Virus record (IMG/VR): IMGVR_UViG_3300034200_001896 | Coordinates: 21,764 to 85,763 of that record | Source of the DNA: a virus | Direction: 5' to 3' (one strand) | Length of the DNA stretch: 64,000 bases | Shown: positions 1 to 64,000 of the stretch, in pieces | Layout of the letters: each line of letters opens with the position of its first letter | Numbering within the stretch: the first letter of the stretch is position 1 | The notes under the pieces: model-generated | Databases searched by the model: none | Seen by the model: the letters and a program-made list of their open reading frames with translations, nothing else | Told to the model about the DNA's origin: nothing | Position numbers and translations under genes: made by a program

Positions 1-4
1 CGCA

Positions 5-2503
5 ATGACGGGAAGTGAATTAAATATAGATTATATTGATTTTGTTCCACAGCCAAGTGCAACACCTCCAGCACAACAAGTAGGAAGAATATTTGTAGAC
101 AATTTATATAATGAAGTTAACACTTGGACTGATGTTACTGGAGTTAAATTGTTGCAAGGACAACAACTTGTATTAAGAGCTAAATGTACCGACATGGCTA
201 CATTTACGAAAGGTACTGTTGTAAGAATTAACGGCGGCACTGGTGCTAATGCTACATTCGTTACCGCTAGCTGGGAAAATGACACAAATTCTGCTGATAC
301 GCTTGGCCTTTTGATGAACAGCGGCGTGACAAACGATTTTGCTTATATAATTATCAACGGATATTTAACAGATATTAATACAGCCGGTTATACTCCCGGT
401 CAAACACTGTATTTATCCTCCAGCGGAAACTATACTAACGTTGTTCCACTATATCCAAATCATGAGGTAAGATTAGGACAAGTGGTTAGAGCGCATGCAA
501 CAGTTGGTAGCGTTTTCGTTCGTGTACAAAATGGTTATGAACTTGGCGAATTACACGATGTTTATACTGGTTCATTAAGTCCCGGCGATTTATTGGTGTA
601 TGAAAATACAGTTAACACTCAATGGACAAACAAAAAACAACTAACTGGTTCCTATGGTTTAACTGGTAGTTTAACAGCCAGCGTTGGTTTATCAGGTGCG
701 TTAGGCTTATTCCCAGTATTAACTGGTTCAAATGTTTCAGGAACAACAGCACAATTTACAACCGTTAGCGGTTCTGCTATTAGTGGTGCATTGATAGGTA
801 CACTAAACACAATTAGTGTTATTAATGCTGGCTCAAACTTGACTGCTTCAAACGTCGGAAGTATCAGAACTTTAGCTTTAACTTCCAGCGTAGCAGGTTT
901 AACTTCTTTGTCAAGCGCAACTGGCAGTTTCACTATTTTATCTGGCTCCACTACGACTGGCTCAACGGCATTATTTACAACTGTAACTGGTAGTACAATA
1001 AGCGGTTCTACTTTATCTTACACAACCTTAAACACCACACAAATGACTTCAAGTGGTAAGATATTGGTTGATAACAACGTAACTATTGGTAATGGTAGCA
1101 ATTCTGTTTCTACTAATATAGCAATCGGTTCCGACGTATTAAGAAGCAATCCTATCGGTGGTATTAATAATTTAGGTATCGGTTATCAATCCCTATATAG
1201 CGCTAATGGCGGAAGCAGTAATCTAGCAATTGGTAATTATTCTTTATATAAAAGCACTACTTCGACTAATAATATAGGTATTGGCGTACAAGCAGGAAAT
1301 GATATTACAACTCAAACAGATAATATTTTAATTGGTCATTTCGCAGGATTTTTAAATAACGGTTCTTACAATGTTGCTTTGGGAAATTTTGCCGGTTATC
1401 GTCTTAAAACAAATCAAAATATAGCTATTGGATATTATGCCTTAAACTCTCATAATGGAACAGGAGCTAGTAATTTTGCTGCTGGTGTAGGCGCAGCACA
1501 AGCAATGGTAACTGGTGCTCAAAACGTTGCTATTGGTGTTAACGCTCTAAATGGTATCATTAATGGAGAAAACAATATAGCTATTGGCGCACAAGCTATG
1601 TCGCCAGTATTAGCGGGTTTTTCTACAGTGACAGCAAGTTTTAATACTGCAATAGGCTTTAATTCTCTAGGCATTATGAGAACTGGTTCACAAAATTTAT
1701 CGATAGGTTATAGTTCTACAACTAATTTGGGAAGTGGTTCTTTCAACTCTGCTATTGGTACAACAGCTTTAAGCTCTTTAAGGACCGGTTCAGCTAATAC
1801 ATCAATAGGTTATAGTGCATTAAGCAGTTTATTAACTGGTAGTAATAACGTAGTTGTCGGTAATTTAGCTGGTTCATCAATACTAACTGGTTCTGGAAAC
1901 GTTATTATTGGTAGTGCAGGCGGTACTAACAATACAGACAACAATATTTATGTTGCCGATGGAGCTGGTAACTTAAGATTGCAAGTAGACAGCAACGGTG
2001 TACTAGATGTAAAATCAGGACAAATTAAATTCCCGTCCGTACAAACAGCTTCAAACGACCCAAATACATTAGATGATTATGAAGAAGGAACATGGACGCC
2101 ATATCTTACTGGCAGTGGCGGCAGTACTGGAATAGCTTATTCCGGCCCTACACCTACACTGGGAAATGTGGGTTTGTATACTAAAATAGGTAAAAGTGTT
2201 GTAGCAATAGGTCATATCAAACTTACTTCGACTGGTTCTGCAAATGGTTCAGTAACAATAGGAAATTTACCGTATGCTTCTTCAATCTGGCCATTAGGCC
2301 CGCATTATTATAGTGTCACATTTCATCAATACACAAATTTTAATTCTTCGATTACAACAATACCATATGGTAGCATAACACAAAATACAGCAATAATAGA
2401 TTTTTATAAGGCTGGCGCAGGCGGCGGAACAGCTTTACAAATATCTGACTTAAGCAATTCTGCAGAATTTAGCTTTATTGCTATTTACGTTGCAACATCT
2501 TAA
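5..2503 (+). CDS. Tail fibre / virion fibre protein (may be 5'-truncated by the window edge)
   Basis: Gly/Ser/Thr-rich with N-x-A-I-G repeats typical of beta-roll fibres; C-terminal DPNTLDDYEEGTWTP block typical of phage fibre tips. Confidence 0.75.
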   Translation: MTGSELNIDYIDFVPQPSATPPAQQVGRIFVDNLYNEVNTWTDVTGVKLLQGQQLVLRAKCTDMATFTKGTVVRINGGTGANATFVTASWENDTNSADTLGLLMNSGVTNDFAYIIINGYLTDINTAGYTPGQTLYLSSSGNYTNVVPLYPNHEVRLGQVVRAHATVGSVFVRVQNGYELGELHDVYTGSLSPGDLLVYENTVNTQWTNKKQLTGSYGLTGSLTASVGLSGALGLFPVLTGSNVSGTTAQFTTVSGSAISGALIGTLNTISVINAGSNLTASNVGSIRTLALTSSVAGLTSLSSATGSFTILSGSTTTGSTALFTTVTGSTISGSTLSYTTLNTTQMTSSGKILVDNNVTIGNGSNSVSTNIAIGSDVLRSNPIGGINNLGIGYQSLYSANGGSSNLAIGNYSLYKSTTSTNNIGIGVQAGNDITTQTDNILIGHFAGFLNNGSYNVALGNFAGYRLKTNQNIAIGYYALNSHNGTGASNFAAGVGAAQAMVTGAQNVAIGVNALNGIINGENNIAIGAQAMSPVLAGFSTVTASFNTAIGFNSLGIMRTGSQNLSIGYSSTTNLGSGSFNSAIGTTALSSLRTGSANTSIGYSALSSLLTGSNNVVVGNLAGSSILTGSGNVIIGSAGGTNNTDNNIYVADGAGNLRLQVDSNGVLDVKSGQIKFPSVQTASNDPNTLDDYEEGTWTPYLTGSGGSTGIAYSGPTPTLGNVGLYTKIGKSVVAIGHIKLTSTGSANGSVTIGNLPYASSIWPLGPHYYSVTFHQYTNFNSSITTIPYGSITQNTAIIDFYKAGAGGGTALQISDLSNSAEFSFIAIYVATS

Positions 2504-2517
2504 AAAGGAGTTATGAA

Positions 2518-2754
2518 ATGGCTTTAACAGAACGTAGTACAATTGATAAAATTGAAGTATTAGAAAACGGCATCATTCAAGTCCGTCGTGCAGACATTGT
2601 GGAAAGAGATGGAGTAGAAATTGCTAAAAGTTATCATCGTTGGACTTTAAGCCCCGGTCAAGATTTAACAGGCCAAGAACAACGTGTTATAGATGTAGCA
2701 AATGCAGTTTGGACACAAGAAGTTATCGCTGCTTATCAACAAATAATTGGATAA
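2518..2754 (+). CDS. Small conserved phage protein, probable fibre-associated/chaperone
   Basis: AGGAG RBS; DKIEVLENGIIQVR...SYHR motif commonly follows DDYEEGTWTP fibres. Confidence 0.6.
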   Translation: MALTERSTIDKIEVLENGIIQVRRADIVERDGVEIAKSYHRWTLSPGQDLTGQEQRVIDVANAVWTQEVIAAYQQIIG

Positions 2755-2758
2755 TAAA

Positions 2759-3097
2759 ATGAAGATTACAAATGAAGATATACGTAATTTAATTAAAGAA
2801 TGTATGGATGATATGGGTTATGGTCAGGCAACAAATTTTGCCCCTCCAATCCAACCAGCTAACCCTGCACAAATGCCCATGCAAAATGCAGACCCAGATG
2901 GATACGAAGGCCGTATGGCAAAAGGAAATCTATTTAAAATGGCAGAATATGCCATGCAATTGCACAACATGATTCAAGATGGACAAAATCTTGAACCTTG
3001 GGTCGAAGAAAAAATAGCTGTTGCTGCCTCTATGTTAGATTCTGTTACACATTATATGCAATACGAAAAAGTTAGAGGCCCGCAGCAAGGGGAATAA
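2759..3097 (+). CDS. Hypothetical (probably virion) protein
   Basis: ORF with EGRMAK..L....YA..L..MI.D...LEPWV.EKI motif seen in large phages. Confidence 0.55.
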   Translation: MKITNEDIRNLIKECMDDMGYGQATNFAPPIQPANPAQMPMQNADPDGYEGRMAKGNLFKMAEYAMQLHNMIQDGQNLEPWVEEKIAVAASMLDSVTHYMQYEKVRGPQQGE

Positions 3098-3098
3098 T

Positions 3099-4694
3099 GT
3101 GCAAGATATCTTTAAAAACTGGAGAAGCTTTTTAAACGAAAGCAAGGTAATAAAAGAAGTGTATCATATAGAGGGTATGTACCTACCAAAAGAATTCATT
3201 TCTAAGCTTCCAAAACCAGTTAAAGATAAAATTGAAGAATATGATGTATTAGATTTTGCTTTTGAAAGATATCGTCAATTATTTCCAGAAATAAAATTAA
3301 CATCTCTACCACAAAAATTCCTTGTTCCATATGGCTCTGGAGAGGAATTGTTATTTGATTTTTCTTCTGATTCAACTCCAGAGACACAAGCTAGAAAACC
3401 CACACCAGATGAAATGGAACAGAGAAATAAATCTATTCCAGTACTTCCTAAAAATTGGTATAACGCTTTTCTTAATCGTCTAGGAGAGCCATTACTGACA
3501 GAAAGCAAGCATAAGCGTGACTTATCTTTAGTAACGACTCTAGCGGTTTTTGATTTTGACCACACTTTATATAAAAGTCCAGAGGCTCCAAAGGGTCATA
3601 AAGGTAATTGGCATATCAAACCCGAATCCCTTCCAGAAAATCCTAAAGATAAATCTTGGAATAATGAGATAGTAATCAAAGCACAGGAACTTTGTGATGA
3701 CCCATCTGTTTACTGTGTCATGATGACGGGTCGTGTAGGAAATGTGTTTGGTGAAAAGATAGATAATTATTTTAAACAACGTGGATTAAACTTTGCTAAA
3801 ACTTTTTATAATGAATTCGGTGGCGATACCGCTGACTATAAGATTGATAACATTAATAAACTTCTTAACAAATTATCAAATGTAAAATCGTTAATTATGT
3901 GGGACGATGATAGGGAAAAGGCAGAGAAATATTCTGAAGAGTTTGCAGACAAAATAGATTATAAGATACACATGGTCGGCGATGAAGAATTATCAGAAAG
4001 TAAATTTGAAGAAGTAAAATATGATGTAAATAATGTCGGTCTATTAACTTTAGATAAACGTAAATTCATTCTTTTCGATACTAAAAGATTAATTGATTTT
4101 GTTTCGCAATTACCAAAAGATAATCCAGATATGGATAGCGCTGCATTAATAGATAACAATATTACTTTATCTTATGCAGCAGTAACTCCAAATGATAAGT
4201 TAAAAAATCCCTGCATGGGTGCTGCTGAAAGAAGTATATTAGCGCAGAATCCAAGTATAAAAGGTTCTGGAATGGGCAGATACATGATGTCTGTTTTATT
4301 TAAGTTCTATCCAGAGGGTATAATGAATGATAGAGGTGATGTTAGCCCTATGGCTAAACAATCAGCTAGATTATTAGCGTTATCAGGCTTGGCTAAGATT
4401 AAGAAAATAAAAGACGGCGATGAGATTCTTGATAAATTAGATGATATTGATAATCCAAAAACAGCAACAAAAAAAGATGATTGCGAAGTTCATAATGATG
4501 ATTTGTTAGATAGAGTATATCAATACAACGACCCTAACGTAAATGAGCAAGCGTTATTAAAGAAATCACAAGAAGCCCTACAGGTCTGTGAACAAATAAC
4601 AGAAGGTAATTGGCCCACATATGCATTAGAAGATTTAATAGAAGCTTCAGGAATGGCTCTTTATTATAGAAGTATAGATACTTCTAATATGTAA
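3099..4694 (+). CDS. Multidomain protein with HAD (Swiss-Army-knife RNA-repair-like) phosphatase domain
   Basis: VFDFDHTLYKSP (HAD motif I), MMTGR (motif II), K, WDDD (motif IV). Confidence 0.65.
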   Translation: MQDIFKNWRSFLNESKVIKEVYHIEGMYLPKEFISKLPKPVKDKIEEYDVLDFAFERYRQLFPEIKLTSLPQKFLVPYGSGEELLFDFSSDSTPETQARKPTPDEMEQRNKSIPVLPKNWYNAFLNRLGEPLLTESKHKRDLSLVTTLAVFDFDHTLYKSPEAPKGHKGNWHIKPESLPENPKDKSWNNEIVIKAQELCDDPSVYCVMMTGRVGNVFGEKIDNYFKQRGLNFAKTFYNEFGGDTADYKIDNINKLLNKLSNVKSLIMWDDDREKAEKYSEEFADKIDYKIHMVGDEELSESKFEEVKYDVNNVGLLTLDKRKFILFDTKRLIDFVSQLPKDNPDMDSAALIDNNITLSYAAVTPNDKLKNPCMGAAERSILAQNPSIKGSGMGRYMMSVLFKFYPEGIMNDRGDVSPMAKQSARLLALSGLAKIKKIKDGDEILDKLDDIDNPKTATKKDDCEVHNDDLLDRVYQYNDPNVNEQALLKKSQEALQVCEQITEGNWPTYALEDLIEASGMALYYRSIDTSNM

Positions 4695-4775
4695 ATTAAA
4701 AAGGCTTAACAAACTTTTTTCTCTTTGGTATAGATACTACTACTTAGTTGTACTTTCTTAAGGAGCTAACTATCT

Positions 4776-5054
4776 ATGTGCATGATTTGTAAGGGTCTAG
4801 AAAAGGGTAAGTTCTCACCAGAAGATGCCCGTGAAAAACTTGAAGAGTTCGTTGATTTAGATTTGCTAGACGAAGACCACCAAGAAGAAGTAGAGTCCCT
4901 TATTGCTGAAGCGGAAGAAGAGGAATTCTATTGGGCTTCAGCTAAGAAAGATGTGCGTAAATACGAAGACTATGATGATGAATACGTAGACGAAGAAGAA
5001 TATGCAGATGATTATTCCTATCCCGACGATGAAGAAGAACCGTTAGAAGACTAA
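4776..5054 (+). CDS. Small acidic protein with N-terminal CxxC
   Basis: AGGAG RBS, ACTACTTA box upstream, Asp/Glu-rich. Confidence 0.6.
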   Translation: MCMICKGLEKGKFSPEDAREKLEEFVDLDLLDEDHQEEVESLIAEAEEEEFYWASAKKDVRKYEDYDDEYVDEEEYADDYSYPDDEEEPLED

Positions 5055-5062
5055 TTATATGC

Positions 5063-5755
5063 ATGAAGTTTATTTGCGACCACACCTATGGTTTCGGCAA
5101 AATGCGGAATCAGAACATTATCTATGTTCCGTTTGGTGTGATGTTGGAGCCAAATGAATATAAAGAATATCTAGAACAAGGTTGGTATCCAGCAACAAAT
5201 GATATATGGTTTCAAACACGCAGCACGCGAATAAACTTAGAACATTATAAGCCAACAAAAACAGTATTACGTCTGGCAAAGAAGGTTAAATACTTTCCAG
5301 ACGTAAACATGACCCCAGCCAAACGTGAAAGATTAGCACGAATCTATGACAAGTATATCGAACACAAAGGCTATAGTGATGATATGTCAATTGATGATAT
5401 TATCACTAATAGTCACGGGCATATCTACTATGTATATAATAATGAAATCGTTGCATTTGCGTTTTATAAAGTTATCGAAGATGCTTACTTGGGCATAGAA
5501 TTTGCGTGGGATTATGGCGAACCAAAACTTTCTTTGGGTCATGTCAATGTATATTACAATTCTCTTTTTGCTCGTTTCAAGCGTTGTAAATATATTTACC
5601 TATCTTCTGGATATGAAAGTTGTTCCATTTATAAAAGCCAATATCCGGGCTTTGAGTGGTGGCTTGGTTACCAATGGTCTACGGACGTTGAAATGTATAG
5701 AGAATTATGTAAAAGGGATGATGAAATAAAGATAGAAGCTGGAGACTTAATATAA
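5063..5755 (+). CDS. Aminoacyl-tRNA--protein transferase (ATE1/Bpt-like, GNAT fold)
   Basis: YLEQGW...RSTRI N-terminal motif; WDY..PKLSLG...Y.YL..GY..CS.YK.QY C-terminal motif resembling ATE_C. Confidence 0.65.
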   Translation: MKFICDHTYGFGKMRNQNIIYVPFGVMLEPNEYKEYLEQGWYPATNDIWFQTRSTRINLEHYKPTKTVLRLAKKVKYFPDVNMTPAKRERLARIYDKYIEHKGYSDDMSIDDIITNSHGHIYYVYNNEIVAFAFYKVIEDAYLGIEFAWDYGEPKLSLGHVNVYYNSLFARFKRCKYIYLSSGYESCSIYKSQYPGFEWWLGYQWSTDVEMYRELCKRDDEIKIEAGDLI

Positions 5756-5818
5756 AGTTGTTAACAGCAAGATGTTCTGTGATACTATCAGTTATGTTGT
5801 TCAGCCAGTGAGGGATAA

Positions 5819-6814
5819 ATGATTGATTACGCTGATGTTATTGTTGACTTGGCTTATGGTGATTCCGGTAAGGGAAAAGTAACGCACTTACTTAGTAAGA
5901 GTGGTGAATATACACATTGTATTAGGTACAATGGGTCGAATAATGCAGGCCATACAATCTATCATGAGGGTAAAAAGATTGTAACACATTCAATTCCTAC
6001 AGGGGTTGTGCATGGTGTCAAGTCTATTATTGGCCCCGGTTGTGTAATGAATGTTAAGCAATTCTTTGATGAACTTAAGGAGTTGCAAGATGCCGGTATT
6101 AACACTGACGGTCTTGTATATATTGCAAAGAACGTTCATATCATCACAGAAGAGCACTTGCAAGAAGATAGACAAGATGCTAAGATAGGTACAACGAAGC
6201 GAGGCAACGGTCCAGCATATCGTGATAAGTACGCTAGGAAAGGAATTCGCGCAGAACAGATTCCAGAATTACAAAACTATTTAATAGACATATATGAAGA
6301 GCTTCATAGTGACAATACAAGATGTCGCATCCTTTTTGAAGGGGCTCAAGGATTTGGTTTGGATATCGACTTTGGTGATTATCCTTATTGCACTAGCTCC
6401 ACATGCACAGTTGGCGCTGCTGTTGCTAACGGCGTTCCTCCAAGCAAAATTAGGAATGTATGGGGAATAACTAAAGTATATGAGACATATGTTGGTGGTA
6501 AAAAGTTTGAACCTGATGAACCTATATTTAAACATATTCGTGAACTTGGTGGTGAATATGGTGCCACAACTGGTCGTCCTCGTCAATGCAATTGGATAAA
6601 TACAGCTCTATTACGCAAAGCTGCCAGAATCAACGGTGTTAATCGTGTTGTGTTTAATAAGGCAGATATCCTTCGCAAGATTAATCAATGGAAGGCATAT
6701 GATGTAAATGGTAATCTTATTAACTTCCAAGATGAAGAGCTAATGAAACAATGGATGCAAGAAGTATTACCAGATGTAAAGATTTATTGGAGTGATTCAC
6801 CCGATAAATTGTAA
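5819..6814 (+). CDS. purA: Adenylosuccinate synthetase (short form)
   Basis: GDSGKGK, NAGHT, IGTTKRGNGPAY, FEGAQG..LDIDFGDYPY, EYGATTGRPR, NKAD motifs. Confidence 0.95.
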   Translation: MIDYADVIVDLAYGDSGKGKVTHLLSKSGEYTHCIRYNGSNNAGHTIYHEGKKIVTHSIPTGVVHGVKSIIGPGCVMNVKQFFDELKELQDAGINTDGLVYIAKNVHIITEEHLQEDRQDAKIGTTKRGNGPAYRDKYARKGIRAEQIPELQNYLIDIYEELHSDNTRCRILFEGAQGFGLDIDFGDYPYCTSSTCTVGAAVANGVPPSKIRNVWGITKVYETYVGGKKFEPDEPIFKHIRELGGEYGATTGRPRQCNWINTALLRKAARINGVNRVVFNKADILRKINQWKAYDVNGNLINFQDEELMKQWMQEVLPDVKIYWSDSPDKL

Positions 6815-6911
6815 ATTAAAAAAGAATATAAAGTGCTTTACAAGAAGAAGCAGTAGAAGTATAGTAGATACATCAACTGAGCCGAAAGGCTCCATAACCA
6901 AGGAGAAATAA

Positions 6912-7190
6912 ATGTCTAACCGTACCAATTCAACCCGTCGTTCTTCCACCCGCAACTCCCGTCCAGTTTATAATGTAACTGAAAAGGGCGTATATCGTCG
7001 TGAGCGCAAGCTTTCACGTATCGGCATGGGAATTCGTCGTGGTGATACCCGTCACGGTGATTATTCCAACGTAGTACTTTGGAAGCCAACTGACAGCGAT
7101 GGTCCGTCCCGCCGTTTCGTAATGTCCCTTGCTGAAGCACGTGCATTCAAGGCATTCCTTGACCGTGAGCTTCAAACTCTCGCTCGCTAA
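6912..7190 (+). CDS. Small basic hypothetical protein
   Basis: AGGAG RBS; upstream TTTACA-N17-TATAGT promoter. Confidence 0.6.
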   Translation: MSNRTNSTRRSSTRNSRPVYNVTEKGVYRRERKLSRIGMGIRRGDTRHGDYSNVVLWKPTDSDGPSRRFVMSLAEARAFKAFLDRELQTLAR

Positions 7191-7243
7191 ATAAAAAGCA
7201 GCAAGACTAAAATAGAATAGTTGCAAATCTGCCGCCCACCTGA

Positions 7244-7264
7244 TACAATCAGGTGGGCGTTTTG
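7244..7264 (+). terminator. Probable intrinsic terminator
   Basis: GCCCACCTGAT/ATCAGGTGGGC hairpin (about 7234-7258) followed by GTTTTT. Confidence 0.55.
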
Positions 7265-7277
7265 CATTGGAGATACA

Positions 7278-7733
7278 ATGACTGAAAACAAAACTAACAT
7301 TTTAAAAGTTGCATTTCCTAATTTTATTCGTGAGAGTTTTTATATTGAATGTGGTAATGGTTGGTTTGATATTATTGCAGAGGTTTGTCAATTTATTGAA
7401 TCAAAAACAAAATATTGCCACGCTCAACAAATTAAAGAAAAGTTCGGCCTACTCAGAATCTATTTCGATTGTGATTACGATGAAAATGGTGAACCATTAA
7501 CCGATAGAGATACAATGGAAGAAATATATTCCTTTATTAATAAAAAAGAAAGCGAAAGTAAAAACATATGTGAAGATTGTGGTATAAAGCTTGTAGAAGA
7601 TAACAGGGCTAAGAAAGAACATCTTGGTTATTGGATTGCAAATATCTGTATGGATTGTCTTGATAGAACAAATCGGGAAGCATCAGAAAGATTAGAAAAA
7701 AAGATTTATAAGACCCTTAAAGAAAAGCCATGA
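7278..7733 (+). CDS. Conserved phage hypothetical protein (QIKEKFGxLRxY family, CxxC pairs)
   Basis: CGNGW..II, QIKEKFGLLRIY, CEDCG, CMDC; GGAG RBS. Confidence 0.65.
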   Translation: MTENKTNILKVAFPNFIRESFYIECGNGWFDIIAEVCQFIESKTKYCHAQQIKEKFGLLRIYFDCDYDENGEPLTDRDTMEEIYSFINKKESESKNICEDCGIKLVEDNRAKKEHLGYWIANICMDCLDRTNREASERLEKKIYKTLKEKP

Positions 7734-9795
7734 GTGAATTTAAATTAGGAGACTTAGTTGAATTCATCCCAGAAAACTTTGATTATCCAAATTATACATA
7801 TCGCTTAATAGGTATTGGTTATATAGAACAAATTACAGAAGATAATATTTATTTCGTTTATTGCGGTAAAGTTATAAAACAACAAATGAAAAACTTTGCA
7901 GAACTAGAATTAAAAGATAAAACCTTTTCTTTTACGGAAGAAATAATGAGGATAATATGCAGGAAGATAAATTCAAAGTAGGAGACTTGTTAGAATTTTG
8001 TACAGAAAAGCAGCAGCTATGGAATCACGATGACTTGATTTATGAAGGTTACGGAATGGTTGTTTCTATTGAGCCGGGAGAACATATAGATGAAATGATA
8101 TATACAGTTGATATTTATAAAGGCACAGAAACAAGTATAAAGGCTAATGCCGATATATCTGGATTTAAGTTTAAACTTTACGAGTCACAAATTCATCATG
8201 ATATGAGGTTACTAAATGCGGGAACTAAAAATAAAACCAGAGATAGGTAAATTATATAAATTCCGAGAAGATAATCGTGAAGCACTGTTAAAAAAATATA
8301 GTCACCATTATACTGGCTTGCTTTTATGTATTCAGACAGATATAATAAATGATATAAGCGTTCCAGAATCTGTAAAAAATTGGGTTCAACATCCTAATCC
8401 TATATATCAATTTGAAGTTTATAACTGCGTACAGATATTTGCACAAATAGATTTTTTCGGTAGAAAAGAAATAATTATTAAGTCTCCTTTGTATTTAACT
8501 CTTTTTGAACTAAACGATATGATAGAGGATGCATATGGCAAGAAAGAAACATAAAATTGGTGATTTAGTTTTATGCACTCCACAAGAAGAAGATGTTCGG
8601 TTTGTTTTTGGAATCATAAAAAGCTACGACCGTCAATTTTACTTTGTCGATTGGACCGATGGTAATCATGACACGGAACCTTATTCTTGGCACGAAATTC
8701 AACACTGGAAAGAGATATTACAAAAACATGTTAAAGGTCGGTGATTTAATAATGAATAAGTTTGGTAATCTTGGAATGATAACCAGTTTAGTTTATCATC
8801 CAACTATTAAAAAATATAATAGTGGTTATGTTGAGTGGTATCCATATAATCCAAAACAAGGTAAAATTAATTTATCTATTTCTAAACTAGAAGAATATAG
8901 AGATAACTTTACTGGTTATATGTTTTTAGAAAAACGCGGGGCACGGGTAGAATGAAAAAACGCGAAGCGCCTAAAAAAATTTTTCCTCCCGGCTCACTCA
9001 TCGCCATGCGTGATAGTAAATTAATAGGTATGATAGTAGAATATGACTACGATTCCAACCTCCATGATTGGTATCGTGTTGAATGGTTTGGTGCGAACGG
9101 CGAAATTGGATGGATGGAAACCCTAACATCACACGAAATAAAGATATACACCCGTGAATATAAGCAATTGCGTAAAGACCTTGGCATCTAGAAAGACTAT
9201 GGTATCATGTATCTATGAATCAGTTCCTTGGACACTTGGTAATGAATTATGCTTACAGGTTAGGAATGGTTATCTATACAGATATAGATAATGGTTGGCA
9301 TACGGTTGAATGGTTGGGCGGCAACATAGAAATCGCCAGTTATCCTACATTTTCAATAACCAATTTTATCAGGACATACGAAAATTATAAGGATGAAAAC
9401 AAGCTATGAACGAAAGCGAACTTTATCGTGTTGGAGAATTGGTGCATTCCCGCCATGCAGGATATGGAATAATTACAAGTGTATACCAACACGGTGCAAC
9501 TATCTATTGGTTTGAACTTAAGAAATATAGTCCCGAAGCATTTCATTGGGTAGCAACGTTTAAAAAGGATTTGTATAATAAATTACGGGGTGAAGAAGAA
9601 TGAAATACGCAATCGGTGACCTTGTGGCGTTTGGTTATAAAATCGGCATGATAACCAATTATGATGTTAAAGATAAAACATATCAAGTTGAATGGGCGGC
9701 AAATCGCTTAGAGCTTATTCCAGAGGAACGTGTTGGTGCCCTACGCGAACACTTTGTGACACTCAGGAATTTGCTAAAGCTATCAGGATATTCTA

Positions 9796-10014
9796 ATGGA
9801 ATTTAAGATTGGTGATTTGATAGCGGTGGAAACAATAAACTCTTATCATAAAACAAGTAAAATAAATTTAGGAATGATTGTTGAAATTATATCAAATAGC
9901 GATACTCCTTATCGTGTAGAATGGTATGGATTACAAGTGAACCGTCCAGTATACATGCGACAAAGCATTGAACATATGCGTAGAACTTATATAAATTTTC
10001 GTAAAACAATATGA
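9796..10014 (+). CDS. KOW/Tudor-like paralogue (representative)
   Basis: MEFKIGDLIA...LGMIVE...YRVEWYG. Confidence 0.75.
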   Translation: MEFKIGDLIAVETINSYHKTSKINLGMIVEIISNSDTPYRVEWYGLQVNRPVYMRQSIEHMRRTYINFRKTI

Positions 10015-10220
10015 ACTTTAAGATTGGTGACTTGGTAGCAACTCCGCAATGGACATTGCATGGCGATAAAACGTGCTTGGGCATGATTGTTGCCAGAAAC
10101 ACAAGCAGTTGGAAGGTAGATTGGTATGGAATAGAAGTGGAATTTTCTTGGTATACACCAGATGATATAAAACTATTTCGTAATAATTATTTAAAGTTGC
10201 GTAAGGAAAATGGAATTTAA
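10011..10220 (+). CDS. KOW/Tudor-like paralogue
   Basis: MNFKIGDLVAT..WT...KTCLGMIV...WKVDWYG; close duplicate of next gene. Confidence 0.75.
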   Translation: MNFKIGDLVATPQWTLHGDKTCLGMIVARNTSSWKVDWYGIEVEFSWYTPDDIKLFRNNYLKLRKENGI

Positions 10221-10416
10221 ACTTGGTGATTTAGTTGCCACAGATGCTTGGACACCAGAAGGATATAAAACATGCTTAGGCATGCTTGTATATAGAAGAG
10301 ATGATTTATATTGGAAAGTTGATTGGTATGGTTGTTATGTTAAAACGCCTTGGTATTTACCATATGAATTAAAACCGATGCGTGAAAAATATTTAGAATT
10401 ACGTGACAACTTATGA
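10210..10416 (+). CDS. KOW/Tudor-like paralogue
   Basis: MEFKLGDLVAT..WT...KTCLGMLV...WKVDWYG. Confidence 0.75.
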   Translation: MEFKLGDLVATDAWTPEGYKTCLGMLVYRRDDLYWKVDWYGCYVKTPWYLPYELKPMREKYLELRDNL

Positions 10417-12355
10417 AATACGGTGAACATTACATAGGCCACATGGTTGGTTATAGAGAAGACGACCGCTTTTCTATTGGCATGATTGTTGGATATGATG
10501 AAGATATTCCGCATGTTCCATATCGTGTTGAATGGTATGGTGAATATAGGGGAACAAAATTGGTTAATTATACGTTAGCACAAATAATGTTTTACATGGA
10601 CGAGTACAATAAATGGACGAAGAAGATATCCTAACACGACCAAAAGTTGGCGATATGGTCATGGACATGGAAAATTATGGCATGATTATAGAACAGATTG
10701 GTAGCAAGTTCCTAGTTGAATGGTATGGCCGGATGCGTTATGCTTATCGCTATGATGTTTCAACGGTACGTTTGATGCGGCAAGACTTCTTGTATTATAA
10801 AAAACATGGCAGGCATCCATTGTCAATGTAAATATGAACTATATTCCACGTATTGGCGACTTAGTGTTATATGAGTCTCTTCATGGCAAATCTACTCTTG
10901 GAATAATTAAGGGCATATATATCTATCCTTCGGATTTAGAAAATATACATCCAGATGATTTTGTTGGCAATCTTTACCGTATACTTTGGATAACCGAGAA
11001 CGATGAAGCAGGATATATTATAGATAGGGTAAAGGAATATAGACAGAATTATTTAAGATGGAGAAAAAATAATGGTTTATGAACCACAGGTTGGTGATTT
11101 GCTAGCGGTTGAAAACGAAAATTCTCAAATTGTGTTGGGAATGATATACAAAAAATATAAAAAGGGTGGACGGACAGATTACTATACGGTAGAATGGTTT
11201 GACGAAACAACGTCATATGAATACAACATTGGCGACATAGATACATTTAGAATACAATTTGTAAAATGGCGAGACAGTGAATGCATCAACCTCCATACAT
11301 AGGTGAATTGCTTGCTGTCCATGACTATAAAAAAGATTATATTCTTGGAATGATTGTAGACATATGTGATGATGGTGATTTTCCATACGTTATAGATTGG
11401 TATTACAAAGACGCATCTGTTGTTGATTCAGCTTATACAAGTTTAGAAGATGTGCTACTGTATCGTAAACGTTTTCGGGAACTAAAAAAGAAACTATGAA
11501 CATAAATATTGGCGACCTTGTGTTACAAAACGGCAATAACCTTGGTATGATTATTGGTGCATTTGATGGTCAATATATAGTTGAATGGTATGGCAATGAT
11601 GATGTAACGCCATACAAGTTTAATTATTCGCCGTTTATCACCGAAAGCTTTCGCAGAACATACATGAAATACAGGAAATGGATATGAAAGATTATATTCC
11701 AAAACTAGGTGATTTAATACTAAAGCATGTTGGTAAAGAATATATGATTGGAATGATTGTCGAAGAATATGCCTCCTCTTGGTCTGTGGAATGGATTGGT
11801 CGTGACCTCCTATATTCAGGATATACACAAACAGAATTGATGCATGCCAGACAATCTTTCCTAAAGTTTAAGAAAACCCTATGAAACATCCTATCACAAA
11901 AGTTGGTGCCCTTGTTGCCCACAAAACTAATCCACAAAGTGAATTCACCTTGTTTGGTCATGTGGTGGAGATAGTCCAGAACGATAGCTACCCACATGGT
12001 TATGGTTATAGGGTTATTTGGCACAACAATGATAGCGATGAATACGTTTACAACACGCGAGAAATAGATTACTATCTAGGTATAGTTGAGGAGTTGAAGA
12101 AACTATGAAAGCCCATGTCGGAAGTCTTGTTGCAGTTAAAATAACAGGGCTTCATGCGTTAAATAATGGCAGCAAAATAGTTGATGGTAGCAAACGCACA
12201 GGTTTATTATTTGGTCATGTGGTGGAGATAAAAGAGGGTAGCAAAAAGATTATTAAGCATTACCGTGTTATATGGGATAATGGTAACGAGTTTCTTTACA
12301 ATGATTATGAAATGGATACATATCTAAAAAACATACAGGATATAAAGAACAGTTA

Positions 12356-12829
12356 ATGAGTACTACCTACCCACTACCCCACCACCCCCCCTCTACCCAT
12401 CTACTACTCCAGCAGGGGGAGATGGTCTATATGATAAGCGGGAGATTAAAGCGTGAAAGGATGAAAGGATATTTCACTACATATTCCTATATGGACCCGC
12501 AAGAAGTAGTGGACAACTTTATAGCTAATGATAGTGAAGCTGTAGCCAAACGTAAATCCACCGGGGAACTAATAAATATAAGTACCCATATGATTGGTTA
12601 TATCCTAAGCGATAGGAAGTATAGTGAACAACATGCTGTGATGCAAAGTCCCCTATTAATAGGTTATGATATCCGTTGGGAATATGCTCAGAGTAACGGG
12701 CATCATAATATCTTTGAAGATGAGGAAAGCATTGTGCCATTAAAAGACCTAATTATATTAAACCCAGAAGAATTAAAGGGTGAGGTCTTTAATGATGGTG
12801 GACCCAAGAAAGGTCAGCAAGCCGGATAA
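12356..12829 (+). CDS. Hypothetical protein (start uncertain)
   Basis: 157-codon ORF following the array; N-terminus lies in a C-rich low-complexity tract. Confidence 0.5.
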   Translation: MSTTYPLPHHPPSTHLLLQQGEMVYMISGRLKRERMKGYFTTYSYMDPQEVVDNFIANDSEAVAKRKSTGELINISTHMIGYILSDRKYSEQHAVMQSPLLIGYDIRWEYAQSNGHHNIFEDEESIVPLKDLIILNPEELKGEVFNDGGPKKGQQAG

Positions 12830-12908
12830 AGATAGACCATACTTGTTGATTGATGTAACTATATCAACCATCCTGTTATATTTTTTATATTGTATAGTTT
12901 CTTAACAA

Positions 12909-12966
12909 GTCAGAAGCATGACGCCAAAAGCTTGTCATGCCATATAGTTGACGCCAAGATTCTGTC
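12909..12966. repeat. Cluster of four G(T/C)CA-N6-TG(A/T)C boxes
   Basis: Boxes start at 12909, 12923, 12939, 12953 in a long intergenic region. Confidence 0.6.
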
Positions 12967-13317
12967 GTGACCATATGTTGCCCTACTTGTAGCGTAAAGA
13001 TTCTATACATGGGTGGCGCTAATAACTAACAATGGCAAAAGTAGAAAAACTAATACGGTGTGTTAGGGATTGGAAAAGGTGAGAGTATTTAACCCCCACG
13101 CACGAAAAAATATCTAATCATTTCAAGGGGTTACGCAATCACATATTGTATATTCTTGCCTCGCTTAACAATTGACATAACACATGGTACCATGCCTAAT
13201 CGTTGCTGTATAGCTCCCTATATTCCCTGTATATTATTAGGTGATTATGTCTGCAATTAGATTGCGCTTGACTTCCCCATCCCTTGTGATATGATGGGGG
13301 AAGCCCGGCGGCTGGCG

Positions 13318-13381
13318 TGTCACATGGGGGTGACAGTATGGAAAAAAGGGGTTGCGGGGATAGGGGTACCTGTGTTATACT
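13318..13381 (+). promoter_or_regulatory. TGTCAC-N6-GTGACA box plus sigma70-like promoter
   Basis: Box 13318-13335, A-tract, TTGCGG 13352, TATACT 13376. Confidence 0.7.
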
Positions 13382-13473
13382 AATATCGCGGTGTGGGAGT
13401 CCGTGCTAGCCGCCATTATGGGTAAAAGGTCGGGAGTATATCAGACCTAGGCCCCCTGTCAAGGGAAAAGTGA

Positions 13474-13536
13474 TGTCACCCGCAGGTGACACCCCGAAAA
13501 CCTCTGCTTGCCAATATGGGGAGGGGGGTGTATTAT
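13474..13536 (+). promoter_or_regulatory. TGTCAC-N6-GTGACA box plus promoter
   Basis: Box 13474-13491, TTGCCA 13508, N17, TATTAT 13531. Confidence 0.75.
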
Positions 13537-13574
13537 GGGTACATCTTCAACGGCGAACCACGGAGAGAAAAACA

Positions 13575-14165
13575 ATGGCATGGAAAGACGGCAAGCGTAC
13601 AGTGATGTGCCGACGGTGTTATAGTTATGGGCATAATATGCGGTCCTGCCCTACAATGTCTCCAGAAATGAAGGCTATGTATAAGGATGGAGATAGGGCC
13701 CGCAAGTGCTCCTACTGTTCCGAGAAGGGTCACACCAAACGCAAGTGTGAGAAGCGAACCAAAGACATAGCAGAATACGCTGCCGAGAATAAGAAGTATC
13801 GGAAGGCTTATCTTGATGCTATGGTTCAGCATGGTCTGTCCATTGGTTCTCTTGTCACCCCCATGGGGGCACGTGGTGAAAAGGATTTGGGTGACATTAG
13901 CCCAGAATATATTGGCATGGTGACACACATTGAATGGAAAGACATTCAATATCGTCGTCGTTCCAATCGTCCTATCCAAGCTAAACGGTTGGGCGAACAA
14001 GAGAATAACTGGAATAATGATATGTGGTTGGGTAGTCCGCCAATCAATAGCAAGGATTATGAAAGCTGGGGCAGATGTCAAGTATTGTCCCGCCGTAATG
14101 ATATCCTGTCTCATGTTCCCGCTGATTGGTTGGATGGATTGAGCGGGGCAGAGGAGTTCTTCTAA
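13575..14165 (+). CDS. Protein with two CCHC zinc knuckles
   Basis: CRRCYSYGHNMRSC and CSYCSEKGHTKRKC (CX2CX4HX4C); GGAG RBS. Confidence 0.7.
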   Translation: MAWKDGKRTVMCRRCYSYGHNMRSCPTMSPEMKAMYKDGDRARKCSYCSEKGHTKRKCEKRTKDIAEYAAENKKYRKAYLDAMVQHGLSIGSLVTPMGARGEKDLGDISPEYIGMVTHIEWKDIQYRRRSNRPIQAKRLGEQENNWNNDMWLGSPPINSKDYESWGRCQVLSRRNDILSHVPADWLDGLSGAEEFF

Positions 14166-14170
14166 CCCAC

Positions 14171-14230
14171 TGTCACCGCAGAGTGACGCCGAAAAAAACC
14201 GGTTGCGCTTCCCGGTGGTTGTGGCATAAT
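14171..14230 (+). promoter_or_regulatory. TGTCAC-N6-GTGACG box plus promoter
   Basis: Box 14171-14188, A-tract, TTGCGC 14203, TGgCATAAT 14222-14230. Confidence 0.7.
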
Positions 14231-14285
14231 AGGTTCATCAATCGCAGTTAACCACCCACGCAGTATAGCACAAACGAGGTTGCAC

Positions 14286-15335
14286 ATGGCTGTTGATTTC
14301 AAGACGTTCCTTAAGGTTGTTCCCCACGTTGCCGCTGTCAAGAAGCCTGTCCTTATCCGTGGTCGTCACGGTGTCGGTAAGAGCGAGACTGTGTATGCCT
14401 TTGCTGCCAATCGTGGCATGAAGGTTGTGGAGCGTCGGGCATCCCAAATGACCGAGGGTGACCTGATTGGTCTGCCGTCTATTGACGGTAACAGCACCAA
14501 GTTCAATCCTCCTGATTGGTTTAAGGATTGTTGCGATAATGGTCGGGCGCTGTTTCTTGACGAGGTGGACCGTGCTACGCTTGAGGTTCGTCAGGGTATT
14601 TTCGAGTTGACCGATTCCCGCAAGCTTAACGGTCACACGCTGCATCCTGATACGCTTATCTTTGCCGCTGTGAACGGTGGTGTGCATGGTGCACAGTATC
14701 AGGTGGGCGAGATGGACCCTGCCGAGTTGGACCGTTGGACTGTCTTTGACCTTGAGCCTTCCGTTGATGATTGGCTTGATTTTGCAAAGACTAACGCTGA
14801 CGGTCTGATTTGGGATTTCATTAACCAGAACCGTGGGCACCTTGAGCACAAGGGAGAGTTTGAGCCTAACAAGGTTTATCCCTCTCGTCGTTCTTGGATG
14901 CGTCTTAATGAGTGTCTGACCCATGCGGGCTTCCTTGGTACCGATGTTAAGAATAACCTCACTCCTATCTATGAGATTGGGTGTGCCTTTGTTGGCTTTG
15001 AGGCTTCGGTTGCCTTCCGTGACTTTGTTGACAAGTATGAGCGTCAGGTGACTATTGACGACATTCTTGCTGGCAAGCTTGAGAAGGTTAAGGATTGGGG
15101 CATCAATGACCACACCGCTATGGCAGACAAGCTTGTTGCGTCGGGTCTGTTTAAGGAGGAGTTGACCGATGCAAAGATTGACGCTGTTTGCAAGTATGCT
15201 CACCTTATGCCGTCTGAGGTTTGCATGAAGTTCTGGCGTGCCTTGTCGGGTGAGAATGTCAAGAACACGGTCAAGATTCACGATAAGCTTTCCGACCGTA
15301 TCATCACCATTCTTAATCCCGCTGCCAAGAAGTAA
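14286..15335 (+). CDS. MoxR-type AAA+ ATPase
   Basis: Walker A GRHGVGKS, Walker B LFLDEVDRA, DLIGLP, MDPAELDRW, PSRRSW. Confidence 0.85.
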   Translation: MAVDFKTFLKVVPHVAAVKKPVLIRGRHGVGKSETVYAFAANRGMKVVERRASQMTEGDLIGLPSIDGNSTKFNPPDWFKDCCDNGRALFLDEVDRATLEVRQGIFELTDSRKLNGHTLHPDTLIFAAVNGGVHGAQYQVGEMDPAELDRWTVFDLEPSVDDWLDFAKTNADGLIWDFINQNRGHLEHKGEFEPNKVYPSRRSWMRLNECLTHAGFLGTDVKNNLTPIYEIGCAFVGFEASVAFRDFVDKYERQVTIDDILAGKLEKVKDWGINDHTAMADKLVASGLFKEELTDAKIDAVCKYAHLMPSEVCMKFWRALSGENVKNTVKIHDKLSDRIITILNPAAKK

Positions 15336-15346
15336 TGCATGACATT

Positions 15347-15378
15347 GCGGGGGAGGTTGAATGACTCCCCCGCTTTTG
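15347..15378 (+). terminator. Intrinsic terminator
   Basis: GCGGGGGAG...CTCCCCCGC followed by TTTT. Confidence 0.7.
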
Positions 15379-15408
15379 TTGTATGTCTTTGCCTAGCCGC
15401 CCAAATAT

Positions 15409-15711
15409 ATGACAAAACTGGAACAAGAGTATAGAAGCAATATTGGCAAGTTATTTGTTCACCGTGATAGACAATGGACAGGAGCAGCTAAAGGTTGGGT
15501 GTTGGTAGGTGATTTGGTAATGATTGAGAAGGTGGAGAAACAGGGAGGATGGTATCACTATCACATGGAGATTATCAAACGCAATCTAGATAATGTGCCA
15601 GATATAAAAGATTCTAGAAATAAGCGTATTGTATCTTGCCGAGAGTTTCACAGGCACAGCGAATCCCCCCTGTCACTCTTGGGTGACACGGAAAACAAGG
15701 AGGTTGCATAA
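15409..15711 (+). CDS. Hypothetical protein, MTxxExxYxxxIGKLF paralogue family
   Basis: N-terminus shared with 17187, 17547, 18665. Confidence 0.6.
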   Translation: MTKLEQEYRSNIGKLFVHRDRQWTGAAKGWVLVGDLVMIEKVEKQGGWYHYHMEIIKRNLDNVPDIKDSRNKRIVSCREFHRHSESPLSLLGDTENKEVA

Positions 15712-15731
15712 ATCTCAGGATGGGGTACTAT
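15671..15731 (+). promoter_or_regulatory. TGTCAC-N6-GTGACA box plus promoter
   Basis: Box 15671-15688, TTGCAT 15704, TACTAT 15726. Confidence 0.7.
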
Positions 15732-15761
15732 GTATCCATAACTCGCTGATGGAGAAGCACA

Positions 15762-16958
15762 ATGGCTAACGAGACTGAGCAGTTCGACCTTGACCGTTAT
15801 ATCTACAATCTCTTGCAGAACGAGCCGTTCTTTGCAGAGATTTCCCGCCATGTTGAGAAACGTTCCAGCACCGCAATCCCTACCGCTGGTGTGCGTATCA
15901 CCAAGGAGGGACAGTTTGAAATGATGTATAACCCTGCCTTCTTCCAGAAGCTTACCCGTGAGCAGCGGGCAGGTGTTATCAAGCATGAGTTTTATCATTT
16001 GGTTTTCGGTCACGTCACTGACCGTATGCCTGATGGTAAGATGTCTAAGAAGTGGAATATTGCAACTGACCTTGCAATCAATAGTCATATCAAGGATGAA
16101 CTGCCCTCAATGGCTTGCATCCCCGGTGTTGGTCCCTTCAAGGATTTGCCGTTGTTTGAATCGTCTGAGTGGTATTATAACAATCTGCCAAAGCAAGACG
16201 AAAAGAGCGGCAAGGGATTGGGTGAGGGTTCTCCTGATGGTGGTGGTGAGGGTGAATCTGATTCCTTCGACGACCATTCCCAGTGGGGTGAGAACGCAGA
16301 GAACCTTGACCCCGGATTGCGTGAACTCGCCAAGGAACGTCTGCGTGAAATGATGCGAAGCGCAGCAGAGGAGGCCAACAAATCCTCTAATGGTTGGGGT
16401 TCTGTCACTCATAATATCCGCAAGGAGATTATGGACCGTATCTCTGGCAAGATTGATTGGCGTGCGGTGCTGCGCTACTTCATCAAGACCTCTCAGCGTT
16501 CTGCAAAGACTAGCACGGTTAAGCGTATCAACAAGCGTTACGCTTACATCCATCCCGGTCAGAAGGTGCAGCGTCATGCTAAGATTGCCATTAGCATTGA
16601 CCAGAGCGGTTCTGTCTCGGATGAAATGCTGGAAGCTTTCTTCTCTGAACTAAACAACCTTGCAAAGATTGCCACGTTTACTGTGGTACCCTTTGATACG
16701 GAGGTTGATGATAACCTTGTTTATGTTTGGAAGAAGGGAATGTCTCGCAGGAAGGAACGTGTTAAGTATGGCGGAACTGACTTTGACGCTCCAACCAAGT
16801 ATGTTAATGATAAGGGGTTCGATGGACATATAGTGCTTACAGATATGCAGGCACCAAAGCCTATCACTAGCAAGTGCCAGCGTATGTGGATGACTACTAA
16901 AGATTGTATGTCGTCGGCCCCTTTTAAGACTCATGAGCGGGTAATCCCTGTTGAATAA
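15762..16958 (+). CDS. Putative metallopeptidase plus VWA domain protein (DUF2201-like), MoxR partner
   Basis: IPTAGV, HEFYH (HExxH), WNIATDLAIN, MIDAS DQSGS, GGTDF, LTD. Confidence 0.85.
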   Translation: MANETEQFDLDRYIYNLLQNEPFFAEISRHVEKRSSTAIPTAGVRITKEGQFEMMYNPAFFQKLTREQRAGVIKHEFYHLVFGHVTDRMPDGKMSKKWNIATDLAINSHIKDELPSMACIPGVGPFKDLPLFESSEWYYNNLPKQDEKSGKGLGEGSPDGGGEGESDSFDDHSQWGENAENLDPGLRELAKERLREMMRSAAEEANKSSNGWGSVTHNIRKEIMDRISGKIDWRAVLRYFIKTSQRSAKTSTVKRINKRYAYIHPGQKVQRHAKIAISIDQSGSVSDEMLEAFFSELNNLAKIATFTVVPFDTEVDDNLVYVWKKGMSRRKERVKYGGTDFDAPTKYVNDKGFDGHIVLTDMQAPKPITSKCQRMWMTTKDCMSSAPFKTHERVIPVE

Positions 16959-16969
16959 ATAAACACATA

Positions 16970-17007
16970 TGGTGTGGGCAGTAAGGCAGACGATACTGCC
17001 CACACCA
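16970..17007. terminator. 14-bp perfect hairpin (terminator or processing site)
   Basis: TGGTGTGGGCAGTA / TACTGCCCACACCA. Confidence 0.55.
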
Positions 17008-17101
17008 ATGATGTTTGATATAGCATTGCGGGGGCTGGGAATGGCAATAAACCTCCCAGTATATCAAAATCCAGCCGCCCCGTCAAGCACTATTTTCTAC
17101 C

Positions 17102-17180
17102 TGTCACCTACGGGTGACGTAACGTGGGGGTGACACCCTCTAAAAAACCGGTTGCAAAAAGGCGAGAGCAGAAGTATTAT
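17102..17180 (+). promoter_or_regulatory. Tandem TGTCAC-type boxes plus promoter of a leaderless gene
   Basis: Boxes 17102-17119 and 17118-17135, TTGCAA 17152, N17, TATTAT 17175, ATG 17187. Confidence 0.75.
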
Positions 17181-17186
17181 CTACCT

Positions 17187-17534
17187 ATGACCCCCACCGA
17201 AAAGCAATACGCAAAGAATGTTGGCAAGTTGTTTATCGCTAAGGACAGGCGATACAATACGGATAAGCAAAAGTTTGAGCATACTCATACTCTTTGTTTT
17301 GTCTATGGTATGTACCGTACTGGTTACAATGGTAAGAATGGTGCATATGGTTACAAGATACAATCTCTTTTTCCTAAACTAGAACAAGATTGGAGAATGG
17401 ATTATACTATAAGGTGTAAAGAGTTTAATGAAGGTGGTAGACGTGGCCACTGGCACAGGATGGATTATCTCCCCGCTACTCCTGAGAATACGGAACTGAT
17501 TGGAAAAGTTATTGACGTGCCAGAAAATGAATGA
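17187..17534 (+). CDS. Hypothetical protein, GKLF paralogue family
   Basis: MTPTEKQYAKNVGKLF. Confidence 0.6.
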   Translation: MTPTEKQYAKNVGKLFIAKDRRYNTDKQKFEHTHTLCFVYGMYRTGYNGKNGAYGYKIQSLFPKLEQDWRMDYTIRCKEFNEGGRRGHWHRMDYLPATPENTELIGKVIDVPENE

Positions 17535-17546
17535 TAAGATGATTAT

Positions 17547-17882
17547 ATGAGTCAGACAGAAAAGCGATACAACAAACACATAGGCAAACTGTTTTGGTGT
17601 GGTGAACGAACATATAATACAGATGTAAGCGGATATCATCATTACTTTACGCTTGTAATGATTAGGGGAATAGAAAAAGAAAAATACAACAAGAAATACC
17701 AATATATTGTAGATGTAATATCTTCCCCATATAAACATAACGAAGGAGAAACTTACAAAGTTGGATGTGCGTATTTCTGTAATGATTTGTTGGAAGTTAT
17801 TACCCAGTATGGAAATGGATACTTCCCAGCGACTACAGGAGATTTAGAAAAAGATGTTGCCCAAATCCAGAAAGCGTGTTAA
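17547..17882 (+). CDS. Hypothetical protein, GKLF paralogue family
   Basis: MSQTEKRYNKHIGKLF; R.YNTD shared with previous gene. Confidence 0.6.
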   Translation: MSQTEKRYNKHIGKLFWCGERTYNTDVSGYHHYFTLVMIRGIEKEKYNKKYQYIVDVISSPYKHNEGETYKVGCAYFCNDLLEVITQYGNGYFPATTGDLEKDVAQIQKAC

Positions 17883-18129
17883 GATGGGTTGCAAGCACAA
17901 GTATCAAGTCCGCATCGGATACGAGGAAGCGGAAAGCTTTGCAGGAGATATGTATCAGCTAGAAGTGACAGAGGTTTATGAATGTTTGGACTGTAAGAAA
18001 ATCGTCAAGGTCTAGAAAAAAGATATTGACCTCCAGCACAAAATAGAATAAGATGGTTTCTGAAGTTAAGCGAAGTGATTGCAGTTAACCCTAACCAGAA
18101 GTTCACTCTCACTAAGGACAATAACTATT

Positions 18130-18420
18130 ATGGCTACCATTTCTAACTCTGACGTTCTCTCCGCTGTGCAGACTTTCGTTTCCTCTAACAACCGTCCCTG
18201 CCCTGCCCATTTCCTGACTGAGAAGTTTGGTGATGATGTGCTGGATGTGATTGACGAGTTGAAGGCTTCGGGTGTTCTGCTTGGTCTGCGTGGTCGCAAC
18301 GGTGGTCTTGCCACTCCTGATTCCGAGATTGTGGCTAAGCGTTCTGCCAAGTCTAAGACTGTAAGCAATACTAACGAGCCTGCCTCCGAGGCTGCCGAGA
18401 CTGTGGCTGCCGTTGGGTAA
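18130..18420 (+). CDS. Small winged-helix-like protein (Rrf2-like wing)
   Basis: IDELKASGVLLGLRGRNGGL resembles Rrf2 LxxxGLVxSxRGxxGG; own TTGACC promoter; downstream hairpin 18440-18480. Confidence 0.5.
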   Translation: MATISNSDVLSAVQTFVSSNNRPCPAHFLTEKFGDDVLDVIDELKASGVLLGLRGRNGGLATPDSEIVAKRSAKSKTVSNTNEPASEAAETVAAVG

Positions 18421-18664
18421 GCTGATGTAGATGTGGTAAAGGCAGGGAGGCAGAAACTTTAACTCTGTCCTCCCTGCCTGTTGTTTCTAACATAAGGATT
18501 AACCAAAATGTCACTGTGGCGTTGTTCAGTTTGTCATAAGGCAGGTCTTGAAGATGATTTTGTTTTCGTTCCTGTTGATGATACTCATGAGGATATATAC
18601 TGTTTTGATTGTGCTCCTCCAGAGGCAATGAAACAGCATTGGCCTGTCGATGAGGAGGAAGACA

Positions 18665-18949
18665 ATGACAGCGACTGAGAGGAATTATAGAAAGTATCTT
18701 GGCAAGCTTTATTGGTCTACTAACAGAGGTTCGCTTGTGACTATCGAAGCAGTTAAACGTTCACAATACGGTAACCGTTGGAAATTTGATATATTCTATA
18801 TGAATGCCAACGTTGGACAGCAGACTAGAAAGATTGATTGTGTAAGAATAGCCAACCTAATTAAAGAAGGTACTTGGATTCCAGCAGACCAGTATATCAA
18901 AAACCCGCCTCCCGCTGTCAAGCTGAAAGTAGCAGAAAAAAGTTGTTGA
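18665..18949 (+). CDS. Hypothetical protein, GKLF paralogue family
   Basis: MTATERNYRKYLGKLY; GGAGG RBS. Confidence 0.6.
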   Translation: MTATERNYRKYLGKLYWSTNRGSLVTIEAVKRSQYGNRWKFDIFYMNANVGQQTRKIDCVRIANLIKEGTWIPADQYIKNPPPAVKLKVAEKSC

Positions 18950-18982
18950 CTTCCTCCACCACTCTGGTATTATCTTCCCATC

Positions 18983-19660
18983 ATGAGCACTTGGAAATAC
19001 AACCGAATGTATGCAGCACAGGCACGTACTCCTGTTGAGAAGGTTACGGATGCTACCATCCCCACTCGCATTGATGCTATTCTGAATAACGGTATCTGTA
19101 ACGATTGGGAAAAGAACTTCTGTACTTCCATTAAGGAAAGCTTTACCAAGTATCAGGGTCTGACTAAGGGGCAATATGATACGTTTGTGAAGGTTGAACA
19201 GCGTTACGATTCTGCTGCTGTTACGGCACGTAATAACTGGAATGCCGCTTGGGATGCCAGCAAGAAGGCGAAGTGGGATAAGATGATTGAGTATTATTCC
19301 AAGACACCTTACTACAAGGGAGCGACGGATAAGGTTAGGGTTAATCCTAACTATATCCCCAGCGAAAAGGAATACGCTGCAATCTGCGAAAACAAGTATG
19401 CTGTCAAGATGCTTGCCCAGCAGAATATTCCTCCCAAGTATAAGTGTGGTGAGCTGACTGTGTATAAGGAATATGGTAACTATCGTTTGGCAACTGTTGT
19501 TGAAGTTGGCAACGTTGATAGTTGGGTTAAGGGTAGTCGCACTTACAAGATTAACATCGTGGGTGAAGCTGCCATTAAACTAGTTGAGGAGCGGGATATG
19601 TTGTATTACCGTGACTCGATTATCCCCAAGTTGACTAAAAAGGATGAAGTACCTTTTTAG
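18983..19660 (+). CDS. Hypothetical protein with possible C-terminal SH3-like domain
   Basis: 225-aa ORF directly after a TTGACT...TATTAT promoter. Confidence 0.65.
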   Translation: MSTWKYNRMYAAQARTPVEKVTDATIPTRIDAILNNGICNDWEKNFCTSIKESFTKYQGLTKGQYDTFVKVEQRYDSAAVTARNNWNAAWDASKKAKWDKMIEYYSKTPYYKGATDKVRVNPNYIPSEKEYAAICENKYAVKMLAQQNIPPKYKCGELTVYKEYGNYRLATVVEVGNVDSWVKGSRTYKINIVGEAAIKLVEERDMLYYRDSIIPKLTKKDEVPF

Positions 19661-19725
19661 TTCACACTGAAAGCCCACTGTGATACTATATACACAGTGC
19701 GGCGGCTAGCATGGAAAACAAAACA

Positions 19726-19869
19726 ATGAACAAAGATATCAAGACCCGAGACTATTTCATGTTGCTTATTATCAACGGTGTTACCAAGAGCGGCACCCAT
19801 AAGGATAAGAAGCGGGAACAAAATAAAAAAGAGTGCAGAAAAAAGGTTGACACTCGCAGGGAAGATTGA
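19726..19869 (+). CDS. 47-aa basic micro-protein
   Basis: MNKDIKTRDYFMLLIINGVTKSGTHKDKKREQNKKECRKKVDTRRED; below ORF-track cutoff. Confidence 0.55.
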   Translation: MNKDIKTRDYFMLLIINGVTKSGTHKDKKREQNKKECRKKVDTRRED

Positions 19870-20101
19870 TAGAATAGATGGGCAGCAGGAAGCAAACAAA
19901 AAAGAATAGCAGAAGCCTAAAAGAAAGTGCTAGACAAGTAGGAAGAAGTGATGTAGAATAGATGATGTAAAACGGACTCGACGGTTGGACTGACCACTCG
20001 CTTATAACGAGTTGCACTAGATTGGTGTTGGGATAGGGTTCGATTCCCTACGGGTCCATAGAAGAAAGTAGTTGACAAGTGAATAGCAGTTGATGTATAA
20101 T
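19848..20101 (+). promoter_or_regulatory. Three tandem strong sigma70-type promoters feeding the RNA cluster
   Basis: TTGACA..TAGAAT (19848), TAGACA-N17-TAGAAT (19931), TTGACA-N18-TATAAT (20072), each followed by AGATG. Confidence 0.75.
19974..20058 (+). ncRNA. tRNA-like RNA resembling a minimal tmRNA tRNA-like domain
   Basis: Acceptor GGACTCG/CGGGTCC-A, T-arm TAGGG-TTCGATT-CCCTA, stemless D-loop ACGGTTGGAC, no canonical anticodon arm. Confidence 0.6.
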
Positions 20102-20110
20102 AGATGTGTC

Positions 20111-20194
20111 GCCCCCATGGTGGAATCGGTAGACACAACAGACTTAAAATCTGTCGTCCGCAAGGGCATCCCCGTTCGACTCGGGGTGGGGGCA
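20111..20194 (+). tRNA. tRNA-Leu(TAA)
   Basis: Cloverleaf with long variable arm; ACAGA-CT-TAA-AA-TCTGT. Confidence 0.9.
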
Positions 20195-20211
20195 TGATGT
20201 AAAGTTGTAAA

Positions 20212-20284
20212 GGGTCTGTAACTCAATGGTTAGAGTACTCGCCTTTTAAGCGATAAGTTGTCGGTTCGAGTCCGACCAGACCCA
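20212..20284 (+). tRNA. tRNA-Lys(TTT)
   Basis: GGGTCTG/CAGACCC acceptor; CT-TTT-AA loop. Confidence 0.9.
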
Positions 20285-20286
20285 CT

Positions 20287-20670
20287 ATGAATAAACGTAA
20301 AACTCCAATAATTGGAGAATATGAAATTAGAAATTGCAGCAAACATGGTGAGGTTCGCTATGTGAAAGAATCTAGTGGCTACTGGCGTTGTACGAAATGC
20401 AGAAATGCAAATGTTAGCAATCGTAGAGACAAATTGAAGTTAATGGCAATTGAATATAAAGGCGGGGAATGTCAGAAATGCGGATATAATAAATGTAATA
20501 GAGCATTAGCATTTCATCATCTAGACCCAACACAAAAAGATTTTGGTTTAGCAAAAAGCGGATTAACAAGAAGTTGGGAAAAGATGAAAGAAGAACTTGA
20601 CAAGTGCATATTGGTATGTCATAATTGTCACGCAGAAATACATGATGAAGAACATATAAGAAGTTATTAG
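20287..20670 (+). CDS. HNH endonuclease inserted between tRNA genes
   Basis: KGGECQKCGY...FHHLDP...ELDKCILVCHNCHAEIH. Confidence 0.85.
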   Translation: MNKRKTPIIGEYEIRNCSKHGEVRYVKESSGYWRCTKCRNANVSNRRDKLKLMAIEYKGGECQKCGYNKCNRALAFHHLDPTQKDFGLAKSGLTRSWEKMKEELDKCILVCHNCHAEIHDEEHIRSY

Positions 20671-20671
20671 T

Positions 20672-20745
20672 AGGGGCATAGTTTAATTGGCAAAACCTCT
20701 GACTTTGAATCAGATGACGTGAAGGTTCGATTCCTTCTGCCCCTT
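20672..20745 (+). tRNA. tRNA-Gln(TTG)
   Basis: AGGGGCA/TGCCCCT acceptor; TCTGA-CT-TTG-AA-TCAGA. Confidence 0.9.
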
Positions 20746-20758
20746 TGTTGTGTTGTAT

Positions 20759-20832
20759 TCCCAAGTAGCTCAGTTGGTAGAAGCGCCGAACTGTTAATTC
20801 GGATGTCGTTGGTTCGAATCCAACCTTGGGAG
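20759..20832 (+). tRNA. tRNA-Asn(GTT)
   Basis: TCCCAAG/CTTGGGA acceptor; CCGAA-CT-GTT-AA-TTCGG. Confidence 0.9.
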
Positions 20833-20848
20833 CAGGTAGTATGTAGTC

Positions 20849-20921
20849 GGCCCTATCATCTAGAGGTCTAGGATACCGCCCTTTCAAGGCGATTACGCGA
20901 GTTCGAATCTCGCTAGGGTCA
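20849..20921 (+). tRNA. tRNA-Glu(TTC)
   Basis: GGCCCTA/TAGGGTC acceptor; CT-TTC-AA loop. Confidence 0.9.
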
Positions 20922-20922
20922 T

Positions 20923-21135
20923 ATGGAAATCAAAGAAGGTGACTTGGTTTGGAATAAATTTAATGGCTATGGGACGGTACTAAAGATTAGGATTGAATAT
21001 TGCGCCGTCTATTGGTATGCACCGACAAACCCAACAGAGAACACAAACTATCTTAAACCAGATTATCATGTAAAGTATGTAAGACAGTGGAAACGTAATG
21101 TTGAAGATAAATGCAGCGTTAGCTCAATTGGATAG
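20923..21135 (+). CDS. KOW/Tudor-like paralogue
   Basis: IKEGDLVW...YGTV...VYWY. Confidence 0.65.
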   Translation: MEIKEGDLVWNKFNGYGTVLKIRIEYCAVYWYAPTNPTENTNYLKPDYHVKYVRQWKRNVEDKCSVSSIG

Positions 21136-21138
21136 AGC
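21113..21138 (+). pseudogene. 5' fragment (acceptor strand plus D-arm) of a tRNA, probably Arg
   Basis: GCAGCGT-TA-GCTC-AATTGGATA-GAGC, then abruptly HNH coding sequence. Confidence 0.65.
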
Positions 21139-21481
21139 CGTGATGCCTTAGTCTATGGCAATTAGAACAAAGCAATATGCACTTATCAAGTTCTTGTTTT
21201 AACCTTTCATCGCTAACCATCTTTGCTCTATCCCATGCCATATCTTTCTTTGATGGGTCTAAGTGATGAAAATCATAAACAGAGAAATGATATGTCTGTT
21301 TGCAATCGTGACATTTATCGCCTTTATCTTTTATGGCTTTTATTTTTCTCTCTCTCCAACGGTTAATACAATAACTACTAAAACATTTCTTACATCTTGA
21401 CATAAATCTACCTTTAGTTCCAGCTTTCTTGTAACCGTTTAATTCATTAATTTCTACTTTACAATCTGTGCAAACTGACAT
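21119..21481 (-). CDS. HNH endonuclease
   Basis: KGDKCHDC...DFHHLDP...ELDKCILLCSNCHRLRH; AGGAG RBS. Confidence 0.85.
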   Translation of the reverse strand: MSVCTDCKVEINELNGYKKAGTKGRFMSRCKKCFSSYCINRWRERKIKAIKDKGDKCHDCKQTYHFSVYDFHHLDPSKKDMAWDRAKMVSDERLKQELDKCILLCSNCHRLRHHGSIQLS

Positions 21482-21495
21482 ATAGTATCTCCTAT

Positions 21496-21564
21496 GCCCC
21501 GTGTAGCGGACCTACTAGTTGGTCTTCTAAACCGACAAAAACCGTTCGACTCGGTTACGGGGTG
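21496..21564 (+). tRNA. Atypical tRNA-Arg(TCT) with aberrant D-arm
   Basis: GCCCCGT/ACGGGGT-G acceptor; TTGGT-CT-TCT-AA-ACCGA; AACCG-TTCGACT-CGGTT; G at position 8. Confidence 0.7.
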
Positions 21565-21605
21565 CTATAGTAAGTAGTTGGGTAAAACAGAAAAGTCTAC
21601 CTAAA

Positions 21606-21809
21606 ATGACAACAATAAATGTTGGTGATTTGCTGCGTACTAATAGTTGGTTTGGTGTTGTGATGCGTATAGATGAAGGAAATAATTACGAAGAAACTGC
21701 ATATATGGTTCACTGGTTCTTCCCTGACAATAGAAATCCTATTAGTATGATAAACGGTTATAATGCATTAAAGTATAGAATTAATGTATTGACAATACTT
21801 GGAAAGTAG
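21606..21809 (+). CDS. KOW/Tudor-like paralogue
   Basis: INVGDLL...FGVV...YMVHWF. Confidence 0.65.
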   Translation: MTTINVGDLLRTNSWFGVVMRIDEGNNYEETAYMVHWFFPDNRNPISMINGYNALKYRINVLTILGK

Positions 21810-21817
21810 TGTATAAT
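21789..21817 (+). promoter_or_regulatory. Consensus sigma70 promoter
   Basis: TTGACA-N17-TATAAT upstream of tRNA-Tyr. Confidence 0.85.
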
Positions 21818-21842
21818 ATTTTCCCTCACGCTGTGCTGTTAT

Positions 21843-21925
21843 GGGGATGTTGACAGTAAGGTTACTGACGTGGACTGTAAATCCGCTGCCATTAGGCCAA
21901 CTAGGTTCATGTCCTAGCATCCCCA
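21843..21925 (+). tRNA. tRNA-Tyr(GTA)
   Basis: GGGGATG/CATCCCC-A; GTGGA-CT-GTA-AA-TCCGC; long variable arm. Confidence 0.85.
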
Positions 21926-21970
21926 TCTTTTTTTCTTGACTTTCCCTCCAGCTTCGGTATACTAGCCGCC

Positions 21971-23085
21971 ATGTTAAAGACAAGAAAGCTGAATCTAGGT
22001 GACTTGGTTGCGGTAACAGAGCATAAAGACAATATCACTATTGGAATGATTGTAGAATTTGACGATGCTTATACTACCTACAAGATTGAGTGGTGCAACG
22101 GTAAACATATCTGGGCTAAGGCATCGTGGATAACTACCCAACAGTACCGTAACATTTTCCTTGACTGGAAGGCACAACTGTTATAGGATACTTCCCGTGA
22201 ACGACCCTTACATCGGCAAGTTGTTCCTCATGGATTGGCATCCTCCATCGTTCGGTGTTAACCCGACTCAGCGTATATATCTTTTCATGGTTGTCGGCAA
22301 GGGTAAAGAACATCATACCAAGCAAGGTTATATTTGTGAGTCCCTGACTTCGGGTAGGCAATATATCTACAACGAATACGAGATTATCTCAGGACTTGTG
22401 CAATACAAGCAATGGAAGGAGCAAAATAATGTTTGATATCCGCGAAGGTGATAGTTTGTTGGGTTATAGTATTGCTACCAAGGATTATATTGTTGGCATC
22501 GTTACTGATATTAAGCTTGACGCAATTGCCCGTAAGCAGTATAATGTTCATTGGGCTGATGCACAAGTTGGATGGTTGGACCATAACACCGCTGTACGTT
22601 TGCGTGAGAAATATCTTGACTTCCGCAACAAGTAGGGTATAGTGTTTATCATGGATATCAAAATCGGTGACAGTGTTGCGTTCATTGGCAGTGTTGCATC
22701 CACTGGTAAATCTTTCAGCTACGTTGGCGTGGTGTCAAAGATATCTAACCATAACCCTCGTTATTGTGTTTCTTGGAATGACGGTACGGAAACTTACGAA
22801 GATAGTCCTGAGATTGCCATTTTCCGAAAACAATACCTTGACTTCCTCAACAAGTAGGGTATAGTAACTATCATGGATATCAAAGTCGGTGACAGTGTAG
22901 CATTTAAGCCTAGGAAAACGTCTAACGAATACGATTTGGGAATCGTTGTAAATATAATTCCAAACAAAAATTACTGTGTAAAGATAATATGGAATGATGT
23001 TGCATTTCCCTCTAGTGAGACTGTTGAGTTAATGGCGGACGCTCTAGAGTTCCGTCAGATTTATCTTGACCTTCTCGCAAAGTAG
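21971..23085 (+). repeat. Second run of five KOW/Tudor-like genes (21971, 22197, 22429, 22651, 22873), most with own leaderless promoter
   Basis: GDLV/GDSV...G(I/M/V)(I/V)...W motifs; TTGAC-N17/18-TAtagT promoters embedded in the upstream gene end; 22197 is closer to the GKLF family. Confidence 0.75.
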
Positions 23086-23100
23086 GGTATAGTAGTAATC

Positions 23101-23442
23101 ATGAAAGCGACCGATTGCGTTGAGTGCGGAGAGCAGTTCAATCTTTATTCCCCTGAGAAGCGCAGGACAGGCGGTAAAGCTAATACTTGTCCCCTGTGTA
23201 GTGAGGAGACTGCCGTTAAATATGCGGGAGTCTCAGCAGGTGAAGGCAAGATGGGTAGTGTGCAGGTATTGAAGTTTTCCTCTAATGCTGACCGTGCAGC
23301 TTATCTTTCATTCTGGAAAGCTACAAGCGGTATGAATACAGGCAAGAACTGTCAGATGCAGTTTCGTGCCAAGGAACCAAACGTAAAGTTTAAGACTGTC
23401 GCAACCTTTACAGGCAACGTAAATCACAAGGGGAAGGCATAA
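23101..23442 (+). CDS. Zinc-finger hypothetical protein
   Basis: CVECG...CPLC; leaderless after TTGACC..TATAGT. Confidence 0.65.
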   Translation: MKATDCVECGEQFNLYSPEKRRTGGKANTCPLCSEETAVKYAGVSAGEGKMGSVQVLKFSSNADRAAYLSFWKATSGMNTGKNCQMQFRAKEPNVKFKTVATFTGNVNHKGKA

Positions 23443-23610
23443 TGTCTGACGTACTTTCGTCTAAGTATCTTACCCGTGATAATCGTCCAACCATTCGTCA
23501 ACTGTTTGAGAAACTTGGAATCAACAAAGGCGAGCATGATGAAAATGTTAGGGCAGCACTTGAAGAACTTATTACGTTGAGAAATCACAAGGGAAGGAGT
23601 TGATAATACA

Positions 23611-23841
23611 ATGCTTATTGAAAATAAGAAAAATCTGGATATCAAAACCTTAGATTCTATCAACAGCGGCGCTGCTTTTTGTTTTTATGAAAGTCACTTG
23701 GGCAAAGGTATATATATGAAAACTGCTCTACCGCCCAATGGTAAGAAGTACGCTATAGTATCTCTTGAAGATGGAGAGATTGAGGAATATGATAGGTCGG
23801 TGAGAGTGACCGTCCTTAATGCAAAGGTAGTTATAGACTAA
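23611..23841 (+). CDS. Hypothetical protein
   Basis: AGGAG RBS, 76 aa. Confidence 0.55.
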   Translation: MLIENKKNLDIKTLDSINSGAAFCFYESHLGKGIYMKTALPPNGKKYAIVSLEDGEIEEYDRSVRVTVLNAKVVID

Positions 23842-24434
23842 CCAATATATCTATCTTGCTTTGATATATTGTCCTTTGCCCAAAGAGGTTGGAGATTATC
23901 TAAACTCCAGCACTTAAGAAAGTTCTCGTCCTCTATAGAATCAAACGGCAACCAAGATTGAGGTATGATGTGGTCAATATGCCATTCACCGTGGTTATCC
24001 CATGTCATACCTTCTTTAAACTTGCTTTCAAGATGCTTACGCAAATCATCAGGGGTATAACCAAGACGTTCAAATATCTTCTTTGAAGGCCAACCATTCT
24101 TTAGGGCACGCTTGATAGAAACAAAAAGGTTCTTATACCAACCTCTAACTTCATATGACTTCTTCCAGTGTTTCCTCTGTATCTCTTTATAGCGTTCTGG
24201 ATTCTGTTCCTTCCAGCGTTTTGTATTCTCTCTTTGACGTTCCTTATTACCTTTTCTCCATTGACGGGAACGCTGATTAATGGTATCTTTGTTTTGTAGA
24301 GAGTAGTCCTTATCTTTAGAATGTTTGCAGGAACGACATATACTTTGATGCCCGTCTTTCTTTGTGGCATCCTTATTGAAATCAGCAAGTGACTTTTCTT
24401 CTTGACATACACGGCAAAGTTTGGTAGTATCCAT
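23838..24434 (-). CDS. HNH endonuclease (WHIDH type)
   Basis: KLCRVC...CRSC; LESKF..GMTWDNHGEWHIDHIIP...NLQPLWAKDNISK; ACTACTTA box 6 nt upstream of ATG. Confidence 0.85.
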   Translation of the reverse strand: MDTTKLCRVCQEEKSLADFNKDATKKDGHQSICRSCKHSKDKDYSLQNKDTINQRSRQWRKGNKERQRENTKRWKEQNPERYKEIQRKHWKKSYEVRGWYKNLFVSIKRALKNGWPSKKIFERLGYTPDDLRKHLESKFKEGMTWDNHGEWHIDHIIPQSWLPFDSIEDENFLKCWSLDNLQPLWAKDNISKQDRYIG

Positions 24435-24489
24435 ATACAGTAAGTAGTCAATCGGATAAGAATAGACCAAAGAAAGTGAGGAGATAATA

Positions 24490-24582
24490 ATGGGACATCC
24501 AAAGAAAAACCGCCCACGCAAGGGACGCAGGAAGATTGGTAGCAAGAAGCGTAAGGCTCAGAGCAATAACCGAAAGAAGTAA
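24490..24582 (+). CDS. 30-aa highly basic peptide
   Basis: GAGGAG RBS; MGHPKKNRPRKGRRKIGSKKRKAQSNNRKK. Confidence 0.6.
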   Translation: MGHPKKNRPRKGRRKIGSKKRKAQSNNRKK

Positions 24583-24950
24583 ACCATGAAAAGACTTAAG
24601 CGTGGCGACCTAGCTTGGATGATTTTTGATGGTAAGCAAAGCATGGTAATGATTACGGAGTGCAGATACAAGACTGATGTTTATCTTTGTGCCCCTGTTG
24701 CCGTAGCGCATCATGCATCATGGGTGTCAGGCTTTAGGTTGGAGCGTATAGTACCGTAAGGATTGCCTCCCCCTGCCACTACCGTAGTAGGGTGGGGGGA
24801 GGTCGTGAAAAAAACAAAATTTCCTGTGCAGCCAGCCGCCGTTAAGGCGGTATTCTAGTATATATTAGTACATATATATATGTATGGGGTAGTGGCGGCT
24901 AGCTCTTGACAGGGTACTACTGTAGTGGTAGAGTAGGAGGGGGCTACAGA

Positions 24951-25286
24951 ATGTATTATTCTTTTAGACAAAACAACAGCGGCGGTAGATTTCAAGGTCC
25001 AGCAAACACTGTATGGGTAGAAGCTGATAGCGCAGAGGAAGCTAACAATATATTTACAACTCTGGATAACTGTTACTTCGACCCTGACTTTCAGTTTGAC
25101 TGTGGATGCTGCCGTGCTCGTTGGTATGAGGCAGACGAGCAGGCTGCTAAATCACACTACGATATGTTGCGGGAGATAGATAGAGATATTAATAGTGAAT
25201 GGAAATCAATGAGTGATTTGATTGGCAGAAACAAGATTCCACAGCATATGGTAAGGCACAAGAATGGCACCGTCCAGTTTATCTAA
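24951..25286 (+). CDS. Conserved phage hypothetical protein
   Basis: FRQNNSGG.F...VEADSAEEAN...CGCC..RW; TTGACA promoter and AGGAGG RBS. Confidence 0.65.
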   Translation: MYYSFRQNNSGGRFQGPANTVWVEADSAEEANNIFTTLDNCYFDPDFQFDCGCCRARWYEADEQAAKSHYDMLREIDRDINSEWKSMSDLIGRNKIPQHMVRHKNGTVQFI

Positions 25287-25446
25287 AAACATAGGTAGAC
25301 TATGCATCGATGCTCTCAAAGGCACCATGTATATGATTGTCGGTGTTGAATGTGAAATTAATTCATCGCCTAAATATATACTATACAATGTTCAAAGCGG
25401 TGTAAGGTTTTCGTTGTATGTAAACGCTCTTGACAACCCCAACCTC

Positions 25447-25566
25447 GTCAAATGGCTGACGCCACCTCGATGACACGTCAGAAAAATGACGTGACAGAAG
25501 TTTGACATGTCAGAAATTTGACGTTAGCTGCTGTAAAGAAAGTTTGCTTCCTGTCAAAAATTTGAC
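25447..25566. repeat. Phased cluster of G(T/C/A)CA-N6-TGAC boxes
   Basis: Boxes at 25447, 25461, 25477, 25493, 25509 (16-bp period for the last four) and 25553. Confidence 0.75.
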
Positions 25567-25712
25567 AGGAAGCTCCAATCCAATACACTAATAATATCAT
25601 GGGTTTAGCGTTTCGTCAATGAAAGTCTTTGACCCTTGTAACCATGCGGAATCATTAGGGAAAGAGAATATTGGCGCGCCGTTTTTCCCCTTGTCCACCT
25701 ATCTTTTTCCAC

Positions 25713-25793
25713 CGTCACCACCATGAGACTGTCACACGGATGCGACACCGTGAAAACCGGTTGCTTGCAAGCGTGGCCGTTTCGTGAGAATAT
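25713..25793 (+). promoter_or_regulatory. Tandem TGTCAC-type boxes plus promoter
   Basis: Boxes 25713 and 25730, TTGCAA 25765, N17, GAATAT with upstream TG. Confidence 0.7.
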
Positions 25794-25837
25794 ATGTCCA
25801 CTTCAAACGACGGACTAACCGAAAGGCAAACGAAACT

Positions 25838-26491
25838 ATGAACCTGAATCTTAAGTGGACCATGGGCAACGCAAAGCTTGTCAAGACCTCCGGTGAGGCT
25901 TACCGTGTACTTGGCTTTGGCATCCCTGCCGATATGTCTTTCGATGGTGGCAATACTTGTCCCGGTGCTAACGCTTGCCGTGGAGTGTGCTACGCTAAGC
26001 AGGGACGTTATATCATGGCAGGGGTTAAGAATGCTCGGATGCATAACTTCAATGCCTCCCGTGATTATGTTTCCTTCGTTGTGTCTGCCATTGCTGACCT
26101 GACCCGTTTGACTAAGCGTTATAACGTGGTTCGTTTGCACGATAGCGGGGACTTCTACTCTCAAGAATATCTCAACGCTTGGAAGGCTATTGCGTTTGCT
26201 TTCCCTAACACTATCTTTTATGCTTACACTAAATCTCTGCACCTTGACATTGAGAGCGATAAGCCTGCTAATCTTCGCATCGTTCAGTCTCTCGGTGGCA
26301 AGTATGATGCAAAGCTTAACCTTAATCTCCCTCACTCCCGTATCTTTTCCACTGACGAGGACCGCATTGCAGCGGGATACATTGACGGTAACGTGAGTGA
26401 CATTCCGGCAATCGAGGGAGAGATTAATATTGGTTTGGTTTATCACGGTGTCCGCAAGCTTACGTCTGCACAGAATGAGTTTTTCCGCTAA
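25838..26491 (+). CDS. Gp88-like phage protein (three-Cys motif)
   Basis: GNAKL, TCPGANACRGVCYA, RLHDSGDFYS, FYAYTKS. Confidence 0.75.
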   Translation: MNLNLKWTMGNAKLVKTSGEAYRVLGFGIPADMSFDGGNTCPGANACRGVCYAKQGRYIMAGVKNARMHNFNASRDYVSFVVSAIADLTRLTKRYNVVRLHDSGDFYSQEYLNAWKAIAFAFPNTIFYAYTKSLHLDIESDKPANLRIVQSLGGKYDAKLNLNLPHSRIFSTDEDRIAAGYIDGNVSDIPAIEGEINIGLVYHGVRKLTSAQNEFFR

Positions 26492-26706
26492 TCATTAACA
26501 TAATGCCGCTGCCCTAGCGATTGATGCTAGGGTTTGCGGCGGCTGTAACGTCCCTTTACACCGGAAATATGGCGCGCAAAATATTGCCAGCCGCCTGCCT
26601 GTCAAGCTCTTTCTGATGGGTGTCACATCCATGCGACTGTCACCCGAACGTGACACCTAAAAACCGGAAGCTTGCACGTACGGGGAAGAGCAGCTATATT
26701 ATGTGC

Positions 26707-26874
26707 ATGAACGACGAACACATGTGCGAGCGGTGCGGTGAGGAACCTGCCTCTAATCTTTTGGAGCATACGCTGTATGCGGAAGCGGTTTGCGGATTGT
26801 GCCTGAAGGATGAACGGGAGCACCACGAAAATGAAAACGTTCTTTACATGGAGGATTATCGGGCAGCGATGTGA
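26707..26874 (+). CDS. Small zinc-binding hypothetical protein
   Basis: CERCG...CGLC; leaderless start. Confidence 0.55.
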   Translation: MNDEHMCERCGEEPASNLLEHTLYAEAVCGLCLKDEREHHENENVLYMEDYRAAM

Positions 26875-26941
26875 AACCTGAAGGCGACAGGTAGAAAAAG
26901 GTAGCTTGCAAAAAACCGGAACCCGTGAGATAATAACCGCC

Positions 26942-27175
26942 ATGAACGACAACATCCAGTGGACGAACGATGCGACGGCCAATGTGGCAAAGTGGATTGA
27001 CCGTGACCCTGCCTTCTACAACGTTGCAAAGAATAATGCGAAGGGACGGCAGCCGTATCTGAACCTGCGTTCATGGATGAAGGAACTGGGTTTCCATAAG
27101 ACTCCTGACCAGATTTCTTTTTTTGATTCCACGCTTGACATTCGGCAGCTCAATCTTTTCATCAAGGAGCTTTAA
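26942..27175 (+). CDS. Hypothetical protein, paralogue of next gene
   Basis: WTNDATANVA.WI...TPD. Confidence 0.6.
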   Translation: MNDNIQWTNDATANVAKWIDRDPAFYNVAKNNAKGRQPYLNLRSWMKELGFHKTPDQISFFDSTLDIRQLNLFIKEL

Positions 27176-27177
27176 TC

Positions 27178-27411
27178 ATGGCTGATACCTCTTACAACGG
27201 TTGGACGAACTACGAGACTTGGAACGTTGCGCTGTATATCCAGAACGAGGAGCCGCTTTATAGGATTGCCTTGCGGAGTGATGATTATGCTGATTTCCTT
27301 AGAGAGTCAGAACATATCCGTGGAGTGAACACTCCTGATGGTGTACAATGGGATAGCGGAGAGCTTGATTGGGATGAGCTTGATGATATGATTGTGGAGC
27401 TTCGCTCTTGA
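27178..27411 (+). CDS. Conserved phage protein (YNGWTNYETWNVAL family)
   Basis: YNGWTNYETWNVALYIQNE...TPDGV; AGGAG RBS. Confidence 0.7.
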   Translation: MADTSYNGWTNYETWNVALYIQNEEPLYRIALRSDDYADFLRESEHIRGVNTPDGVQWDSGELDWDELDDMIVELRS

Positions 27412-28015
27412 TTCATCGTAGCAACGCAATCTTTTTCATTCCCTCGCTGTATATTCCTGTTGGGATTATCGCTTATCTTTGGAGGATACATTGATTATTA
27501 ATCTGAACGACTTTCGCAAGCTGCACGGTATTGACAATCAAACTGACTTTTGGAATCTGTTGACGGATTGGAGTGAGAGTGCTAGCGTTCCCGCTATGTG
27601 CTCTCAGCTGTGTGAGGTTTCCCCTGATGCGAAGTGCGAGCATGGTGCTCCCAGTATCATTGTGCGTGTGATTGGAGAGAACTGATATACATTGCCCCGC
27701 TGCCCTGTTAATGACAGGGTTTGCCCGGGCTGGATTGCGCGAGGGACAATATTCAGCGCGGCAATATTTCCCAGCCCCCGGCAAGTCAAGTGGAAAGTTC
27801 ACGGTGTCACCGGCTGGTTACTGTCACCCGAACGTGACACCTAAAAAAGAGGTTGCTTGCCAAGTGAGGCAGGGTGTGAGAATATATGTCCCGTTGATGC
27901 AGCACGGGTGAGCGGTGAAGGTGAAACCCGGAAGTGACACCCTGAAAAAAGAAGCTTGCAGGTTCGAAGGTTCCACGGTATAATAAGCGCAACCCAAACG
28001 AAAGGTAACAAAACA

Positions 28016-28315
28016 ATGTCCAAGTCCTCTTCTGTGTTCGTGGTTGACGGTGGTGATTACTATCAGGATGTGCGTGGTGCTTTTACTTCGCTCGATGCTG
28101 CGAAGGATTATGTTCTCTCTGATATTCTTCTGGACGTGCTGGATGGTGACGAGTATGTGGACACCATGAAGTCGGTTGTTCTTGAGTATCAGGGTGGCGA
28201 CCTTGTAAACCGGTTTGAGGTTTCCTGTCAGGGCTTTGACTTCGACGTGTGCAAGGTGACGAACAAGAACAAGGTGTTGGAGTCGCTGGACCTGAAGTGT
28301 GAAACCGTGCGGTGA
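28016..28315 (+). CDS. Hypothetical protein
   Basis: ORF after cassette promoter; stop codon inside next box. Confidence 0.6.
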   Translation: MSKSSSVFVVDGGDYYQDVRGAFTSLDAAKDYVLSDILLDVLDGDEYVDTMKSVVLEYQGGDLVNRFEVSCQGFDFDVCKVTNKNKVLESLDLKCETVR

Positions 28316-28393
28316 CACTCCGCAAGTAGCAGGTTGCATCCCGTCCCGTCCTGCTGTATATTATCACCACACTAACCGAAAGGCAGAAACAGA

Positions 28394-28615
28394 ATGATTA
28401 CCCGTCAGCTTGGCATCGTTGTGGAGAATCAGAAGGATTGGACGCTGGATGCTCTCCTTAATCAGTCCTGTATGAAGGCAACGCATTGCGTCAATGCCGA
28501 AGACCCTCACGGTGAGCCTGCCCGTGTTTGGGCAGAGGGTGAGGGACACGCAGACAACATTGCCAAGTTTCTTGTTTCGTATGGTTACACCATCATTGAC
28601 ACGGAGGAGGTTTGA
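28394..28615 (+). CDS. Hypothetical protein
   Basis: Leader ACTAACCGAAAGGCA shared with gene 25838. Confidence 0.6.
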   Translation: MITRQLGIVVENQKDWTLDALLNQSCMKATHCVNAEDPHGEPARVWAEGEGHADNIAKFLVSYGYTIIDTEEV

Positions 28616-28883
28616 TTAGTGAATGACAAGCGTATGATTTTCTCGCCTTTGACCCATGAACAATGGGGTACGCTTAAGTATTGTCACAAGTGCGGGAAAC
28701 AGGAACGCTTGTATTTGCTGGAGGGTGACCTTTGTTTTGGTTATGTTTTCTGCGCTAAATGTTTCAGCGAACTAGCCCCCGCTATTAGCGCAAGGCTAGA
28801 CGAACAGATTAGGGATGCAAAGATTGGCATGGTTGTGTTAGTAGTTTTGGTTTTGCTCACCATTTACTTTAGGGGTTAACATC

Positions 28884-29132
28884 ATGGCTCGCAAGATGAA
28901 GCGGATTGACGGTAAGAGTGTTGTGACGGTTCATGCTTTCGGTGTCACGAAGCACTTCTGGGAGTATTATATCCTTGATAATGCTAAGACTGATTATCGT
29001 CTGGCGTTGGTGGAAGGATTTGAGCAGGAGATGGGTGACATTAGCATGAGTGAGATTAAGCCTTATCTCCTGTCATTCACTCATGATGTGTCTGAAATTG
29101 CTCCTGCTCCCGGTTGGGAATGGATTGACTAA
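28884..29132 (+). CDS. Hypothetical protein (DUF2958-like WEYY...LVEGFEQEMG)
   Basis: Motif resemblance only. Confidence 0.5.
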   Translation: MARKMKRIDGKSVVTVHAFGVTKHFWEYYILDNAKTDYRLALVEGFEQEMGDISMSEIKPYLLSFTHDVSEIAPAPGWEWID

Positions 29133-29305
29133 GCTGTGCCGTTTCGGGTGCTGTCCTGCCCGAAATTCGGCGCGCAGCTTTATTCCCAGCCCCCGGTTTG
29201 TCAAGAAGAAAGCGCAGGGTGTCACACGAAAGTTACTGTCACCCGGATGTGACACCCGGAAACAGGAAGCTTGCACGTAGCAGGAAACAGGCGTATATTA
29301 TGGGC

Positions 29306-29626
29306 ATGAACACGACAAAGCGGACAGCGTGGGTTGTGGGCAACGGCAAGCGGTTCCTTATTGAAAAGGATACGCTCGGTAAGTTTGATAAGGCTATCTT
29401 CTATCAAAGCAAGGAAGGTGCTTACCGTGCGTTGGATAGGCTTCACCGCACGCACGCTGATACAAAGCAACACCTTGCGGAAGTTCTCCAGCGTGGTTAT
29501 GTTGCTGATTATATCCTGAATGAGAGTGAAAGTGGGCAACGCTTTATTGCACGCTATAGGAAGTACATCCGTTATAATAACCCGAAGGACTGCAATCCAA
29601 TGAAGGTGACTGTCACGCTTGGGTGA
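29306..29626 (+). CDS. Hypothetical protein
   Basis: Leaderless start; stop codon is the TGA of the next GTGACA half-site. Confidence 0.6.
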   Translation: MNTTKRTAWVVGNGKRFLIEKDTLGKFDKAIFYQSKEGAYRALDRLHRTHADTKQHLAEVLQRGYVADYILNESESGQRFIARYRKYIRYNNPKDCNPMKVTVTLG

Positions 29627-29680
29627 CAGGTAGAAAAAAGGAAGTTGCAGTTTCCCCTAACCTGTGAGACTATATACCCC

Positions 29681-29947
29681 ATGAACGAAACCACTACTGC
29701 CACTGAGTCGATTGCCGCTGTTGATACTGTGCTTCCCGGTTTTGAGGTTGTCCAGATTCCTGTTGAGGTTGAGCCTGTGAAGCCGGACCTTGATGCCGTG
29801 TGCTACACGATGAACGCAGCGGAGGTTGATTGTCAGCAGGCTTTGTTCCAGATTGTTGATATCATGCGAAACCTTAGCAAGTCGCTGAATGACCTTGATA
29901 ATGCAATCGAGATTGTGGAGTCTAACCTTGAGCGGGAGGATTGTTAA
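29681..29947 (+). CDS. Hypothetical acidic protein
   Basis: Leaderless start after GACTAT -10. Confidence 0.6.
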   Translation: MNETTTATESIAAVDTVLPGFEVVQIPVEVEPVKPDLDAVCYTMNAAEVDCQQALFQIVDIMRNLSKSLNDLDNAIEIVESNLEREDC

Positions 29948-30422
29948 TATGGCTAAGAGCAAGGCAAGCGTTGTGCATTTGCAGGTCACGCAGGAACAGG
30001 CAGACGCATTGGTGGCAGCAATGGATGCCGTAAAGGAAACGCTGGAACGTACAACGCCAAAGGGCAAGCTGTATCAGGAGAACCTTTACAATGCCCAGCG
30101 GATTATCACTGACCAGATTATAGGAAAGGGAGTGCTGAACTAATGGATAAGATTGCCAATGCGGTTGAGACTAGCCCCCAGTTCCAAGGTCATAAGCGTG
30201 TGCTGCGTGCGAGGGGTTGGAATGAAGATAGGATTAACAAGTTTCTTTATGATGCGATGACTCATCTTATTGCCATCAACGAAAAGGAAAAGGGGAACAT
30301 TCAATAATGAATAAGATTGATAAGCATGAGTTGAATGAGTTGGTTCAAGGTGGTCTGACTGCGATTGGTATTGTTATCCTTACTGTTGGTCTTCTCTACT
30401 TTGGTTATGCGATGGGGTATTA

Positions 30423-30800
30423 ATGATTGACTATAACCTGCAACAGATTAGACTTACCCTTCAACGCCTGAATGATATGTGGAGCTTTGCTGATTCTCCA
30501 ATGACATATCAAGTTGACATGCTGTTGCGCATCACTCCAACTGAACCGGTGGAGAATATCCTTTATGCTATTCGTGGATATGGTTGTTTATCTGCTGCTG
30601 CTGGTTACCATATCGAGCAAGGCATCAACCCTCCTGATGAATGGACTAGATTGTTCAGCCAGTGTGGACAGCGATTGATGTTTGACTTGCCAGAGAACCT
30701 AAAGTATTTTGATAGGCGAAGGTTTGAAAAGCAAGCCGCCAAAAACTTCATGGTTGGCTTTAACACTTGCACCCCCTCCCCCTCCTCCGGGGGGAGGTGA
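30423..30800 (+). CDS. Hypothetical protein
   Basis: 125-aa ORF ending in a C/G hairpin. Confidence 0.55.
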   Translation: MIDYNLQQIRLTLQRLNDMWSFADSPMTYQVDMLLRITPTEPVENILYAIRGYGCLSAAAGYHIEQGINPPDEWTRLFSQCGQRLMFDLPENLKYFDRRRFEKQAAKNFMVGFNTCTPSPSSGGR

Positions 30801-30952
30801 TGTGTCCTGTTTACCGGAATCTATGTCTGCCCGAGAAATGTTGTATGTGTTTAAGGGCGCTAGGGTCGTAAATAAACCCCGGACCAAAAATTGGAAATTT
30901 CTTGTTTTTCTTGAAAAGTGTGGCATACTAAAAAAATCCTCGGAAAAAATTT

Positions 30953-32649
30953 ATGGAAAATCTCAATCTAATCGGACGTTTAATAGCCTTCCACACCAAT
31001 TTTGCAAGAACAAAAATAATATTGGGTGTAGTATCTGATACACGGATGGTGACATCAAAAAACTTATTTGGCTTTAAAAAACAAATAACAGAATATAAGA
31101 TTGTTTGGCAGGATAAGGAATATGACGATACATGGACAACAGAAAATGGCATTAAAACAGGCGCAGAAATATTAAATAACTATAAAAATTTATGAAAAAC
31201 TCATCCATCAAAGTAGGTGACCTTGTGCTTTGCAAGGCAAAAATAGACCCAAGTTATGATTTTGAAGATAAAAATATAAAACTTGTGATTGGGTGGATAA
31301 CAAAAAAAACTACAACTACTTTTATGGATGGTAAATTTACAATTTTCCATGTACAATGGAGCGACAAAGAAACAGATGGTGAATTAAAAGAGGAAGATGC
31401 ACTATCGGTACGTAATTTTTTCTTAAAAATGCGAAAGGAATGGGGTATTTAAAATGGCTACTTGTTTTAAGTGCATGTCTAAAATTGATGCTTGGGCTAG
31501 AGTTTGTCCGTATTGCACTAGAGATGTATATAGTATCAGCAGCTCATCAGGGGGTTCTTCCGCTCAAAGCGAAGGAATATTTTCATTAGTAATTTTGATT
31601 ATCATAGTTGGCATGGCTATATTTAAATAAATTTTTCTATTTAAAAAGACCCATATGCATGGGTAGTAGAAACCCCATCATCGATGCTAAATCCCCTACG
31701 GGTTGCTAATTACTATTAGCAACCCTATTTTATTTGCATCAGAAAGGCCGTAGATTTGCGTACAAACGATTCTTTGAGGACAGGGCAACTTGGACACGTT
31801 CAACGAAAAGAGCATTTCTATAGGCGCTTTAGTGCGTATAAAGGTGCATGGAGCAAAGCGCTATCTTGGCATCGTCACGGAACGCATTTGGCACGGCAAT
31901 GCTAAAAAACTAGGTTATACTGTTTACTTGATGGAACTGGAAGCTAGCATCATGATGTTCGACCATGAATTTGAGGTTTTAAGTGATAAAGTATCGTAAT
32001 CCAATAGCAATTGGTGCTTTAGTAAAAGATAAAAGCACAAAACGCCTAGCAATCATTCTAGATAAAATGAGCACTAGCGAATGGGAGCGAACTGATAAAG
32101 ATAATGAATTCAATGCTGGAATAGTTTATGGCATGCAATTTATGGACGGAATAGGACCGTTTAAGACATATCGGTACGCTTATGAGGTAGAAGTACTAAG
32201 TCGAGGAAAGGAGAATGGATAGAAAGGTAATAGATTTTAAAATAGGTGACCTTGTTTACCTAAACATAGAAAATGGCGACGGTGGGATGGGGATGGTTAT
32301 AAGCGATATAGTTTATACGGAAATAGAGTTTTATTATGCTGTTTTCTCCATGCGGGAAAATAAAATCATAATTGCGTTCCCTTATGAATTGGAATTAGTA
32401 CGTGGCTAACTATTTATATGTATGGGGAACAAAAGAATCATTCCAGACGTTCATATACCAATTGGTGCGCTTGTGAGAGTTAATATCATAAAGCGTAGAG
32501 AAGATTTAGCCGTTGTTGTAGATAAAAACGTTGGCTTACTTGAAAACTGTTGGTATATGGTCCATAGCTTAAGCACTGGTAAAGAATATATGGCATATCC
32601 TCATGAACTTGTTTGGTTAACTAAGGAAAGGGATGGTGAAAGCGGGTAA
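30953..32649 (+). repeat. Third run of KOW/Tudor-like genes (30953, 31192, 31790, 31983, 32215, 32422)
   Basis: IG(D/A/R)L(V/I)...(L/I)G.(V/I)...Y.V; several end in ExEVL. Confidence 0.65.
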
Positions 32650-32689
32650 CGTCTTAAAACGCCTATATTACATACGGAGGGATTTCTTC

Positions 32690-33217
32690 ATGAAAAGTGG
32701 AACAACAGTATATTATGATTTGGTGCATGCAATAAAAGAAGAATTTCCCGATTTTGAAGTTATCCCTAAACTTAACAGTAAACTCATGTGGGCATGCTAT
32801 TATTTTGGCCTTATGCGTTTCTGGAATCCCTATTTCATGGAACGTTATATTACAACCGCATTTGGCAAGGTTTATATGCCCGCTGAGTTGATTGGAACTG
32901 AAATAGGAGCGGACGTATTGCGTCATGAATTGGTGCATTTGCGTGATGCAAAACGTTGGGGAATCCTGTTTTATTCATCCTATCTCTTATTTCCGCTACC
33001 CGCCATTTTTACCATGAGAGCGTATTGGGAATATCGCGGTTATTGCGAAAGTCTACGTTGCGAATATGAGCGCTATGGCGTAGTTTATAGCGAAAGTTTA
33101 AATTATTATGTTTCCCTTTTCACCGGTCCTGCCTATTTATGGATGTGTCCATTCCAAGATTTTATAATGGGACAATTTGTTGCTTTTTGCAAAAAAGAAG
33201 GGATAAGGATTGTATAA
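32690..33217 (+). CDS. Putative zinc metallopeptidase
   Basis: RHELVH (HExxH) plus downstream WEYRGY. Confidence 0.6.
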   Translation: MKSGTTVYYDLVHAIKEEFPDFEVIPKLNSKLMWACYYFGLMRFWNPYFMERYITTAFGKVYMPAELIGTEIGADVLRHELVHLRDAKRWGILFYSSYLLFPLPAIFTMRAYWEYRGYCESLRCEYERYGVVYSESLNYYVSLFTGPAYLWMCPFQDFIMGQFVAFCKKEGIRIV

Positions 33218-33218
33218 T

Positions 33219-33539
33219 ATGAAAAAAAGTATGCTTTTGGCACGTCCAACTTTAGCTGAATTAAAAGAAAATGTCACCTTGAATGACAAACCAATTAATA
33301 AACACGGCGTTGATAGCGATAGTGAACTGTTTTCTAAATTAGAAAGTATTGCTCATGAATTAGAACAAGTAAATGTAAATTTAGGTGGTCATCAATTGTT
33401 AAAAGCATTGCATACACGCATGGTAGATGTTTTAAAAGACATTGAGCCATCATACGATTATTCCTATCAAGATGGCGGTGAAGAGGGACAAGAAACACCT
33501 GAAGAAGAATATGAATTTAGCGAAGAAGATTTTGAATAA
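33219..33539 (+). CDS. Hypothetical protein with acidic tail
   Basis: ORF track. Confidence 0.55.
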   Translation: MKKSMLLARPTLAELKENVTLNDKPINKHGVDSDSELFSKLESIAHELEQVNVNLGGHQLLKALHTRMVDVLKDIEPSYDYSYQDGGEEGQETPEEEYEFSEEDFE

Positions 33540-33654
33540 TTTAAAGGCGCTAGTCCTGTTTCTTATTATATTGCCTTATTGGTTAGTTAGGGAAATAAAA
33601 AACAGAAAGTAGGAAGTAAAATAGTTTTAGGCCGCTTCGCGGTTTGCGCCTCCA

Positions 33655-33676
33655 AGCCCCCTTTGGGGGCTTTTTC
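33655..33676 (+). terminator. Intrinsic terminator
   Basis: AGCCCCC-TTT-GGGGGCT followed by TTTTT. Confidence 0.75.
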
Positions 33677-33700
33677 ATTATTTTCAACTACTTATATATT

Positions 33701-34131
33701 ATGGCATTCCGTAGACCATGTTATGTAAAGGTAGGTGATTTAGTTCGTACCCGTGGAGATTTAGATATCTACGGATATGTTACATATATTGATGGTAACA
33801 GCGAAACTGGTGAATATTACGTAGAAATAGTTTTCGATGAGGACGCTGACCCATTGTATTTTTATGATGACCAACTGGAAGTATTAACGGTAATTAAAGA
33901 ATAATGGAACATAACATAGGCGATTTGCTCCTTGCACACACCGTTGATGGTGGTATAATGTTTGGAATAATAACAAAGATAGATGAATCTTTATTTGACA
34001 AAAATTTTAACTTATACACCGTAACTTGGTTTCAAAAAAATAATATTCAAGATACCCGTGACTATACATACAACAACATAACTCGTTTGAAAAAAAATTT
34101 AGAAGATTATTTTAATAACGATAGGGTTTAA
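33701..34131 (+). CDS. Two more KOW/Tudor-like genes (33701-33904, 33904-34131)
   Basis: VKVGDLV; HNIGDLL...FGII...YTVTWF. Confidence 0.65.
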
Positions 34132-34311
34132 ATATGAGTTCTGAACAATTAGATAATTTAGTTAAACTTTCTAAGCATTTTATTTCTATTTGTATTATTT
34201 GTTTATCACTATTAATAATTTGTAAAGTTGCTTACTCATATTGGATAGACCCACCACAAAAACCTCAACCACGTTTTAAAAATACATTACAAAGAGATAT
34301 AAATCCATAAT

Positions 34312-34947
34312 ATGAAAAAATTTTTTTTGATTCTGACGGCTGTTTTATCACTTGGCGTTGCTCCTGCGCCAATCATGAAGCCCTTGATGTGGGAACAAAA
34401 AAATCCTAAAAGAAATAAATGGAGTGAATTTACATTTCAACAAATATATCGTAATTTTGATTCTTTTAATAAAGTAAAAGACATGGATTTTTTTTGTCCA
34501 AATTACAATAATTTAAATCGGGACGAACGAGTTAATGTTTGGGGTCAATTAATAGCAGCAATGTCTTGGTATGAAAGCGGTCACAATCCAAAAGCCAGAT
34601 TACCGCAACCAAGCTTAGGTATAGACCCTGTTACTAATCAATATACATGCGCCGAAGGTTTATTACAATTAGGCTATGCTGATACAATGTGGCATTCGTA
34701 TTGTGATTTTGATTGGTCGCAAGATATACAATTTGATATAACGGACGGTAGAAAAACCACTTTTGACCCATATATTAATTTAAAATGCGGTATTGGCATT
34801 CTTGCTAATCAAATTGATAAATATGGTAAAATAGTATTAACTCGCGGCGCTTATTGGTCTGTATTAAAAGATGGACATAAAAATAGTAGATTAGAAGGAA
34901 TAAGAAAAATAGTTAGTAACTATGAAATGTGTAAATTAAATGAATAA
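34312..34947 (+). CDS. Secreted lytic transglycosylase (SLT-like)
   Basis: Signal peptide; AMSWYES (catalytic Glu), GLLQL, DPYINLKCG. Confidence 0.75.
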   Translation: MKKFFLILTAVLSLGVAPAPIMKPLMWEQKNPKRNKWSEFTFQQIYRNFDSFNKVKDMDFFCPNYNNLNRDERVNVWGQLIAAMSWYESGHNPKARLPQPSLGIDPVTNQYTCAEGLLQLGYADTMWHSYCDFDWSQDIQFDITDGRKTTFDPYINLKCGIGILANQIDKYGKIVLTRGAYWSVLKDGHKNSRLEGIRKIVSNYEMCKLNE

Positions 34948-35263
34948 TAATATAAAAATAACGTTAGTAGCAATTTGTTTAATAAGTAATGGAATATTTG
35001 CCGCTTTTTTGTCAAAATCTATTAGACTTGGAAACACGGCTTGGTATTGGTCATACTTGACTAGCTTCATTAGTGCTTCAGTGTTTGCTTATCAATTAAA
35101 AGAAAAATTACTACCATTAACTGTTACATCAGTATTTCAAACTTTCTTTTTTCATGCCGCTTGGTACGCAACAGCATTTTTTATTTTATCGAATGAATTA
35201 CAAGGTCATAAATTGTTTGGTCTTATATTGGCATTTTGTGGTATGATAATAATGAGTTTGTAA
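34940..35263 (+). CDS. Small four-TM membrane protein (SMR/EamA-like)
   Basis: Four hydrophobic segments, G..LA..G C-terminus. Confidence 0.5.
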   Translation: MNNNIKITLVAICLISNGIFAAFLSKSIRLGNTAWYWSYLTSFISASVFAYQLKEKLLPLTVTSVFQTFFFHAAWYATAFFILSNELQGHKLFGLILAFCGMIIMSL

Positions 35264-35274
35264 AGGGGAACTAT

Positions 35275-35523
35275 ATGGGACTAACACAAACACAAATTGA
35301 AAATGCTAAAAATGTAGCATGTGAAAAATGCGGAAATGAAATTTTAAAACAAGTTTATGTTATTAAATCAATTTCTGCTTTATTAACTGGGGAGTCTAAA
35401 GATACTTATATTCCAGTACCAATATTTGCATGCAATGATTGCAATCATGTTAATGAAATATTTTGCAAAGACTTAAATATCTCTTCCAAAATAAATAAAT
35501 CTGTTCTTCATGTAACAGTATAA
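35275..35523 (+). CDS. Zinc-ribbon hypothetical protein
   Basis: CEKCG...PIFACNDC. Confidence 0.6.
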   Translation: MGLTQTQIENAKNVACEKCGNEILKQVYVIKSISALLTGESKDTYIPVPIFACNDCNHVNEIFCKDLNISSKINKSVLHVTV

Positions 35524-35586
35524 TTATTTTAGATTGATACCTAGGTAAAACTCATGTATGATGGCAAGACGACTGGAGATTTAAGT

Positions 35587-36111
35587 ATGAAAGTTCTTGC
35601 GCTGTCTGCTAATTATGAGCCTCTTGGTGTTGTCTCTTGGGAACGGGCTATTACGCTTGTTTATTCAGATAAAGTTTCTGTAGTTGAAGAATATGATTGT
35701 TTTGTGCGTTCTCCGTCAGTTCAAGTTAAAATTCCTGCTGTTGTTGTTTTTAAAAAATCGTTTATAGGTAATAAACGTAATTCTGTTAGATTTTCTCGTA
35801 AGAATGTTTGGATTCGTGATGAGGGAAAGTGCCAATATTGTCATTTGCATGTTTCTCTTTCTACTTTCACTATTGACCACGTTATTCCAAAAACTCTCGG
35901 TGGAAAAACCGTTTGGGATAATGTAGTTGTATGCTGCTATTCTTGTAATCAAAAAAAGGGCGATAAAAGTTTGAAAGAAGCCGGATTTAAACTATTTAAA
36001 GTACCACGGAAGCCATTTAAGTTACCGTATCTACAAGAAATAACAGATGGACAATACAACTTGGAAAAAAATATTCCCCAAGAGTGGAAATTCTATCTAG
36101 AAAGATTTTAA
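35587..36111 (+). CDS. HNH endonuclease (McrA-like)
   Basis: VLAL.ANYEPL, RDEGKCQYC, TIDHVIP..LGG...WDNVV.CC..CN..KG. Confidence 0.9.
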   Translation: MKVLALSANYEPLGVVSWERAITLVYSDKVSVVEEYDCFVRSPSVQVKIPAVVVFKKSFIGNKRNSVRFSRKNVWIRDEGKCQYCHLHVSLSTFTIDHVIPKTLGGKTVWDNVVVCCYSCNQKKGDKSLKEAGFKLFKVPRKPFKLPYLQEITDGQYNLEKNIPQEWKFYLERF

Positions 36112-36696
36112 ATGAGAATTACTGTTATCGATACTGAAACAACAGGTCTTGACCTGTTAAAACACGAAATTATTCAAATAGCTGCAATAGAATTAGAACA
36201 AGAAGACTGCGGCGATTTAAAGACTATTAAAGAATTTCAATATAATATTCGACCATTTAATATAAACACCGCTAGTCCAGAAGCGCTTAGGATAAACGGA
36301 TATAATAAAAATGATTGGGAAGAAGCAAGTTCTTTTTCTGAAGTTATTGGTCTTTTAAATAATATTTGGGATAATTCTGAGTTATTGCTTGGCCAAAACC
36401 TAATTTTTGATTTACGTTTTATAGCAAAACATTATAAACGTTATGGTTTTAACTGTCCAAATTTTCCACGTTATATCGACACAAAACACATGGGTAGTCT
36501 TTTAGTAAGTGAAGGAGTTATGAAATCAAGCTCCATGGATAATATGTGTAAGCACTTTAATATAAAATTTAAAGGTAGAGCACATACAGCGTTGACTGAT
36601 TGCCAAAGAACTGTTACATTGTGGAGACAGCTAGCTAAGTATGCAGAAGCAAAAAAGTTTTCTTACAAGGAGCCATATAATCCCCATGCAAAATAG
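36112..36696 (+). CDS. DEDDh 3'-5' exonuclease (DnaQ-like)
   Basis: IDTETTGL, GQNLIFD, AHTALTD. Confidence 0.9.
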   Translation: MRITVIDTETTGLDLLKHEIIQIAAIELEQEDCGDLKTIKEFQYNIRPFNINTASPEALRINGYNKNDWEEASSFSEVIGLLNNIWDNSELLLGQNLIFDLRFIAKHYKRYGFNCPNFPRYIDTKHMGSLLVSEGVMKSSSMDNMCKHFNIKFKGRAHTALTDCQRTVTLWRQLAKYAEAKKFSYKEPYNPHAK

Positions 36697-36876
36697 AATT
36701 CAAATGCCCGAGAATCTTTCTCCTAAAGACTTAGACCGTATCTCTTATGTTTTTTCTAAGATGTCTATGGCTTCCAAGCACGATTTTTTAGCAGCAATGA
36801 TGGTAGAGTGCCCAAAGCAGTATATAAAAGTCATAGAAGCCCTTGGAAGCGATTACAAAAAATCTATGGTGCAAGC

Positions 36877-37104
36877 ATGAAAGCTGGTGCTTTAGTTAAA
36901 GTTGAAATATTGACACCCGGTTTATCAGTATATTCTTATGGTATTTTAGTTGATGATGAAGCTCATGACTTATATGACGGCAGAGAAAAATATAAAAAGA
37001 TATGGGTTTTTAAATATCCTGAGTCATATGGAGAAATGGAGCCTAAAAACATGTTAATTCAAGAAGAACGTATAACTCACATTAAGACGTTTGAGGATTG
37101 GTGA
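36877..37104 (+). CDS. KOW-like paralogue
   Basis: MKAGALVK...YGILV. Confidence 0.5.
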   Translation: MKAGALVKVEILTPGLSVYSYGILVDDEAHDLYDGREKYKKIWVFKYPESYGEMEPKNMLIQEERITHIKTFEDW

Positions 37105-37375
37105 AACTAGATAATAATATGGGTTTTTATACCCATAAGGAGTCTATATGTTTCTCCCAGCTATAGCTGAAAAGCTAAAGAAAGAAAAAGAAATCACAAT
37201 CGAAAAGCGTTTAGAACTTCCCAATTATCAAGAACAATACGAAGAATATTATAAAAATAAAGAAAAAGAACAACCAAAACAAACAGTTATTCAAATTCAA
37301 ATACTATAATTAAATAAGAAATTTAAGCTTTAAGAAACTACTTATGTCATAGCGCATAGGTAGTTTTTTTATTTT

Positions 37376-38263
37376 ATGGAACTTTTACTAGAAAATATTA
37401 GCCACGAAGAACTTAAAAAATATACAAAAGAGTTCTATAATTATGCTAAAAAACAATTAAAACTAACACGTACGCCGAAAGTGTTTTTTAAAAAAAATCA
37501 ATTCAATGCAGATGATTTATTAGGTAAAACTGGTTATTATGACCCAGAAAAAGAAGAAATACATTTATATATATCTGATAGACATGCAAAAGATATAATA
37601 CGTTCTTTCTCACACGAATTAGTACATCATGCACAAAAATTAGCTGGATTTGATAATAATATCAATTTATCTTTAACTAGTAGCGACCCAGCGTACGCTT
37701 CCCACGATGAAGGATTAAGAGAAATGGAACGTGATGCTTTCGAACGTGGTAATATGATTTTTAGAGATTGGACAGACAACAAAAAACTTGAGAGGAAAAA
37801 CAACATGGCAGAGCAAAAAAAATTACCAAAAAGTGTAGTTAAAAAAGGTCATAAAATAGCTAAAAAAATAGAAAAAACCGACAGTGCCGTAAATCCATAT
37901 GCTGTTGGCATGGCGGCTGCTAAAAAAGAAGCTGGTTTAACAGAGCTAGAAGATAAAAAGAAAGCAGATTTAAATAAAGACGGTAAAATTTCTTCATATG
38001 AAAAAAAGCGTGGAGAAGCTATAGAGAAATCTATAAAAAAAACAGCTAAAAAGCAAGCAAAAGACGATATGAAAGCTCGCCACGGTAAAGACATTGAAGA
38101 ACAAGGTGAATATGTTGAAAAACTAGAAGAAAATAAAAGTCAAGAAATACAACATCCATATCCGCAGCTATTTACCGAAAAAGAGCGTATTCTTAAAGAT
38201 GTATTTAATAAGCGAGAAGAAGCAATATATCAAGAATTAATTAATCGATTCATTAAAAAATAA
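37376..38263 (+). CDS. HExxH metallopeptidase-like protein with EF-hand-like loop, probably virion-associated
   Basis: RSFSHELVHHAQ...ERDAF..GN; DLNKDGKISSYE. Confidence 0.6.
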   Translation: MELLLENISHEELKKYTKEFYNYAKKQLKLTRTPKVFFKKNQFNADDLLGKTGYYDPEKEEIHLYISDRHAKDIIRSFSHELVHHAQKLAGFDNNINLSLTSSDPAYASHDEGLREMERDAFERGNMIFRDWTDNKKLERKNNMAEQKKLPKSVVKKGHKIAKKIEKTDSAVNPYAVGMAAAKKEAGLTELEDKKKADLNKDGKISSYEKKRGEAIEKSIKKTAKKQAKDDMKARHGKDIEEQGEYVEKLEENKSQEIQHPYPQLFTEKERILKDVFNKREEAIYQELINRFIKK

Positions 38264-38527
38264 TGGCTAGAGAATTTATTATACAGTTAGATAATACTAG
38301 GGCTTCCGGGTCTTTAGCGGGATATTTACCAACGGTTTCTAATGGTGGTAATACGTATATTTTAACTGTGGCTGATTCTGGAAATACATATTTAGCAAAA
38401 TATCCCATATACGTGCTTACTCCCATGGGGCAATATACAAACACCGTTTTATCATTAAAAAATACTGGTGTACCATATCGATTATTTGTTGGCGATAAAG
38501 AAGATAATTTACCTTAAGGATTATATA

Positions 38528-40660
38528 ATGTCAGATTTATTATTAGAAGGAGGTGTGGCTGGACATATGAACCATTTATACGATAATGGTGATTTGACAT
38601 TTGCTAAATTAAAAGAAATATTTGCTGCAGCTGCCGAAGGTAAACTAGAGGGCACAGAAAAAACAGATGGTCAAAATTTGATGATATCTTTCTCTGTCAA
38701 AGAGGGAAGAGCTAAAGGTGTTCGTAACAAAGGAGAAATTAAGGGAGGCGGATTAACCCCAGAACAATTAGCAGCAAAGTTTGCCGATAGAGCCAACCCA
38801 GCACTCAAAGAAACGTTTAGTGATGCTCTACGAGCCTTTGAAAAGGCTATTCAAGGCTTAGACCACGATGAACAAGTTGAACTTTTCGGTCCTGATACAA
38901 ACATATATTATAACGCAGAAGTAATGGACCCCAGAGCCCCAAACGTTATTAATTACGATACAAAAACATTAGTTATTCATCGTGTTGGCCATGGCGAATT
39001 TGATAGAGCTACTGGCAAGAAAACAGAAACTGATGTAACAGATAAAGCAAAAAAATTAGAAGATATTATTAAAGATTCTCAAGAAAAAGTTAAAGACGAA
39101 AATTATGGCTTACAAGTTAATGCCATTAAGAGACTTAAAGCCCTAAGTGATAAACGTCCATTAAATACTGCCAATAATAAAATTAACGTAATGTTGTCTT
39201 CTGTTAATAAATTAATAGGAAATGAACAATTATCTTTATCTGATAGTTCTACTATTGATGAATTTATGATGGCAAGAATATATATTCTTTTAAACTCTAT
39301 ACTCAAAAAAGGCGGATATGAAAAAATTGAACCATTAGTTAAAATGAGTATTGCTAAAAATTTATTAGGCGTTGGCGGAATATCTGCTTTAGATATTAAA
39401 AAGAAAATGAGTAAAGAAGAATATGCTTTCGTTAAAGAAAATATATTAAATAGCGATAGCAAAAAACAAATTTATGTAACCGCCATTCAACCATTAGAAG
39501 CTATTGTTAGTGATTTTGCCGTTGATATGCTCCGTGGAATGAAGAGCGCTTATATATTAGATAATGAAAAAGAAGTTCAACGTTTAAAAAAAGAAGTTCA
39601 GGTAGCTATAGATGCCATAGAAAAATCCGGCAATGAAGAAGCTATGGAAATTCTGAAACGTCAAATGAGTAAATTACGTAGTGCAGATAAAGTTAGCGCC
39701 ACTGCCGAAGGGTTTGTTTTTGATTATGATGGAGTAACATATAAATTTACTGGAAATTTTGCTCCGGTTAATCAAATATTAGGTCTTTTTAAATATGGTA
39801 GAGGCTCTGTACCTGCCATGAAGCAGGACTTAGAAGAAGTATCAAAAAAGCCAAAAGGATTAACAGTAGCAGTTATTCCCGGTGCTTTTAAGCCTCCACA
39901 TAAAGGCCATTTAGATATGGTTAAACAATATGCCAGAGAAGCTGACAAGGTTATTGTTTTTATTTCTCCTATGGCCCGTGAATTAGAAGATGGTACACCA
40001 GCTACTTTTGATATATCTAAAAAGATTTGGGATATGTATTTAAAGGCAGCTGCTCTAACAAATAAAGTAACTGTCATGCAATCGCCTTTTAGTTCTCCGG
40101 TTCGTGCTGCTTATGAATTTGTTGGAAATCAAGATAATCGTTCTGAATTTGCTCAACCGGGACAAACAGTAATACTTGGCACAAGTACAAAAGGTGGTGA
40201 CGAAGAACGTTTTGCAAGAGATGCAAAAAAATATGCCAGAGAAGGTGTTACCGTTATGGTTAAACCTATGCCACCACTAGAATCCTTAAGTGCAACAGAT
40301 ATGAGAAAAGCAATATTTAATAATAATATCGCTGAATTAACTAAGTTTTTACCAGACGAGTTAAAAAATAAAGAAACTACTGCTAAAGATATTATTAAAC
40401 TGTTCAAGCCAGAAGTCAATAAAAAATTATCTGAAAATATATTTTATGATATAATTAATGAAACTATTACTAAAAGAGGTGATAAATATTGTCTTGTCTC
40501 TAAAAAATCTAAAAAGAATTTAGGATGTTATACAAGTAAAAGCGGTGCAGAAAAGAGAGAACGTCAAGTACAATATTTTAAACACGCTAAAGAAGAAAAT
40601 ATGGCCGCTGGCTCCGTCGCTGGTTATGGCACTAAAATTGAAGATAAAATGGAGTCATAA
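38528..40660 (+). CDS. Fusion of ligase-like nucleotidyltransferase (KxDG) and cytidylyltransferase-like (HxGH) domains
   Basis: EKTDGQN, AEGFVF..YKFTG; PGAFKPPHKGH, LSATDMR. Confidence 0.65.
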   Translation: MSDLLLEGGVAGHMNHLYDNGDLTFAKLKEIFAAAAEGKLEGTEKTDGQNLMISFSVKEGRAKGVRNKGEIKGGGLTPEQLAAKFADRANPALKETFSDALRAFEKAIQGLDHDEQVELFGPDTNIYYNAEVMDPRAPNVINYDTKTLVIHRVGHGEFDRATGKKTETDVTDKAKKLEDIIKDSQEKVKDENYGLQVNAIKRLKALSDKRPLNTANNKINVMLSSVNKLIGNEQLSLSDSSTIDEFMMARIYILLNSILKKGGYEKIEPLVKMSIAKNLLGVGGISALDIKKKMSKEEYAFVKENILNSDSKKQIYVTAIQPLEAIVSDFAVDMLRGMKSAYILDNEKEVQRLKKEVQVAIDAIEKSGNEEAMEILKRQMSKLRSADKVSATAEGFVFDYDGVTYKFTGNFAPVNQILGLFKYGRGSVPAMKQDLEEVSKKPKGLTVAVIPGAFKPPHKGHLDMVKQYAREADKVIVFISPMARELEDGTPATFDISKKIWDMYLKAAALTNKVTVMQSPFSSPVRAAYEFVGNQDNRSEFAQPGQTVILGTSTKGGDEERFARDAKKYAREGVTVMVKPMPPLESLSATDMRKAIFNNNIAELTKFLPDELKNKETTAKDIIKLFKPEVNKKLSENIFYDIINETITKRGDKYCLVSKKSKKNLGCYTSKSGAEKRERQVQYFKHAKEENMAAGSVAGYGTKIEDKMES

Positions 40661-40661
40661 A

Positions 40662-41531
40662 ATGGAACAAATGCAAGAATTAAGACAATACATTAGAGAA
40701 GTTTTACGTAAAATTAAAAAAGACCAAAAACAAGAATTACGTAAAGAAGTACGTGAGCAAAGAGAATTACGTAAATTAGTTCGTGTAATGCTAAAAGAAA
40801 AGCAAGATACTGTACAACATAGTTCTACTGGTATTAATGCATTAGAAAAATTACTTGGTAGTATTGTTCCTATATTAGAAACCGGCTATAAAGATTTAAA
40901 AACAGATGCTGCTCAACGTAAATCTTTTAAAGCTCACATTCTTCGTGCAATACAGAACTTATTATCCACCGCTTCAGTATATTTTTCAGCTGATAAAAAA
41001 GGTGGAGAACCTACCGCTGCGCCTGCTTTAGCAGTTCCCCCTGCTAATCTAGAACAACCAGAAGCTGAATTAAAAGAACAAGATGAAGAAGCAGGTCCTG
41101 AAACTGACCCACAATTTATTGATATCAATAAAGATAAAAAAGGTAAAGAAGAAAAAGCTAAAAAAGACCCTGTTAATGCTTTCCAAACCGTTCAAGGAGA
41201 AGACTTAACTGGTAGAAACTTTGCTCTTGAAACTTTCAAGAAAATTCAAAAACAGATTTTGGAAACATATTCTTTATTATCAAACGAACAAGACCGCGAA
41301 ATATTTTATGATTACTTGCTAACCAACACTAAACTATATTTTGATAAGTTTGAAACTGAATTAGAAGCTACCCCGGCGGAACCCACAACTCCTGAATATG
41401 AGGCTGAAAAGGCAAAGAAAGATGCATCATTACAACCAACAGGCCAAGATGTTGCGGGCTTAGAACAGCCTGTAGAACAACCAGCTGGATTAGAAACTGC
41501 TGCAGAGGAATTGCCAGAACCAGAAGTATAA
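40662..41531 (+). CDS. Hypothetical (probably structural) protein
   Basis: GGAG RBS; 289 aa. Confidence 0.6.
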   Translation: MEQMQELRQYIREVLRKIKKDQKQELRKEVREQRELRKLVRVMLKEKQDTVQHSSTGINALEKLLGSIVPILETGYKDLKTDAAQRKSFKAHILRAIQNLLSTASVYFSADKKGGEPTAAPALAVPPANLEQPEAELKEQDEEAGPETDPQFIDINKDKKGKEEKAKKDPVNAFQTVQGEDLTGRNFALETFKKIQKQILETYSLLSNEQDREIFYDYLLTNTKLYFDKFETELEATPAEPTTPEYEAEKAKKDASLQPTGQDVAGLEQPVEQPAGLETAAEELPEPEV

Positions 41532-41900
41532 AGAAGAAGGACATGGCGTTCAAACTACACTAGTGAAATTTTCTAGTTAAATCTAAATATTAAAAAGGAA
41601 TATATAAAAATGAATCCATTAAAACGGAAAAAACTCTATCGTCTTGAATTATCTAAGCAAAAAAATAAAACAGAAATTCAAGTTGAACAAAAAGTAACCG
41701 TTACTGAACCAATAAAACTTGCTGAAGCAATACAAGAAACTGCACCGGTTGAAGCTGCTGAATTGCCAATGGGTCTTAAAGTTAGCTTACCAGTAGAAAC
41801 TTCTACAGAAACTGCAGCAACTGAATCAGTAGTAGAAAACAAGAAAGAAAAGAAAAAGAAATGGTCTTCACAAGATGCATAATTGTGTTATAGTAGGTTA

Positions 41901-42182
41901 ATGACCACTAAAACATATAAACAAATTGGTGAAGAAATTGGTAGTTTAGTAGATGAAAAAAACGCAGCATATGGTAGTTCATTTGCTGAATGTCACAAAA
42001 TTCTGAGCGTCTTATATCCTAATGGTATCCAACCAGAACAATATACAGACGCTCTTGCTATTATAAGAGTAATAGATAAATTATTTAGAATAGCTAATAA
42101 GAAAAATGCATTTGGCGAATCTCCATGGAATGATATAGCAGGATATGCTATATTAGGAGTCGCTAATCATGATAAAAAATAA
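41901..42182 (+). CDS. Nucleotide-modification-associated helical protein (DUF1599-like)
   Basis: EKNAAYGSSF...RVIDKLFRI...DIAGYAIL. Confidence 0.6.
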   Translation: MTTKTYKQIGEEIGSLVDEKNAAYGSSFAECHKILSVLYPNGIQPEQYTDALAIIRVIDKLFRIANKKNAFGESPWNDIAGYAILGVANHDKK

Positions 42183-42564
42183 ATATAATAATACTTGTGA
42201 AGATTATAGTATTAGTAAAATATTAAGAGAACAAAAAAGAAGTAATGATTATTTTGAAGTATTATTAAATAATTTAACATTAGAAGAAATAATAGCTTTA
42301 AAACTAGAATTAACTTATAAATCAATTGGTTTTGTATTACATGGTTATCCTTTGTGGTCTAGTACTAATTATATTGTAAAAGATGCATTATTAAAATATG
42401 CTGTTTCAGCTTCAAAAACAAAAACTGAAGCAAGAAAATTATTAGGATTAACTAACATTAAATTCTTTAGATTATTAAAAAAATATAAAATTAATAAGTA
42501 TTTTAAACCAGAGGAAAGCATCGATGTTAATAACAGAAATTCAATTAAAGAAAATATATCCTAA
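42169..42564 (+). CDS. Protein with Fis-like C-terminal HTH
   Basis: KTKTEARKLLGL...F..LLKKY. Confidence 0.5.
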   Translation: MIKNKYNNTCEDYSISKILREQKRSNDYFEVLLNNLTLEEIIALKLELTYKSIGFVLHGYPLWSSTNYIVKDALLKYAVSASKTKTEARKLLGLTNIKFFRLLKKYKINKYFKPEESIDVNNRNSIKENIS

Positions 42565-43096
42565 TATAAAAAAAGATAAATTACAAACTTATGTTAAGGC
42601 TTTTAATAATGTTTTTCCTACCTATGGTATCAATACCCCTAGAAGGATTGCTGCATTTCTTGGACAAGTTGGCGTCGAAAGCGGAGAATTAAAATACGAT
42701 AAAGAATTGGCTTCTAAATGGAATAAAAAAGATGTTGGTAATCGTTTTGAACCAATTGGAACTTTATATGAAGGAAGAAAAAACTTAGGTAATACACAAG
42801 TTGGTGATGGACCTAAATTTATTGGTCGTGGAATTCTTCAGTTGACAGGTAGAGCTAACTATGAGAACATGTCTAAGATATTAGGAATCGATTTAGTTCA
42901 TAATCCTGAACTAGCTTGTGACCCAGAAGTCAGCACTAAGATTGCTTGTGAATATTTTAAGAAACGTGGATTGTTGGAATTAGCTGACGAATGGAATTTA
43001 GAAGAAATTACTCGTCGTGTTAATGGTAATGCTAAACTACATCATGATATTAGAGTAAAATATAGTGAAACTGCTTTAAAGACTTTAGGTGAATAA
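42524..43096 (+). CDS. Glycoside hydrolase family 19 endolysin
   Basis: IAAFLGQVGVES, LGN...DG.KFIGRGILQLTGRANY, ITRRVNG. Confidence 0.9.
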   Translation: MLITEIQLKKIYPNIKKDKLQTYVKAFNNVFPTYGINTPRRIAAFLGQVGVESGELKYDKELASKWNKKDVGNRFEPIGTLYEGRKNLGNTQVGDGPKFIGRGILQLTGRANYENMSKILGIDLVHNPELACDPEVSTKIACEYFKKRGLLELADEWNLEEITRRVNGNAKLHHDIRVKYSETALKTLGE

Positions 43097-43283
43097 TGAA
43101 TAATTATAAATTCCCATGTGATGAATGTAGCTGGCCTAATGCGCCAAATATGTTTGCTGTTGCGCACATTGGATTTAAGTGGTATTGTCATAGGTGTTTA
43201 GATAAATTTTTAAAAGAAGAAAAACGTAAGCAAAAAGAAAAACAACAAAGATTGGCACAAGAACAAGAACAAGAAAGTAACAA

Positions 43284-43355
43284 GCCTGTATAGCACAGTG
43301 GTAGTGCAACGGTTTTGTAAACCGTAGGTCGGGGGTTCGAATCCCTCTACAGGCT
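43284..43355 (+). tRNA. tRNA-Thr(TGT)
   Basis: GCCTGTA/TACAGGC; ACGGT-TT-TGT-AA-ACCGT. Confidence 0.9.
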
Positions 43356-43369
43356 CTAAAATAAAATAC

Positions 43370-43444
43370 GCGAATGTAGCTCAGTTGGTTTAGAGCAGCC
43401 GCTTGATAAGCGGCAGGTCAGTGGTTCAAGTCCACTCATTCGCA
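43370..43444 (+). tRNA. tRNA-Ile(GAT)
   Basis: GCGAATG/CATTCGC; GCCGC-TT-GAT-AA-GCGGC. Confidence 0.9.
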
Positions 43445-43454
43445 CTGGAAACAT

Positions 43455-43628
43455 ATGAAACATAATATTGGCAATTTAGTTTATGATGGAACAAGTATTG
43501 GTTGGATTATAGAAGTTGGCCGTTCAGGATATTATCATATTGAGTTTTGTAATAACCAAAAAGGTTGGTATAGTGGAGAAGCAGTTAGCCTTCTAGTAGA
43601 AGCATTAAAATCAAAATTAAATAAATAA
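43455..43628 (+). CDS. KOW/Tudor-like paralogue inside the tRNA cluster
   Basis: MKHNIGNLVY...IGWII...YHIEF; 57 aa. Confidence 0.6.
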   Translation: MKHNIGNLVYDGTSIGWIIEVGRSGYYHIEFCNNQKGWYSGEAVSLLVEALKSKLNK

Positions 43629-43634
43629 AAATAA

Positions 43635-43715
43635 GGGCGAGTAGGAGAATTGGTAAATCTAGCGGACTCAAAATCCGCCGCGCAAGCACTGTCGGTTCGA
43701 TTCCGACCTCGCCTA
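43635..43715 (+). tRNA. tRNA-Leu(CAA)
   Basis: GGGCGAG/CTCGCCT; GCGGA-CT-CAA-AA-TCCGC; variable arm. Confidence 0.9.
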
Positions 43716-43718
43716 TTT

Positions 43719-43790
43719 GCAGGAATAGCTCAGTGGTAGAGCATCACGTTGCCAACGTGAGGGTCGTGGGTTCAAATCCCACTTTCTGCT
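43719..43790 (+). tRNA. tRNA-Gly(GCC)
   Basis: GCAGGAA/TTTCTGC; TCACG-TT-GCC-AA-CGTGA. Confidence 0.9.
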
Positions 43791-43791
43791 T

Positions 43792-44137
43792 GTTAGCGGT
43801 AGGTAGTAGGCTCAGAAGTAGCCATCCGAAAGGACATGGATAGTAATATCTGTGCTTTAATGAGTGAGACAAAATCCTTTACTAGTGATATAATTCCGTT
43901 AACAGCGGGGAGCGATGCGATGTTCTGCCCGAAGAAAGCACAACGAAACCTGATGTCAGTTGTGTGGACAAACCGCTGCTAGGTAAACTCCAATATATCT
44001 TAATGTACTAGGAGGTTGGGTAATAGGAAAGTCAGATTTACTGATGGGACAGAAGCACGCACAAGATATAATCATTGAAAAGATTATATTGTTTGTTTCC
44101 TCCCGCTCTTTGGTGTAGTAACACACCTACTGTTAAC
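43792..44137 (+). ncRNA. Large structured ncRNA with a split 23S rRNA H43/H44-like core (possibly GOLLD-related)
   Basis: Terminal 13-bp helix GTTAGCGGTAGGT/ACCTACTGTTAAC; GTAGGCTCAGAAGTAGCCATC, TTTAATGAGTG, GGTGTAGTAACACAC; no credible ORF. Confidence 0.7.
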
Positions 44138-44158
44138 AGTTTTTCGAAAGGGCATATA

Positions 44159-44759
44159 ATGGCTAAGAAAAAAGAAACCTATTGGAATTATAGAATTTAT
44201 GCTAAAGAATGCATTAGTAATTCAGGAACCAATTATATTGAATATGGTATAACTGAAGTATATTATAAAGGAGATAAAATTGAAGGTTATATAGCTGATT
44301 TTATGACTCCATGGGGCGAAACTGAAAAAGATTTAAAATTAAATTTTGATATGATGAAGAAAGCTTTTGAATATCCAGTATTAACTATTGATGATTTAGA
44401 ACCAAAGAAAAAATCTAAAAAAATAAAAAAGAAGAAAGCTGGAAAGAAAAATGCGAAAAACTAGCGTTAAAGATTGGAATTATAGAATATTTAAATCTGG
44501 TGATTTTTTTGGAATAGTTGAGGTTTATTACGATGCTTCTGGCAATCCTGTTGGTTATAGTGACTATAATTATCCATTTGGCTACTCGGAACAAGAATTA
44601 AAACTTGATATTTCCAATATGTTAAAGGCGTGTAGACAACCTACCTTAACTCCAGAAGACTTTGAAAAAAAGTCTGTACGCAAAAATAAAATTGTAGTAC
44701 CATCAGTTAAGAATCCACCAAGTAAAGAAGCATTAATGAGGGGAAATAATAATGTCTAA
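44159..44759 (+). CDS. Two tandem paralogues (44159-44464, 44451-44759), WNYRI...EVYY family
   Basis: Both share WNYRI, GI.EVYY, P.G..E..LK, M.KA...P.LT. Confidence 0.65.
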
Positions 44760-45008
44760 TTCTTGGAAAATAGAAGAAATTTTTGTAGTATATGAAAATG
44801 CCAAAGAATTTAAAAAACAGTTGCTTCGTTCCCCAGAAGGTGCTACATTACAAGTCAAGATTCGCAGATATTCATCAAACAAAACAGTTAATACAGAAAC
44901 GTTTGTTGTTAAAAGCCGAACAGACCCTAGTTTAATAGCAGCTATACAAGAAGTAGAAGAACGACTATTAATAAATAAGAGTAAATCTAAAAAGAAATAA
45001 GGTGAACA

Positions 45009-45635
45009 ATGGTTTTCGGAAAATATCTCAATAACGAAAAAGAAAAGCAGAAAGAAGCGGCTCCACAACGTAAGTCTAGAGAAAAAGACGAAGACAATCT
45101 TGACGTAGAACACCAAGACGGACGTATATATTTTTATACTGAAGTAAACAAAGCGTCTATTTTAGACCTTAATAAAGCTATACGTTCTAGCGAAGAAGAA
45201 ATGTTACATACAGCTAATGTTTTAGATATTTCACCGCCACATATTAAGATACATATCAATAGTCCCGGTGGAAGTCTTTTTGACGGCCTTGCCGCTGTTG
45301 ATTATGTTCGTAAATGTAAAGTGCCGGTCCATTCCATTGTTGAAGGCATGGCCGCATCAGCGGCAACACTTATTTCAGTAATGGCTCACAAACGTTCTAT
45401 TAATAAACATTCTTATATGCTCATCCACCAACTCTCATCTGGAGCAATTGGAAAGTTTGAAGAATTGATGGATGATATGGAAAATAATAAAGCTTTAATG
45501 AAAGCAATTAGAGAAATATATCTGGCGAGAACTAAAATCCCAGAAAATCTGTTAAAAGATATCCTTAAAAAAGATATCTATTTTGACGCAAAGCAGTGCT
45601 TGAAGTATGGTTTAGTAGATAATATTATCGAATAG
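45009..45635 (+). CDS. clpP: ClpP-like protease
   Basis: HINSPGGS, GMAASAATLIS, MLIHQLSS, YGLVDNII. Confidence 0.85.
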   Translation: MVFGKYLNNEKEKQKEAAPQRKSREKDEDNLDVEHQDGRIYFYTEVNKASILDLNKAIRSSEEEMLHTANVLDISPPHIKIHINSPGGSLFDGLAAVDYVRKCKVPVHSIVEGMAASAATLISVMAHKRSINKHSYMLIHQLSSGAIGKFEELMDDMENNKALMKAIREIYLARTKIPENLLKDILKKDIYFDAKQCLKYGLVDNIIE

Positions 45636-45649
45636 AAAAGGAAAATAAA

Positions 45650-46000
45650 ATGAAGACACTTGTTATGACCGCAGTAGTAGCAGCAATGTTCGTAGGTTGC
45701 ACCAGCAAGACCAGTGTACCAGCCGCCGGTTCTACCTCTACCACTGCTCCGGTAGTAGAAGTATCAGCGCCAGCAGTAACAACACAAACTTCCCCTACTG
45801 TAGCCGCTCCAGTTGCCCCACAAAGCGCCGTTGCGGTACCATCCGTAGGTGGAAGCGCTTCTGCAACAGCAGCTTCTAGCGCCTCGACAGCAGCTGCTAC
45901 ATCAACCGCATCAACCGCATCAACCGCATCAGGCGCAGCAGGCAACGCAGCACCAGCAGCCGGCGCAGCAGGTTCTGCCGCTGCAGCAGATAAGAAGTAA
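45650..46000 (+). CDS. Ala/Thr/Ser-rich lipoprotein
   Basis: Lipobox FVGC; low-complexity tail with short CATCAACCG repeats. Confidence 0.65.
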   Translation: MKTLVMTAVVAAMFVGCTSKTSVPAAGSTSTTAPVVEVSAPAVTTQTSPTVAAPVAPQSAVAVPSVGGSASATAASSASTAAATSTASTASTASGAAGNAAPAAGAAGSAAAADKK

Positions 46001-46067
46001 TTTTTAACAATCCCGCAGGTGACGGCATGGGGAGTCCGTTTTTTTAATGGACAAATAGATGTCGTCT

Positions 46068-46592
46068 TTATTGTTTCCAATTACCATCTTTATTATTGAA
46101 ATGTTCTTCTGAATGGCAAGTTGGACAAAGAACTTCTAAATTTTCTATAGTATTATTTTCTCTATTTCTATCTTTGTGATGTACGACTAATACTTCTGGA
46201 ATTTTAGAATAATCACATCTTTCACAAATCTTTTGTTTGTTTCTAAAAGCTATATCTCTATATACACGCCCAGCATTCGTATAATGTGGTGGTTGAATTT
46301 GTTTTATCCCACCAATTCTCTGAGCTATGTCTTTGTGTTCTCTACAGCAAAAAAATAAACCGCTTCTTGAATTCTTTTTTTTAGATTCACTTAAATAAAA
46401 CATTTCTTTACAATAAGCGCATTCAACATTTGGCGTGTTTATTAAAGCGAATTTTGCTATTCTTTGTTTTTTTATTGCTTCACCTGTACATTTTTTGGTA
46501 CAATACTTAGCGTTGCCTCTATTTACTTCTGATGGTTTTGCTTCAAAGGGTTGTTCGCAGTTTAAACAATTTTTAGTTATTGTAGTAATCAT
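46068..46592 (-). CDS. HNH endonuclease with N-terminal zinc fingers
   Basis: CERC...LVVHHKDRNRENN..ENLEVLCPTCH..EH; GAGG RBS. Confidence 0.85.
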   Translation of the reverse strand: MITTITKNCLNCEQPFEAKPSEVNRGNAKYCTKKCTGEAIKKQRIAKFALINTPNVECAYCKEMFYLSESKKKNSRSGLFFCCREHKDIAQRIGGIKQIQPPHYTNAGRVYRDIAFRNKQKICERCDYSKIPEVLVVHHKDRNRENNTIENLEVLCPTCHSEEHFNNKDGNWKQ

Positions 46593-46605
46593 ATATTATC
46601 CTCAT

Positions 46606-46681
46606 GGGGGATGGGACTGCTTGGAGTGGTCGTCTGCCTTGCACGCAGAAATTCAGTTCGGTTCGAATCCGAAATCCTCCA
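46606..46681 (+). tRNA. Atypical tRNA-Ala(TGC)
   Basis: GGGGGAT/ATCCTCC-A with G3-U70; TCTGC-CT-TGC-AC-GCAGA; G at position 8. Confidence 0.8.
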
Positions 46682-46921
46682 CTTATAATTAGTGTAGACT
46701 AACTGTTTTGCACCAAAAAAAGAATCGTCCATTATGAAACAAAATAAATCTAGCAATACAATGTGGTTAAGAATAATGGTAGTACTTAATACAATTGCTG
46801 TTGCTGGTTATATTTTGTATGGTGAGTGGGAAAAAAAACAACCACGGATGGTAAAACATGTTTGCCAAACCGTGGCTGCTGACCAAGATAAAGGATTGGT
46901 CGCCCTTACTTGCTTAGAAGA

Positions 46922-47740
46922 TTAAACATTCTCTAGTTGCCATAATCCTTCAGCAAGTTGCAATAATATTTTAGCATTCTCTAAGCTAACACATATTGAT
47001 ATATGTTCATAATGAACTGTACGCTTGCTCAATAAACCAATTACTTTTCCTTTATAAAAAATACCAGAGCCGCTATGGCCGGGAGCAGAAGGTAAAGTAA
47101 TAATTTCTTCATTATTTTCGTCTAATCCCATAAATCTACCATCTGTTACGATGAATATATTTTTTGGATGATAGCCTAAAGCAGCACCAGAAATCATTAC
47201 GCTAGCACCAACTGGTGGTAATTCATCGGCTAATTCTCTTGCTTCTCCTGCAATACAAGTACTTTTAATAACTGATAAATCTTGCTTTTCATTTCCTGCC
47301 ATTGGAAATGCAGCACATTTTTCACCATCTAATCTCTCAACCATCATTTCAATTTTATCTATTTGGAAGAAATAGAATCCACTTTCATCTATTTCTAGAG
47401 TTGTTTTTTGTGGGTGTGTTACATGGGCAACGCTTAATATTAAACTTTCTTTTTTATTAAAGTTATTTCTGACCACAACACCAGAACCTGTCCAGCTTTT
47501 TTCTTCACTTTTTTCTTTTGTTCCTTCTGGCATGCTTGCATTTATACCCAAAACGCTAGCTAAATTAGTTCTATGACCAGAAACTTTTGTGTAAATTTTA
47601 ACTGTGCTGCTCATTGCTTCTCTTGCGTCAGAACCTTCTTGTGCAAACAGACCGCAACGTTTAAAACAACCGCTCATCATTACTAACATCATCGTTGAAA
47701 CTATTAATTTGTGTTTAATCCATGTATTATATCCTTTCAT
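46922..47740 (-). CDS. Trypsin-like serine protease
   Basis: GSGVV, SVAHV, DLS, PGHSGSG. Confidence 0.8.
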   Translation of the reverse strand: MKGYNTWIKHKLIVSTMMLVMMSGCFKRCGLFAQEGSDAREAMSSTVKIYTKVSGHRTNLASVLGINASMPEGTKEKSEEKSWTGSGVVVRNNFNKKESLILSVAHVTHPQKTTLEIDESGFYFFQIDKIEMMVERLDGEKCAAFPMAGNEKQDLSVIKSTCIAGEARELADELPPVGASVMISGAALGYHPKNIFIVTDGRFMGLDENNEEIITLPSAPGHSGSGIFYKGKVIGLLSKRTVHYEHISICVSLENAKILLQLAEGLWQLENV

Positions 47741-47894
47741 TGCATATTCTCCTCCCTATAAAAGTAGGGGTTGGTCTATTATTAACTAGTAACGAAAAAA
47801 ATCTTCGGCATTTTCGTAACTTTTGACTATTTAATAGTTTTAGCTAATTTTTGTTTACAAAATTATTTAAGTATGTGATACTTTTAATAATTAT

Positions 47895-47981
47895 GGAACA
47901 TTGGGTGAGTGGCTGAAACCACCTCTCTGCTAAGGAGGCATACTCGAAAGGGTATCGAAAGTTCAAATCTTTCATGTTCCG
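47895..47981 (+). tRNA. tRNA-Ser(GCT)
   Basis: GGAACAT/ATGTTCC-G; CT-GCT-AA; long variable arm. Confidence 0.9.
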
Positions 47982-48251
47982 TTTTTTCGTTACTAGTTAT
48001 TTTAGGAGAATGTTATGGAAATAAAAAATCTAGGTTCCCTAAAAGCTTTAGAAGTAATAGATAATCCAGATGGTACATGCACAATACATTTTGACGTTAG
48101 TGAAGATTTTCAAACAAATTTAGTTCGTGAAATGGGCTGGCCTGAATGGTCACAAGAAAGATTTGAAAAATTAATTTTAGAAGCTCTTGAAAATGCCGTA
48201 AAAGACAAACTAGTTGACAGACCAGAAGATTAGTAGTAATCTGTTTTTATT

Positions 48252-48845
48252 ATGCAAATCACCACTACCATTAACGAAACTTCCAATAACCCTACCGATA
48301 CTCGTAATATTGTTGATAAGTATAAGCACGACCGTTTGACTAAATGGACTACAGAGCTAATTAAAAAAGACCTTCAGCAAAAGTCTTTTCCTTTTGCTGT
48401 GATGATGGAAAACTTTGTTGGTGACTTTAATCTTTCCTCTGTTCTCCGTTCTTGTAATGCAATGAATGGTCGTGAAATGTTCTATCTTGGGCGTAAACAA
48501 TATGATAGACGTGGTACCGTTGGAACGCACCACTATACTGATTTAATTAACGTAAAGACCCGCGAAGAGCTTTTAAGGCTTAAGGAACGATATACTTTTG
48601 TTGCCCTTGAAAACAGTGTTCCACAAGCAGAAAGTATTTACGACTTCCAGTGGCCTGAGAATCCTCTTATTATCATCGGGGAAGAAGGTGTTGGAATTAC
48701 TCAAGAGACTCTTGCATTGTGTGATAGATTTCTTTATATCAACCAGTATGGCAGTGTAAGAAGCATGAACGCAGCAGTAGCTGGAAGTATTGCTATGAAT
48801 GATTTTGTAATGAAATATGTAAAAAATAACAACAACATCCGCTAG
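48252..48845 (+). CDS. SpoU/TrmH-family RNA 2'-O-methyltransferase
   Basis: NLSSVLRS, IIGEEGVG, GSVRSMNAAVAGSI. Confidence 0.9.
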   Translation: MQITTTINETSNNPTDTRNIVDKYKHDRLTKWTTELIKKDLQQKSFPFAVMMENFVGDFNLSSVLRSCNAMNGREMFYLGRKQYDRRGTVGTHHYTDLINVKTREELLRLKERYTFVALENSVPQAESIYDFQWPENPLIIIGEEGVGITQETLALCDRFLYINQYGSVRSMNAAVAGSIAMNDFVMKYVKNNNNIR

Positions 48846-48889
48846 AATACTATTTATATCGTGCTAATAGCCGCACGAAGGAATACATA

Positions 48890-50203
48890 ATGTCTAAAAA
48901 ATATTACGTGTTGGACACAAACGTATACTTAAGCGATTGTGACGCAGTATTCGCGTATAAGAATAATAACGTAGCAATTCCATTAAAAGTATTAGAGGAA
49001 GTTGATAAACACAAAAAGCGTCAAGATGGTGTCGGTGCTAATGCAAGACAGTTTATTCGTACTCTTGATGAATTACGTGAAAAAGGTAGCCTTGATGAAG
49101 GTGCAAAGCTAGGAAAAGGTAAAGGAACCATCTCAGTAATTCCTTGTGATTTATCACTTCTTCCAACTGGATTTGAAAGTAGCAATGCTGATAATCAAAT
49201 TATTGCCGCCACTTTAACACTTATAAAAGAATTAGGCAATAACAAAAATGTATTCTTAGTATCTCAAGATATTAACATGAGAGTTAAGTGCGACTCTCTT
49301 GGTATTAATACTGAAGATTATATTCCTAATCAAATAGTTGAACGTGCAGAAGAAGTATTTACTGGGTTTGTTCAATACTTGGTAGATGATGCATTGATTG
49401 ACCGCTTCTATGCTGGTGAGAAGATAATGCTTGAAGAAAAAGATATTAAGCTATTCCCAAATCAATTCTTAATGCTAGTTTCTAATGCAAACGATAAGAA
49501 GACTGCATTAGCCAGATTTCGTGCTTATAATAAGCCTATCACAAAAGTCCGTGAATATAAAGACGGCGTTTGGGGCATTCACGCTAAAAACAAAGAACAA
49601 CAATTCGCTCTAGAATTGCTTATGGACCCTGATGTAAAGATAGTGTCCATCATTGGCCGAGCAGGTGGTGGAAAAACTCTAAATGCCCTTGCAGCTGGTT
49701 TACAGCAAATCCTAGACGACAAGGTATACAAGAAGCTTATCGTATCTCGTCCCGTACAACCAATGGGTAAAGATATTGGTTATTTACCGGGAACATTAGA
49801 AGAGAAAATGTCTCCTTGGTTAGCGCCTGTTCAAGACAATCTTGAATTCCTTATGGGTGATGATAAGGCACATTTACAGATGTTGATGGAAGCTGGAACC
49901 ATTGAAATGGAAGCATTAACTTATATTCGCGGTCGTTCTATTGCTAACGCATTTATCATCATTGATGAATCACAAAACTTAACATCACACGAATTAAAGA
50001 CTATAATAACCCGTGTTGGCGAAGGAACAAAAATTATTCTAACTGGAGATATTGAGCAAATTGACAATGCATATGTAGACGCAACAACAAACGGTCTTAC
50101 ATATGCAGTAGAAAAGCTTAAGCCATATGAAATCTCTGGTCACATCACTTTAAAGAAAGGCGAGCGCTCAGCTGTTGCTACTCTAGCCGCTCAAGTTTTA
50201 TAA
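48890..50203 (+). CDS. phoH: PIN-PhoH protein
   Basis: YVLDTNV PIN domain; GRAGGGKT, IGYLPG, YIRGRSI, IDESQN. Confidence 0.92.
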   Translation: MSKKYYVLDTNVYLSDCDAVFAYKNNNVAIPLKVLEEVDKHKKRQDGVGANARQFIRTLDELREKGSLDEGAKLGKGKGTISVIPCDLSLLPTGFESSNADNQIIAATLTLIKELGNNKNVFLVSQDINMRVKCDSLGINTEDYIPNQIVERAEEVFTGFVQYLVDDALIDRFYAGEKIMLEEKDIKLFPNQFLMLVSNANDKKTALARFRAYNKPITKVREYKDGVWGIHAKNKEQQFALELLMDPDVKIVSIIGRAGGGKTLNALAAGLQQILDDKVYKKLIVSRPVQPMGKDIGYLPGTLEEKMSPWLAPVQDNLEFLMGDDKAHLQMLMEAGTIEMEALTYIRGRSIANAFIIIDESQNLTSHELKTIITRVGEGTKIILTGDIEQIDNAYVDATTNGLTYAVEKLKPYEISGHITLKKGERSAVATLAAQVL

Positions 50204-50467
50204 TGGAAATTTATAATCAAGAATTACTAAAAATAGTAGAAAAAGAAAATCCATTAAAGAATTGGTTAGTAGATTATGTCGGTAATACTACAAAACCAGA
50301 AAATAATCAAGTAACAGTTAATAACATTATAGATGTTATGGCAAAAGAATTTCCTGAATTTTTATTAGCCGTAGCAGAAGAAAACTTTATTCGTGGTTAT
50401 CAGCAAGCTTTTAAAGATTTAGAAGCTAATGGTGAAATAACCCCAACGTTAGAAGAAAAATAAATTA

Positions 50468-51154
50468 ATGAGTAGTGAAAATTACATTAAGGCTTCATCA
50501 AAAAAAGCAAAAAGAATTCTAAAAGAATATACTCTTTTTGATAATGTAATGGTTGTTATTAAAGATAAAGTGTCTGATGATATAGATTTAGATTTTATAT
50601 TCAACACTATTAATAAACGTATACCATCAGTACTGGCACAAGAATTAGATGTAGTATACATCGGTCAGTTTCCACAATTAAAAGCGCGTAGCGTCGAATC
50701 AGCTTATATGAACGGCGCTATTTTTCTTTCTAATGAAATAATCGATAATGATATTTTTATAAAATCAATTATTCATGAGTTGGCTCATAATGTAGAAAAA
50801 ATATTTGGTAGAGAAGTGTTTGGCGACCAAACAATTATTCAAGAATTTGTAAATAAAAGAAAACAATTACAAGATATATTAGAAAGCTACAAATTGTATT
50901 GTGACCCACGTTTATATATACAATTTGATTATAGTAGAATATTTGATGATTTTCTTTATAAAACTGTAGGTTATGATAGATTAGCACAGTTAACTACAAA
51001 ACTTTTTATTTCTCCCTATGCAGCAACTAGTTTGCGAGAATACTTTGCAAATGGTTTTGAACATTATTTTGTTGATGAAAATCCAAAATATTTAAAATCA
51101 ATCTCTCCAAGACTTTATTCTAAGATTAATTCCTTGACAAAAATGGATGACTAG
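50468..51154 (+). CDS. Putative metallopeptidase
   Basis: IHELAH; SPYAATSLREYFA. Confidence 0.6.
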   Translation: MSSENYIKASSKKAKRILKEYTLFDNVMVVIKDKVSDDIDLDFIFNTINKRIPSVLAQELDVVYIGQFPQLKARSVESAYMNGAIFLSNEIIDNDIFIKSIIHELAHNVEKIFGREVFGDQTIIQEFVNKRKQLQDILESYKLYCDPRLYIQFDYSRIFDDFLYKTVGYDRLAQLTTKLFISPYAATSLREYFANGFEHYFVDENPKYLKSISPRLYSKINSLTKMDD

Positions 51155-51183
51155 TATATACTCATATTAGAAAGTGAGTTGCT

Positions 51184-51951
51184 ATGTCAAAACATATCTC
51201 TTATTCCGCATTAAAGATGTGGAACGATTGTCCATATAAATATAAGCTTGTTTATGTAGATAATGTAGGAAAGTTTAGCGGTAGTGAATATACGGCCTTT
51301 GGCACAGCGCTTCATGAGGCGTGCGAAAAGAAACTTCTAAATAATTCTGAAGACGAAGTAAAGATTTTTTCTGATGTATTTGAAGAAGAAATCAAAAAGC
51401 TTATTGCAGAAAAAACGCCAGATGAAAAGCTTCTCTCCGAAATGCGAGAACAGGGTAAAGTGCTAGCAAAACTAGTGCTTCCAGCGGTTCAAGAAAAGTT
51501 TGGTAATTTTACTGTTCTTGCGGCTGAAGAAGACATTTATGAAAATATGTCCAAAGTTTCAAATTGGAATTTTAAAGGTTTTATTGACTTAGTTATTAAA
51601 ACAGACGATGGGAAAATTCATATTCTTGACTGGAAAAGCTGCGCTTGGGGTTGGGATATGAAGAAAAAAAGTGACCCAATTACCACCTATCAATTGACTT
51701 TTTATAAATTTTTCTATGCACAAAAGCATAATGTAAAGCCAGAAATGATTGAAACACACTTTGCTTTACTTAAGCGTACAGCCAAAAAAGACAACGTAGA
51801 AATATTTCGTGTTACAAGCGGAGATAAAAAAACTGAAAACGCTTTTAACTTATTAACAAAAGCATTATATAGTATTGATAAAAATTTCTTTCCAAAGAAT
51901 CGCTTAAGTTGTAAATACTGCGAATTTAATAAAACAAAGGAATGTCCCTAA
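51184..51951 (+). CDS. PD-(D/E)XK nuclease (RecB/Cas4-like)
   Basis: SYS....CP, GTALH, GFIDLV, LDWKS, QL..Y, CKYCEF...CP. Confidence 0.85.
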   Translation: MSKHISYSALKMWNDCPYKYKLVYVDNVGKFSGSEYTAFGTALHEACEKKLLNNSEDEVKIFSDVFEEEIKKLIAEKTPDEKLLSEMREQGKVLAKLVLPAVQEKFGNFTVLAAEEDIYENMSKVSNWNFKGFIDLVIKTDDGKIHILDWKSCAWGWDMKKKSDPITTYQLTFYKFFYAQKHNVKPEMIETHFALLKRTAKKDNVEIFRVTSGDKKTENAFNLLTKALYSIDKNFFPKNRLSCKYCEFNKTKECP

Positions 51952-52931
51952 TGAAAACAGCGGTTATTACTGGCATTACAGGCCAAGACGGTAGTTATCT
52001 TGCAGAGTTACTTTTAGAAAAAAATTATAAAGTTGTTGGATTAGTACGTAGAAGTGCTATGGAAGATAAAAAACTCTATAATATAGAACACTTACTAGAT
52101 AACAAAAATTTAATATTAGAAAATGGCGATTTAACTGACGCTCCATCATTGTGGAGAGTAGTTAAAGATTATCAACCAGACGAATTCTACAACTTGGCTG
52201 CACAAAGTCACGTAGGCGCATCCTTTACTTCCCCCGAGAGCACTTTAGGAATAAATGCTACGGGGGTTTTAAATTGCCTAGAGGCTATTAGAAGTTTGAA
52301 GCCAGATACTAGATTTTATCAAGCCTCCACTAGTGAAATGTTTGGCGATAATATGAACGCACCACAAAGTGAAGAAACAGTGTTATCGCCAGTTTCTCCT
52401 TATGCCTGTGCTAAAGTATATGCTCACAATTTAGTAATTAATTATCGTAAAGCATATAATCTTTTTGCTTGTTCTGGAATTCTTTTTAATCACGAATCTC
52501 CTCGTCGTGGTGAGCAATTCGTTACAAGAAAAATTACTAAAGCTGCTGCACGTATTAAATTAGGACTACAAAAAGAATTACGTCTTGGAAACTTAGAAGC
52601 AAAACGTGATTGGGGTTATGCAAAAGAATATGTAGAAGGAATGTGGCTTATGCTACAACAGCCAACACCAGATGATTATGTTTTAGGAACTGGAAAAACC
52701 TATACAATTAGTGAATTTATTTCTTGCATATCAGAAATTGCTGGTTATAATTTATCTGATTATGTTATTGTAGATGATAAATACAAGCGACCAAGTGAAG
52801 TACCATTATTATTAGCTGACCCTTCAAGAGCAAAAAAATTACTTGGCTGGGAGCCGAAGACAAATTTAAAAGAATTAGCAAAAATAATGTATGTCGCTGA
52901 TTTGGAAAAGGAACAAAAGAATGTCAAATAA
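51951..52931 (+). CDS. gmd: GDP-mannose 4,6-dehydratase
   Basis: GITGQDGSYLAE, NLAAQSHV, YQASTSE, SPYACAK, FNHESPRRG. Confidence 0.95.
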   Translation: MKTAVITGITGQDGSYLAELLLEKNYKVVGLVRRSAMEDKKLYNIEHLLDNKNLILENGDLTDAPSLWRVVKDYQPDEFYNLAAQSHVGASFTSPESTLGINATGVLNCLEAIRSLKPDTRFYQASTSEMFGDNMNAPQSEETVLSPVSPYACAKVYAHNLVINYRKAYNLFACSGILFNHESPRRGEQFVTRKITKAAARIKLGLQKELRLGNLEAKRDWGYAKEYVEGMWLMLQQPTPDDYVLGTGKTYTISEFISCISEIAGYNLSDYVIVDDKYKRPSEVPLLLADPSRAKKLLGWEPKTNLKELAKIMYVADLEKEQKNVK

Positions 52932-54162
52932 GAAAATTAAGATTTTAACTTTGAGCGACCATCCACTTTCCCCAAGCGGAGTTGGTACTCAAACCAATTA
53001 TATGATACAAGGCTTATTAAAAACAGGCAAGTATCAAATAATTTCACTTGGTGGTGCTATTAAACATCAAGATTATAGACCGGTTAAATTTCATGAATAT
53101 GGTGATGATTTTGTAATCATTCCAGTAGACGGCTACGGTACTCCTGAATTAATAAGAAGTATAATCAGTAAAGAAAAACCAGACATTCTTTGGATGATGA
53201 CAGACCCACGTTTTTACACGTGGTTATGGGCCATGGAACAAGAAATTCGTCCCAATCTTCCAATAGTTTATTATCATGTTTGGGACAACTATCCTTATCC
53301 AAAGTTTAATCGTCCGTATTATCTTTCTAATGATAAAATTTGTACAATCTCTAAATTGACAAGCGATATCGTTAAAGTAGTCACTCCAGAAGTAGAAGAA
53401 GAATATGTTCCTCATGCAGTTAACATGGATATTTTTAAACCTTTAGAAGAAAAAGAATTTTCTCATTTGAAACAACAAGGAAAAACATTATTCTTCTGGA
53501 CCAATCGCAATGCTCGTAGAAAGATGAGTGGAAGTGTTGTTTGGTGGTATAAAGAATTCCTAGATAAAGTAGGACATGATAAAGCATATCTCTTGATGCA
53601 CACCGACCCTAAAGACCCACACGGTCAAGATTTGGTTGCAATTGCAGAAGAACTTGGATTAACAAGACAAAACTTTGCTATTTCTCCCGGCAAAATTCCT
53701 GCTCCTGATATGGCAAAATTTTATAACGCCGCTGACTGTACTATAAATATTAGTGATGCAGAAGGTTTCGGTTTGTCCGTTCTAGAATCTTTATCATGCG
53801 GCACGCCAGTTATTGTTAATAAAACTGGTGGTATGCAAGACCAAGCTACTGATGGTACAGAAACGTTTGGCGTCATGATTGAGCCAGCTAGCCGTGCTGT
53901 TATTGGCTCACAAGAAGTTCCATGGATTTATGAAGATAGAGTTTCTAATACCGATGTTGTAAATGCAATGATTAAAATTCATAACATGTCTAGAGAAGAA
54001 CGCAAGGCTTTAGGTCTTAAAGCGGTAGAGCATGTAAAGAAAAATTTTAGCTTTAACAAATACCACGAACAATGGGATAAGATTATGACCGATGTTCATC
54101 AAAAGTATGGTTCTTGGGAAACACGAAAGAATCACCAATCTTGGTATGTAAAGGATTTATAA
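52921..54162 (+). CDS. GT4-family glycosyltransferase
   Basis: RNARRK, EGFGLSVLESLSCGTPVI. Confidence 0.88.
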   Translation: MSNKKIKILTLSDHPLSPSGVGTQTNYMIQGLLKTGKYQIISLGGAIKHQDYRPVKFHEYGDDFVIIPVDGYGTPELIRSIISKEKPDILWMMTDPRFYTWLWAMEQEIRPNLPIVYYHVWDNYPYPKFNRPYYLSNDKICTISKLTSDIVKVVTPEVEEEYVPHAVNMDIFKPLEEKEFSHLKQQGKTLFFWTNRNARRKMSGSVVWWYKEFLDKVGHDKAYLLMHTDPKDPHGQDLVAIAEELGLTRQNFAISPGKIPAPDMAKFYNAADCTINISDAEGFGLSVLESLSCGTPVIVNKTGGMQDQATDGTETFGVMIEPASRAVIGSQEVPWIYEDRVSNTDVVNAMIKIHNMSREERKALGLKAVEHVKKNFSFNKYHEQWDKIMTDVHQKYGSWETRKNHQSWYVKDL

Positions 54163-54163
54163 A

Positions 54164-56110
54164 ATGAAAAAGATATTAGTAGCTGGACCAGTATTAACAA
54201 GAAGTGGCTATGGTGAAATGGCACGTTTTGCTTTACGCTCTCTTAAAAAACGTGCTGATGTCGATTTACATGTCATACCAACAACTTGGGGTAATACTGG
54301 TTGGATGCTAGGAATCAGCGAAGAATTAAATTGGATTAATTCTTTGATTGCCAAGACACAAACATATATTCAAAGTACTGGTAACAAGCCATCATATGAT
54401 ATAGCAATACAAATTTCCATCCCAAACGAATGGAAAAAAATGGCACCAATTAATATCGGCTATACAGCTGGAATCGAAACAAACATGATATCCCCAGCTT
54501 GGTTGCAACCAACTCAACAAATGGATAAGGTTGTTGTAATCAGCGACCATGCTAAAGCTGGTTTTCTTAATACTGTTTTTGGTAACGATAAGGGACAACA
54601 GTTTAAAGTTACGGTACCATTAGAAACTGTACACTTACCATATAGAAAAATAGAAAAAGAAGATTTACCATTAGAATTAAAGTATGATTTTAATTTCTTA
54701 TCTGTATGTCAATGGGGAGCAAGAAAGAATTTAGACCAAACAATCGTTGGATTCCTAGAAGAATTCCGCAACGAAGAAGTAGGTTTAGTATTAAAAATCA
54801 ACACCGCTAATGACTCTATAATCGATAGACATAATACAGAAGGAAGATTAAAGGCTCTGTTAAGTAACTATCCAAATCGTAAATGCTCTATTACTTTATT
54901 ACACGGCCATCTATCAGAAGGTCAAATGCAATCACTGTATACGCATCCAAAGATTAAAGCAATAGTTTCTACAACACACGGAGAAGGGTATGGTCTTCCT
55001 CTAATGGAAGCAGCTGCAAATGGATTACCTGTAATAGCAACCGACTGGAGCGCTCATACAGAATTCTTATATATGTCAGAAGAAGACGGTTCTTTAAAAC
55101 GTATGTTTGGCAAGATTGATTATGAACTAAAACCTATTGAGCAAGCACACGTATGGCAGGGCGTATTAGAAGCTAATACTCAATGGGCATACCCAATAAT
55201 GTCAAGCTATAAAAATAAATTGCGTGACTGTTTTAAGGACCATGGCCGCTACAAGTCACAAGCTAAAAAACTAGCGCCATTTGTACAAGAGAAAATGGAT
55301 GAAACTAAATTACACGATAAATTTAGTGTATTAGTAGCTGGCGAAAAAGAAAAAGAAATAGATACAGCATTATTACCAAAGATATCTATTATTGCCTCAG
55401 TATTTAACGCCGACAAGTATATTGAACAATATCTAGAAGACGTAACTAGACAAACTATCTTTAAAGATAAGTGTGAATTAGTATTAATTAATCCAAATTC
55501 GCCGGGAAATGAAGAGCCGGTTATTAAAAAATATATGGAAAAATTCCCTAATATCGTTTATAAGCGTTTAGAGGCAGACCCCGGCATTTATGCTACATGG
55601 AATATGGCTATTCAAATGGCCTCTGGAGAGTTTATAACAAATGCAAATCTAGACGATAGAAAGGCTCCATGGTCTTTAGAAAAACACGCTAAAGCCCTTT
55701 ATAGCCATCCTGAAGTAGATTTAGTATATGCTGACAGCTATGTTGTTAATGATGCAAACGTAATGTGGGAACAAGTAAAGCCAGATGCTCAAAGAAGTAA
55801 CTTTGAACAGTATACTTTAGAAGCCATGCTTCGTGGTAATCCTCCACACAACAATCCAATGTGGAGAAAAAGTCTTCATGAAAAGAACGGATGGTTTGAA
55901 GAAAAGTACAAGTCTGCTGCTGATTGGGAATTGTGGTTAAGAAGTGCATTTAATGGCTCTAAATTCATGAAAATTAATGAAGTTTTAGGAGCATACTACT
56001 TCAATCCAGAAGGCATGTCTACAAATCCCGCTAATGTTTCTTGGAAGCAACAAGAAGAAAAAGAAATATTTAAGAAATATATGAGTTTATATCAGGAAAG
56101 AGTTAAATAA
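54164..56110 (+). CDS. GT4 plus GT2 fused glycosyltransferase
   Basis: GEGYGLPLMEAAANGLPVI; then ISII...GIYATWN...NLDD...DWELWLR. Confidence 0.85.
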   Translation: MKKILVAGPVLTRSGYGEMARFALRSLKKRADVDLHVIPTTWGNTGWMLGISEELNWINSLIAKTQTYIQSTGNKPSYDIAIQISIPNEWKKMAPINIGYTAGIETNMISPAWLQPTQQMDKVVVISDHAKAGFLNTVFGNDKGQQFKVTVPLETVHLPYRKIEKEDLPLELKYDFNFLSVCQWGARKNLDQTIVGFLEEFRNEEVGLVLKINTANDSIIDRHNTEGRLKALLSNYPNRKCSITLLHGHLSEGQMQSLYTHPKIKAIVSTTHGEGYGLPLMEAAANGLPVIATDWSAHTEFLYMSEEDGSLKRMFGKIDYELKPIEQAHVWQGVLEANTQWAYPIMSSYKNKLRDCFKDHGRYKSQAKKLAPFVQEKMDETKLHDKFSVLVAGEKEKEIDTALLPKISIIASVFNADKYIEQYLEDVTRQTIFKDKCELVLINPNSPGNEEPVIKKYMEKFPNIVYKRLEADPGIYATWNMAIQMASGEFITNANLDDRKAPWSLEKHAKALYSHPEVDLVYADSYVVNDANVMWEQVKPDAQRSNFEQYTLEAMLRGNPPHNNPMWRKSLHEKNGWFEEKYKSAADWELWLRSAFNGSKFMKINEVLGAYYFNPEGMSTNPANVSWKQQEEKEIFKKYMSLYQERVK

Positions 56111-56886
56111 TGGATTTATGCACGGTAACTAATAAACGGTATGTTAAAAATGCTATTAATCTGATTAATAGTTACCGTGTTAATTCATATAATCAAAAAG
56201 TTTATTTTTATTGCTTTGATATGAATCAGGAAGAAATTAAAAATCTTTCTGAATTATATAAAGAAATAACTTTTTTAGAAGTTCCGAAAGTTTGTGATTG
56301 GGCTTGGAATCCAACAGCATTTTTTTATAAAACATATGCTATAAAAGATTGTATTAATAAATCTGATGGTTTTATTTATTCTGATGCAACAAATGTTTTT
56401 AATCGTTTTGTAGATATAAAGAAATATCTAGTTGATGATAGTTTATTTCTTCCTTATAACCATCAAGGTTTATTAAACAAATATTGGACTACAAAAAAAT
56501 GCTTTGAAAAGATGGATTGCAATTCAGCTAAAGAAATGATGCAATATTCTGCTGGCTTTCAAACATATATTGCCACAGAAGAAAACAAGAACTTTGTTGA
56601 AGAAATGTATAATTGGATGTTAGACGCAGACGTGGCATTACCCGATACATTTGCAAAAAAACCCGATGGGCAAGATGCAGACTGTATAGAACACAGACAA
56701 GACCAATCTGTATTTTCTTTATTAATTCACAAACACTTTAGACATCAAAGGTATAATCACGAAAAGCAGCTACTTTTTGGAGATTGGTTAACTTATTCTT
56801 CTTTTGATTCTTCTTATCGTCATGATATGAAATATATGGCTATGTCATCAAGAGAATCAAAGTTTGGTAATTTTAGGTTTTTATAA
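56110..56886 (+). CDS. Putative glycosyltransferase-like protein
   Basis: YKTYAI, YSDA, EHRQDQSVFSLL motif. Confidence 0.55.
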   Translation: MDLCTVTNKRYVKNAINLINSYRVNSYNQKVYFYCFDMNQEEIKNLSELYKEITFLEVPKVCDWAWNPTAFFYKTYAIKDCINKSDGFIYSDATNVFNRFVDIKKYLVDDSLFLPYNHQGLLNKYWTTKKCFEKMDCNSAKEMMQYSAGFQTYIATEENKNFVEEMYNWMLDADVALPDTFAKKPDGQDADCIEHRQDQSVFSLLIHKHFRHQRYNHEKQLLFGDWLTYSSFDSSYRHDMKYMAMSSRESKFGNFRFL

Positions 56887-56887
56887 A

Positions 56888-57598
56888 ATGAATTCAATAG
56901 GTATATATCATCATTTGGGATTAGGCGACACCATAGAATGCTCCGCTATAGTAAGAAAACACTGTAAGGAATACGATAGAGTATATTTATTTGCTAAAAG
57001 TAAATATAAAGAAATGATTAGCACTCTTTATAAAGATTTAAATAATTTAGAAATTATTTGTGTTTCTGATGACCCTTCTAAAGAAAGACAAGATGTTAAT
57101 AAATTTTTCTCTGACAATTCACAAGTTGAAAGATTTATATTAGGACATGAGAACTATTTTACCAATACCTCTCTCTTTAATCATCTTGGCATAACGTGTG
57201 CAGAAGCTTTTTACTATTTAGCAAGAATACCTTATTCATATAAATATAATGGATTTTATTTAGAAAGAAATTTATTAGAAGAGGAAAGAATATATAATAA
57301 ATTAAACCCAAATAATGAAAAGTATATTTTTATTCATGATGATGAAAAGTTGGGATTTAAAATAAGCGCTGATACTAAACTAAAAATAATTAAAAACGAT
57401 ACAACAGAAAATCTTTTTCACATGATTAAAGTTTTAGAAAACGCAGAAGAAATACATTGTATGTCTAGTAGTATTCTTTGCTTAATAGATAGTATGATTG
57501 AAAAAGCGAATTTTAAGAATCTGTTTTTACACTATAATGTTAGAAAATTTCCCTTAACACCAAATTATTTAAATAAAAAATGGACGATATTAAAATAG
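56888..57598 (+). CDS. GT9-like hypothetical protein
   Basis: HHLGLGD, YIFIHDD, AEEIHCMSSS. Confidence 0.5.
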   Translation: MNSIGIYHHLGLGDTIECSAIVRKHCKEYDRVYLFAKSKYKEMISTLYKDLNNLEIICVSDDPSKERQDVNKFFSDNSQVERFILGHENYFTNTSLFNHLGITCAEAFYYLARIPYSYKYNGFYLERNLLEEERIYNKLNPNNEKYIFIHDDEKLGFKISADTKLKIIKNDTTENLFHMIKVLENAEEIHCMSSSILCLIDSMIEKANFKNLFLHYNVRKFPLTPNYLNKKWTILK

Positions 57599-58011
57599 TA
57601 AAAATAACATATGAAAATGATTTAAAAGATTTAAAAGCATTTTTTGAAATAGAATGCGGCTCTTCAAATTTATCTTTTACATATTTTAATAAGCGTGGAT
57701 ACGAAGTAATAAAAAACCACCTATTAACTAATTTACTTTACGTAAATAATCAGCCAGCTGGTTACAGCCATTTAGATAAAGATGGAGAAAATATTTGGTT
57801 TGGTATTTGCATAGCCGAAAAATATAAAGGTAAAAAATTAGGTGAAAAATTAATTATTCACACTTTACAGCAAGCAAATGAAAATAACATAAAAAATGTG
57901 TTATTATCTGTCTATAAAGACAATTTACCCGCTATTCGTTTATATGAAAAATTAAATTTTAAAGTATACACTGAAAACGAATTAAGCTTTTTTATGATAA
58001 AGGAACTATAA
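57580..58011 (+). CDS. GNAT acetyltransferase
   Basis: YKGKKLG, N.PAIRLYEKLNF. Confidence 0.8.
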   Translation: MDDIKIVKITYENDLKDLKAFFEIECGSSNLSFTYFNKRGYEVIKNHLLTNLLYVNNQPAGYSHLDKDGENIWFGICIAEKYKGKKLGEKLIIHTLQQANENNIKNVLLSVYKDNLPAIRLYEKLNFKVYTENELSFFMIKEL

Positions 58012-58012
58012 C

Positions 58013-58321
58013 ATGGCAGATACATTAGGAAGTTTGATAGATAAGCTTTTTACAGCAGATACAAAGATGTGGAATAACCAAGAAGAACTCTATAAGATTA
58101 GAAAGATGTCCTTTGAACAATATAGGGAAGAGTATTACTCTAATGAAGAGGGGGCTCAACGCCTTTGGGAAACTTTAAAAAAGGCTTGTGACTTGAATGT
58201 TCAAAGAAATCAGCTTATTGATGAAATTGATAAGAAGATTATTGAAATGATTAAAGATGCACTTTCTGGTGAAGACTTAGATAGTGGAAAACATCTTCAA
58301 AGAAAATACAAGACATACTAA
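58013..58321 (+). CDS. DUF4254-like protein
   Basis: TLGSLIDKL...K.W..QE...LN.QRN.LIDEID. Confidence 0.55.
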   Translation: MADTLGSLIDKLFTADTKMWNNQEELYKIRKMSFEQYREEYYSNEEGAQRLWETLKKACDLNVQRNQLIDEIDKKIIEMIKDALSGEDLDSGKHLQRKYKTY

Positions 58322-58322
58322 A

Positions 58323-59144
58323 ATGGAAAAAAAATTAGATGTCAATATTCCAATTGGTATTGGCGATTTAATTACTTATCGTGGCTTATTAGATAATTTA
58401 TTACCATTTTATGAAGTAATAAATGTAAATTTATGTATGACCATATTGGACATATATAAGCCAGATAACAAAAATGAAAATACAATATTTTTGCAAAATA
58501 TTGCCAACCTTGTATTTAATAATGAAAAATACAAGGTTGGTTTAGTTTATAACGTTGAACATACCCCACCAGATATATTTGCAAAACATCATAATTTACA
58601 ATATAAAATCCCTAATTTAAGAAATGAATTATGTAATGATGATAAGATATTTGATGGAGAATATATTGTTTTAGCGACTAAGGCAAGGTTTATAGATAGA
58701 GAATTATTTTTATCTAGAAAAGAAACTTTTTGTAGCGTTTTAAACGATTTATCTAAAAAATATAAAGTTGTTTTAGTTGGTGAAAAAATTGTTGAAATGA
58801 ATAAAGAGTATCAACATCATGGCTCACATTATATTTTTAGCATTTATAACGATATTATAGATTCTCTAAAAAATAATATAATTGATTTAACCGTACCCGC
58901 TTTAGGTATTACAATACCAAATATAGAAAATCTAAAAAAAGATTGCTCTATTATGAGTCATGCTAAAAAAGTAATTACTTTTGGCGTTGGAGGTAATTTT
59001 TCTATTGCTCAAACAGTTTCTAATGCCATAGCATATAAAGAGGGTGGCGCATTAGATTTTTTATTCACCAACCATGTTAATACTGATTCATATTTTATAA
59101 CTAAAGAATGGTATGAGTTTATTAACGCTTTATTAAAACTATAA
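58323..59144 (+). CDS. Hypothetical GT-like protein
   Basis: GIGDLI motif; context. Confidence 0.45.
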   Translation: MEKKLDVNIPIGIGDLITYRGLLDNLLPFYEVINVNLCMTILDIYKPDNKNENTIFLQNIANLVFNNEKYKVGLVYNVEHTPPDIFAKHHNLQYKIPNLRNELCNDDKIFDGEYIVLATKARFIDRELFLSRKETFCSVLNDLSKKYKVVLVGEKIVEMNKEYQHHGSHYIFSIYNDIIDSLKNNIIDLTVPALGITIPNIENLKKDCSIMSHAKKVITFGVGGNFSIAQTVSNAIAYKEGGALDFLFTNHVNTDSYFITKEWYEFINALLKL

Positions 59145-59157
59145 TCAAGGATTTATA

Positions 59158-60264
59158 ATGATTCCTATATACCAACCATACCTTCCTAAAAAAGCTTTAA
59201 AACATGCCCATAAGGCCCTAGATTCATCTTGGATATCTAATCTTGGAGAATACAAGGAATTATCTAAAAAACGCTTAAACGAGATTTTAGGATGTCAAAA
59301 TAATATCTTAACTAATAATGGTACTACTTCTACGCATTTAATTTATAAAGCTTTAAAATTTAAAAAACCAAATATCAAAAATTTGATTGTTCCAAATAAT
59401 GTATATGTAGCAGCTTGGAACGCCATGCTATTTGACGGTGACGGCATTAATCTAATTCCAATTAAGACAAACCTTAAGACTTGGAATATGGATATTAAAG
59501 ACTTATTATATGAAGCAAAAGAAAGAAGTCCAGAAGACACGGCTATATTAATTGTACATAATCTTGGCGGCATTATTAATGTTCCTGCCTTAAAAAGATT
59601 GTTACCAGAATATGAATTTATAGAAGACAATTGTGAAGGTTTTTTAGGTAAATATGAAAATCAATTTGCTGGCACTGCCTGTCTTGCAAGTTCTATATCT
59701 TTTTATGGCAATAAAACTATTACCTGCGGCGAAGGTGGTGCATTAATTATTAATGATAATAGTCAAACAAAGTTTTTAGAAAAAACTCACAGTCAAGGAC
59801 AATCAGAAATAAGATATATTCATGATATTCTTGGTTATAACTATAGAATGACTAACGTTCAAGCGGCCATTCTTTATGGTCAATTAGAAATTCATGAAAA
59901 GATTTTAAGTAAGAAAAAGAAAATCTTTAATCGTTATAAGAAAAATCTAAAAGTAAATAAAAATATAGCATTTCAATATAAAGAAAAGGATTGTGAAAAT
60001 GCCTTATGGATGTTCCCTATTCGTATAATTGGAAATACTGATTACGAATCAGCAAAACAATATTTTTTAAGTAAGGGAATAGAAACAAGAAATATGTTTT
60101 ATCCTATGTCTCGGCATGAACATCTCAAACAGTATGCGAATGTAGAAAAAGAAATAGAGGCAGAGCAATTATTAAAAGAAATTATTATTTTTCCTTCAAG
60201 TCCGACTTTAAAATCTGAAGAAGTAGATTATATTAGTAGTGAAATACTAAACTATTGCAAATAG
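59158..60264 (+). CDS. DegT/DnrJ aminotransferase (perosamine-synthase-like)
   Basis: NGT, IEDNCE, SFYGNKTITCGEGG, GYNYRMTNVQAA. Confidence 0.9.
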   Translation: MIPIYQPYLPKKALKHAHKALDSSWISNLGEYKELSKKRLNEILGCQNNILTNNGTTSTHLIYKALKFKKPNIKNLIVPNNVYVAAWNAMLFDGDGINLIPIKTNLKTWNMDIKDLLYEAKERSPEDTAILIVHNLGGIINVPALKRLLPEYEFIEDNCEGFLGKYENQFAGTACLASSISFYGNKTITCGEGGALIINDNSQTKFLEKTHSQGQSEIRYIHDILGYNYRMTNVQAAILYGQLEIHEKILSKKKKIFNRYKKNLKVNKNIAFQYKEKDCENALWMFPIRIIGNTDYESAKQYFLSKGIETRNMFYPMSRHEHLKQYANVEKEIEAEQLLKEIIIFPSSPTLKSEEVDYISSEILNYCK

Positions 60265-60267
60265 AAT

Positions 60268-60855
60268 ATGCTAATAAAAGAATTGTGTTTTTTACATTTA
60301 GAAAATATTAAAAACTCTTTTTCTTCTTTAGAAGAACAAAAACTGTTAGAATTAGCAAATTTAATTAATAATTGTTCTGGTATAGTTTATTTTACTGGTG
60401 TTGGAAAAAATGGTCATGTAGCCGCTAAGGCAGCTTCTACTTTTGCCAGCATAGGAGTAAAAAGTATATATATCAACCCTGTTGATGCAGTGCATGGAGA
60501 CATGGGTAATATAAGCAATAATGATGTTATAATAAACATTAGTAAAAGTGGTAACACCGAAGAATTATTGAATTTTCTTGATATATTAAGAAAGAATAAT
60601 AAAATTATAAAAATAGTATCTGTTCATTCTAATAACAATGGTCAAACCGCCAATTTAGCTAATATTAGTATTTGCATTCCAGATATAAAAGAGGTTGATA
60701 ACTATAATATTGTTCCAACTACTTCCATAGCAGCATATGTTATATTTTTACAAAGCTTGGGGATATACGTTTCTAATTTACGTGACTTTTCTTTATCAAA
60801 ATTTAAGAAAAATCATCCCGGCGGTTCAATAGGTGTACAATTAAAAAATGAATAA
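60268..60855 (+). CDS. SIS-domain sugar-phosphate isomerase (KdsD/GutQ-like, no CBS)
   Basis: TGVGKNGHVA.K, HGDMG, SKSGNTEE, PTTS, HPGGSIG. Confidence 0.85.
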   Translation: MLIKELCFLHLENIKNSFSSLEEQKLLELANLINNCSGIVYFTGVGKNGHVAAKAASTFASIGVKSIYINPVDAVHGDMGNISNNDVIINISKSGNTEELLNFLDILRKNNKIIKIVSVHSNNNGQTANLANISICIPDIKEVDNYNIVPTTSIAAYVIFLQSLGIYVSNLRDFSLSKFKKNHPGGSIGVQLKNE

Positions 60856-62344
60856 TATAGGCACGGTTATAATACAAGCAGGAGGTCTTGGTTCAAGGCT
60901 TGAAAAGTATACTAAAAACAAACCAAAATGCTTAGTGCCTTTAAACGGCAAACCTTTAATTGAATACTCTATAGAAAGATTTAAAGATTGTAAGATTATT
61001 ATTATTGGCGATTATAAATTTGATGTATTGAAACTATACATTGAAAATTTTTATTCTAAATATAATATTTCTCTTGTTAAAGCAACTGGAAAAAATACTT
61101 GCTCCGGTATTCAAGACGCAATAAAGCTAATAGAAAACGATTTGCCAGTATGTCTTATTTGGTCAGATTTAATATTAGAGCAAGACATAGAACATAAAGA
61201 AGAAATACAAGTTTTTTTAAGTGATGCTTTTCCTTGTAGATATAAACTAGAGGAAAAAAACATCGTTAAAGAAACAACAGATACAAATGGTGTTATAGGT
61301 CTTTTTACTTTTAAAAATAAAAGCGTCATTAGCACTGTACCAGAATCTGGCTCTTTTGTTGGAAAGTGGTTAAAAGAACAAAACCAAATAACATCTACAA
61401 AAATAAACAATATAAAAGAAATTGGCATTTTGAGCGCTTTAGAAAAACATAAAAATAAATCCTTTTGTAGATTTTTTAATTCTGTTGAAATTAAAGAGAA
61501 CAAGATATACAAAAAATGTATTAATACTGAATTTGATAATTTACATAAAGATGAAAAAAATTGGTATAAGTATGTTGTAGAAAAAAGATATTCTAATGTT
61601 CCACAAATATATTCTTATGAGCCATTAATTTTAGAATATATTAACGGTTATCATTGTCACAAAGAATATTTTAATGAGCAACAAAAAAAAACAATTTTAT
61701 TTAATTTTTGTAAAGCAATCAAAAATTTACATGATTTAGAAAAAATAAATGTAAATCAAAAAGATATTGATGAAGTATATTATACTAAAACTTTTGAGCG
61801 TATAAAAAAAGTACAAAACGTTATTCCTTTTTTTAAATATGAAAAATTAATAGTTAATAATAAAATTATTAAAAATCCATTTCATAATAAAAATATAAAT
61901 AAATTTTCCCAAGATATAAAAAATATTAAAGTAGAATCTTTTCATTCAATACATGGCGACTGTACGTTTAGTAATTTTTTAGTTAATAATGATTTGTCTA
62001 TAAAACTCATAGACCCAAGAGGATGTTTTGGAAAAACAAAAATATTTGGCGATAAAGATTATGATTGGGCCAAATTTTATTATTCTCTAGTTGGAAATTA
62101 TGATTCTATTAATGATAAAAATTATGATTTAGAGTTTGAAGAAAACAATATTACATACTCTATTAAAAGTAATGGTTGGGAAAATTTAGAAACTATCTTT
62201 TTTGAATTGTCGGGTGTAGACAGAAATAAAAATTATTTATTAAATAGTTTAATATGGCTATCTTTATGTGGTTATGTAATAGAAGACTATGATGCAATTT
62301 TAATTTCTTTTATTAAAGGTGTTGAATTATGGAACATGATATAG
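60848..62344 (+). CDS. Nucleotidyltransferase fused to APH/choline-kinase-like domain
   Basis: AGGLGSRL...KPKCL; HGDCTFSN, IDPRG, DWAK. Confidence 0.8.
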   Translation: MNNIGTVIIQAGGLGSRLEKYTKNKPKCLVPLNGKPLIEYSIERFKDCKIIIIGDYKFDVLKLYIENFYSKYNISLVKATGKNTCSGIQDAIKLIENDLPVCLIWSDLILEQDIEHKEEIQVFLSDAFPCRYKLEEKNIVKETTDTNGVIGLFTFKNKSVISTVPESGSFVGKWLKEQNQITSTKINNIKEIGILSALEKHKNKSFCRFFNSVEIKENKIYKKCINTEFDNLHKDEKNWYKYVVEKRYSNVPQIYSYEPLILEYINGYHCHKEYFNEQQKKTILFNFCKAIKNLHDLEKINVNQKDIDEVYYTKTFERIKKVQNVIPFFKYEKLIVNNKIIKNPFHNKNINKFSQDIKNIKVESFHSIHGDCTFSNFLVNNDLSIKLIDPRGCFGKTKIFGDKDYDWAKFYYSLVGNYDSINDKNYDLEFEENNITYSIKSNGWENLETIFFELSGVDRNKNYLLNSLIWLSLCGYVIEDYDAILISFIKGVELWNMI

Positions 62345-62715
62345 AATTAACATTATCTCCCTTGGCGAAAACATGGATATTTGATATTGATGGCACCATA
62401 TTAAAACATAATGGATATAAAAATAATAATGAAGTATTATTGCCGGGTGTAAAAGAATTTTTTAATGAATACGTTAAAGATTGCGATGTTGTTATTTTAA
62501 CAACAGGTAGGAAAACTGATATTATTGATTCTACAAAAAAGTTTTTATTAAATAATGGAATTAGATTTGACCATATAATTTTTAATCTACCATTAGGTGA
62601 AAGATTATTATTAAATGATAAAAAAGATAATGGTCTTTTAACAGCATATAGCATAAATTTAATAAGAGACAGCGGATTAAAAAATATATCTATTACTATT
62701 AATGAAGGAATATAA
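62329..62715 (+). CDS. HAD phosphatase
   Basis: FDIDGTI, LTTGR, NDKK. Confidence 0.75.
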   Translation: MEHDIELTLSPLAKTWIFDIDGTILKHNGYKNNNEVLLPGVKEFFNEYVKDCDVVILTTGRKTDIIDSTKKFLLNNGIRFDHIIFNLPLGERLLLNDKKDNGLLTAYSINLIRDSGLKNISITINEGI

Positions 62716-63645
62716 ATGACAATAGTCACTGGTGGTTCTGGTTTATTAGGAAATGCGTTTAAGAGAATATTAAACGACGCTGAGTATCCCACTCATAAAG
62801 AATTAGATTTAACTAACAAAAAAAGCACTGACGAATACATTAAAAAACACAGCGGAGCACATACAGTCATCCATTTAGCAGGAATGGTTGGTGGTGTAAA
62901 AGCAAATACAGAACGTGTATCGGATTTTTATGAAACCAATTCAGCTATAAACAATAATATTATTACTTCCTGTATAGAAAATAATGTACCAACATTGGTT
63001 TGTTGCCTATCTACCTGCATATATCCAGATGAAAAATACGTTAAGTATCCTTTAACTGAAGACCAGTTACACAATGGCCCTCCTCATGATTCTAATTTTG
63101 GCTATGCATATGCCAAAAGAATGGTCGATGTGCAGATAAGAGCTGCTAGACAACAATACCATTATGAATATATTACTGTTGTTCCGAATAACATGTATGG
63201 TGAACATGATAATTTCGATTTAGAAAATGGGCATGTTTTACCATCATTAATACGTAAAATATGGGAAGCTAAAATAAACAACAAGCCCACTTTCACAGTT
63301 TGGGGAGATGGCGAAGTTTATCGTGAATTTACATATGCAGAAGACATAGCAAAAGCAATACTGTTTTGTTTAGATAACTACGATAGTTCAGAGCCTATTA
63401 ATATTGGCAGTACAAAAGAATATAAATTAAAAGATGTTATTCAAATAATAACTAAACAATTAGATTATAGTGGTGATATAATTTATGACATTACTAAACC
63501 AAAGGGACAAATACGTAAACCAACTAGTAATAAAAAATTGTTAGATTTAGGTTGGAAAGATGAATGGTATACACCATTAGAAGTTGGCTTAGAAAAGACC
63601 TGTATTTGGTTTAAACAAAATTATCCTAGTGTAAGGGGAATATAA
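62716..63645 (+). CDS. fcl: GDP-L-fucose synthase
   Basis: TGGSGLLG, HLAGMVGG, STCIYP, YAYAKR, NMYG.HDNF, WGDG...REF. Confidence 0.92.
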   Translation: MTIVTGGSGLLGNAFKRILNDAEYPTHKELDLTNKKSTDEYIKKHSGAHTVIHLAGMVGGVKANTERVSDFYETNSAINNNIITSCIENNVPTLVCCLSTCIYPDEKYVKYPLTEDQLHNGPPHDSNFGYAYAKRMVDVQIRAARQQYHYEYITVVPNNMYGEHDNFDLENGHVLPSLIRKIWEAKINNKPTFTVWGDGEVYREFTYAEDIAKAILFCLDNYDSSEPINIGSTKEYKLKDVIQIITKQLDYSGDIIYDITKPKGQIRKPTSNKKLLDLGWKDEWYTPLEVGLEKTCIWFKQNYPSVRGI

Positions 63646-63646
63646 A

Positions 63647-63829
63647 ATGAAACTTTCAAATCAAGCATTATCCTGCGTAATGGTAGCTTTACAGAAAAGC
63701 CTTATGGAACAAACTGATATTGTTCCGTTATTAAAAGGTTTTGATATGGTATTAGAGGGCGAAGAATTGGTTGTTTCCAATCCTCCTACTTCCATTACTG
63801 CTTCTCCTGTGCTGACAGAAGAAAAATAA
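63647..63829 (+). CDS. Small hypothetical protein
   Basis: ORF track; coupled to neighbours. Confidence 0.55.
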   Translation: MKLSNQALSCVMVALQKSLMEQTDIVPLLKGFDMVLEGEELVVSNPPTSITASPVLTEEK

Positions 63830-63831
63830 TT

Positions 63832-64000
63832 ATGCCTACTTATATCTATAAATGCGAGAAGTGTCAAAATACCTTTAAAGCATTTCATGAAATGAGTGTA
63901 GTGTTAAATGAATGCCTAGACTGCCATTCAGAAGGATGTGTTAAGAAATTACCTTCTCTTTTAACCTCTTTACCAGAAAGAGATAAGGCTAAAGAGGCGG
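63832..64000 (+). CDS. FmdB-like zinc-ribbon protein (3'-truncated)
   Basis: MPTYIYKCEKC...F...CLDC. Confidence 0.65.
   Translation, partial: MPTYIYKCEKCQNTFKAFHEMSVVLNECLDCHSEGCVKKLPSLLTSLPERDKAKEA

Follow-up and report, generated by a model that had tools for sequence, protein, structure and literature searches.

With middling confidence, we read the mini-proteins encoded in the window (the whole 64,000-nucleotide stretch analysed) as a Tudor-like family that turns over by birth and death and supplies a set of binders with differing partners, most likely from the host. The carrier is an uncultured lake-water phage with a large genome, estimated at 180-250 kb. Family members have a single domain and a length of about 70 aa; their predicted fold is a small beta-barrel, in most cases extended at the C terminus by an amphipathic helix. 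New copies arise by local tandem duplication, are lost or swapped as entire gene units, and diverge until the hydrophobic core alone is still recognisable. The main array occupies a site between two conserved flank genes, with other copies among tRNA genes and elsewhere.

Extent of the family

We seeded a family HMM with 12 array genes and iterated it to convergence (24, 29, 31, 33 and 33 hits). The search covered 378 ORFs (40 aa or longer) and identified 33 members, all on the plus strand (33 of 193 plus-strand ORFs vs 0 of 185 minus-strand ORFs). Run on the full 85.8-kb contig, this HMM returned the identical 33 members, all at E <= 1.1e-8; nothing else matched up to E = 10, and the upstream 21.7 kb contained no member. 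A six-frame profile search recovered 32. A 34th member (32422-32649) was recovered only by a subfamily HMM, built from four other sequences (E = 1.3e-5). The preliminary description had put the number in the window at about 39, which the HMM lowers to 33, or to 34 with the subfamily model. Together the 34 copies amount to 7,322 bp, about a ninth (11.4%) of the window, and the reading frame is intact in every one.

Twenty members lie within 7730-12356, in a run of 21 consecutive overlapping genes. All 21 had been described as tandem copies; 20 of them are, and the ORF at 8216-8554 is not. The array and its flanks are listed with HMM E values and identities to orthologues in the sister contig G001.

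7278..7733, +: 5' flank gene, 151 aa; first gene of the slot in all five related contigs, with homologues directly 5' of the array at 93.5% identity in G001 and about 45% in G002, G003 and G004; no Pfam or PHROG match
7730..7981, +: member 1 (weak), 83 aa; E 7.7e-10; G001 65%, dN/dS 0.22; orthologues at the slot head in G002 and G003 (37%)
7957..8250, +: member 2, 97 aa; E 9.5e-16; G001 93%, dN/dS 0.06
8216..8554, +: non-member gene inside the run, 112 aa; hhalign probability 0.2 against A1; a real gene (G001 86.6%, dN/dS 0.17)
8529..8744, +: member 3, 71 aa; E 1.6e-20; G001 54%, dS 1.26
8728..8955, +: member 4, 75 aa from an internal ATG (ORF opens 8644); E 2.6e-14; G001 95%
8952..9191, +: member 5, 79 aa; E 1.5e-18; no reciprocal best hit in G001, where the gene at the same position is not orthologous
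9215..9409, +: member 6, 64 aa; E 7.4e-16; G001 89%
9406..9603, +: member 7, 65 aa; E 7.8e-12; G001 55%, dS 1.24
9600..9806, +: member 8, 68 aa; E 3.3e-15; G001 98.5%, dN/dS 0.04
9796..10014, +: member 9, 72 aa; E 2.9e-22; no G001 orthologue (no reciprocal best hit)
10011..10220, +: member 10, 69 aa, first protein modelled; E 4.6e-23; G001 86%
10210..10416, +: member 11, 68 aa; E 1.2e-20; nearest paralogue of 10011 (57%); no counterpart in G001
10413..10634, +: member 12, 73 aa; E 1.3e-18; G001 97%, dN/dS 0.04
10613..10831, +: member 13, 72 aa; E 3.7e-18; G001 94%
10834..11082, +: member 14, 82 aa; E 8.3e-18; G001 49%, dS 1.27
11072..11302, +: member 15, 76 aa; E 1.4e-22; G001 88%
11281..11499, +: member 16, 72 aa; E 4e-19; G001 86%
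11496..11687, +: member 17, 63 aa; E 1e-17; G001 78%
11678..11884, +: member 18, 68 aa; E 6.7e-18; G001 92%
11881..12108, +: member 19, 75 aa; E 8.3e-18; G001 76%
12105..12356, +: member 20, 83 aa, with a long beta1-beta2 insert; E 8e-14; G001 82%
12356..12829, +: 3' flank gene, 157 aa, no assigned family, closes the slot; homologues directly 3' of the array in G001 (82%), G002 and G003 (28%) and G004 (38%)

Members 19 and 20 share an exact 21-mer (at 11953 and 12210; 0 expected by chance), as had been noticed on first inspection. The HMM also confirmed the copies reported at 20.9-23.1, 30.9-34.1 and 43.5 kb, and four of them lie directly 3' of tRNA genes. Two more copies had been proposed at 24.6 and 36.9 kb; these candidates were not significant, and their hhalign probabilities are given against a null of 3.1, the best minus-strand probability.

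20923..21135, +: member, 70 aa, 2 nt after tRNA-Glu (20849-20921); E 9.1e-15
21606..21809, +: member, 67 aa, after tRNA-Arg; E 2.1e-14
21971..22186, +: member, 71 aa, after tRNA-Tyr; E 1.1e-21; G001 98.6%
22429..22635, +: member, 68 aa from an internal ATG (ORF opens 22396); E 3.7e-14; G001 97%
22651..22857, +: member, 68 aa; E 4.5e-16; preceded by promoter-like TTGACT-16-TATAGT-7-ATG within the last codons of the preceding gene
22873..23085, +: member, 70 aa, with a promoter-like junction as at 22651; E 1.8e-14
24586..24759, +: borderline candidate, uncounted; hhalign probability 19.7 (null 3.1); HMM E 1.7
30953..31195, +: member, 80 aa; E 3.7e-13
31192..31452, +: member, 86 aa; E 5.5e-17
31790..31999, +: helix-less subgroup member, 69 aa, TTG start as listed; E 7e-9 with the family HMM; also in the subgroup HMM
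32215..32409, +: helix-less subgroup member, 64 aa; E 9.8e-10 with the family HMM; also in the subgroup HMM
32422..32649, +: 34th member, 75 aa; hhalign probability 14.4 against A1
33701..33904, +: helix-less subgroup member, 67 aa (ORF opens 33644), second protein modelled; E 6.3e-9; 55% identical to a G004 gene
33904..34131, +: member, 75 aa; E 3.3e-19
36808..37104, +: borderline candidate, uncounted; hhalign probability 7.3; HMM E 2.2
43455..43628, +: member, 57 aa, between tRNA-Ile and tRNA-Leu; E 4.2e-13

None of the 33 HMM members reaches a Pfam cut-off, has a PHROG match, or matches known anti-defence, toxin or regulator families, and N4 and phiEco32 are without sequence-level members. 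The profile is nevertheless broad, reaching 516 clusters (50% identity) at E <= 1e-3, nearly all of 57-92 aa and named in the databases only as "hypothetical protein".

Predicted fold and constraint

The preliminary description had recognised a KOW/Tudor/PWWP-type small barrel, and two AlphaFold models with their fold matches support a Tudor/SH3/KOW-type small beta-barrel for the family. The 10011 product was modelled with a pLDDT of 93.3, and its top VIA matches were SMN Tudor (Z 5.8), PWWP (Z 5.5) and KOW (Z 4.6), all below Z 8, where scores can reflect a common arrangement only. The 33701 product was modelled as a five-stranded barrel (pLDDT 73), with Spt5 KOW (Z 9.2) and a Tudor domain (Z 8.0) as top matches. 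For both models, almost all matches were Tudor, PWWP, MBT, chromo-barrel, KOW or SH3 domains. Among solved structures, the best match of the family profile was the PWWP domain of NSD3, with a marginal E value (0.0033), and remote multi-repeat homologues of the profile carry Pfam PF21743 (Tudor; 1.1e-23 and 5.4e-11). The C-terminal helix is present in most members, with a fifth strand in its place in a divergent subgroup; the predicted folds agree in the barrel and differ in the helix.

The motifs picked out by eye are the conserved columns of the family: hG(D)LV, hGhI, Y-V-W and R/aromatic positions in the helix. A single Tyr and one face of the helix are conserved too, and conservation is limited to core residues. 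Net charge varies widely: pI ranges from 4.1 to 9.5 in 33 members, 13 of them acidic, 14 neutral and 6 basic. Twenty-one orthologue pairs with G001 gave dN/dS values of 0.04-0.39 (median 0.19; one pair with dS = 0), indicating that the mini-protein genes are real. Pooled by structural class, dN/dS was 0.17 in strands and 0.18 in helices vs 0.29 in loops and 0.45 in inserts. This gradient is in line with the earlier idea of a fixed scaffold with variable loops, and the conservation of the core, together with the spread in pI, fits a scaffold with diversified surfaces. Positive selection was not detected, dN/dS being below 1 in every class, loops included, and relaxed constraint could also account for the absence of a conserved surface.

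Copy turnover and possible partners

The slot between the homologues of 7278-7733 and 12356-12829 holds 20, 23, 2, 2 and 10 members in five related contigs. Even G001, whose PurZ is 98% identical to that of the window, differs in array content. Reciprocal best hits link 17 of the 20 array genes to G001 (49-98.5% identity), with dS ranging from 0.13 to 1.27 between neighbouring genes. One window gene has no counterpart there, and the positions of two others are taken in G001 by genes that are not their orthologues; G001 also carries four additional genes. In one lake-metagenome DNA contig (run X5), 9819 is joined to 10059, with 239 nt replaced by 24 other nt. By coordinate arithmetic, this variant is in frame and its net loss of 215 nt equals the start-to-start spacing of 9796 and 10011, so that exactly one gene unit, member 9, is missing.

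Paralogues within the window are old, with a median nearest-copy identity of 32% and a maximum of 57%, which argues for long-term birth and death over recent amplification. Genome neighbours cluster in the family tree (support 90 for 9796/10011/10210, 91 for 11881/12105 and 89 for 22396/22642/22873), a tree that is poorly resolved overall (2 of 58 branches starred). The pairs 10011/10210, 11881/12105 and 22651/22873, once taken for recent duplicates, are indeed mutually nearest but not recent, at 57%, 37.5% and 43% protein identity. Similarly, the suggestion of a gene accordion holds for copy number (2 to 23 in one slot) and for the unit-length variant in a natural population, but not for paralogue age. 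From these comparisons of sequence, we take the family's history to be birth-and-death turnover and not a fresh accordion; rapid arms-race amplification is not borne out.

Since conservation is confined to the scaffold, with surfaces, loops and net charge varying by copy, the mini-proteins are most likely small binders with different partners, as opposed to one enzyme or binders of a common ligand. The set can be dispensed with and varies among close relatives, suggesting that the partners are most likely host factors, in which case the proteins may act in host takeover or counter-defence.

An unlikely alternative is that the partners are nucleic acids, the proteins serving, for example, as chaperones of RNA or ssDNA, or as transcriptional or translational regulators, with the many copies tuning the expression of different phage or host RNAs. 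Contact would be made by the barrel face and basic helix residues, as in KOW, Sm, PWWP and cold-shock-like barrels. Among the fold matches are a PWWP domain in complex with ssDNA (6kco; Z 5.5 and 7.4), the ARF DNA-binding domain (Z 5.8) and KOW domains from Spt5 (Z 9.2) and NusG (Z 7.8). The helix has semi-conserved basic positions (R in 52% at one column, basic in 61% at another), and several copies adjoin tRNA genes. However, charge is inconsistent (pI below 6 in 13 of 33 members and above 8 in only 6), no conserved surface patch is visible, and no nucleic-acid-binding Pfam family is matched above its cut-off by any of the 33. We see only a slim chance that the Tudor-like domain binds host RNA polymerase to redirect or shut off host transcription, in the manner of the CarD/TRCF RNAP-interaction domain and the UvrD/PcrA C-terminal Tudor domain. 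Two remote multi-repeat homologues match CarD_TRCF_RID in part (P0175, 24.1 bits with a cut-off of 23; P0103, 22.8 bits), but no window member among the 33 matches that family or PcrA_UvrD_tudor at E <= 0.1. Fold matches to the UvrD-CTD on the RNAP lobe (Z 4.6) and to CarD (Z 4.5) score no higher than dozens of other small barrels, and a single common target would leave 34 copies with unrelated surfaces unexplained.

It is also rather improbable that the array is for the most part neutral or selfish filler of little or no use to the phage, its small genes having spread through unequal crossing-over or hitch-hiked with nearby homing endonucleases and tRNA cassettes. The free variation in copy number among relatives and the HNH endonuclease genes in the same region are compatible with such an origin, and a phage homing endonuclease is reported to drive segmental amplification of neighbouring loci (PMC13096335). 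Filler is nonetheless hard to reconcile with purifying selection in all 21 orthologue pairs, with several orthologues remaining 97-98.5% protein-identical despite dS of 0.3, with uniformly intact frames, or with persistence across the 516 clusters.

Array layout and transcription

Upstream of the 5' flank gene, a terminator and a candidate promoter overlap.

7231-7264, +: terminator hairpin ending the upstream gene; 12-bp stem and T run
7221-7249, +: candidate promoter TTGCAA-17 nt-TACAAT, overlapping the hairpin; 9 of 12 consensus positions

From 7278 to 12829, 20 of 22 gene junctions overlap, 9 of them as ATGA, in agreement with the coupled-type arrangement described earlier. No strong terminator lies within the array, the strong one being just upstream. 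The array genes thus probably form a single operon, transcribed together and translated in a coupled manner. Promoter-like sites are about as frequent as expected (31 observed vs 30.3) and do not indicate a temporal class. In two RNA libraries, contigs end by the terminator hairpin, at 7223 and 7234. Contigs from these libraries cover 7 and 4 array pieces at a depth of 2-3.6, possibly through DNA carry-over, and the gene upstream of the array at a depth of 34-78.

Family membership and predicted fold

We built a profile HMM from 12 genes of the tandem array and iterated it over all ORFs of at least 40 aa in the window (193 on the + strand, 185 on the - strand). Matches rose from 24 to 29, 31, and 33 and were then stable at 33, all on the + strand. 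A search of the whole contig returned the same 33 at E ≤ 1.1e-8 and nothing further up to E = 10, with no family members in the upstream 21.7 kb. These E-values are self-referential, as the model was built on the members themselves; independent checks are the clean gap, the absence of minus-strand matches, and the 516 outside clusters (50% identity) matched by the family profile. A separate six-frame profile search found 32 members. A subgroup HMM, made from the members starting at 31790, 32215, and 33701 plus one protein of the related viral contig G004, rescued 32422-32649 (E = 1.3e-5), bringing the total to 34 genes, not the roughly 39 copies of the preliminary description. Together they span 7,322 bp, or 11.4% of the window. 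The main array and its immediate surroundings are arranged as follows.

7278-7733, 5' flanking gene, 151 aa
7730-12356, + strand, main array with 20 family members
8216-8554, gene within the array outside the family
12356-12829, 3' flanking gene, 157 aa

The tandem run was originally put at about 21 genes, and 20 of these are members. The 21st, 8216-8554, was rejected as a family member (hhalign probability 0.2) and also as a "GKLF" paralogue (E 0.17-0.3); it is nonetheless a real gene, with an orthologue that is 86.6% identical and has a dN/dS of 0.17. Of the 22 gene junctions between 7278 and 12829, 20 overlap, 9 of them as ATGA. The window also holds a second family of four paralogous proteins of 100 to 136 aa (15409-15711, 17124-17534, 17547-17882, and 18650-18949), with an N-terminal motif Y-x-x-x-(I/V/L)-G-K-L-(F/Y). 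The protein starting at 17124 has no Pfam match and is matched at E 2e-17 by an HMM made from the other three.

Wider searches added little. An HMM with 187 small database homologues added gave no new significant member. Its best new match (E 0.0019) was a middle segment of 13470-14165 that weakly resembles the first two strands of the family (hhalign probability 2.3); this 231-aa protein carries two zinc-knuckle-like motifs, sub-threshold in Pfam. When 323 other ORFs were compared by hhalign with the target A1, only 15409, 24586, 32422, and 36808 exceeded the minus-strand null (probabilities 7 to 24), and of these only 32422 was later rescued. The copies previously placed at 24.6 and 36.9 kb scored probabilities of 19.7 and 7.3, where the top minus-strand ORF reached 3.1, and were left uncounted. 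No fused forms were found among proteins of 171 to 2000 aa, a search that is weak evidence.

The array had been described as encoding small beta-barrels like those of KOW, Tudor, and PWWP domains, and structure prediction agrees. AlphaFold2 with a 33-row alignment gave a model of member 10011 (pLDDT 93.3, pTM 0.78) with four predicted strands (residues 8-15, 18-29, 34-38, and 47-48) followed by a helix (50-67). Foldseek searches of PDB and BFVD gave no match at E ≤ 0.001, and the weak leading rows were MBT, PWWP, Tudor, and uncharacterised phage proteins. An exhaustive VIA comparison matched it to the SMN Tudor domain (1g5v; Z 5.8, rmsd 2.9, 54 residues), the Tudor-like part of ARF1 (5.8), the FXR1 Tudor domain (5.6), an ssDNA-bound PWWP domain (5.5), chromo-barrels, and KOW (4.6), all with Z < 8, a range that can reflect a common arrangement only. 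The model of 33701, among the most divergent members, has five barrel strands and lacks the helix (pLDDT 73). Its VIA matches were Spt5 KOW (4zn3; Z 9.2, rmsd 3.0, 64 residues), R67 DHFR (8.1), a Tudor domain (8.0, rmsd 2.0), PHF19 Tudor (7.9), and NusG KOW (7.8). Both models are thus predicted to form the strongly bent antiparallel barrel of four to five strands that characterizes Tudor and other "Royal family" domains, and both have Tudor domains near the top of their match lists. As the barrel is common to the two modelled members, the family does not appear to mix different folds in this part; the C terminus does take two forms, with the PWWP-type helical segment that follows the barrel in 10011 being absent from the subgroup 31790/32215/32422/33701. 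A homodimer prediction scored 0.00, which gives no verdict either way.

Among solved structures, the family profile matched the NSD3 PWWP domain best (6g24; E 0.0033, 20.7 bits), over 66 profile positions (3-68). Eight and 11 stretches matching the profile occur in the long repeat proteins P0065 and P0127, remote multi-repeat homologues that also carry the PTM/DIR17-like Tudor family PF21743 (1.1e-23 and 5.4e-11). None of the 33 HMM-defined members reached the Pfam gathering cut-off for Tudor, Chromo, PWWP, KOW, SH3, or any other family, the best sub-threshold matches being Chromo (E 0.0057) and Tudor_5 (E 0.021), in one member each. None of 10 members scanned matched a PHROG at E ≤ 0.01. In the ESM Atlas, 29 of 30 matches belonged to viral clusters without a name, and the highest score (0.90) falls within the range attainable by shuffled proteins. 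The fold is known and the family is new: it has no Pfam or PHROG entry, its source name is only "hypothetical protein," and we found no published description in literature listings and abstract openings.

The family shares its barrel topology with Tudor, PWWP, chromo-barrel, and MBT domains, along with a G-D-x-V strand 1 and an aromatic-x-V-x-aromatic strand 3, and the order of barrel then helix with PWWP and chromo domains. Unlike the eukaryotic "Royal family," its members are stand-alone viral proteins of 57 to 97 aa, with no link to methyl-lysine or chromatin. The PWWP motif (P-W-W-P, or a close variant, where strand 2 begins) is absent and replaced by h-G-h-I; the family "ilGmi" lies opposite "PWWPCMV" of NSD3, and the Gly opposite the motif is invariant (33/33). 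The helix-less member shares its size and five-stranded barrel with the KOW domains of NusG and Spt5, but the family lacks an NGN domain, no member (0/33) matches Pfam KOW at E ≤ 0.1, and most members have the C-terminal helix that KOW lacks. Sso7d and Sac7d, archaeal SH3-like barrels with a C-terminal helix, are a look-alike scaffold; neither was among the best 50 VIA matches listed for either model. Among phage sequences, N4 bases 1-30000 and phiEco32 bases 30000-77554 gave no match to the family HMMs at E ≤ 0.1.

Conservation, selection, and turnover of the array

Conservation among the 33 members is concentrated in a few columns. Strand 1 has a hydrophobic residue followed by Gly (100%), Asp (70%), Leu (85%), and Val; strand 2 reads hydrophobic-Gly (100%)-hydrophobic-Ile; and strand 3 reads Tyr (70%)-x-Val (79%)-x-Trp (85%), with one further Tyr (52%). 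The helix keeps a hydrophobic position, an aromatic, Arg (52%), another aromatic, and a basic position, spaced to form one helical face. In most remaining columns the commonest residue does not exceed about 30 to 40%. No aromatic cage is recognisable among the conserved positions, and the conserved aromatics (Y-V-W and Tyr) align with core residues of the NSD3 PWWP domain; variable positions may still form one. Isoelectric points range from 4.1 to 9.5 (13 acidic, 14 neutral, and 6 basic members). We infer a fixed scaffold with free surfaces; conservation confined to the core, together with the spread of pI, would speak against a single shared ligand as well as against a nucleic-acid binder that is basic throughout.

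The sister contig G001 (61,054 bp, PurZ 98% identical) carries 29 family copies by profile search and 31 by the family HMM, and allowed us to measure selection. Across 21 reciprocal-best pairs, Nei-Gojobori dN/dS was 0.04 to 0.39 (median, 0.19; one pair has dS = 0), and non-family neighbour genes gave 0.03 to 0.36. Based on the orthologue values, the family genes are kept by purifying selection. Pooled by structural class, dN/dS was 0.17 over the 499 strand codons and 0.18 over the 364 helix codons, rising to 0.29 for loop match-states (471 codons) and 0.45 for inserts (174 codons). The loops are therefore freer than the strands, as the variable-loop reading of the array had implied, and no class exceeds 1.

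We gathered 14 related loci by using the PurZ homologue as a marker; these homologues are 40 to 98% identical. The array occupies the same slot in five contigs, directly between homologues of the 151-aa and 157-aa flanking genes.

Family members in the shared slot, by contig
This contig: 20
G001: 23
G002: 2
G003: 2, with one more member just after PurZ
G004: 10, with 14 further members at 66-84 kb (total 24 by the family HMM, 12 by profile search)

The family profile matched none of seven more distant PurZ-linked records (G005-G011), mostly short fragments. A search for related loci with member 33904 found no relative, and one with member 9600 found G001 only. Between the window and G001, 17 of the 20 array genes are reciprocal best hits, and from one gene to the next, protein identity to the counterpart jumps between 49% and 98.5% and dS between 0.13 and 1.27. 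Member 10210 has no counterpart in G001, the G001 genes at the 8952 and 9796 positions are not orthologues, and G001 has four extra genes. The G004 slot members either have no BLAST match to window members or are at most 30% identical, against 38 to 82% for the flanks.

Within the window, members share a median of 32% identity with their nearest paralogue, and the closest pair (10011/10210) reaches 57%. The pairs initially taken for recent duplicates do not bear this out, as 10011/10210 are 57% and 11881/12105 are 37.5% identical. A maximum-likelihood tree of 62 members, with G001 omitted as near-duplicate orthologues, was poorly resolved (2 of 58 branches starred). It unites genome neighbours: 9796/10011/10210 with 11072, 11496, and 11678 (support 90), 11881/12105 (91), and 22396/22642/22873 (89). 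Lineage labels cluster modestly on it: they change 14 times, compared with a mean of 18.6 after shuffling, and 14 of 1000 shuffled sets are as low.

A DNA contig from a lake metagenome run (X5) captures a structural variant in which 24 other letters bridge 9819 and 10059 (depth 3.1; shorter side, 92 letters; 90% likeness). Its break points fall on codon boundaries, and the net loss of 215 nt equals the start-to-start distance from 9796 to 10011, calculated from coordinates. Because the loss has this length and is in frame, the variant lacks exactly one gene unit. Slot counts, orthologues, the tree, and the X5 variant together indicate birth-and-death evolution without recent amplification, in which genes duplicate locally in tandem, diverge over long periods, and are lost or exchanged as whole units.

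The array is thus not invariant across relatives, and its resemblance to a gene accordion is partial. In the poxvirus accordion (K3L amplification), tandem copies of a host-interaction gene are recent and near-identical and collapse again. Like that system, this one has tandem small genes whose number differs between close relatives, and the unit-length variant fits; unlike it, the copies are old, even the closest pair having diverged well beyond near-identity, and most have stable orthologues in the sister genome. A shared 21-mer noticed earlier in 11881 and 12105 was exact (11953-11973 and 12210-12230), with 0 expected by chance. This repeat in adjacent paralogues may be either a gene-conversion patch or a constrained nucleotide element.

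Possible roles of the copies

We consider it about evenly balanced that this large, real, selected, and copy-number-variable family of Tudor/SH3/KOW-type barrels consists of small binders with different partners, probably host factors. Such a role would follow from the scaffold alone being conserved and the set being dispensable and variable between relatives. Nucleic-acid binding, a general alternative for small barrels of this type, is unlikely and is weakened by the spread of pI. Binding to RNA polymerase through a CarD/UvrD-like Tudor domain is highly improbable: CarD_TRCF_RID matches are partial and confined to two remote homologues, and none of the 33 members matches CarD_TRCF_RID or the PcrA_UvrD Tudor domain at E ≤ 0.1. 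That the copies are neutral or selfish filler is quite improbable and is weakened by purifying selection on the orthologues.

A more specific version of the small-binder role is doubtful but conceivable. The array may be a phage binder repertoire on a Tudor-like scaffold, each copy neutralising or hijacking a different host protein (e.g., strain-variable defence systems), with new specificities arising by unequal crossing-over at the conserved 5' codons for K-I-G-D-L-V, which would delete, duplicate, or recombine gene units. Unit-wise crossing-over is suggested by the in-frame, unit-length X5 variant. Small phage genes of unknown function are the source of most new anti-defence and host-takeover proteins, and if the repertoire reading is true, the 516 metagenome clusters would amount to a large collection of miniature inhibitors that has yet to be tapped.

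A single fold accounts for 34 genes and 11% of the window, at a locus where gene content differs from one close relative to the next. The members, about 70 aa and confidently modelled, form a structurally tractable set for studying how small binders diversify in phages, and giving the family a name would provide an annotation for many phage genes now called "hypothetical." Should the copies have different partners, protein engineers might also take an interest in the scaffold; if not, they still present clear birth-and-death gene-family evolution inside a virus.

Phage, neighbourhood, and transcription

The window covers bases 21764-85763 of an IMG/VR viral contig that is 85,763 bp long with a CheckV completeness of 34%. 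A relative sharing 76% PurZ identity measures 174,280 bp and is rated 96% complete. From these values, the phage genome is large, roughly 180 to 250 kb. No cultured relative was found: megablast of 7000-13000 gave no match, tblastn of member 10011 against 50,697 GenBank phage records gave nothing, and tblastn of two large window proteins gave domain-level matches only, at <40% identity. Lake-water metagenomes (runs X1-X14) contain near-identical DNA. The window has 14 tRNA genes, and near the array are an HNH endonuclease and an AAA ATPase, along with the following.

3099-4694, 531 aa, HAD domain of the "Swiss Army Knife" RNA-repair type (E 8.3e-14)
5063-5755, 230 aa, sub-threshold ATE_C, arginyl-tRNA-protein transferase (E 6.6e-4; 20.7 bits, cut-off 25)
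5819-6814, PurZ-like adenylosuccinate-synthetase homologue, phrog_1211 "aminoadenylosuccinate synthetase" type (E 1.3e-71)
6912-7190, small Arg/Ser-rich gene, 92 aa
48.9-50.2 kb, further downstream, PhoH-like protein gene

The PurZ-like gene, with homologues on 14 other viral contigs, may indicate 2-aminoadenine in place of adenine in the phage DNA. Across 2-kb blocks, G+C is lowest at 60-62 kb (25.8%), where the sugar-modification genes lie, and highest at 14-16 and 26-30 kb (48.6%); in the array it is 34 to 36%.

Gene 6912-7190, upstream of the array, terminates in a strong hairpin with a T run (7231-7264), and the first gene of the putative array operon starts at 7278 with GGAGA ahead. A candidate promoter, TTGCAA-17-TACAAT with TG ahead (9 of 12 consensus positions), sits within the hairpin region (7221-7249); a scan for promoter-like sites counted 31, with 30.3 expected, and this lack of enrichment makes it uninformative. 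Two metatranscriptome libraries have contigs on 7 and 4 pieces of the array (≥ 99% likeness, depth 2 to 3.6), and much of the array is uncovered. These contigs are compatible with low-level array transcription, DNA carry-over being another possible source. Contigs of the upstream gene reach depths of 34 and 78, 10 to 30 times the array, and stop at 7234 and 7223, where the terminator hairpin begins.

The 22.4-23.1 kb cluster is arranged differently: a TTGACT in the final codons of one paralogue is separated by 16 nt from a TATAGT, and 7 nt then lead to the next ATG. This promoter-like element occurs at two junctions (22615-22653 and 22839-22877) and, if active, would give leaderless or nearly leaderless mRNA.

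Follow-up and report, generated by a model that had tools for sequence, protein, structure and literature searches.

In a 64,000-nt stretch of DNA from a lake-water giant phage (the window), two HNH endonuclease genes each start close to an atypical tRNA gene. We consider it probable that both pairs are free-standing homing-endonuclease cassettes, each of which targets the gene of one isoacceptor and carries a diverged copy of the respective tRNA. Both cassettes lie within what is left of resident tRNA genes, a point that is missing from the preliminary description of this DNA. As is typical of homing genes, HNH1 and HNH2 vary in presence between close relatives and are sharply bounded in otherwise similar DNA, and they lie outside of introns or inteins.

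The two HNH/tRNA pairs and their proteins

ARAGORN predicted 14 + strand tRNAs and no others in the window; Arg(tct) is located at 21496-21565, and Ala(tgc) at 46606-46682. The HNH genes are the following:

20287..20670, + strand: HNH0, the third HNH gene of the window, ORF of 127 aa, phrog_2255, 43% identical to HNH1
21119..21481, − strand: HNH1 endonuclease gene, ORF of 120 aa, phrog_2255 match
46068..46592, − strand: HNH2 endonuclease gene, ORF of 174 aa, PF13392, PF01844, and phrog_1271

The start of HNH1 is 14 nt from the 5′ end of the tRNA-Arg(UCU), and that of HNH2 is 13 nt from the 5′ end of the tRNA-Ala(UGC), with the HNH gene on the − strand and the tRNA on the + strand in both cases. 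Each gap contains a Shine-Dalgarno-like run, and both ORFs stand alone, i.e. each has its own start codon and ribosome-binding site. The two close divergent pairs that had been claimed are therefore real, including the ribosome-binding site in the gap. HNH0 is co-directional with its neighbours tRNA-Lys and tRNA-Gln, separated from them by gaps of 1 nt, and is also found in the sister contig L171.

HNH1 matches phrog_2255 (“HNH endonuclease”, E 2e-28) and has no Pfam match above the cut-off. HNH2 matches PF13392 with 32.6 bits (cut-off 24.8), PF01844 with 25 bits (cut-off 21.4), and also phrog_1271. No GIY-YIG family is among the Pfam and PHROG matches of HNH0, HNH1, and HNH2. The pairwise similarity of HNH1 and HNH2 is not significant (E 0.05), in agreement with the earlier assignment to unrelated subtypes, and the two represent separate families. 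In the alignment of the HNH2 family (A1), H138, H139, N146, N151, C156, C159, H160, and H164 are invariant; in that of the HNH1 family (A2), H72, H73, C105, C108, and H109 are invariant, and N107 and H113 are nearly so. The profile matches, together with the conserved catalytic His/Asn residues and zinc-binding Cys pairs, characterize HNH1 and HNH2 as predicted HNH (His-Me finger) endonucleases.

Both cassette tRNAs have a G at position 8, both are below the 29-bit gathering threshold of Rfam RF00005, and neither has a match even at E≤10. Their description as non-canonical can thus be retained, but not the view that they differ in this respect from all other tRNAs of the window, because 4 of the 14 ARAGORN tRNAs fail Rfam, i.e. 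the two cassette tRNAs, Ile-tat (19974), and Tyr-gta (21842).

Remnants of resident tRNA genes at both sites

At site 1, the sister contig L171 lacks HNH1 and contains an intact canonical tRNA-Arg(UCU) instead. The comparison yielded the following features:

21113..21138, + strand: 5′ fragment of the canonical tRNA-Arg(UCU) resident at this site, comprising nt 1-26 with the acceptor strand and the D arm, zero mismatches to L171
21458..21486, + strand: promoter-like site, 10/12 of the sigma-70 consensus, consensus match only
21496..21565, + strand: cassette-borne variant tRNA-Arg(UCU), 70 nt, G8, 3-bp D stem (ARAGORN)
21606..21809, + strand: ORF of 67 aa in the insert, missing at this spot in L171
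21789..21817, + strand: sigma-70 consensus promoter, 12/12, facing the remnant of the resident tRNA and, after it, the variant tRNA-Tyr
21821..21840, + strand: 3′ remnant of the resident tRNA-Arg(UCU), 20 letters identical to the 3′ end and trailer of the L171 tRNA-Arg, by eye
21842..21927, + strand: variant tRNA-Tyr(GUA) (ARAGORN, no Rfam match)

L171 and the window are 85-95% identical up to 21138 (85% over 15828-19709, 91% over 19898-21138). The homology breaks at this position, which is nt 26 of the intact tRNA-Arg(tct) of L171, and resumes at 21958. The insert within the resident tRNA-Arg(UCU) has a size of ~680 nt and consists of HNH1, the variant tRNA-Arg(UCU), and the 67-aa ORF. It takes the place of ~nt 27-57 of the resident gene, so that ~31 nt including the anticodon arm are gone. 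The final six codons and the stop codon of HNH1 are antisense to the resident 5′ fragment. The 3′ remnant, a match that was read by eye and is too short to be reported by BLAST, comprises the end of the T loop, the 3′ strands of the T stem and the acceptor stem, and the trailer. Downstream, the variant tRNA-Tyr(GUA) occupies the place of a canonical tRNA-Asp and a canonical tRNA-Tyr in L171. The four sister contigs of site 2, which are fragments, gave no match to site 1.

The variant tRNA-Arg has an intact acceptor arm and a canonical anticodon loop and T arm, and its D stem has just 3 bp. With this degenerate D arm, it may be non-functional. A custom tRNA-Arg profile missed it, and a second copy was not found. 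The promoter-like site upstream ends 10 nt 5′ of the variant tRNA-Arg and overlaps the HNH1 start codon. The possibility that the variant tRNA-Arg represents the 3′ half of the resident gene was rejected: there is no pairing between the two acceptor strands, and therefore it is a separate gene. The 67-aa ORF has no Pfam or PHROG family match; by eye (unscored), it resembles a paralogue of the series of ~70-aa ORFs on either side.

The presence of resident tRNA halves on both sides of the insert would also be expected if the inserts were tRNA introns and the flanking fragments exons of a still functional tRNA, and the lone HNH gene within the anticodon loop of a tRNA-Arg in another contig (L092) fits such an arrangement. 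We regard this explanation as extremely improbable in view of the missing ~31 nt including the anticodon arm, the location of the HNH gene on the strand opposite to the tRNA, and searches at both sites that gave no match to intron families at E≤10.

At site 2, the window contains the following features in addition to HNH2:

46606..46682, + strand: cassette-borne atypical tRNA-Ala(UGC) with G3:U70, G8-G9, a 6-bp D stem, and a 7-nt variable region (ARAGORN)
46683..46717, strand unassigned: conserved two-part element that contains the ACTAnTTA box, same spacing in five related loci
46724..46731, + strand: residual part of the 3′ acceptor strand that belonged to the L167-type resident tRNA-Ala, from an alignment and from BLAST homology to L167 and L168, which ends at 46724

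Four sister loci are available for this site. Two have only a tRNA-Ala (L167 and L168), one has neither gene (L170), and one has an HNH with 80% amino acid identity and a different tRNA-Ala (L169). In comparison to the HNH-free sister contigs, the homology breaks at 46068 and 46724, and it restarts exactly at the HNH2 stop codon (46068). HNH2, the atypical tRNA-Ala(UGC), and a spacer of ~40 nt thus replace the resident tRNA-Ala, with the exception of its 3′ acceptor strand. A 5′ remnant of the resident tRNA-Ala was not found at site 2, and the replacement at this site may have occurred by ordinary recombination. The identity between the window and the related locus L007 is 86-98% on the protease side, 42-68% for the tRNA, and 72-90% for the HNH. 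The earlier claim that nuclease and tRNA travel as a unit is corroborated by the empty, tRNA-only, or paired sister sites with their sharp homology breaks, and by many unrelated contigs in which an HNH family is again paired with its isoacceptor.

Recurrence in other viral contigs and the atypical tRNA-Ala class

Searches of viral contigs with single sequences gave only 2 and 1 loci, and profile-based searches were needed. We analyzed the best 80 of 270 (HNH2) and the best 80 of at least 553 (HNH1) tblastn-confirmed stretches, which represent 65 and 76 distinct loci, respectively; the counts are therefore not a census. For the HNH2 family (best 80 of 270), a full divergent tRNA-Ala or tRNA-Ala-like gene is located at a distance of ≤25 nt in 20 of the 65 loci, with gaps of 0-21 nt, and a tRNA-Ala or a fragment thereof at ≤60 nt in 39 of the 65, leaving 26 without a nearby tRNA-Ala. 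In comparison, Ala(tgc) accounts for 43 of the 327 tRNAs in these loci. For the HNH1 family (best 80 of at least 553), 29 of the 76 loci have a tRNA-Arg(tct) at ≤150 nt, Arg(tct) represents 35 of the 270 tRNAs, and 27 loci have no tRNA in the fetched stretch. The check for recurrence in other genomes that had been asked for was thus positive, and the HNH/tRNA pairing, which recurs in other viral contigs, exceeds chance. The recurrence may, however, be due to inheritance of a single cassette instead of several separate events. The search of annotated phage records gave HNH and tRNA matches that were all short, plus one unannotated record of 595 kb.

Split tRNAs are also found elsewhere. Fragments of the tRNA-Ala 5′ end abut the HNH 3′ end in five loci (L028, L046, L048, L050, and L015). 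In three loci (L095, L099, and L101), the HNH gene is flanked by a 5′ fragment of tRNA-Arg, a full tRNA, and a 3′ fragment, and a further locus (L088) has only the 5′ fragment and the full tRNA. By eye, a GCTC/GAGC D stem is present in 5 of 6 resident tRNA-Arg fragments versus 1 of 11 antisense-cassette tRNA-Arg genes.

In the atypical tRNA-Ala class (11 sequences), compensatory changes were observed in 15 of 22 pairs, 10 of 10 sequences retain G3:U70, and the UGC anticodon is located in a 7-nt loop. Judged by its compensated cloverleaf, G3:U70, and UGC in a 7-nt loop, the atypical tRNA-Ala is predicted to be a functional tRNA-Ala. Its D arm, and often also the T loop, is unlike that of canonical tRNA. 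Such a structured, conserved, and deviating tRNA could itself be the cargo that matters, i.e. the odd tRNAs would be variants that withstand tRNA-cutting defences of the host, and the main role of the HNH would be to spread or amplify them, as reported for SegB and the tRNA-Tyr in phage T6; SegB-driven amplification of a tRNA gene overcomes Septu (PMC13096335). We rate this explanation as unlikely, because many HNH-linked tRNA-Ala genes are canonical (e.g. L007, L018, and L020), for these hosts neither a defence system nor cleavage is known, and the landing inside the gene of the same isoacceptor would be left unexplained.

Regulation, homing, and known systems

The preliminary description proposed an HNH mRNA with a start beyond the 3′ end of the tRNA. 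The leader of this mRNA would be the tRNA complement, and the tRNA or its precursor would pair with it and repress the nuclease. This is compatible with homing cassettes, and several observations are in its favour. The ribosome-binding site fills the gap of 13-14 nt, and therefore there is no room for an HNH promoter between the tRNA and the start codon; the same applies to the 20 divergent HNH2 loci with gaps of 0-21 nt (best 80 of 270). Genes of the HNH2 family are antisense to local tRNAs in 55 of 73 tRNA-bearing loci. In addition, the element with the ACTAnTTA box lies at a fixed spacing beyond the tRNA-Ala in five distinct loci (L007/L169, L008, L009, L010, and L043; seven listed rows, two pairs of which are each one place), the HNH proteins of which are 60-80% identical to HNH2.

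Nevertheless, repression by the tRNA in cis appears quite improbable. For the HNH1 family, the geometry is not conserved: the 29 tRNA-Arg(tct) neighbours are co-directional in 18, convergent in 7, and divergent in 4 cases (best 80 of at least 553), and HNH0 in the window is co-directional with its tRNAs. Beyond either tRNA, sigma-70-like sites were not found on the − strand, whereas sites on the + strand occur, one with a 12/12 consensus. The ACTAnTTA boxes were indeed found on the − strand (21571-21578 and 46686-46693), the latter in the conserved element beyond the tRNA-Ala, but the motif occurs at chance frequency in the window. With 18 copies versus 18.1 expected and no strand bias toward genes, it was rejected as a phage promoter motif and kept as part of a clade-specific conserved element. 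Hexamers similar to −10 boxes (≥4/6 matches) follow the tRNA-Ala 3′ end in 18 of 21 cases versus 98 of 226 for other tRNAs of the same loci (Fisher p 1.8e-4). However, the tRNA-sense strand also has 18 of 21, and the flanks are more AT-rich than the controls (0.71 versus 0.62); therefore the hexamer test is uninformative on direction. One RNA-library contig spans the tRNA-Ala together with 2 nt upstream of its 5′ end and 76 nt downstream of its 3′ end. The contigs are strandless, but this extent is more consistent with a + strand transcript of the tRNA than with a leader of the HNH mRNA. The short gap and the divergent layout are the compact internal structure of the cassette and no evidence of regulation. 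In four metatranscriptome runs, the contigs of which show neither the strand nor the ends of transcripts, both flanks were covered and 46114-46566 (HNH2 ORF) was uncovered, a gap in contigs that carries no weight.

For homing, the junctions and the D-arm differences suggest that the HNH would cut the canonical tRNA gene near nt 26-33 (Arg) or nt 39-49 (Ala). Repair would copy the cassette from the donor, the tRNA serving as target and homology at once, and the imported tRNA would restore decoding. The nuclease would spare this copy, as its D arm differs from the canonical gene, and so does the T loop in many relatives. More speculatively, and with little probability in our view, the HNH families of phages and possibly CPR bacteria could form a broad “break one, bring a spare” system with one isoacceptor per lineage, in which a re-shaped spare (G8-G9, 6-bp D stem, non-TpsiC T loops) decodes but evades the nuclease, and the divergent form gates the nuclease via opposite-strand tRNA transcription through the conserved element. 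The cassette explanation itself, if true, would jointly account for mosaic phage tRNA clusters, tRNAs missed by standard tRNA finders, and nuclease genes among tRNAs; the tRNA gene would be the target as well as the landing pad, and the spare copy would be the compensation for the damage caused by the nuclease. Resistant and cleavable tRNA alleles would then be available as natural pairs, with which the target recognition of the HNH can be tested directly, and the results point to a conserved non-canonical shape of tRNA-Ala.

The preliminary description knew of no account of this arrangement, and full-text literature searches, limited to main articles, agree, as they retrieved no report of a split tRNA that houses an HNH together with a spare tRNA, and none of a nuclease under antisense control by a tRNA. 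According to PMC2330249 and PMC13096335, SegB of phages T4/T6 is a free-standing GIY-YIG homing endonuclease within a tRNA gene cluster, which cuts tRNA genes of SegB-less phages and drives the inheritance of itself and neighbouring tRNA genes; its expression has been discussed as tightly controlled, including via tRNA transcript processing. It recognizes a shared T-loop motif, reportedly without isotype preference (PMC13096335). The window likewise has free-standing nuclease genes in a phage tRNA cluster. In contrast to SegB, they encode HNH rather than GIY-YIG enzymes, each family is associated with one isoacceptor, and the genes lie in a broken tRNA gene with a spare copy instead of between intact tRNA genes. 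SegE, a free-standing phage endonuclease of intronless homing, is named in PMC2330249. Other nuclease ORFs reported in a phage tRNA cluster are also located inside the cluster, and expression control via processing of the primary transcript has been proposed; the passage on them mentions no split or spare tRNA.

Integrative elements that insert into tRNA genes restore the tRNA 3′ end; they depend on integrases, and the part of the tRNA that they duplicate is limited to the overlapping end. The cassettes share with them the tRNA gene as landing site and a carried sequence that keeps a working tRNA, but they contain a nuclease gene and a whole diverged tRNA, and no integrase was seen.

SegF/SegG and marker exclusion exemplify intronless homing by free-standing phage endonucleases. 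As would apply to the cassettes, a nuclease gene beside a resistant target allele converts sensitive alleles in co-infecting relatives and co-converts the flanks. The window differs in that remnants of the old target are present on one or both sides, and that a complete second gene with an altered structure would be the resistant allele. This suggests that at least one cassette junction arose by illegitimate joining.

Two divergent HNH/tRNA pairs

The window is the final 64 kb of an 85.8-kb lake-water viral contig that represents about one third of the genome, as estimated by CheckV. ARAGORN identified 14 tRNA genes in the window, in every case on the + strand, and 104 of the 127 ORFs chosen in a crude ORF map of the window lie on this strand as well. 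Two reverse-strand HNH genes, HNH1 (site 1) and HNH2 (site 2), are each paired with a tRNA gene:

21119-21481, - strand, HNH1 ORF, 120 aa; 14-nt gap to the 5′ end of tRNA-Arg(tct)
21496-21565, + strand, variant tRNA-Arg(tct) (ARAGORN)
46068-46592, - strand, HNH2 ORF, 174 aa; 13-nt gap to the 5′ end of tRNA-Ala(tgc)
46606-46682, + strand, tRNA-Ala(tgc) (ARAGORN)

The preliminary description had claimed divergent pairs of unrelated HNH subtypes with odd tRNAs, and this observation was borne out. The gaps are 14 and 13 nt, G8 is common to both tRNAs, and neither tRNA matched the Rfam tRNA model at the gathering score or at E ≤10. HNH1 matched phrog_2255 (E 2e-28) and nothing above the cut-off in a Pfam scan, HNH2 matched PF13392 and PF01844 above the cut-off as well as phrog_1271, and the two belong to different families; a comparison of the proteins detected no likeness. 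The statement that the paired tRNAs are unlike the others in the window holds in part: both were missed by Rfam, but so were tRNA-Ile(tat) at 19974 and tRNA-Tyr(gta) at 21842. The tRNA-Ile(tat) (19974-20058, ARAGORN) has a long, unstructured variable region, and the same call was obtained in L171, the sister contig for site 1.

The window contains two more HNH genes. The third (20287-20670) is 43% identical to HNH1 and co-directional with its neighbours, tRNA-Lys on one side and tRNA-Gln on the other. The fourth (35554-36111, + strand, PF01844 with E 1.4e-15) has no tRNA nearby.

Homology breaks at the two sites

At site 1, a resident tRNA gene has been interrupted by an insertion. L171 is 85-95% identical to the window over 15828-23098, with the same series of tRNAs, and also holds a canonical tRNA-Arg(tct), tRNA-Asp, and tRNA-Tyr. 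Its homology ends at window 21138, i.e. at nt 26 of its tRNA-Arg, and 20 nt of the window (21821-21840) are letter-identical, by eye, to the 3′ end and trailer of the same gene. HNH1, the variant tRNA-Arg, and a 67-aa ORF lie between these pieces of the resident tRNA-Arg, of which about 31 nt, including the anticodon arm, are lost from the window. The final six codons of HNH1 overlap the old D arm and are read from its antisense strand. The possibility that the variant tRNA-Arg is the other half of the resident gene was ruled out because the acceptor strands do not pair; the variant has an acceptor stem of its own and is therefore a second gene.

Two further features were observed around site 1. 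Where L171 has the canonical tRNA-Asp and tRNA-Tyr (L171:5911-6078), the window has a single atypical, Rfam-missed tRNA-Tyr(gta) at 21842-21927, downstream of a perfect sigma-70 consensus promoter (21789-21817). The first tRNA cluster is surrounded by a run of ORFs of about 70 aa (20923-23085) that look paralogous by eye, each beginning with M-x-I-K-x-G-D or similar; one copy lies within the HNH1 insert, and two that were scanned had no family match.

For site 2, four sister loci were located via the adjoining trypsin-like protease gene. Two of them (L167 and L168) have a tRNA-Ala(tgc) and no HNH gene, one (L170) lacks both, and one (L169, on the same contig as L007) has an HNH with 80% protein identity whose partner is a canonical, quite different tRNA-Ala. 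Homology to the HNH-free contigs breaks at 46068, exactly the HNH2 stop codon, and at 46724, the start of 8 nt that are shared with the acceptor 3′ strand of the L167-type tRNA-Ala. Between the window and L007, identities are 86-98% on the protease side, 72-90% in the HNH gene, and 42-68% in the tRNA, where the region varies most. Site 2 appears to be the same kind of event as site 1. The HNH-bearing sister also has an extra insert of about 276 nt (L169:4510-4778, equivalent to L007:2091-2360) between the conserved element past tRNA-Ala (described below) and the protease-side flank.

Recurrence of the pairs and shape of the linked tRNAs

A profile of HNH2 relatives comprised 302 proteins at E ≤1e-10. 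Among the best 80 of 270 confirmed viral loci, 65 of them distinct, 20 have a divergent full-length tRNA-Ala, or a tRNA-Ala-like gene missed by ARAGORN, within 25 nt of the HNH start, and 39 of the 65 have a tRNA-Ala or a fragment of one within 60 nt. Among the 327 tRNAs of the HNH2 loci, Ala(tgc) is found just 43 times. The preliminary description had proposed a search of phage genomes for the divergent arrangement, and it recurs in these other viral contigs. For HNH1, the best 80 of at least 553 confirmed viral loci included 76 distinct ones, of which 29 have a tRNA-Arg(tct) no more than 150 nt away; 35 of the 270 tRNAs in the HNH1 loci are Arg(tct). In these loci, the linkage of HNH and tRNA is general and isoacceptor-specific.

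Pieces of resident tRNAs were sought with profiles over tRNA-masked loci. In five loci of other phages (L028, L046, L048, L050, and L015), the HNH 3′ end adjoins a 5′ piece of tRNA-Ala that stops at nt 38-49. In L095, L099, and L101, a tRNA-Arg 5′ fragment (to about nt 30) and a 3′ fragment (from about nt 31) surround a full tRNA-Arg and an antisense HNH, and L088 has only the 5′ fragment and the full tRNA. The break point in the old tRNA-Arg is about equal in these four loci and in the window, while the internal order varies: the HNH gene comes first in the window and the tRNA comes first in the four others.

Sister contigs without HNH, sharp homology breaks, and recurrent pairing support the suggestion that nuclease and tRNA move as one unit. 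The HNH/tRNA pairs are real, recurrent, and mobile, and the most likely reading is that of homing cassettes that are isoacceptor-specific and bring a diverged spare tRNA, which would be intronless homing in a new form. SegB of T4 lies in the tRNA cluster; it cuts tRNA genes at the T-loop motif and is a driver of the inheritance of this region (PMC2330249). SegB homologues are associated with tRNAs without isotype preference (PMC13096335), and a survey noted that tRNA clusters of phages contain HNH genes (PMC6409571). A full-text literature search found no description of a "split tRNA plus spare" layout, which is also unmentioned in the consulted part of a jumbo-phage overview (PMC7824862).

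At least 10 other loci have, next to an HNH2 relative, a tRNA-Ala of the same conserved atypical class as the one in the window. Members of this class have G8-G9, a D stem of 6 bp with a D loop of 5 nt, a variable region of 7 nt, and a T loop that often lacks the usual T-psi-C letters; G3:U70 is kept in 10 of 10 sequences, and 15 of 22 pairs show compensatory changes. Canonical tRNA-Ala also occurs among the HNH-linked genes, so the atypical shape is frequent in the module and not its defining trait. A GCTC/GAGC D stem was seen by eye in 5 of 6 resident tRNA-Arg fragments versus only 1 of 11 tRNA-Arg genes of antisense cassettes, a contrast that would fit a spare tRNA escaping the nuclease. 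The variant tRNA-Arg of the window has a D stem of only 3 bp and may be non-working.

An HNH1 relative without a spare tRNA interrupts a tRNA-Arg(UCU) at its anticodon loop, in antisense orientation and with tRNA halves on both sides (L092:2340-2900). Distant HNH2 relatives in 80 cellular genome contigs (L172-L251), mostly Patescibacteria MAGs, are 28-60% identical to HNH2 in the best segment (most 29-46%) and pair with one of two tRNAs. ARAGORN found tRNA-Ser(tga) 44 times and tRNA-His(gtg) 27 times, on the + strand, in 69 of the 80 loci, and two further tRNA-His genes (L242, L244) were seen by profile only. The tRNA is nearly always immediately downstream of the HNH and shares its strand. 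In two loci (L233, L236), the region upstream of the HNH also has a 5′ fragment of tRNA-His.

Transcription around the pairs

The ribosome-binding site occupies the gap between HNH and tRNA, so the HNH promoter must be inside or past the tRNA. The preliminary description had proposed that the tRNA or its precursor could be a cis-antisense repressor of HNH, a reading that is unsupported by the analysis and, as a general principle, has three observations against it. A sigma-70-like site was looked for on the - strand past either tRNA and none was found, while the + strand has a 10/12 match (21458-21486), whose end is 10 nt upstream of the variant tRNA-Arg, and a 12/12 match at 21789-21817. The -10-like hexamers past tRNA-Ala have no strand specificity. 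In the HNH1 family (best 80 of at least 553 loci), 18 of the 29 tRNA-Arg neighbours are co-directional. The full-text search found no case of an antisense tRNA controlling a nuclease. The ACTAnTTA box that had been highlighted is not enriched in the window (18 observed, 18.1 expected), but it is part of a two-part element with fixed spacing just past tRNA-Ala (46683-46717), which is conserved in the window, L007/L169, L008, L009, L010, and L043 and is the one point in favour of the repressor.

One RNA-library contig spans tRNA-Ala together with 2 nt ahead of its 5′ end and 76 nt past its 3′ end; the contigs are strandless. An Ala-rich ORF (45650-46046) with a lipoprotein-like signal, read by eye from the N-terminus, has the deepest RNA coverage in three of four libraries (contig depth 19.8-41.6); in library X5, the ClpP contig is equally deep. 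RNA contigs from three runs end at 45997-46029, adjoining a hairpin and T run that were seen by eye and left unflagged by a terminator scan. In the ClpP gene (45066-45287), low-depth RNA contigs carry C-to-T differences (12 in library X13, 2 in X11), which may reflect a strain difference or damage.

Follow-up and report, generated by a model that had tools for sequence, protein, structure and literature searches.

A structured element at the end of a tRNA cluster

The DNA analysed here, a 64-kb stretch called the window below, comes from an IMG/VR virus record of 85.8 kb whose completeness is put at 34%. It is AT-rich and encodes a virion structural or tail-spike-like protein, a head maturation protease, an endolysin, PhoH and a PurZ-like enzyme, together with several HNH endonucleases and sugar-modifying enzymes (LPS-type sugar genes). 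The carrier is an uncultured large lake-water phage. ARAGORN finds two tRNA clusters in the window, and the second of these, tRNA-Thr, Ile, Leu and Gly on the + strand, lies directly upstream of the element described here. The tRNA-Gly(GCC) gene occupies positions 43719-43790 (+), as judged by ARAGORN, by the Rfam tRNA model (74.1 bits) and from the sequence itself. A preliminary description of the locus had placed the start of an RNA right after tRNA-Gly, which agrees with the boundaries found: the tRNA ends at 43790, and its discriminator base directly adjoins the element, whose first position is 43791 or 43792. No CCA is encoded, so that processing of the tRNA 3' end would free the 5' end of the element.

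The element spans positions 43791-44138 (+), 348 nt, and holds no credible ORF. Its G+C content is about 43%, versus about 30% in its flanks. The two ends, 43791-43804 and 44125-44138 (both +), pair in a helix, P1, that replaces the tip of helix H42 of 23S rRNA and is seen in the sequence, in the MFE fold, where it is the outer helix, and in the alignment to the family model introduced below. P1 has 14 pairs, or 13 without the outer U-A pair, the latter being the length first proposed. The MFE fold of the element has z = -2.64, one of 100 shuffles being as good. A run of TTTTT follows at 44140-44144, just past the 3' strand of P1. A promoter scan returned 7 promoter-like sites against 6.6 expected, and the sole terminator-like site found in a terminator scan is the tRNA T-arm. 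The ORFs downstream of the element (44159-44461 and 44451-44756) match phrog_21321, a family whose function is not known, and do not encode ribosomal proteins.

Inside P1, the element follows the order of the GTPase-associated centre (GAC) of 23S rRNA. The E. coli 23S numbers used here are presumed correspondences, mapped with A1067 and A1095 as anchors, and all coordinates are on the + strand. A copy of H43 (about 1058-1079) lies at 43805-43826, as seen in the sequence and the model alignment, and includes the H43-like stretch GTAGGCTCAGAAGTAGCCATC at 43806-43826. Its stem is GGC/GCC (43809-43811 with 43821-43823) and its loop is UCAGAAGUA, in which A1067 is 43814, G1071 is 43818 and U1072 is 43819, with C at 1066. 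A junction insert of 29 nt, recognized from the MFE fold and by comparison with relatives, follows at 43827-43855, between C1079 and 1080, with a boundary ambiguous by 1 nt. Positions 43856-43865 then supply the junction UU, a turn UAAU equivalent to 1082-1086 (U-type, one nucleotide short) and GAGU, which is the lower 5' strand of H44 with G1087 and A1088. The string TTTAATGAGTG is located at 43856-43866, and a variant of the segment with turn and GAGU, TAATGAGT, occurs in several members of the family described below.

At the 1090/1091 junction, H44 is interrupted by an inserted domain of 243 nt (43866-44108), delimited by covariation and by comparison within its insert class. It is closed by a GAG/CUC helix (43866-43868 with 44106-44108) that is followed by UUU and GGU. 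The UUU linker (44109-44111) leads from the insert helix to the top of H44; among the 69 unique full-length family members, its three positions are U in 67, 69 and 65, respectively. The top of H44 and the lower H44 3' strand, GGU-GUAGUA-ACAC, occupy 44112-44124, recognized from the sequence and the model alignment; the longer motif GGT-GTAGTA-ACACAC, which runs into P1, spans 44112-44126. The pair U1092-A1099 corresponds to 44114 with 44121, and loop 1093-1098 to 44115-44120, with A1095 at 44117. The preliminary description had drawn the parallel between these ends and H43-H44 of 23S rRNA, broken by two inserts of about 30 and 240 nt. Every motif that it listed is present, both inserts are confirmed, and the parallel is borne out by a full-length match to the family model.

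A family of phage RNAs with a common core

We searched viral contigs for relatives with an 18-nt H43-type pattern that leaves two positions free. The pattern occurs at no fewer than 118 viral loci, that is, at least 118, and about 109 of the 118 matches listed carry a shared 5' context and are not rRNA. This context reads GGA-NN-GU-N, the H43 hairpin, AUC-NN-UUAAAGAGU, and then variable sequence, and it often comes directly after a tRNA. The 3' half of the family begins with a strand that can pair with the three bases following GAGU; UUU, GGY-GUARNA-RCA-CAY and the complement of the 5' flank come next.

A covariance model, R1, was built from 37 members of 235 nt or less, aligned, with structure annotated on the alignment and with the window excluded. 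Searched against the 64-kb window, it aligns over all of its positions (1-169 of 169) to 43794-44134 (+), with 48.2 bits and E = 5.4e-11, and the next-best matches in the window have E = 2.7 and 3.2. The score does not separate rRNA from copies, as genuine 23S sequences reach 33-54 bits. Among 80 loci with full flanks, 73 have full-length matches to the model, 74 in all. Each match is 111-405 nt long, so all have inserts and no plain rRNA is among them.

The alignment gives the proposed structure strong statistical support. Cells of paired columns are paired in 95.8% of cases, versus 68.6% in shuffled alignments (none of 500 shuffles reaches the observed value) and 35-53% when the partners are slid; the criteria by which members were selected included pairing in P1 and at the two pairs that close the top of H44, and the search pattern fixed the H43 hairpin. 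Both sides change in all nine pairs counted for P1 (9/9), pairing there being partly a selection criterion. Four pairs were free of selection, and these vary with complementarity kept in the 37-member alignment: 1057-1081 is AU in 27 and CG in 8; 1058-1080 is GC in 15, UA in 15, AU in 5 and CG in 1; 1082-1086 is UA in 17 and CG in 14; and the first pair of the insert helix is AU in 15, GC in 15 and UA in 7. Across the larger family, this first insert-closing pair is GC in 34, AU in 24 and UA in 11. Covariation, the lack of which was to count against the first proposal, is thus present across the family, including at pairs that selection did not touch.

The H44 loop lay outside the search pattern and is strongly conserved, with G1093 in 69/69, U1094 in 68/69, A1095 in 64/69 and A1098 in 69/69 members. 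Positions 1096 (A 52, G 16) and 1097 (U 31, C 29, A 8) vary. Other fold-determining positions left free by the pattern are near-invariant as well: U1060, A1084, A1085, A1088 and the pair G1091-C1100, in addition to G1093, U1094 and A1098. Judged by these alignments, the window RNA is a divergent, expanded member of a large phage RNA family, whose conserved core is a self-closed copy of the GAC in which a private closing helix stands for the H42 tip and encloses H43 and H44.

A tertiary base triple is kept

In the GAC of rRNA, nucleotide 1072 makes a base triple with the pair 1092-1099. In 69 unique full-length members, the combination 1072/1092/1099 is C/C/G in 57, U/U/A in 11, and C/U/A in a single one (L067), an association with Fisher p = 7e-12, a value not corrected for relatedness among the sequences. 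The window obeys the same rule, with U43819 set against U44114-A44121. We also ran an independent control from the 3' side, in which metagenomes were searched with the U-A form of the H44 top (a 17-mer) while 1072 was left free. Of 75 metagenome loci found, 62 match weakly or by chance; the other 13 are solid members, and all of these have U1072. Genuine rRNAs keep the rule too, with U1072 accompanied by U1092-A1099 in 10/10 Patescibacteria and archaeal 23S sequences and C1072 accompanied by C-G in one Paenibacillus 23S. The compensatory changes in H44 pointed out at the start are real: U1072 goes with U1092-A1099 in the window, in 11 other U-type members and in all ten of the 23S rRNAs that have U1072.

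The H43 loop itself is less constant. In 14 U-type members whose H43 loop was free of the search pattern, loop 1068-1070 varies (UAAAA, UAAGA, UAAUA, UGGGG and others), and A1067 is G in two of the 14. The factor-facing part of H43 is thus not faithfully copied in all members of this subset. Taken together, the comparisons support mimicry of rRNA in sequence, in secondary structure and in tertiary structure, as far as alignments can tell.

The two inserts

The 243-nt insert leaves the core at 1090/1091, the usual point for the whole family. The inserts themselves differ widely. BLAST divides them into classes of 12 and 6 members, a few small classes and many singletons, and the 243-nt insert has no BLAST relative among the 70 unique members first collected. 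Members found later place it in a class with L255, L252, L258/L274, L153, L201 and L163/L196. The nearest relatives of the window element are L255 and L252, about 95% identical by eye.

Across the seven unique sequences of this class, long motifs are kept. GAC(A/G)AAAUCC lies just inside the closing helix, and a second motif reads AGGUUGGG(G/U)AAU(A/G)GGA; the window carries them as GACAAAAUCC (43868-43877) and AGGUUGGGUAAUAGGA (about 44013-44028). Compensatory changes are visible by eye in the closing helix (GAG/CUC, GAA/UUC, AGG/CCU and GCG/CGC), in a long-range helix (GCCC/GGGU versus CCCC/GGGG) and in the hairpin at 44067-44093 (AUAAUC/GAUUAU versus GUAGUC/GACUAC). RNAalifold, applied to a MAFFT alignment of the seven sequences, gives a partial consensus only, and the fold energy of the 243-nt insert alone is no better than that of shuffles (z = -0.82). 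A scan of viral contigs for the insert motifs returned 72 loci, of which 4 are members. Compared with some 1.2 kb of 23S surrounding the GAC in each of 10 rRNAs, the insert shows no similarity, and the idea of a second rRNA copy was rejected. In another insert class, an AGUA-GNRA-G motif was considered as a possible sarcin-ricin loop and set aside, since by eye the pairing partner that it needs is not kept. We conclude that the 243-nt domain in H44 is a lineage-specific addition.

The 29-nt junction insert is predicted by the MFE fold to form two hairpins, a mini-stem capped by GAAA and one of 8 bp (43835-43854) that has GUAA as its loop. None of the other six members of the insert class has this insert, not even the near-identical L255 and L252, and so it is a recent gain, private to the window phage. 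A pattern for this junction insert has 0 matches in metagenomes. The insert sits at the base of H43 (1057-1058 with 1080-1081), where the model alignment marks non-standard pairs. A pair A43805-U43856 could form there; the MFE fold instead draws C1079 into the GAAA mini-hairpin. With the insert at the point where the base of H43 closes, the predicted uL11 site could be weakened in the window copy, and the insert may or may not disturb the H43 base.

The family amounts to a set of natural variants of a classic RNA tertiary fold, which tolerates insertion at 1090/1091 and, in the window copy, at 1079/1080 also.

Genomic context, cultured carriers and RNA libraries

We counted tRNA genes within 1.5 kb of 45 unique members whose loci are at least 2 kb long. 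Same-strand tRNA genes accompany 34 of the 45, and opposite-strand tRNA genes accompany none (0/45). Within 30 nt, a tRNA is found upstream of 12 members and downstream of 14. This same-strand-only context fixes the strand of the RNA and suggests that it would be released by tRNA processing. An ORF scan of those loci of at least 2 kb, out of 82 family loci taken, found no recurrent protein family in the flanks. Together with covariation and the match to the family model, the tRNA context upholds the earlier view of a structured, conserved phage RNA in a tRNA cluster.

Model R1 also finds the RNA in cultured phages. Scores are 114.5 bits in Pseudomonas phage pf16, where the RNA, 194 nt long, is situated between tRNA-Asn and tRNA-Pro, 113.8 in Pseudomonas phage UNO-G1W1, 95.5 in Xanthomonas phage XacN1, 95.0 in Aeromonas phage 4_4572 and 71.8 in Ralstonia phage RSP15. 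The records of pf16, XacN1, RSP15 and Aeromonas phage 4_4572 have no annotation under the match, and the sole annotation there in UNO-G1W1 is a small hypothetical ORF on the opposite strand. A further match, in Vibrio phage 2.275.O, is divergent (39.9 bits over 61 nt) and is probably a longer member with an atypical H44 loop. Paenibacillus phage Pd_22F (L291) was rejected as a member, as the match there belongs to a real 23S gene that is nearly complete (LSU model, 2617.6 bits). A search for uL11 and bL12 domains found none in the window's own record (34% complete) or in the five complete genomes of cultured phages that carry the RNA, so that any such partner would be the host's.

Contigs from four lake-water metatranscriptome runs match the element with 0 differences, over 43811-44112, 43806-44038, 43811-44063 and 43811-44062. 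All four lie wholly inside the element and carry the 29-nt insert without any difference; each library can contain DNA, and other parts of the phage are covered too. The four runs have no contig over 44113-44400 or over the 5' 15-20 nt, and contigs of this kind neither prove transcription nor show ends.

In a blastn search of 50,697 phage records with the element, the tRNA was matched and nothing else; the window's exact 21-mer has 0 matches in viral contigs, and its 18-mer has 1, by chance. The exact H43 18-mer has 18 genome matches, 10 of which are genuine 23S rRNAs, all from Patescibacteria or archaea, and the remaining 8 of which are chance matches to other DNA. We read the resemblance to Patescibacteria and archaea as coincidence and draw no conclusion about the host from it, because L255 and L252 differ in the loop (GGCCCAG) and because the phage has LPS-type sugar genes.

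Relation to known RNAs

Outside the inserts, the phage RNA keeps the nucleotide register of the bacterial 23S GAC (H42 tip, H43 and H44; E. coli 1051-1108), the site of uL11 and thiostrepton. Both have the stem and loop of H43, the turn at 1082-1086, GAGU, the GUARNA loop of H44, and the rule for the triple. Unlike the 23S domain, the phage RNA is free-standing in a tRNA cluster, a closing helix whose sequence is arbitrary and covaries takes the place of H42, and its H44 is split at 1090/1091 (by 243 nt in the window, which adds a 29-nt hairpin at 1079/1080). No LSU rRNA match was found around the element at the gathering score or at E <= 10, and what flanks the element is a tRNA gene on one side and a small ORF on the other.

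Leaders of ribosomal-protein mRNAs, such as those of L10(L12)4 and L1, imitate rRNA binding sites. The phage RNA is like them in being an RNA off the ribosome that imitates a protein-binding site of rRNA. Leaders, however, act in cis, stand upstream of cellular ribosomal-protein genes and copy few features, whereas the phage RNA is encoded in trans and copies a tertiary domain in full. The ORFs that follow the element match phrog_21321 and the record has no uL11 or bL12 domain, and the element was accordingly rejected as a leader of this type.

The closest themes in print are other phage genes for the same part of the ribosome. Phages encode bL12 domains that keep the residues for contact with uL11 and with EF-G/EF-Tu, according to PMC6375957, and PMC13157829 reports a uL11 encoded by phage PhiMa05. 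These are likewise phage copies of parts of the stalk base or GTPase-associated region, but they are proteins and not RNA. RNA mimicry against a host system is described in PMC3475682 for phage PhiTE, whose pseudo-ToxI RNA blocks one Abi toxin by its likeness to an antitoxin repeat, while the window RNA imitates a ribosomal domain. The H43 motif sequence has itself been used as an L11-binding RNA (PMC1802607).

Rfam 15 places no family on the element, either in the window or in 20 + 6 + 5 related loci. Full-text literature searches, which covered journals other than subscription journals, found no description of such an RNA. The family of phage GAC copies thus seems to be undescribed, and its absence from Rfam 15 and from the literature searched explains why phage annotation leaves these loci blank.

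Possible function

The reading that we prefer, at a probability of roughly 45%, is that the window RNA is an imitation of the GAC off the ribosome and most probably binds host uL11. The RNA would be transcribed together with the tRNAs and then released by tRNA-processing enzymes. Once released, it would adopt the fold of the rRNA domain and imitate the GAC away from the ribosome, where it would bind free or exchangeable host uL11 in the infected cell. In this way uL11, or whatever else reads the site, would be withheld or redirected, and one possible effect would be weaker uL11-dependent stringent-response signalling during infection. On its own, a piece of rRNA about 58 nt long suffices to bind uL11 with high affinity, and it also binds thiopeptides. 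Binding of uL11 is predicted from the copied fold, the small GAC fold being a complete uL11 site. We lean towards fold and uL11, rather than docking of factors, as what selection has kept, because nucleotides of the stems and the junction and those of the triples are the most constant, while 1068-1070 drift in the 14 U-type members. Most cellular uL11 sits on ribosomes, which makes the stoichiometry of a sponge doubtful.

A more general proposal, which we hold only tentatively and think rather less probable than not, is that GAC copies in tRNA arrays are portable RNA counter-measures of a new class. They would soak up uL11, blunting the RelA/ppGpp alarm, or would soak up toxins directed at the GAC, and lineage-specific domains inserted in H44, the 243-nt one among them, would add functions.

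If imitation of the GAC is true, then phages copy a whole functional domain of rRNA for use off the ribosome, besides tRNAs and ribosomal proteins. Both the type of phage non-coding RNA and the form of molecular mimicry would be new, the latter at the place where translation GTPases, the stringent-response trigger uL11 and thiopeptides meet. The prediction can be tested at the bench, as model R1 finds the RNA in cultured Pseudomonas phages whose hosts are harmless, pf16 and UNO-G1W1.

The strongest rival, although an unlikely one, is that the RNA is a decoy for agents that attack GAC RNA, whether a toxin of the host or of a competitor, such as a Tre23-type ADP-ribosyltransferase, a nuclease or methyltransferase directed at H43/H44, or thiopeptides, and so spares the ribosomes that the phage needs. 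Clusters of tRNA genes in phages are known places for counter-measures to RNA-targeting defences. A toxin that modifies exactly this site does exist: according to PMC8661411, Tre23 ADP-ribosylates bases 1095-1098 of 23S H44 and impairs the GTPase activity of EF-G, and thiostrepton, nosiheptide and micrococcin are named there as binders of H43/H44. Tre23, however, is an interbacterial T6SS effector and not a phage defence. We know of no anti-phage system that targets the GAC, and none was found in the literature searched. The conservation of the H44 loop, outside the search pattern yet complete at G1093 and A1098 (69/69 each), speaks for a decoy; it is equally expected if nothing but the fold or the binding of uL11 matters, and positions 1096 and 1097, within the stretch that Tre23 targets, vary.

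Another main rival, somewhat less probable again, makes the GAC copy a handle, clamped by uL11, that seals the ends of the RNA against exonucleases or localises it, with the variable insert as a lineage-specific effector. This would suit inserts that leave from one point, 1090/1091, and differ widely, within model matches of 111-405 nt, and it would suit the insert class of the window, whose seven unique sequences keep long motifs and at least three helices with compensatory changes by eye. What is conserved family-wide, however, is the core rather than the inserts; in short members (L019, 111 nt in all, and L026, 114 nt) the insert measures just about 45-60 nt; and the 243-nt insert alone lacks a thermodynamic signal.

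We consider it improbable that the RNA, with or without uL11, traps factors by imitating the docking site of EF-G, EF-Tu, IF2 or RF3, or the one for RelA and the elbow of A-site tRNA, and so perturbs translation or ppGpp synthesis, an idea that goes back to the preliminary description. In its favour, the GAC is the factor-binding site (PMC8661411), and phage bL12 domains (PMC6375957) and one phage uL11 (PMC13157829) indicate that phages tamper with the region. To bind stably, however, translational factors also depend on the sarcin-ricin loop, the bL12 stalk and the remainder of the ribosome. A copy of that loop was found neither in the comparison of the window's insert class with 23S nor at the AGUA-GNRA motif of the other class, bL12 is encoded in 0/5 complete genomes of cultured carriers, and the factor-facing loop of H43 is the least conserved part of the core in the unbiased subset.

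That the element is a functionless scrap of captured host rRNA, or a chance look-alike, is close to refuted. Phage records can hold real rRNA, as Paenibacillus phage Pd_22F does with its 23S gene, and model R1 does not discriminate; yet no LSU match was found in the window, H42 gives way to a private closing helix, the model match has E = 5.4e-11, pairs covary as the sequences diverge, and members occur on many unrelated contigs and in several cultured phages. A short variant of GOLLD, as first suggested, or of ROOL has the habitat in its favour, these being structured non-coding phage RNAs beside tRNA genes, but it is refuted at the level of Rfam models: the Rfam search for GOLLD, ROOL and LSU over 43700-44250 gave no match at gathering scores or even at E <= 10, neither sequence nor structure corresponds, and ROOL is present as a separate neighbouring gene beside the family member in L025 and L080.

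Conserved insert module and paired copies

The largest class of inserts interrupting H44, as defined by BLAST, comprises 12 members of the GAC-copy family, the phage RNAs that copy the GTPase-associated centre of 23S rRNA. In alignment A2, built from 11 of these, the inserts end in a conserved module, AGUA-GNRA-G-N-CACCCC-N-UAA-N-U-GGUAAGG, which is found at loci L005, L011, L022, L030, L051, L077, L080, L086, L097, and L101; the sole aligned member that departs from it is L115. Two GAC-copy RNAs may also occur in a single viral contig, as in L053 (1486-1725 and 1803-2071, both on the plus strand), where 78 nt separate the pair, the inserts differ, and a tRNA precedes each copy.

Neighboring RNAs and protein genes

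Full-length ROOL RNAs were found in two viral loci, L025 (2416-2999, minus strand, 328 bits) and L080 (562-1159, minus strand, 337.6 bits), each on the same strand as a GAC-copy RNA and 0.2-0.9 kb from it. Because both RNAs lie in one tRNA cluster in each locus, these two large phage RNAs can travel together. One further viral contig, L040, carries a tmRNA gene (1840-2109, plus strand, 80.6 bits) about 200 nt 3' of its GAC-copy RNA (1485-1636), and a weak tmRNA-like match in Ralstonia phage RSP15 (L288:1985-2038) is likewise 3' of the GAC-copy RNA of that phage.

Directly 3' of the RNA in the window are tandem paralogous small ORFs of 101 and 102 amino acids (44159-44461 and 44451-44756, plus strand), both matching phrog_21321, a family with no assigned function. 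The GAC-copy RNA of Xanthomonas phage XacN1 (1494-1730) begins 14 nt 3' of ORF260 (L289:830-1480), annotated as a 2'-5' RNA ligase; enzymes of this family have a link to RNA repair.

Genuine 23S rRNA sequences

The 18-mer of H43 in the window (43809-43826, with C1066 and U1072) occurs exactly in the 23S rRNA of several Patescibacteria and of DPANN or other archaea (among genome contigs L121-L136), and every one of these rRNAs pairs U1072 with U1092-A1099. The record of Paenibacillus phage Pd_22F (MZ092003.1) includes a bacterial 23S rRNA gene at almost its full length (L291:393-3032, 2617.6 bits with the LSU model), and annotation is almost absent around it; either the phage carries this gene or host DNA entered the assembly.

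Other genes of the window

Several HNH homing-endonuclease genes are present, at 15762-16955, 20287-20667, and 35554-36108 on the plus strand and at 46071-46592 on the minus strand. One is part of the first tRNA cluster, where tRNA-Lys and tRNA-Gln flank it, and another lies immediately before tRNA-Ala. The ORF at 5819-6811 (plus strand) matches phrog_1211 (E = 1e-71) and resembles adenylosuccinate synthetase, as a PurZ-type enzyme, which hints that 2-aminoadenine may replace adenine in the DNA of this phage.
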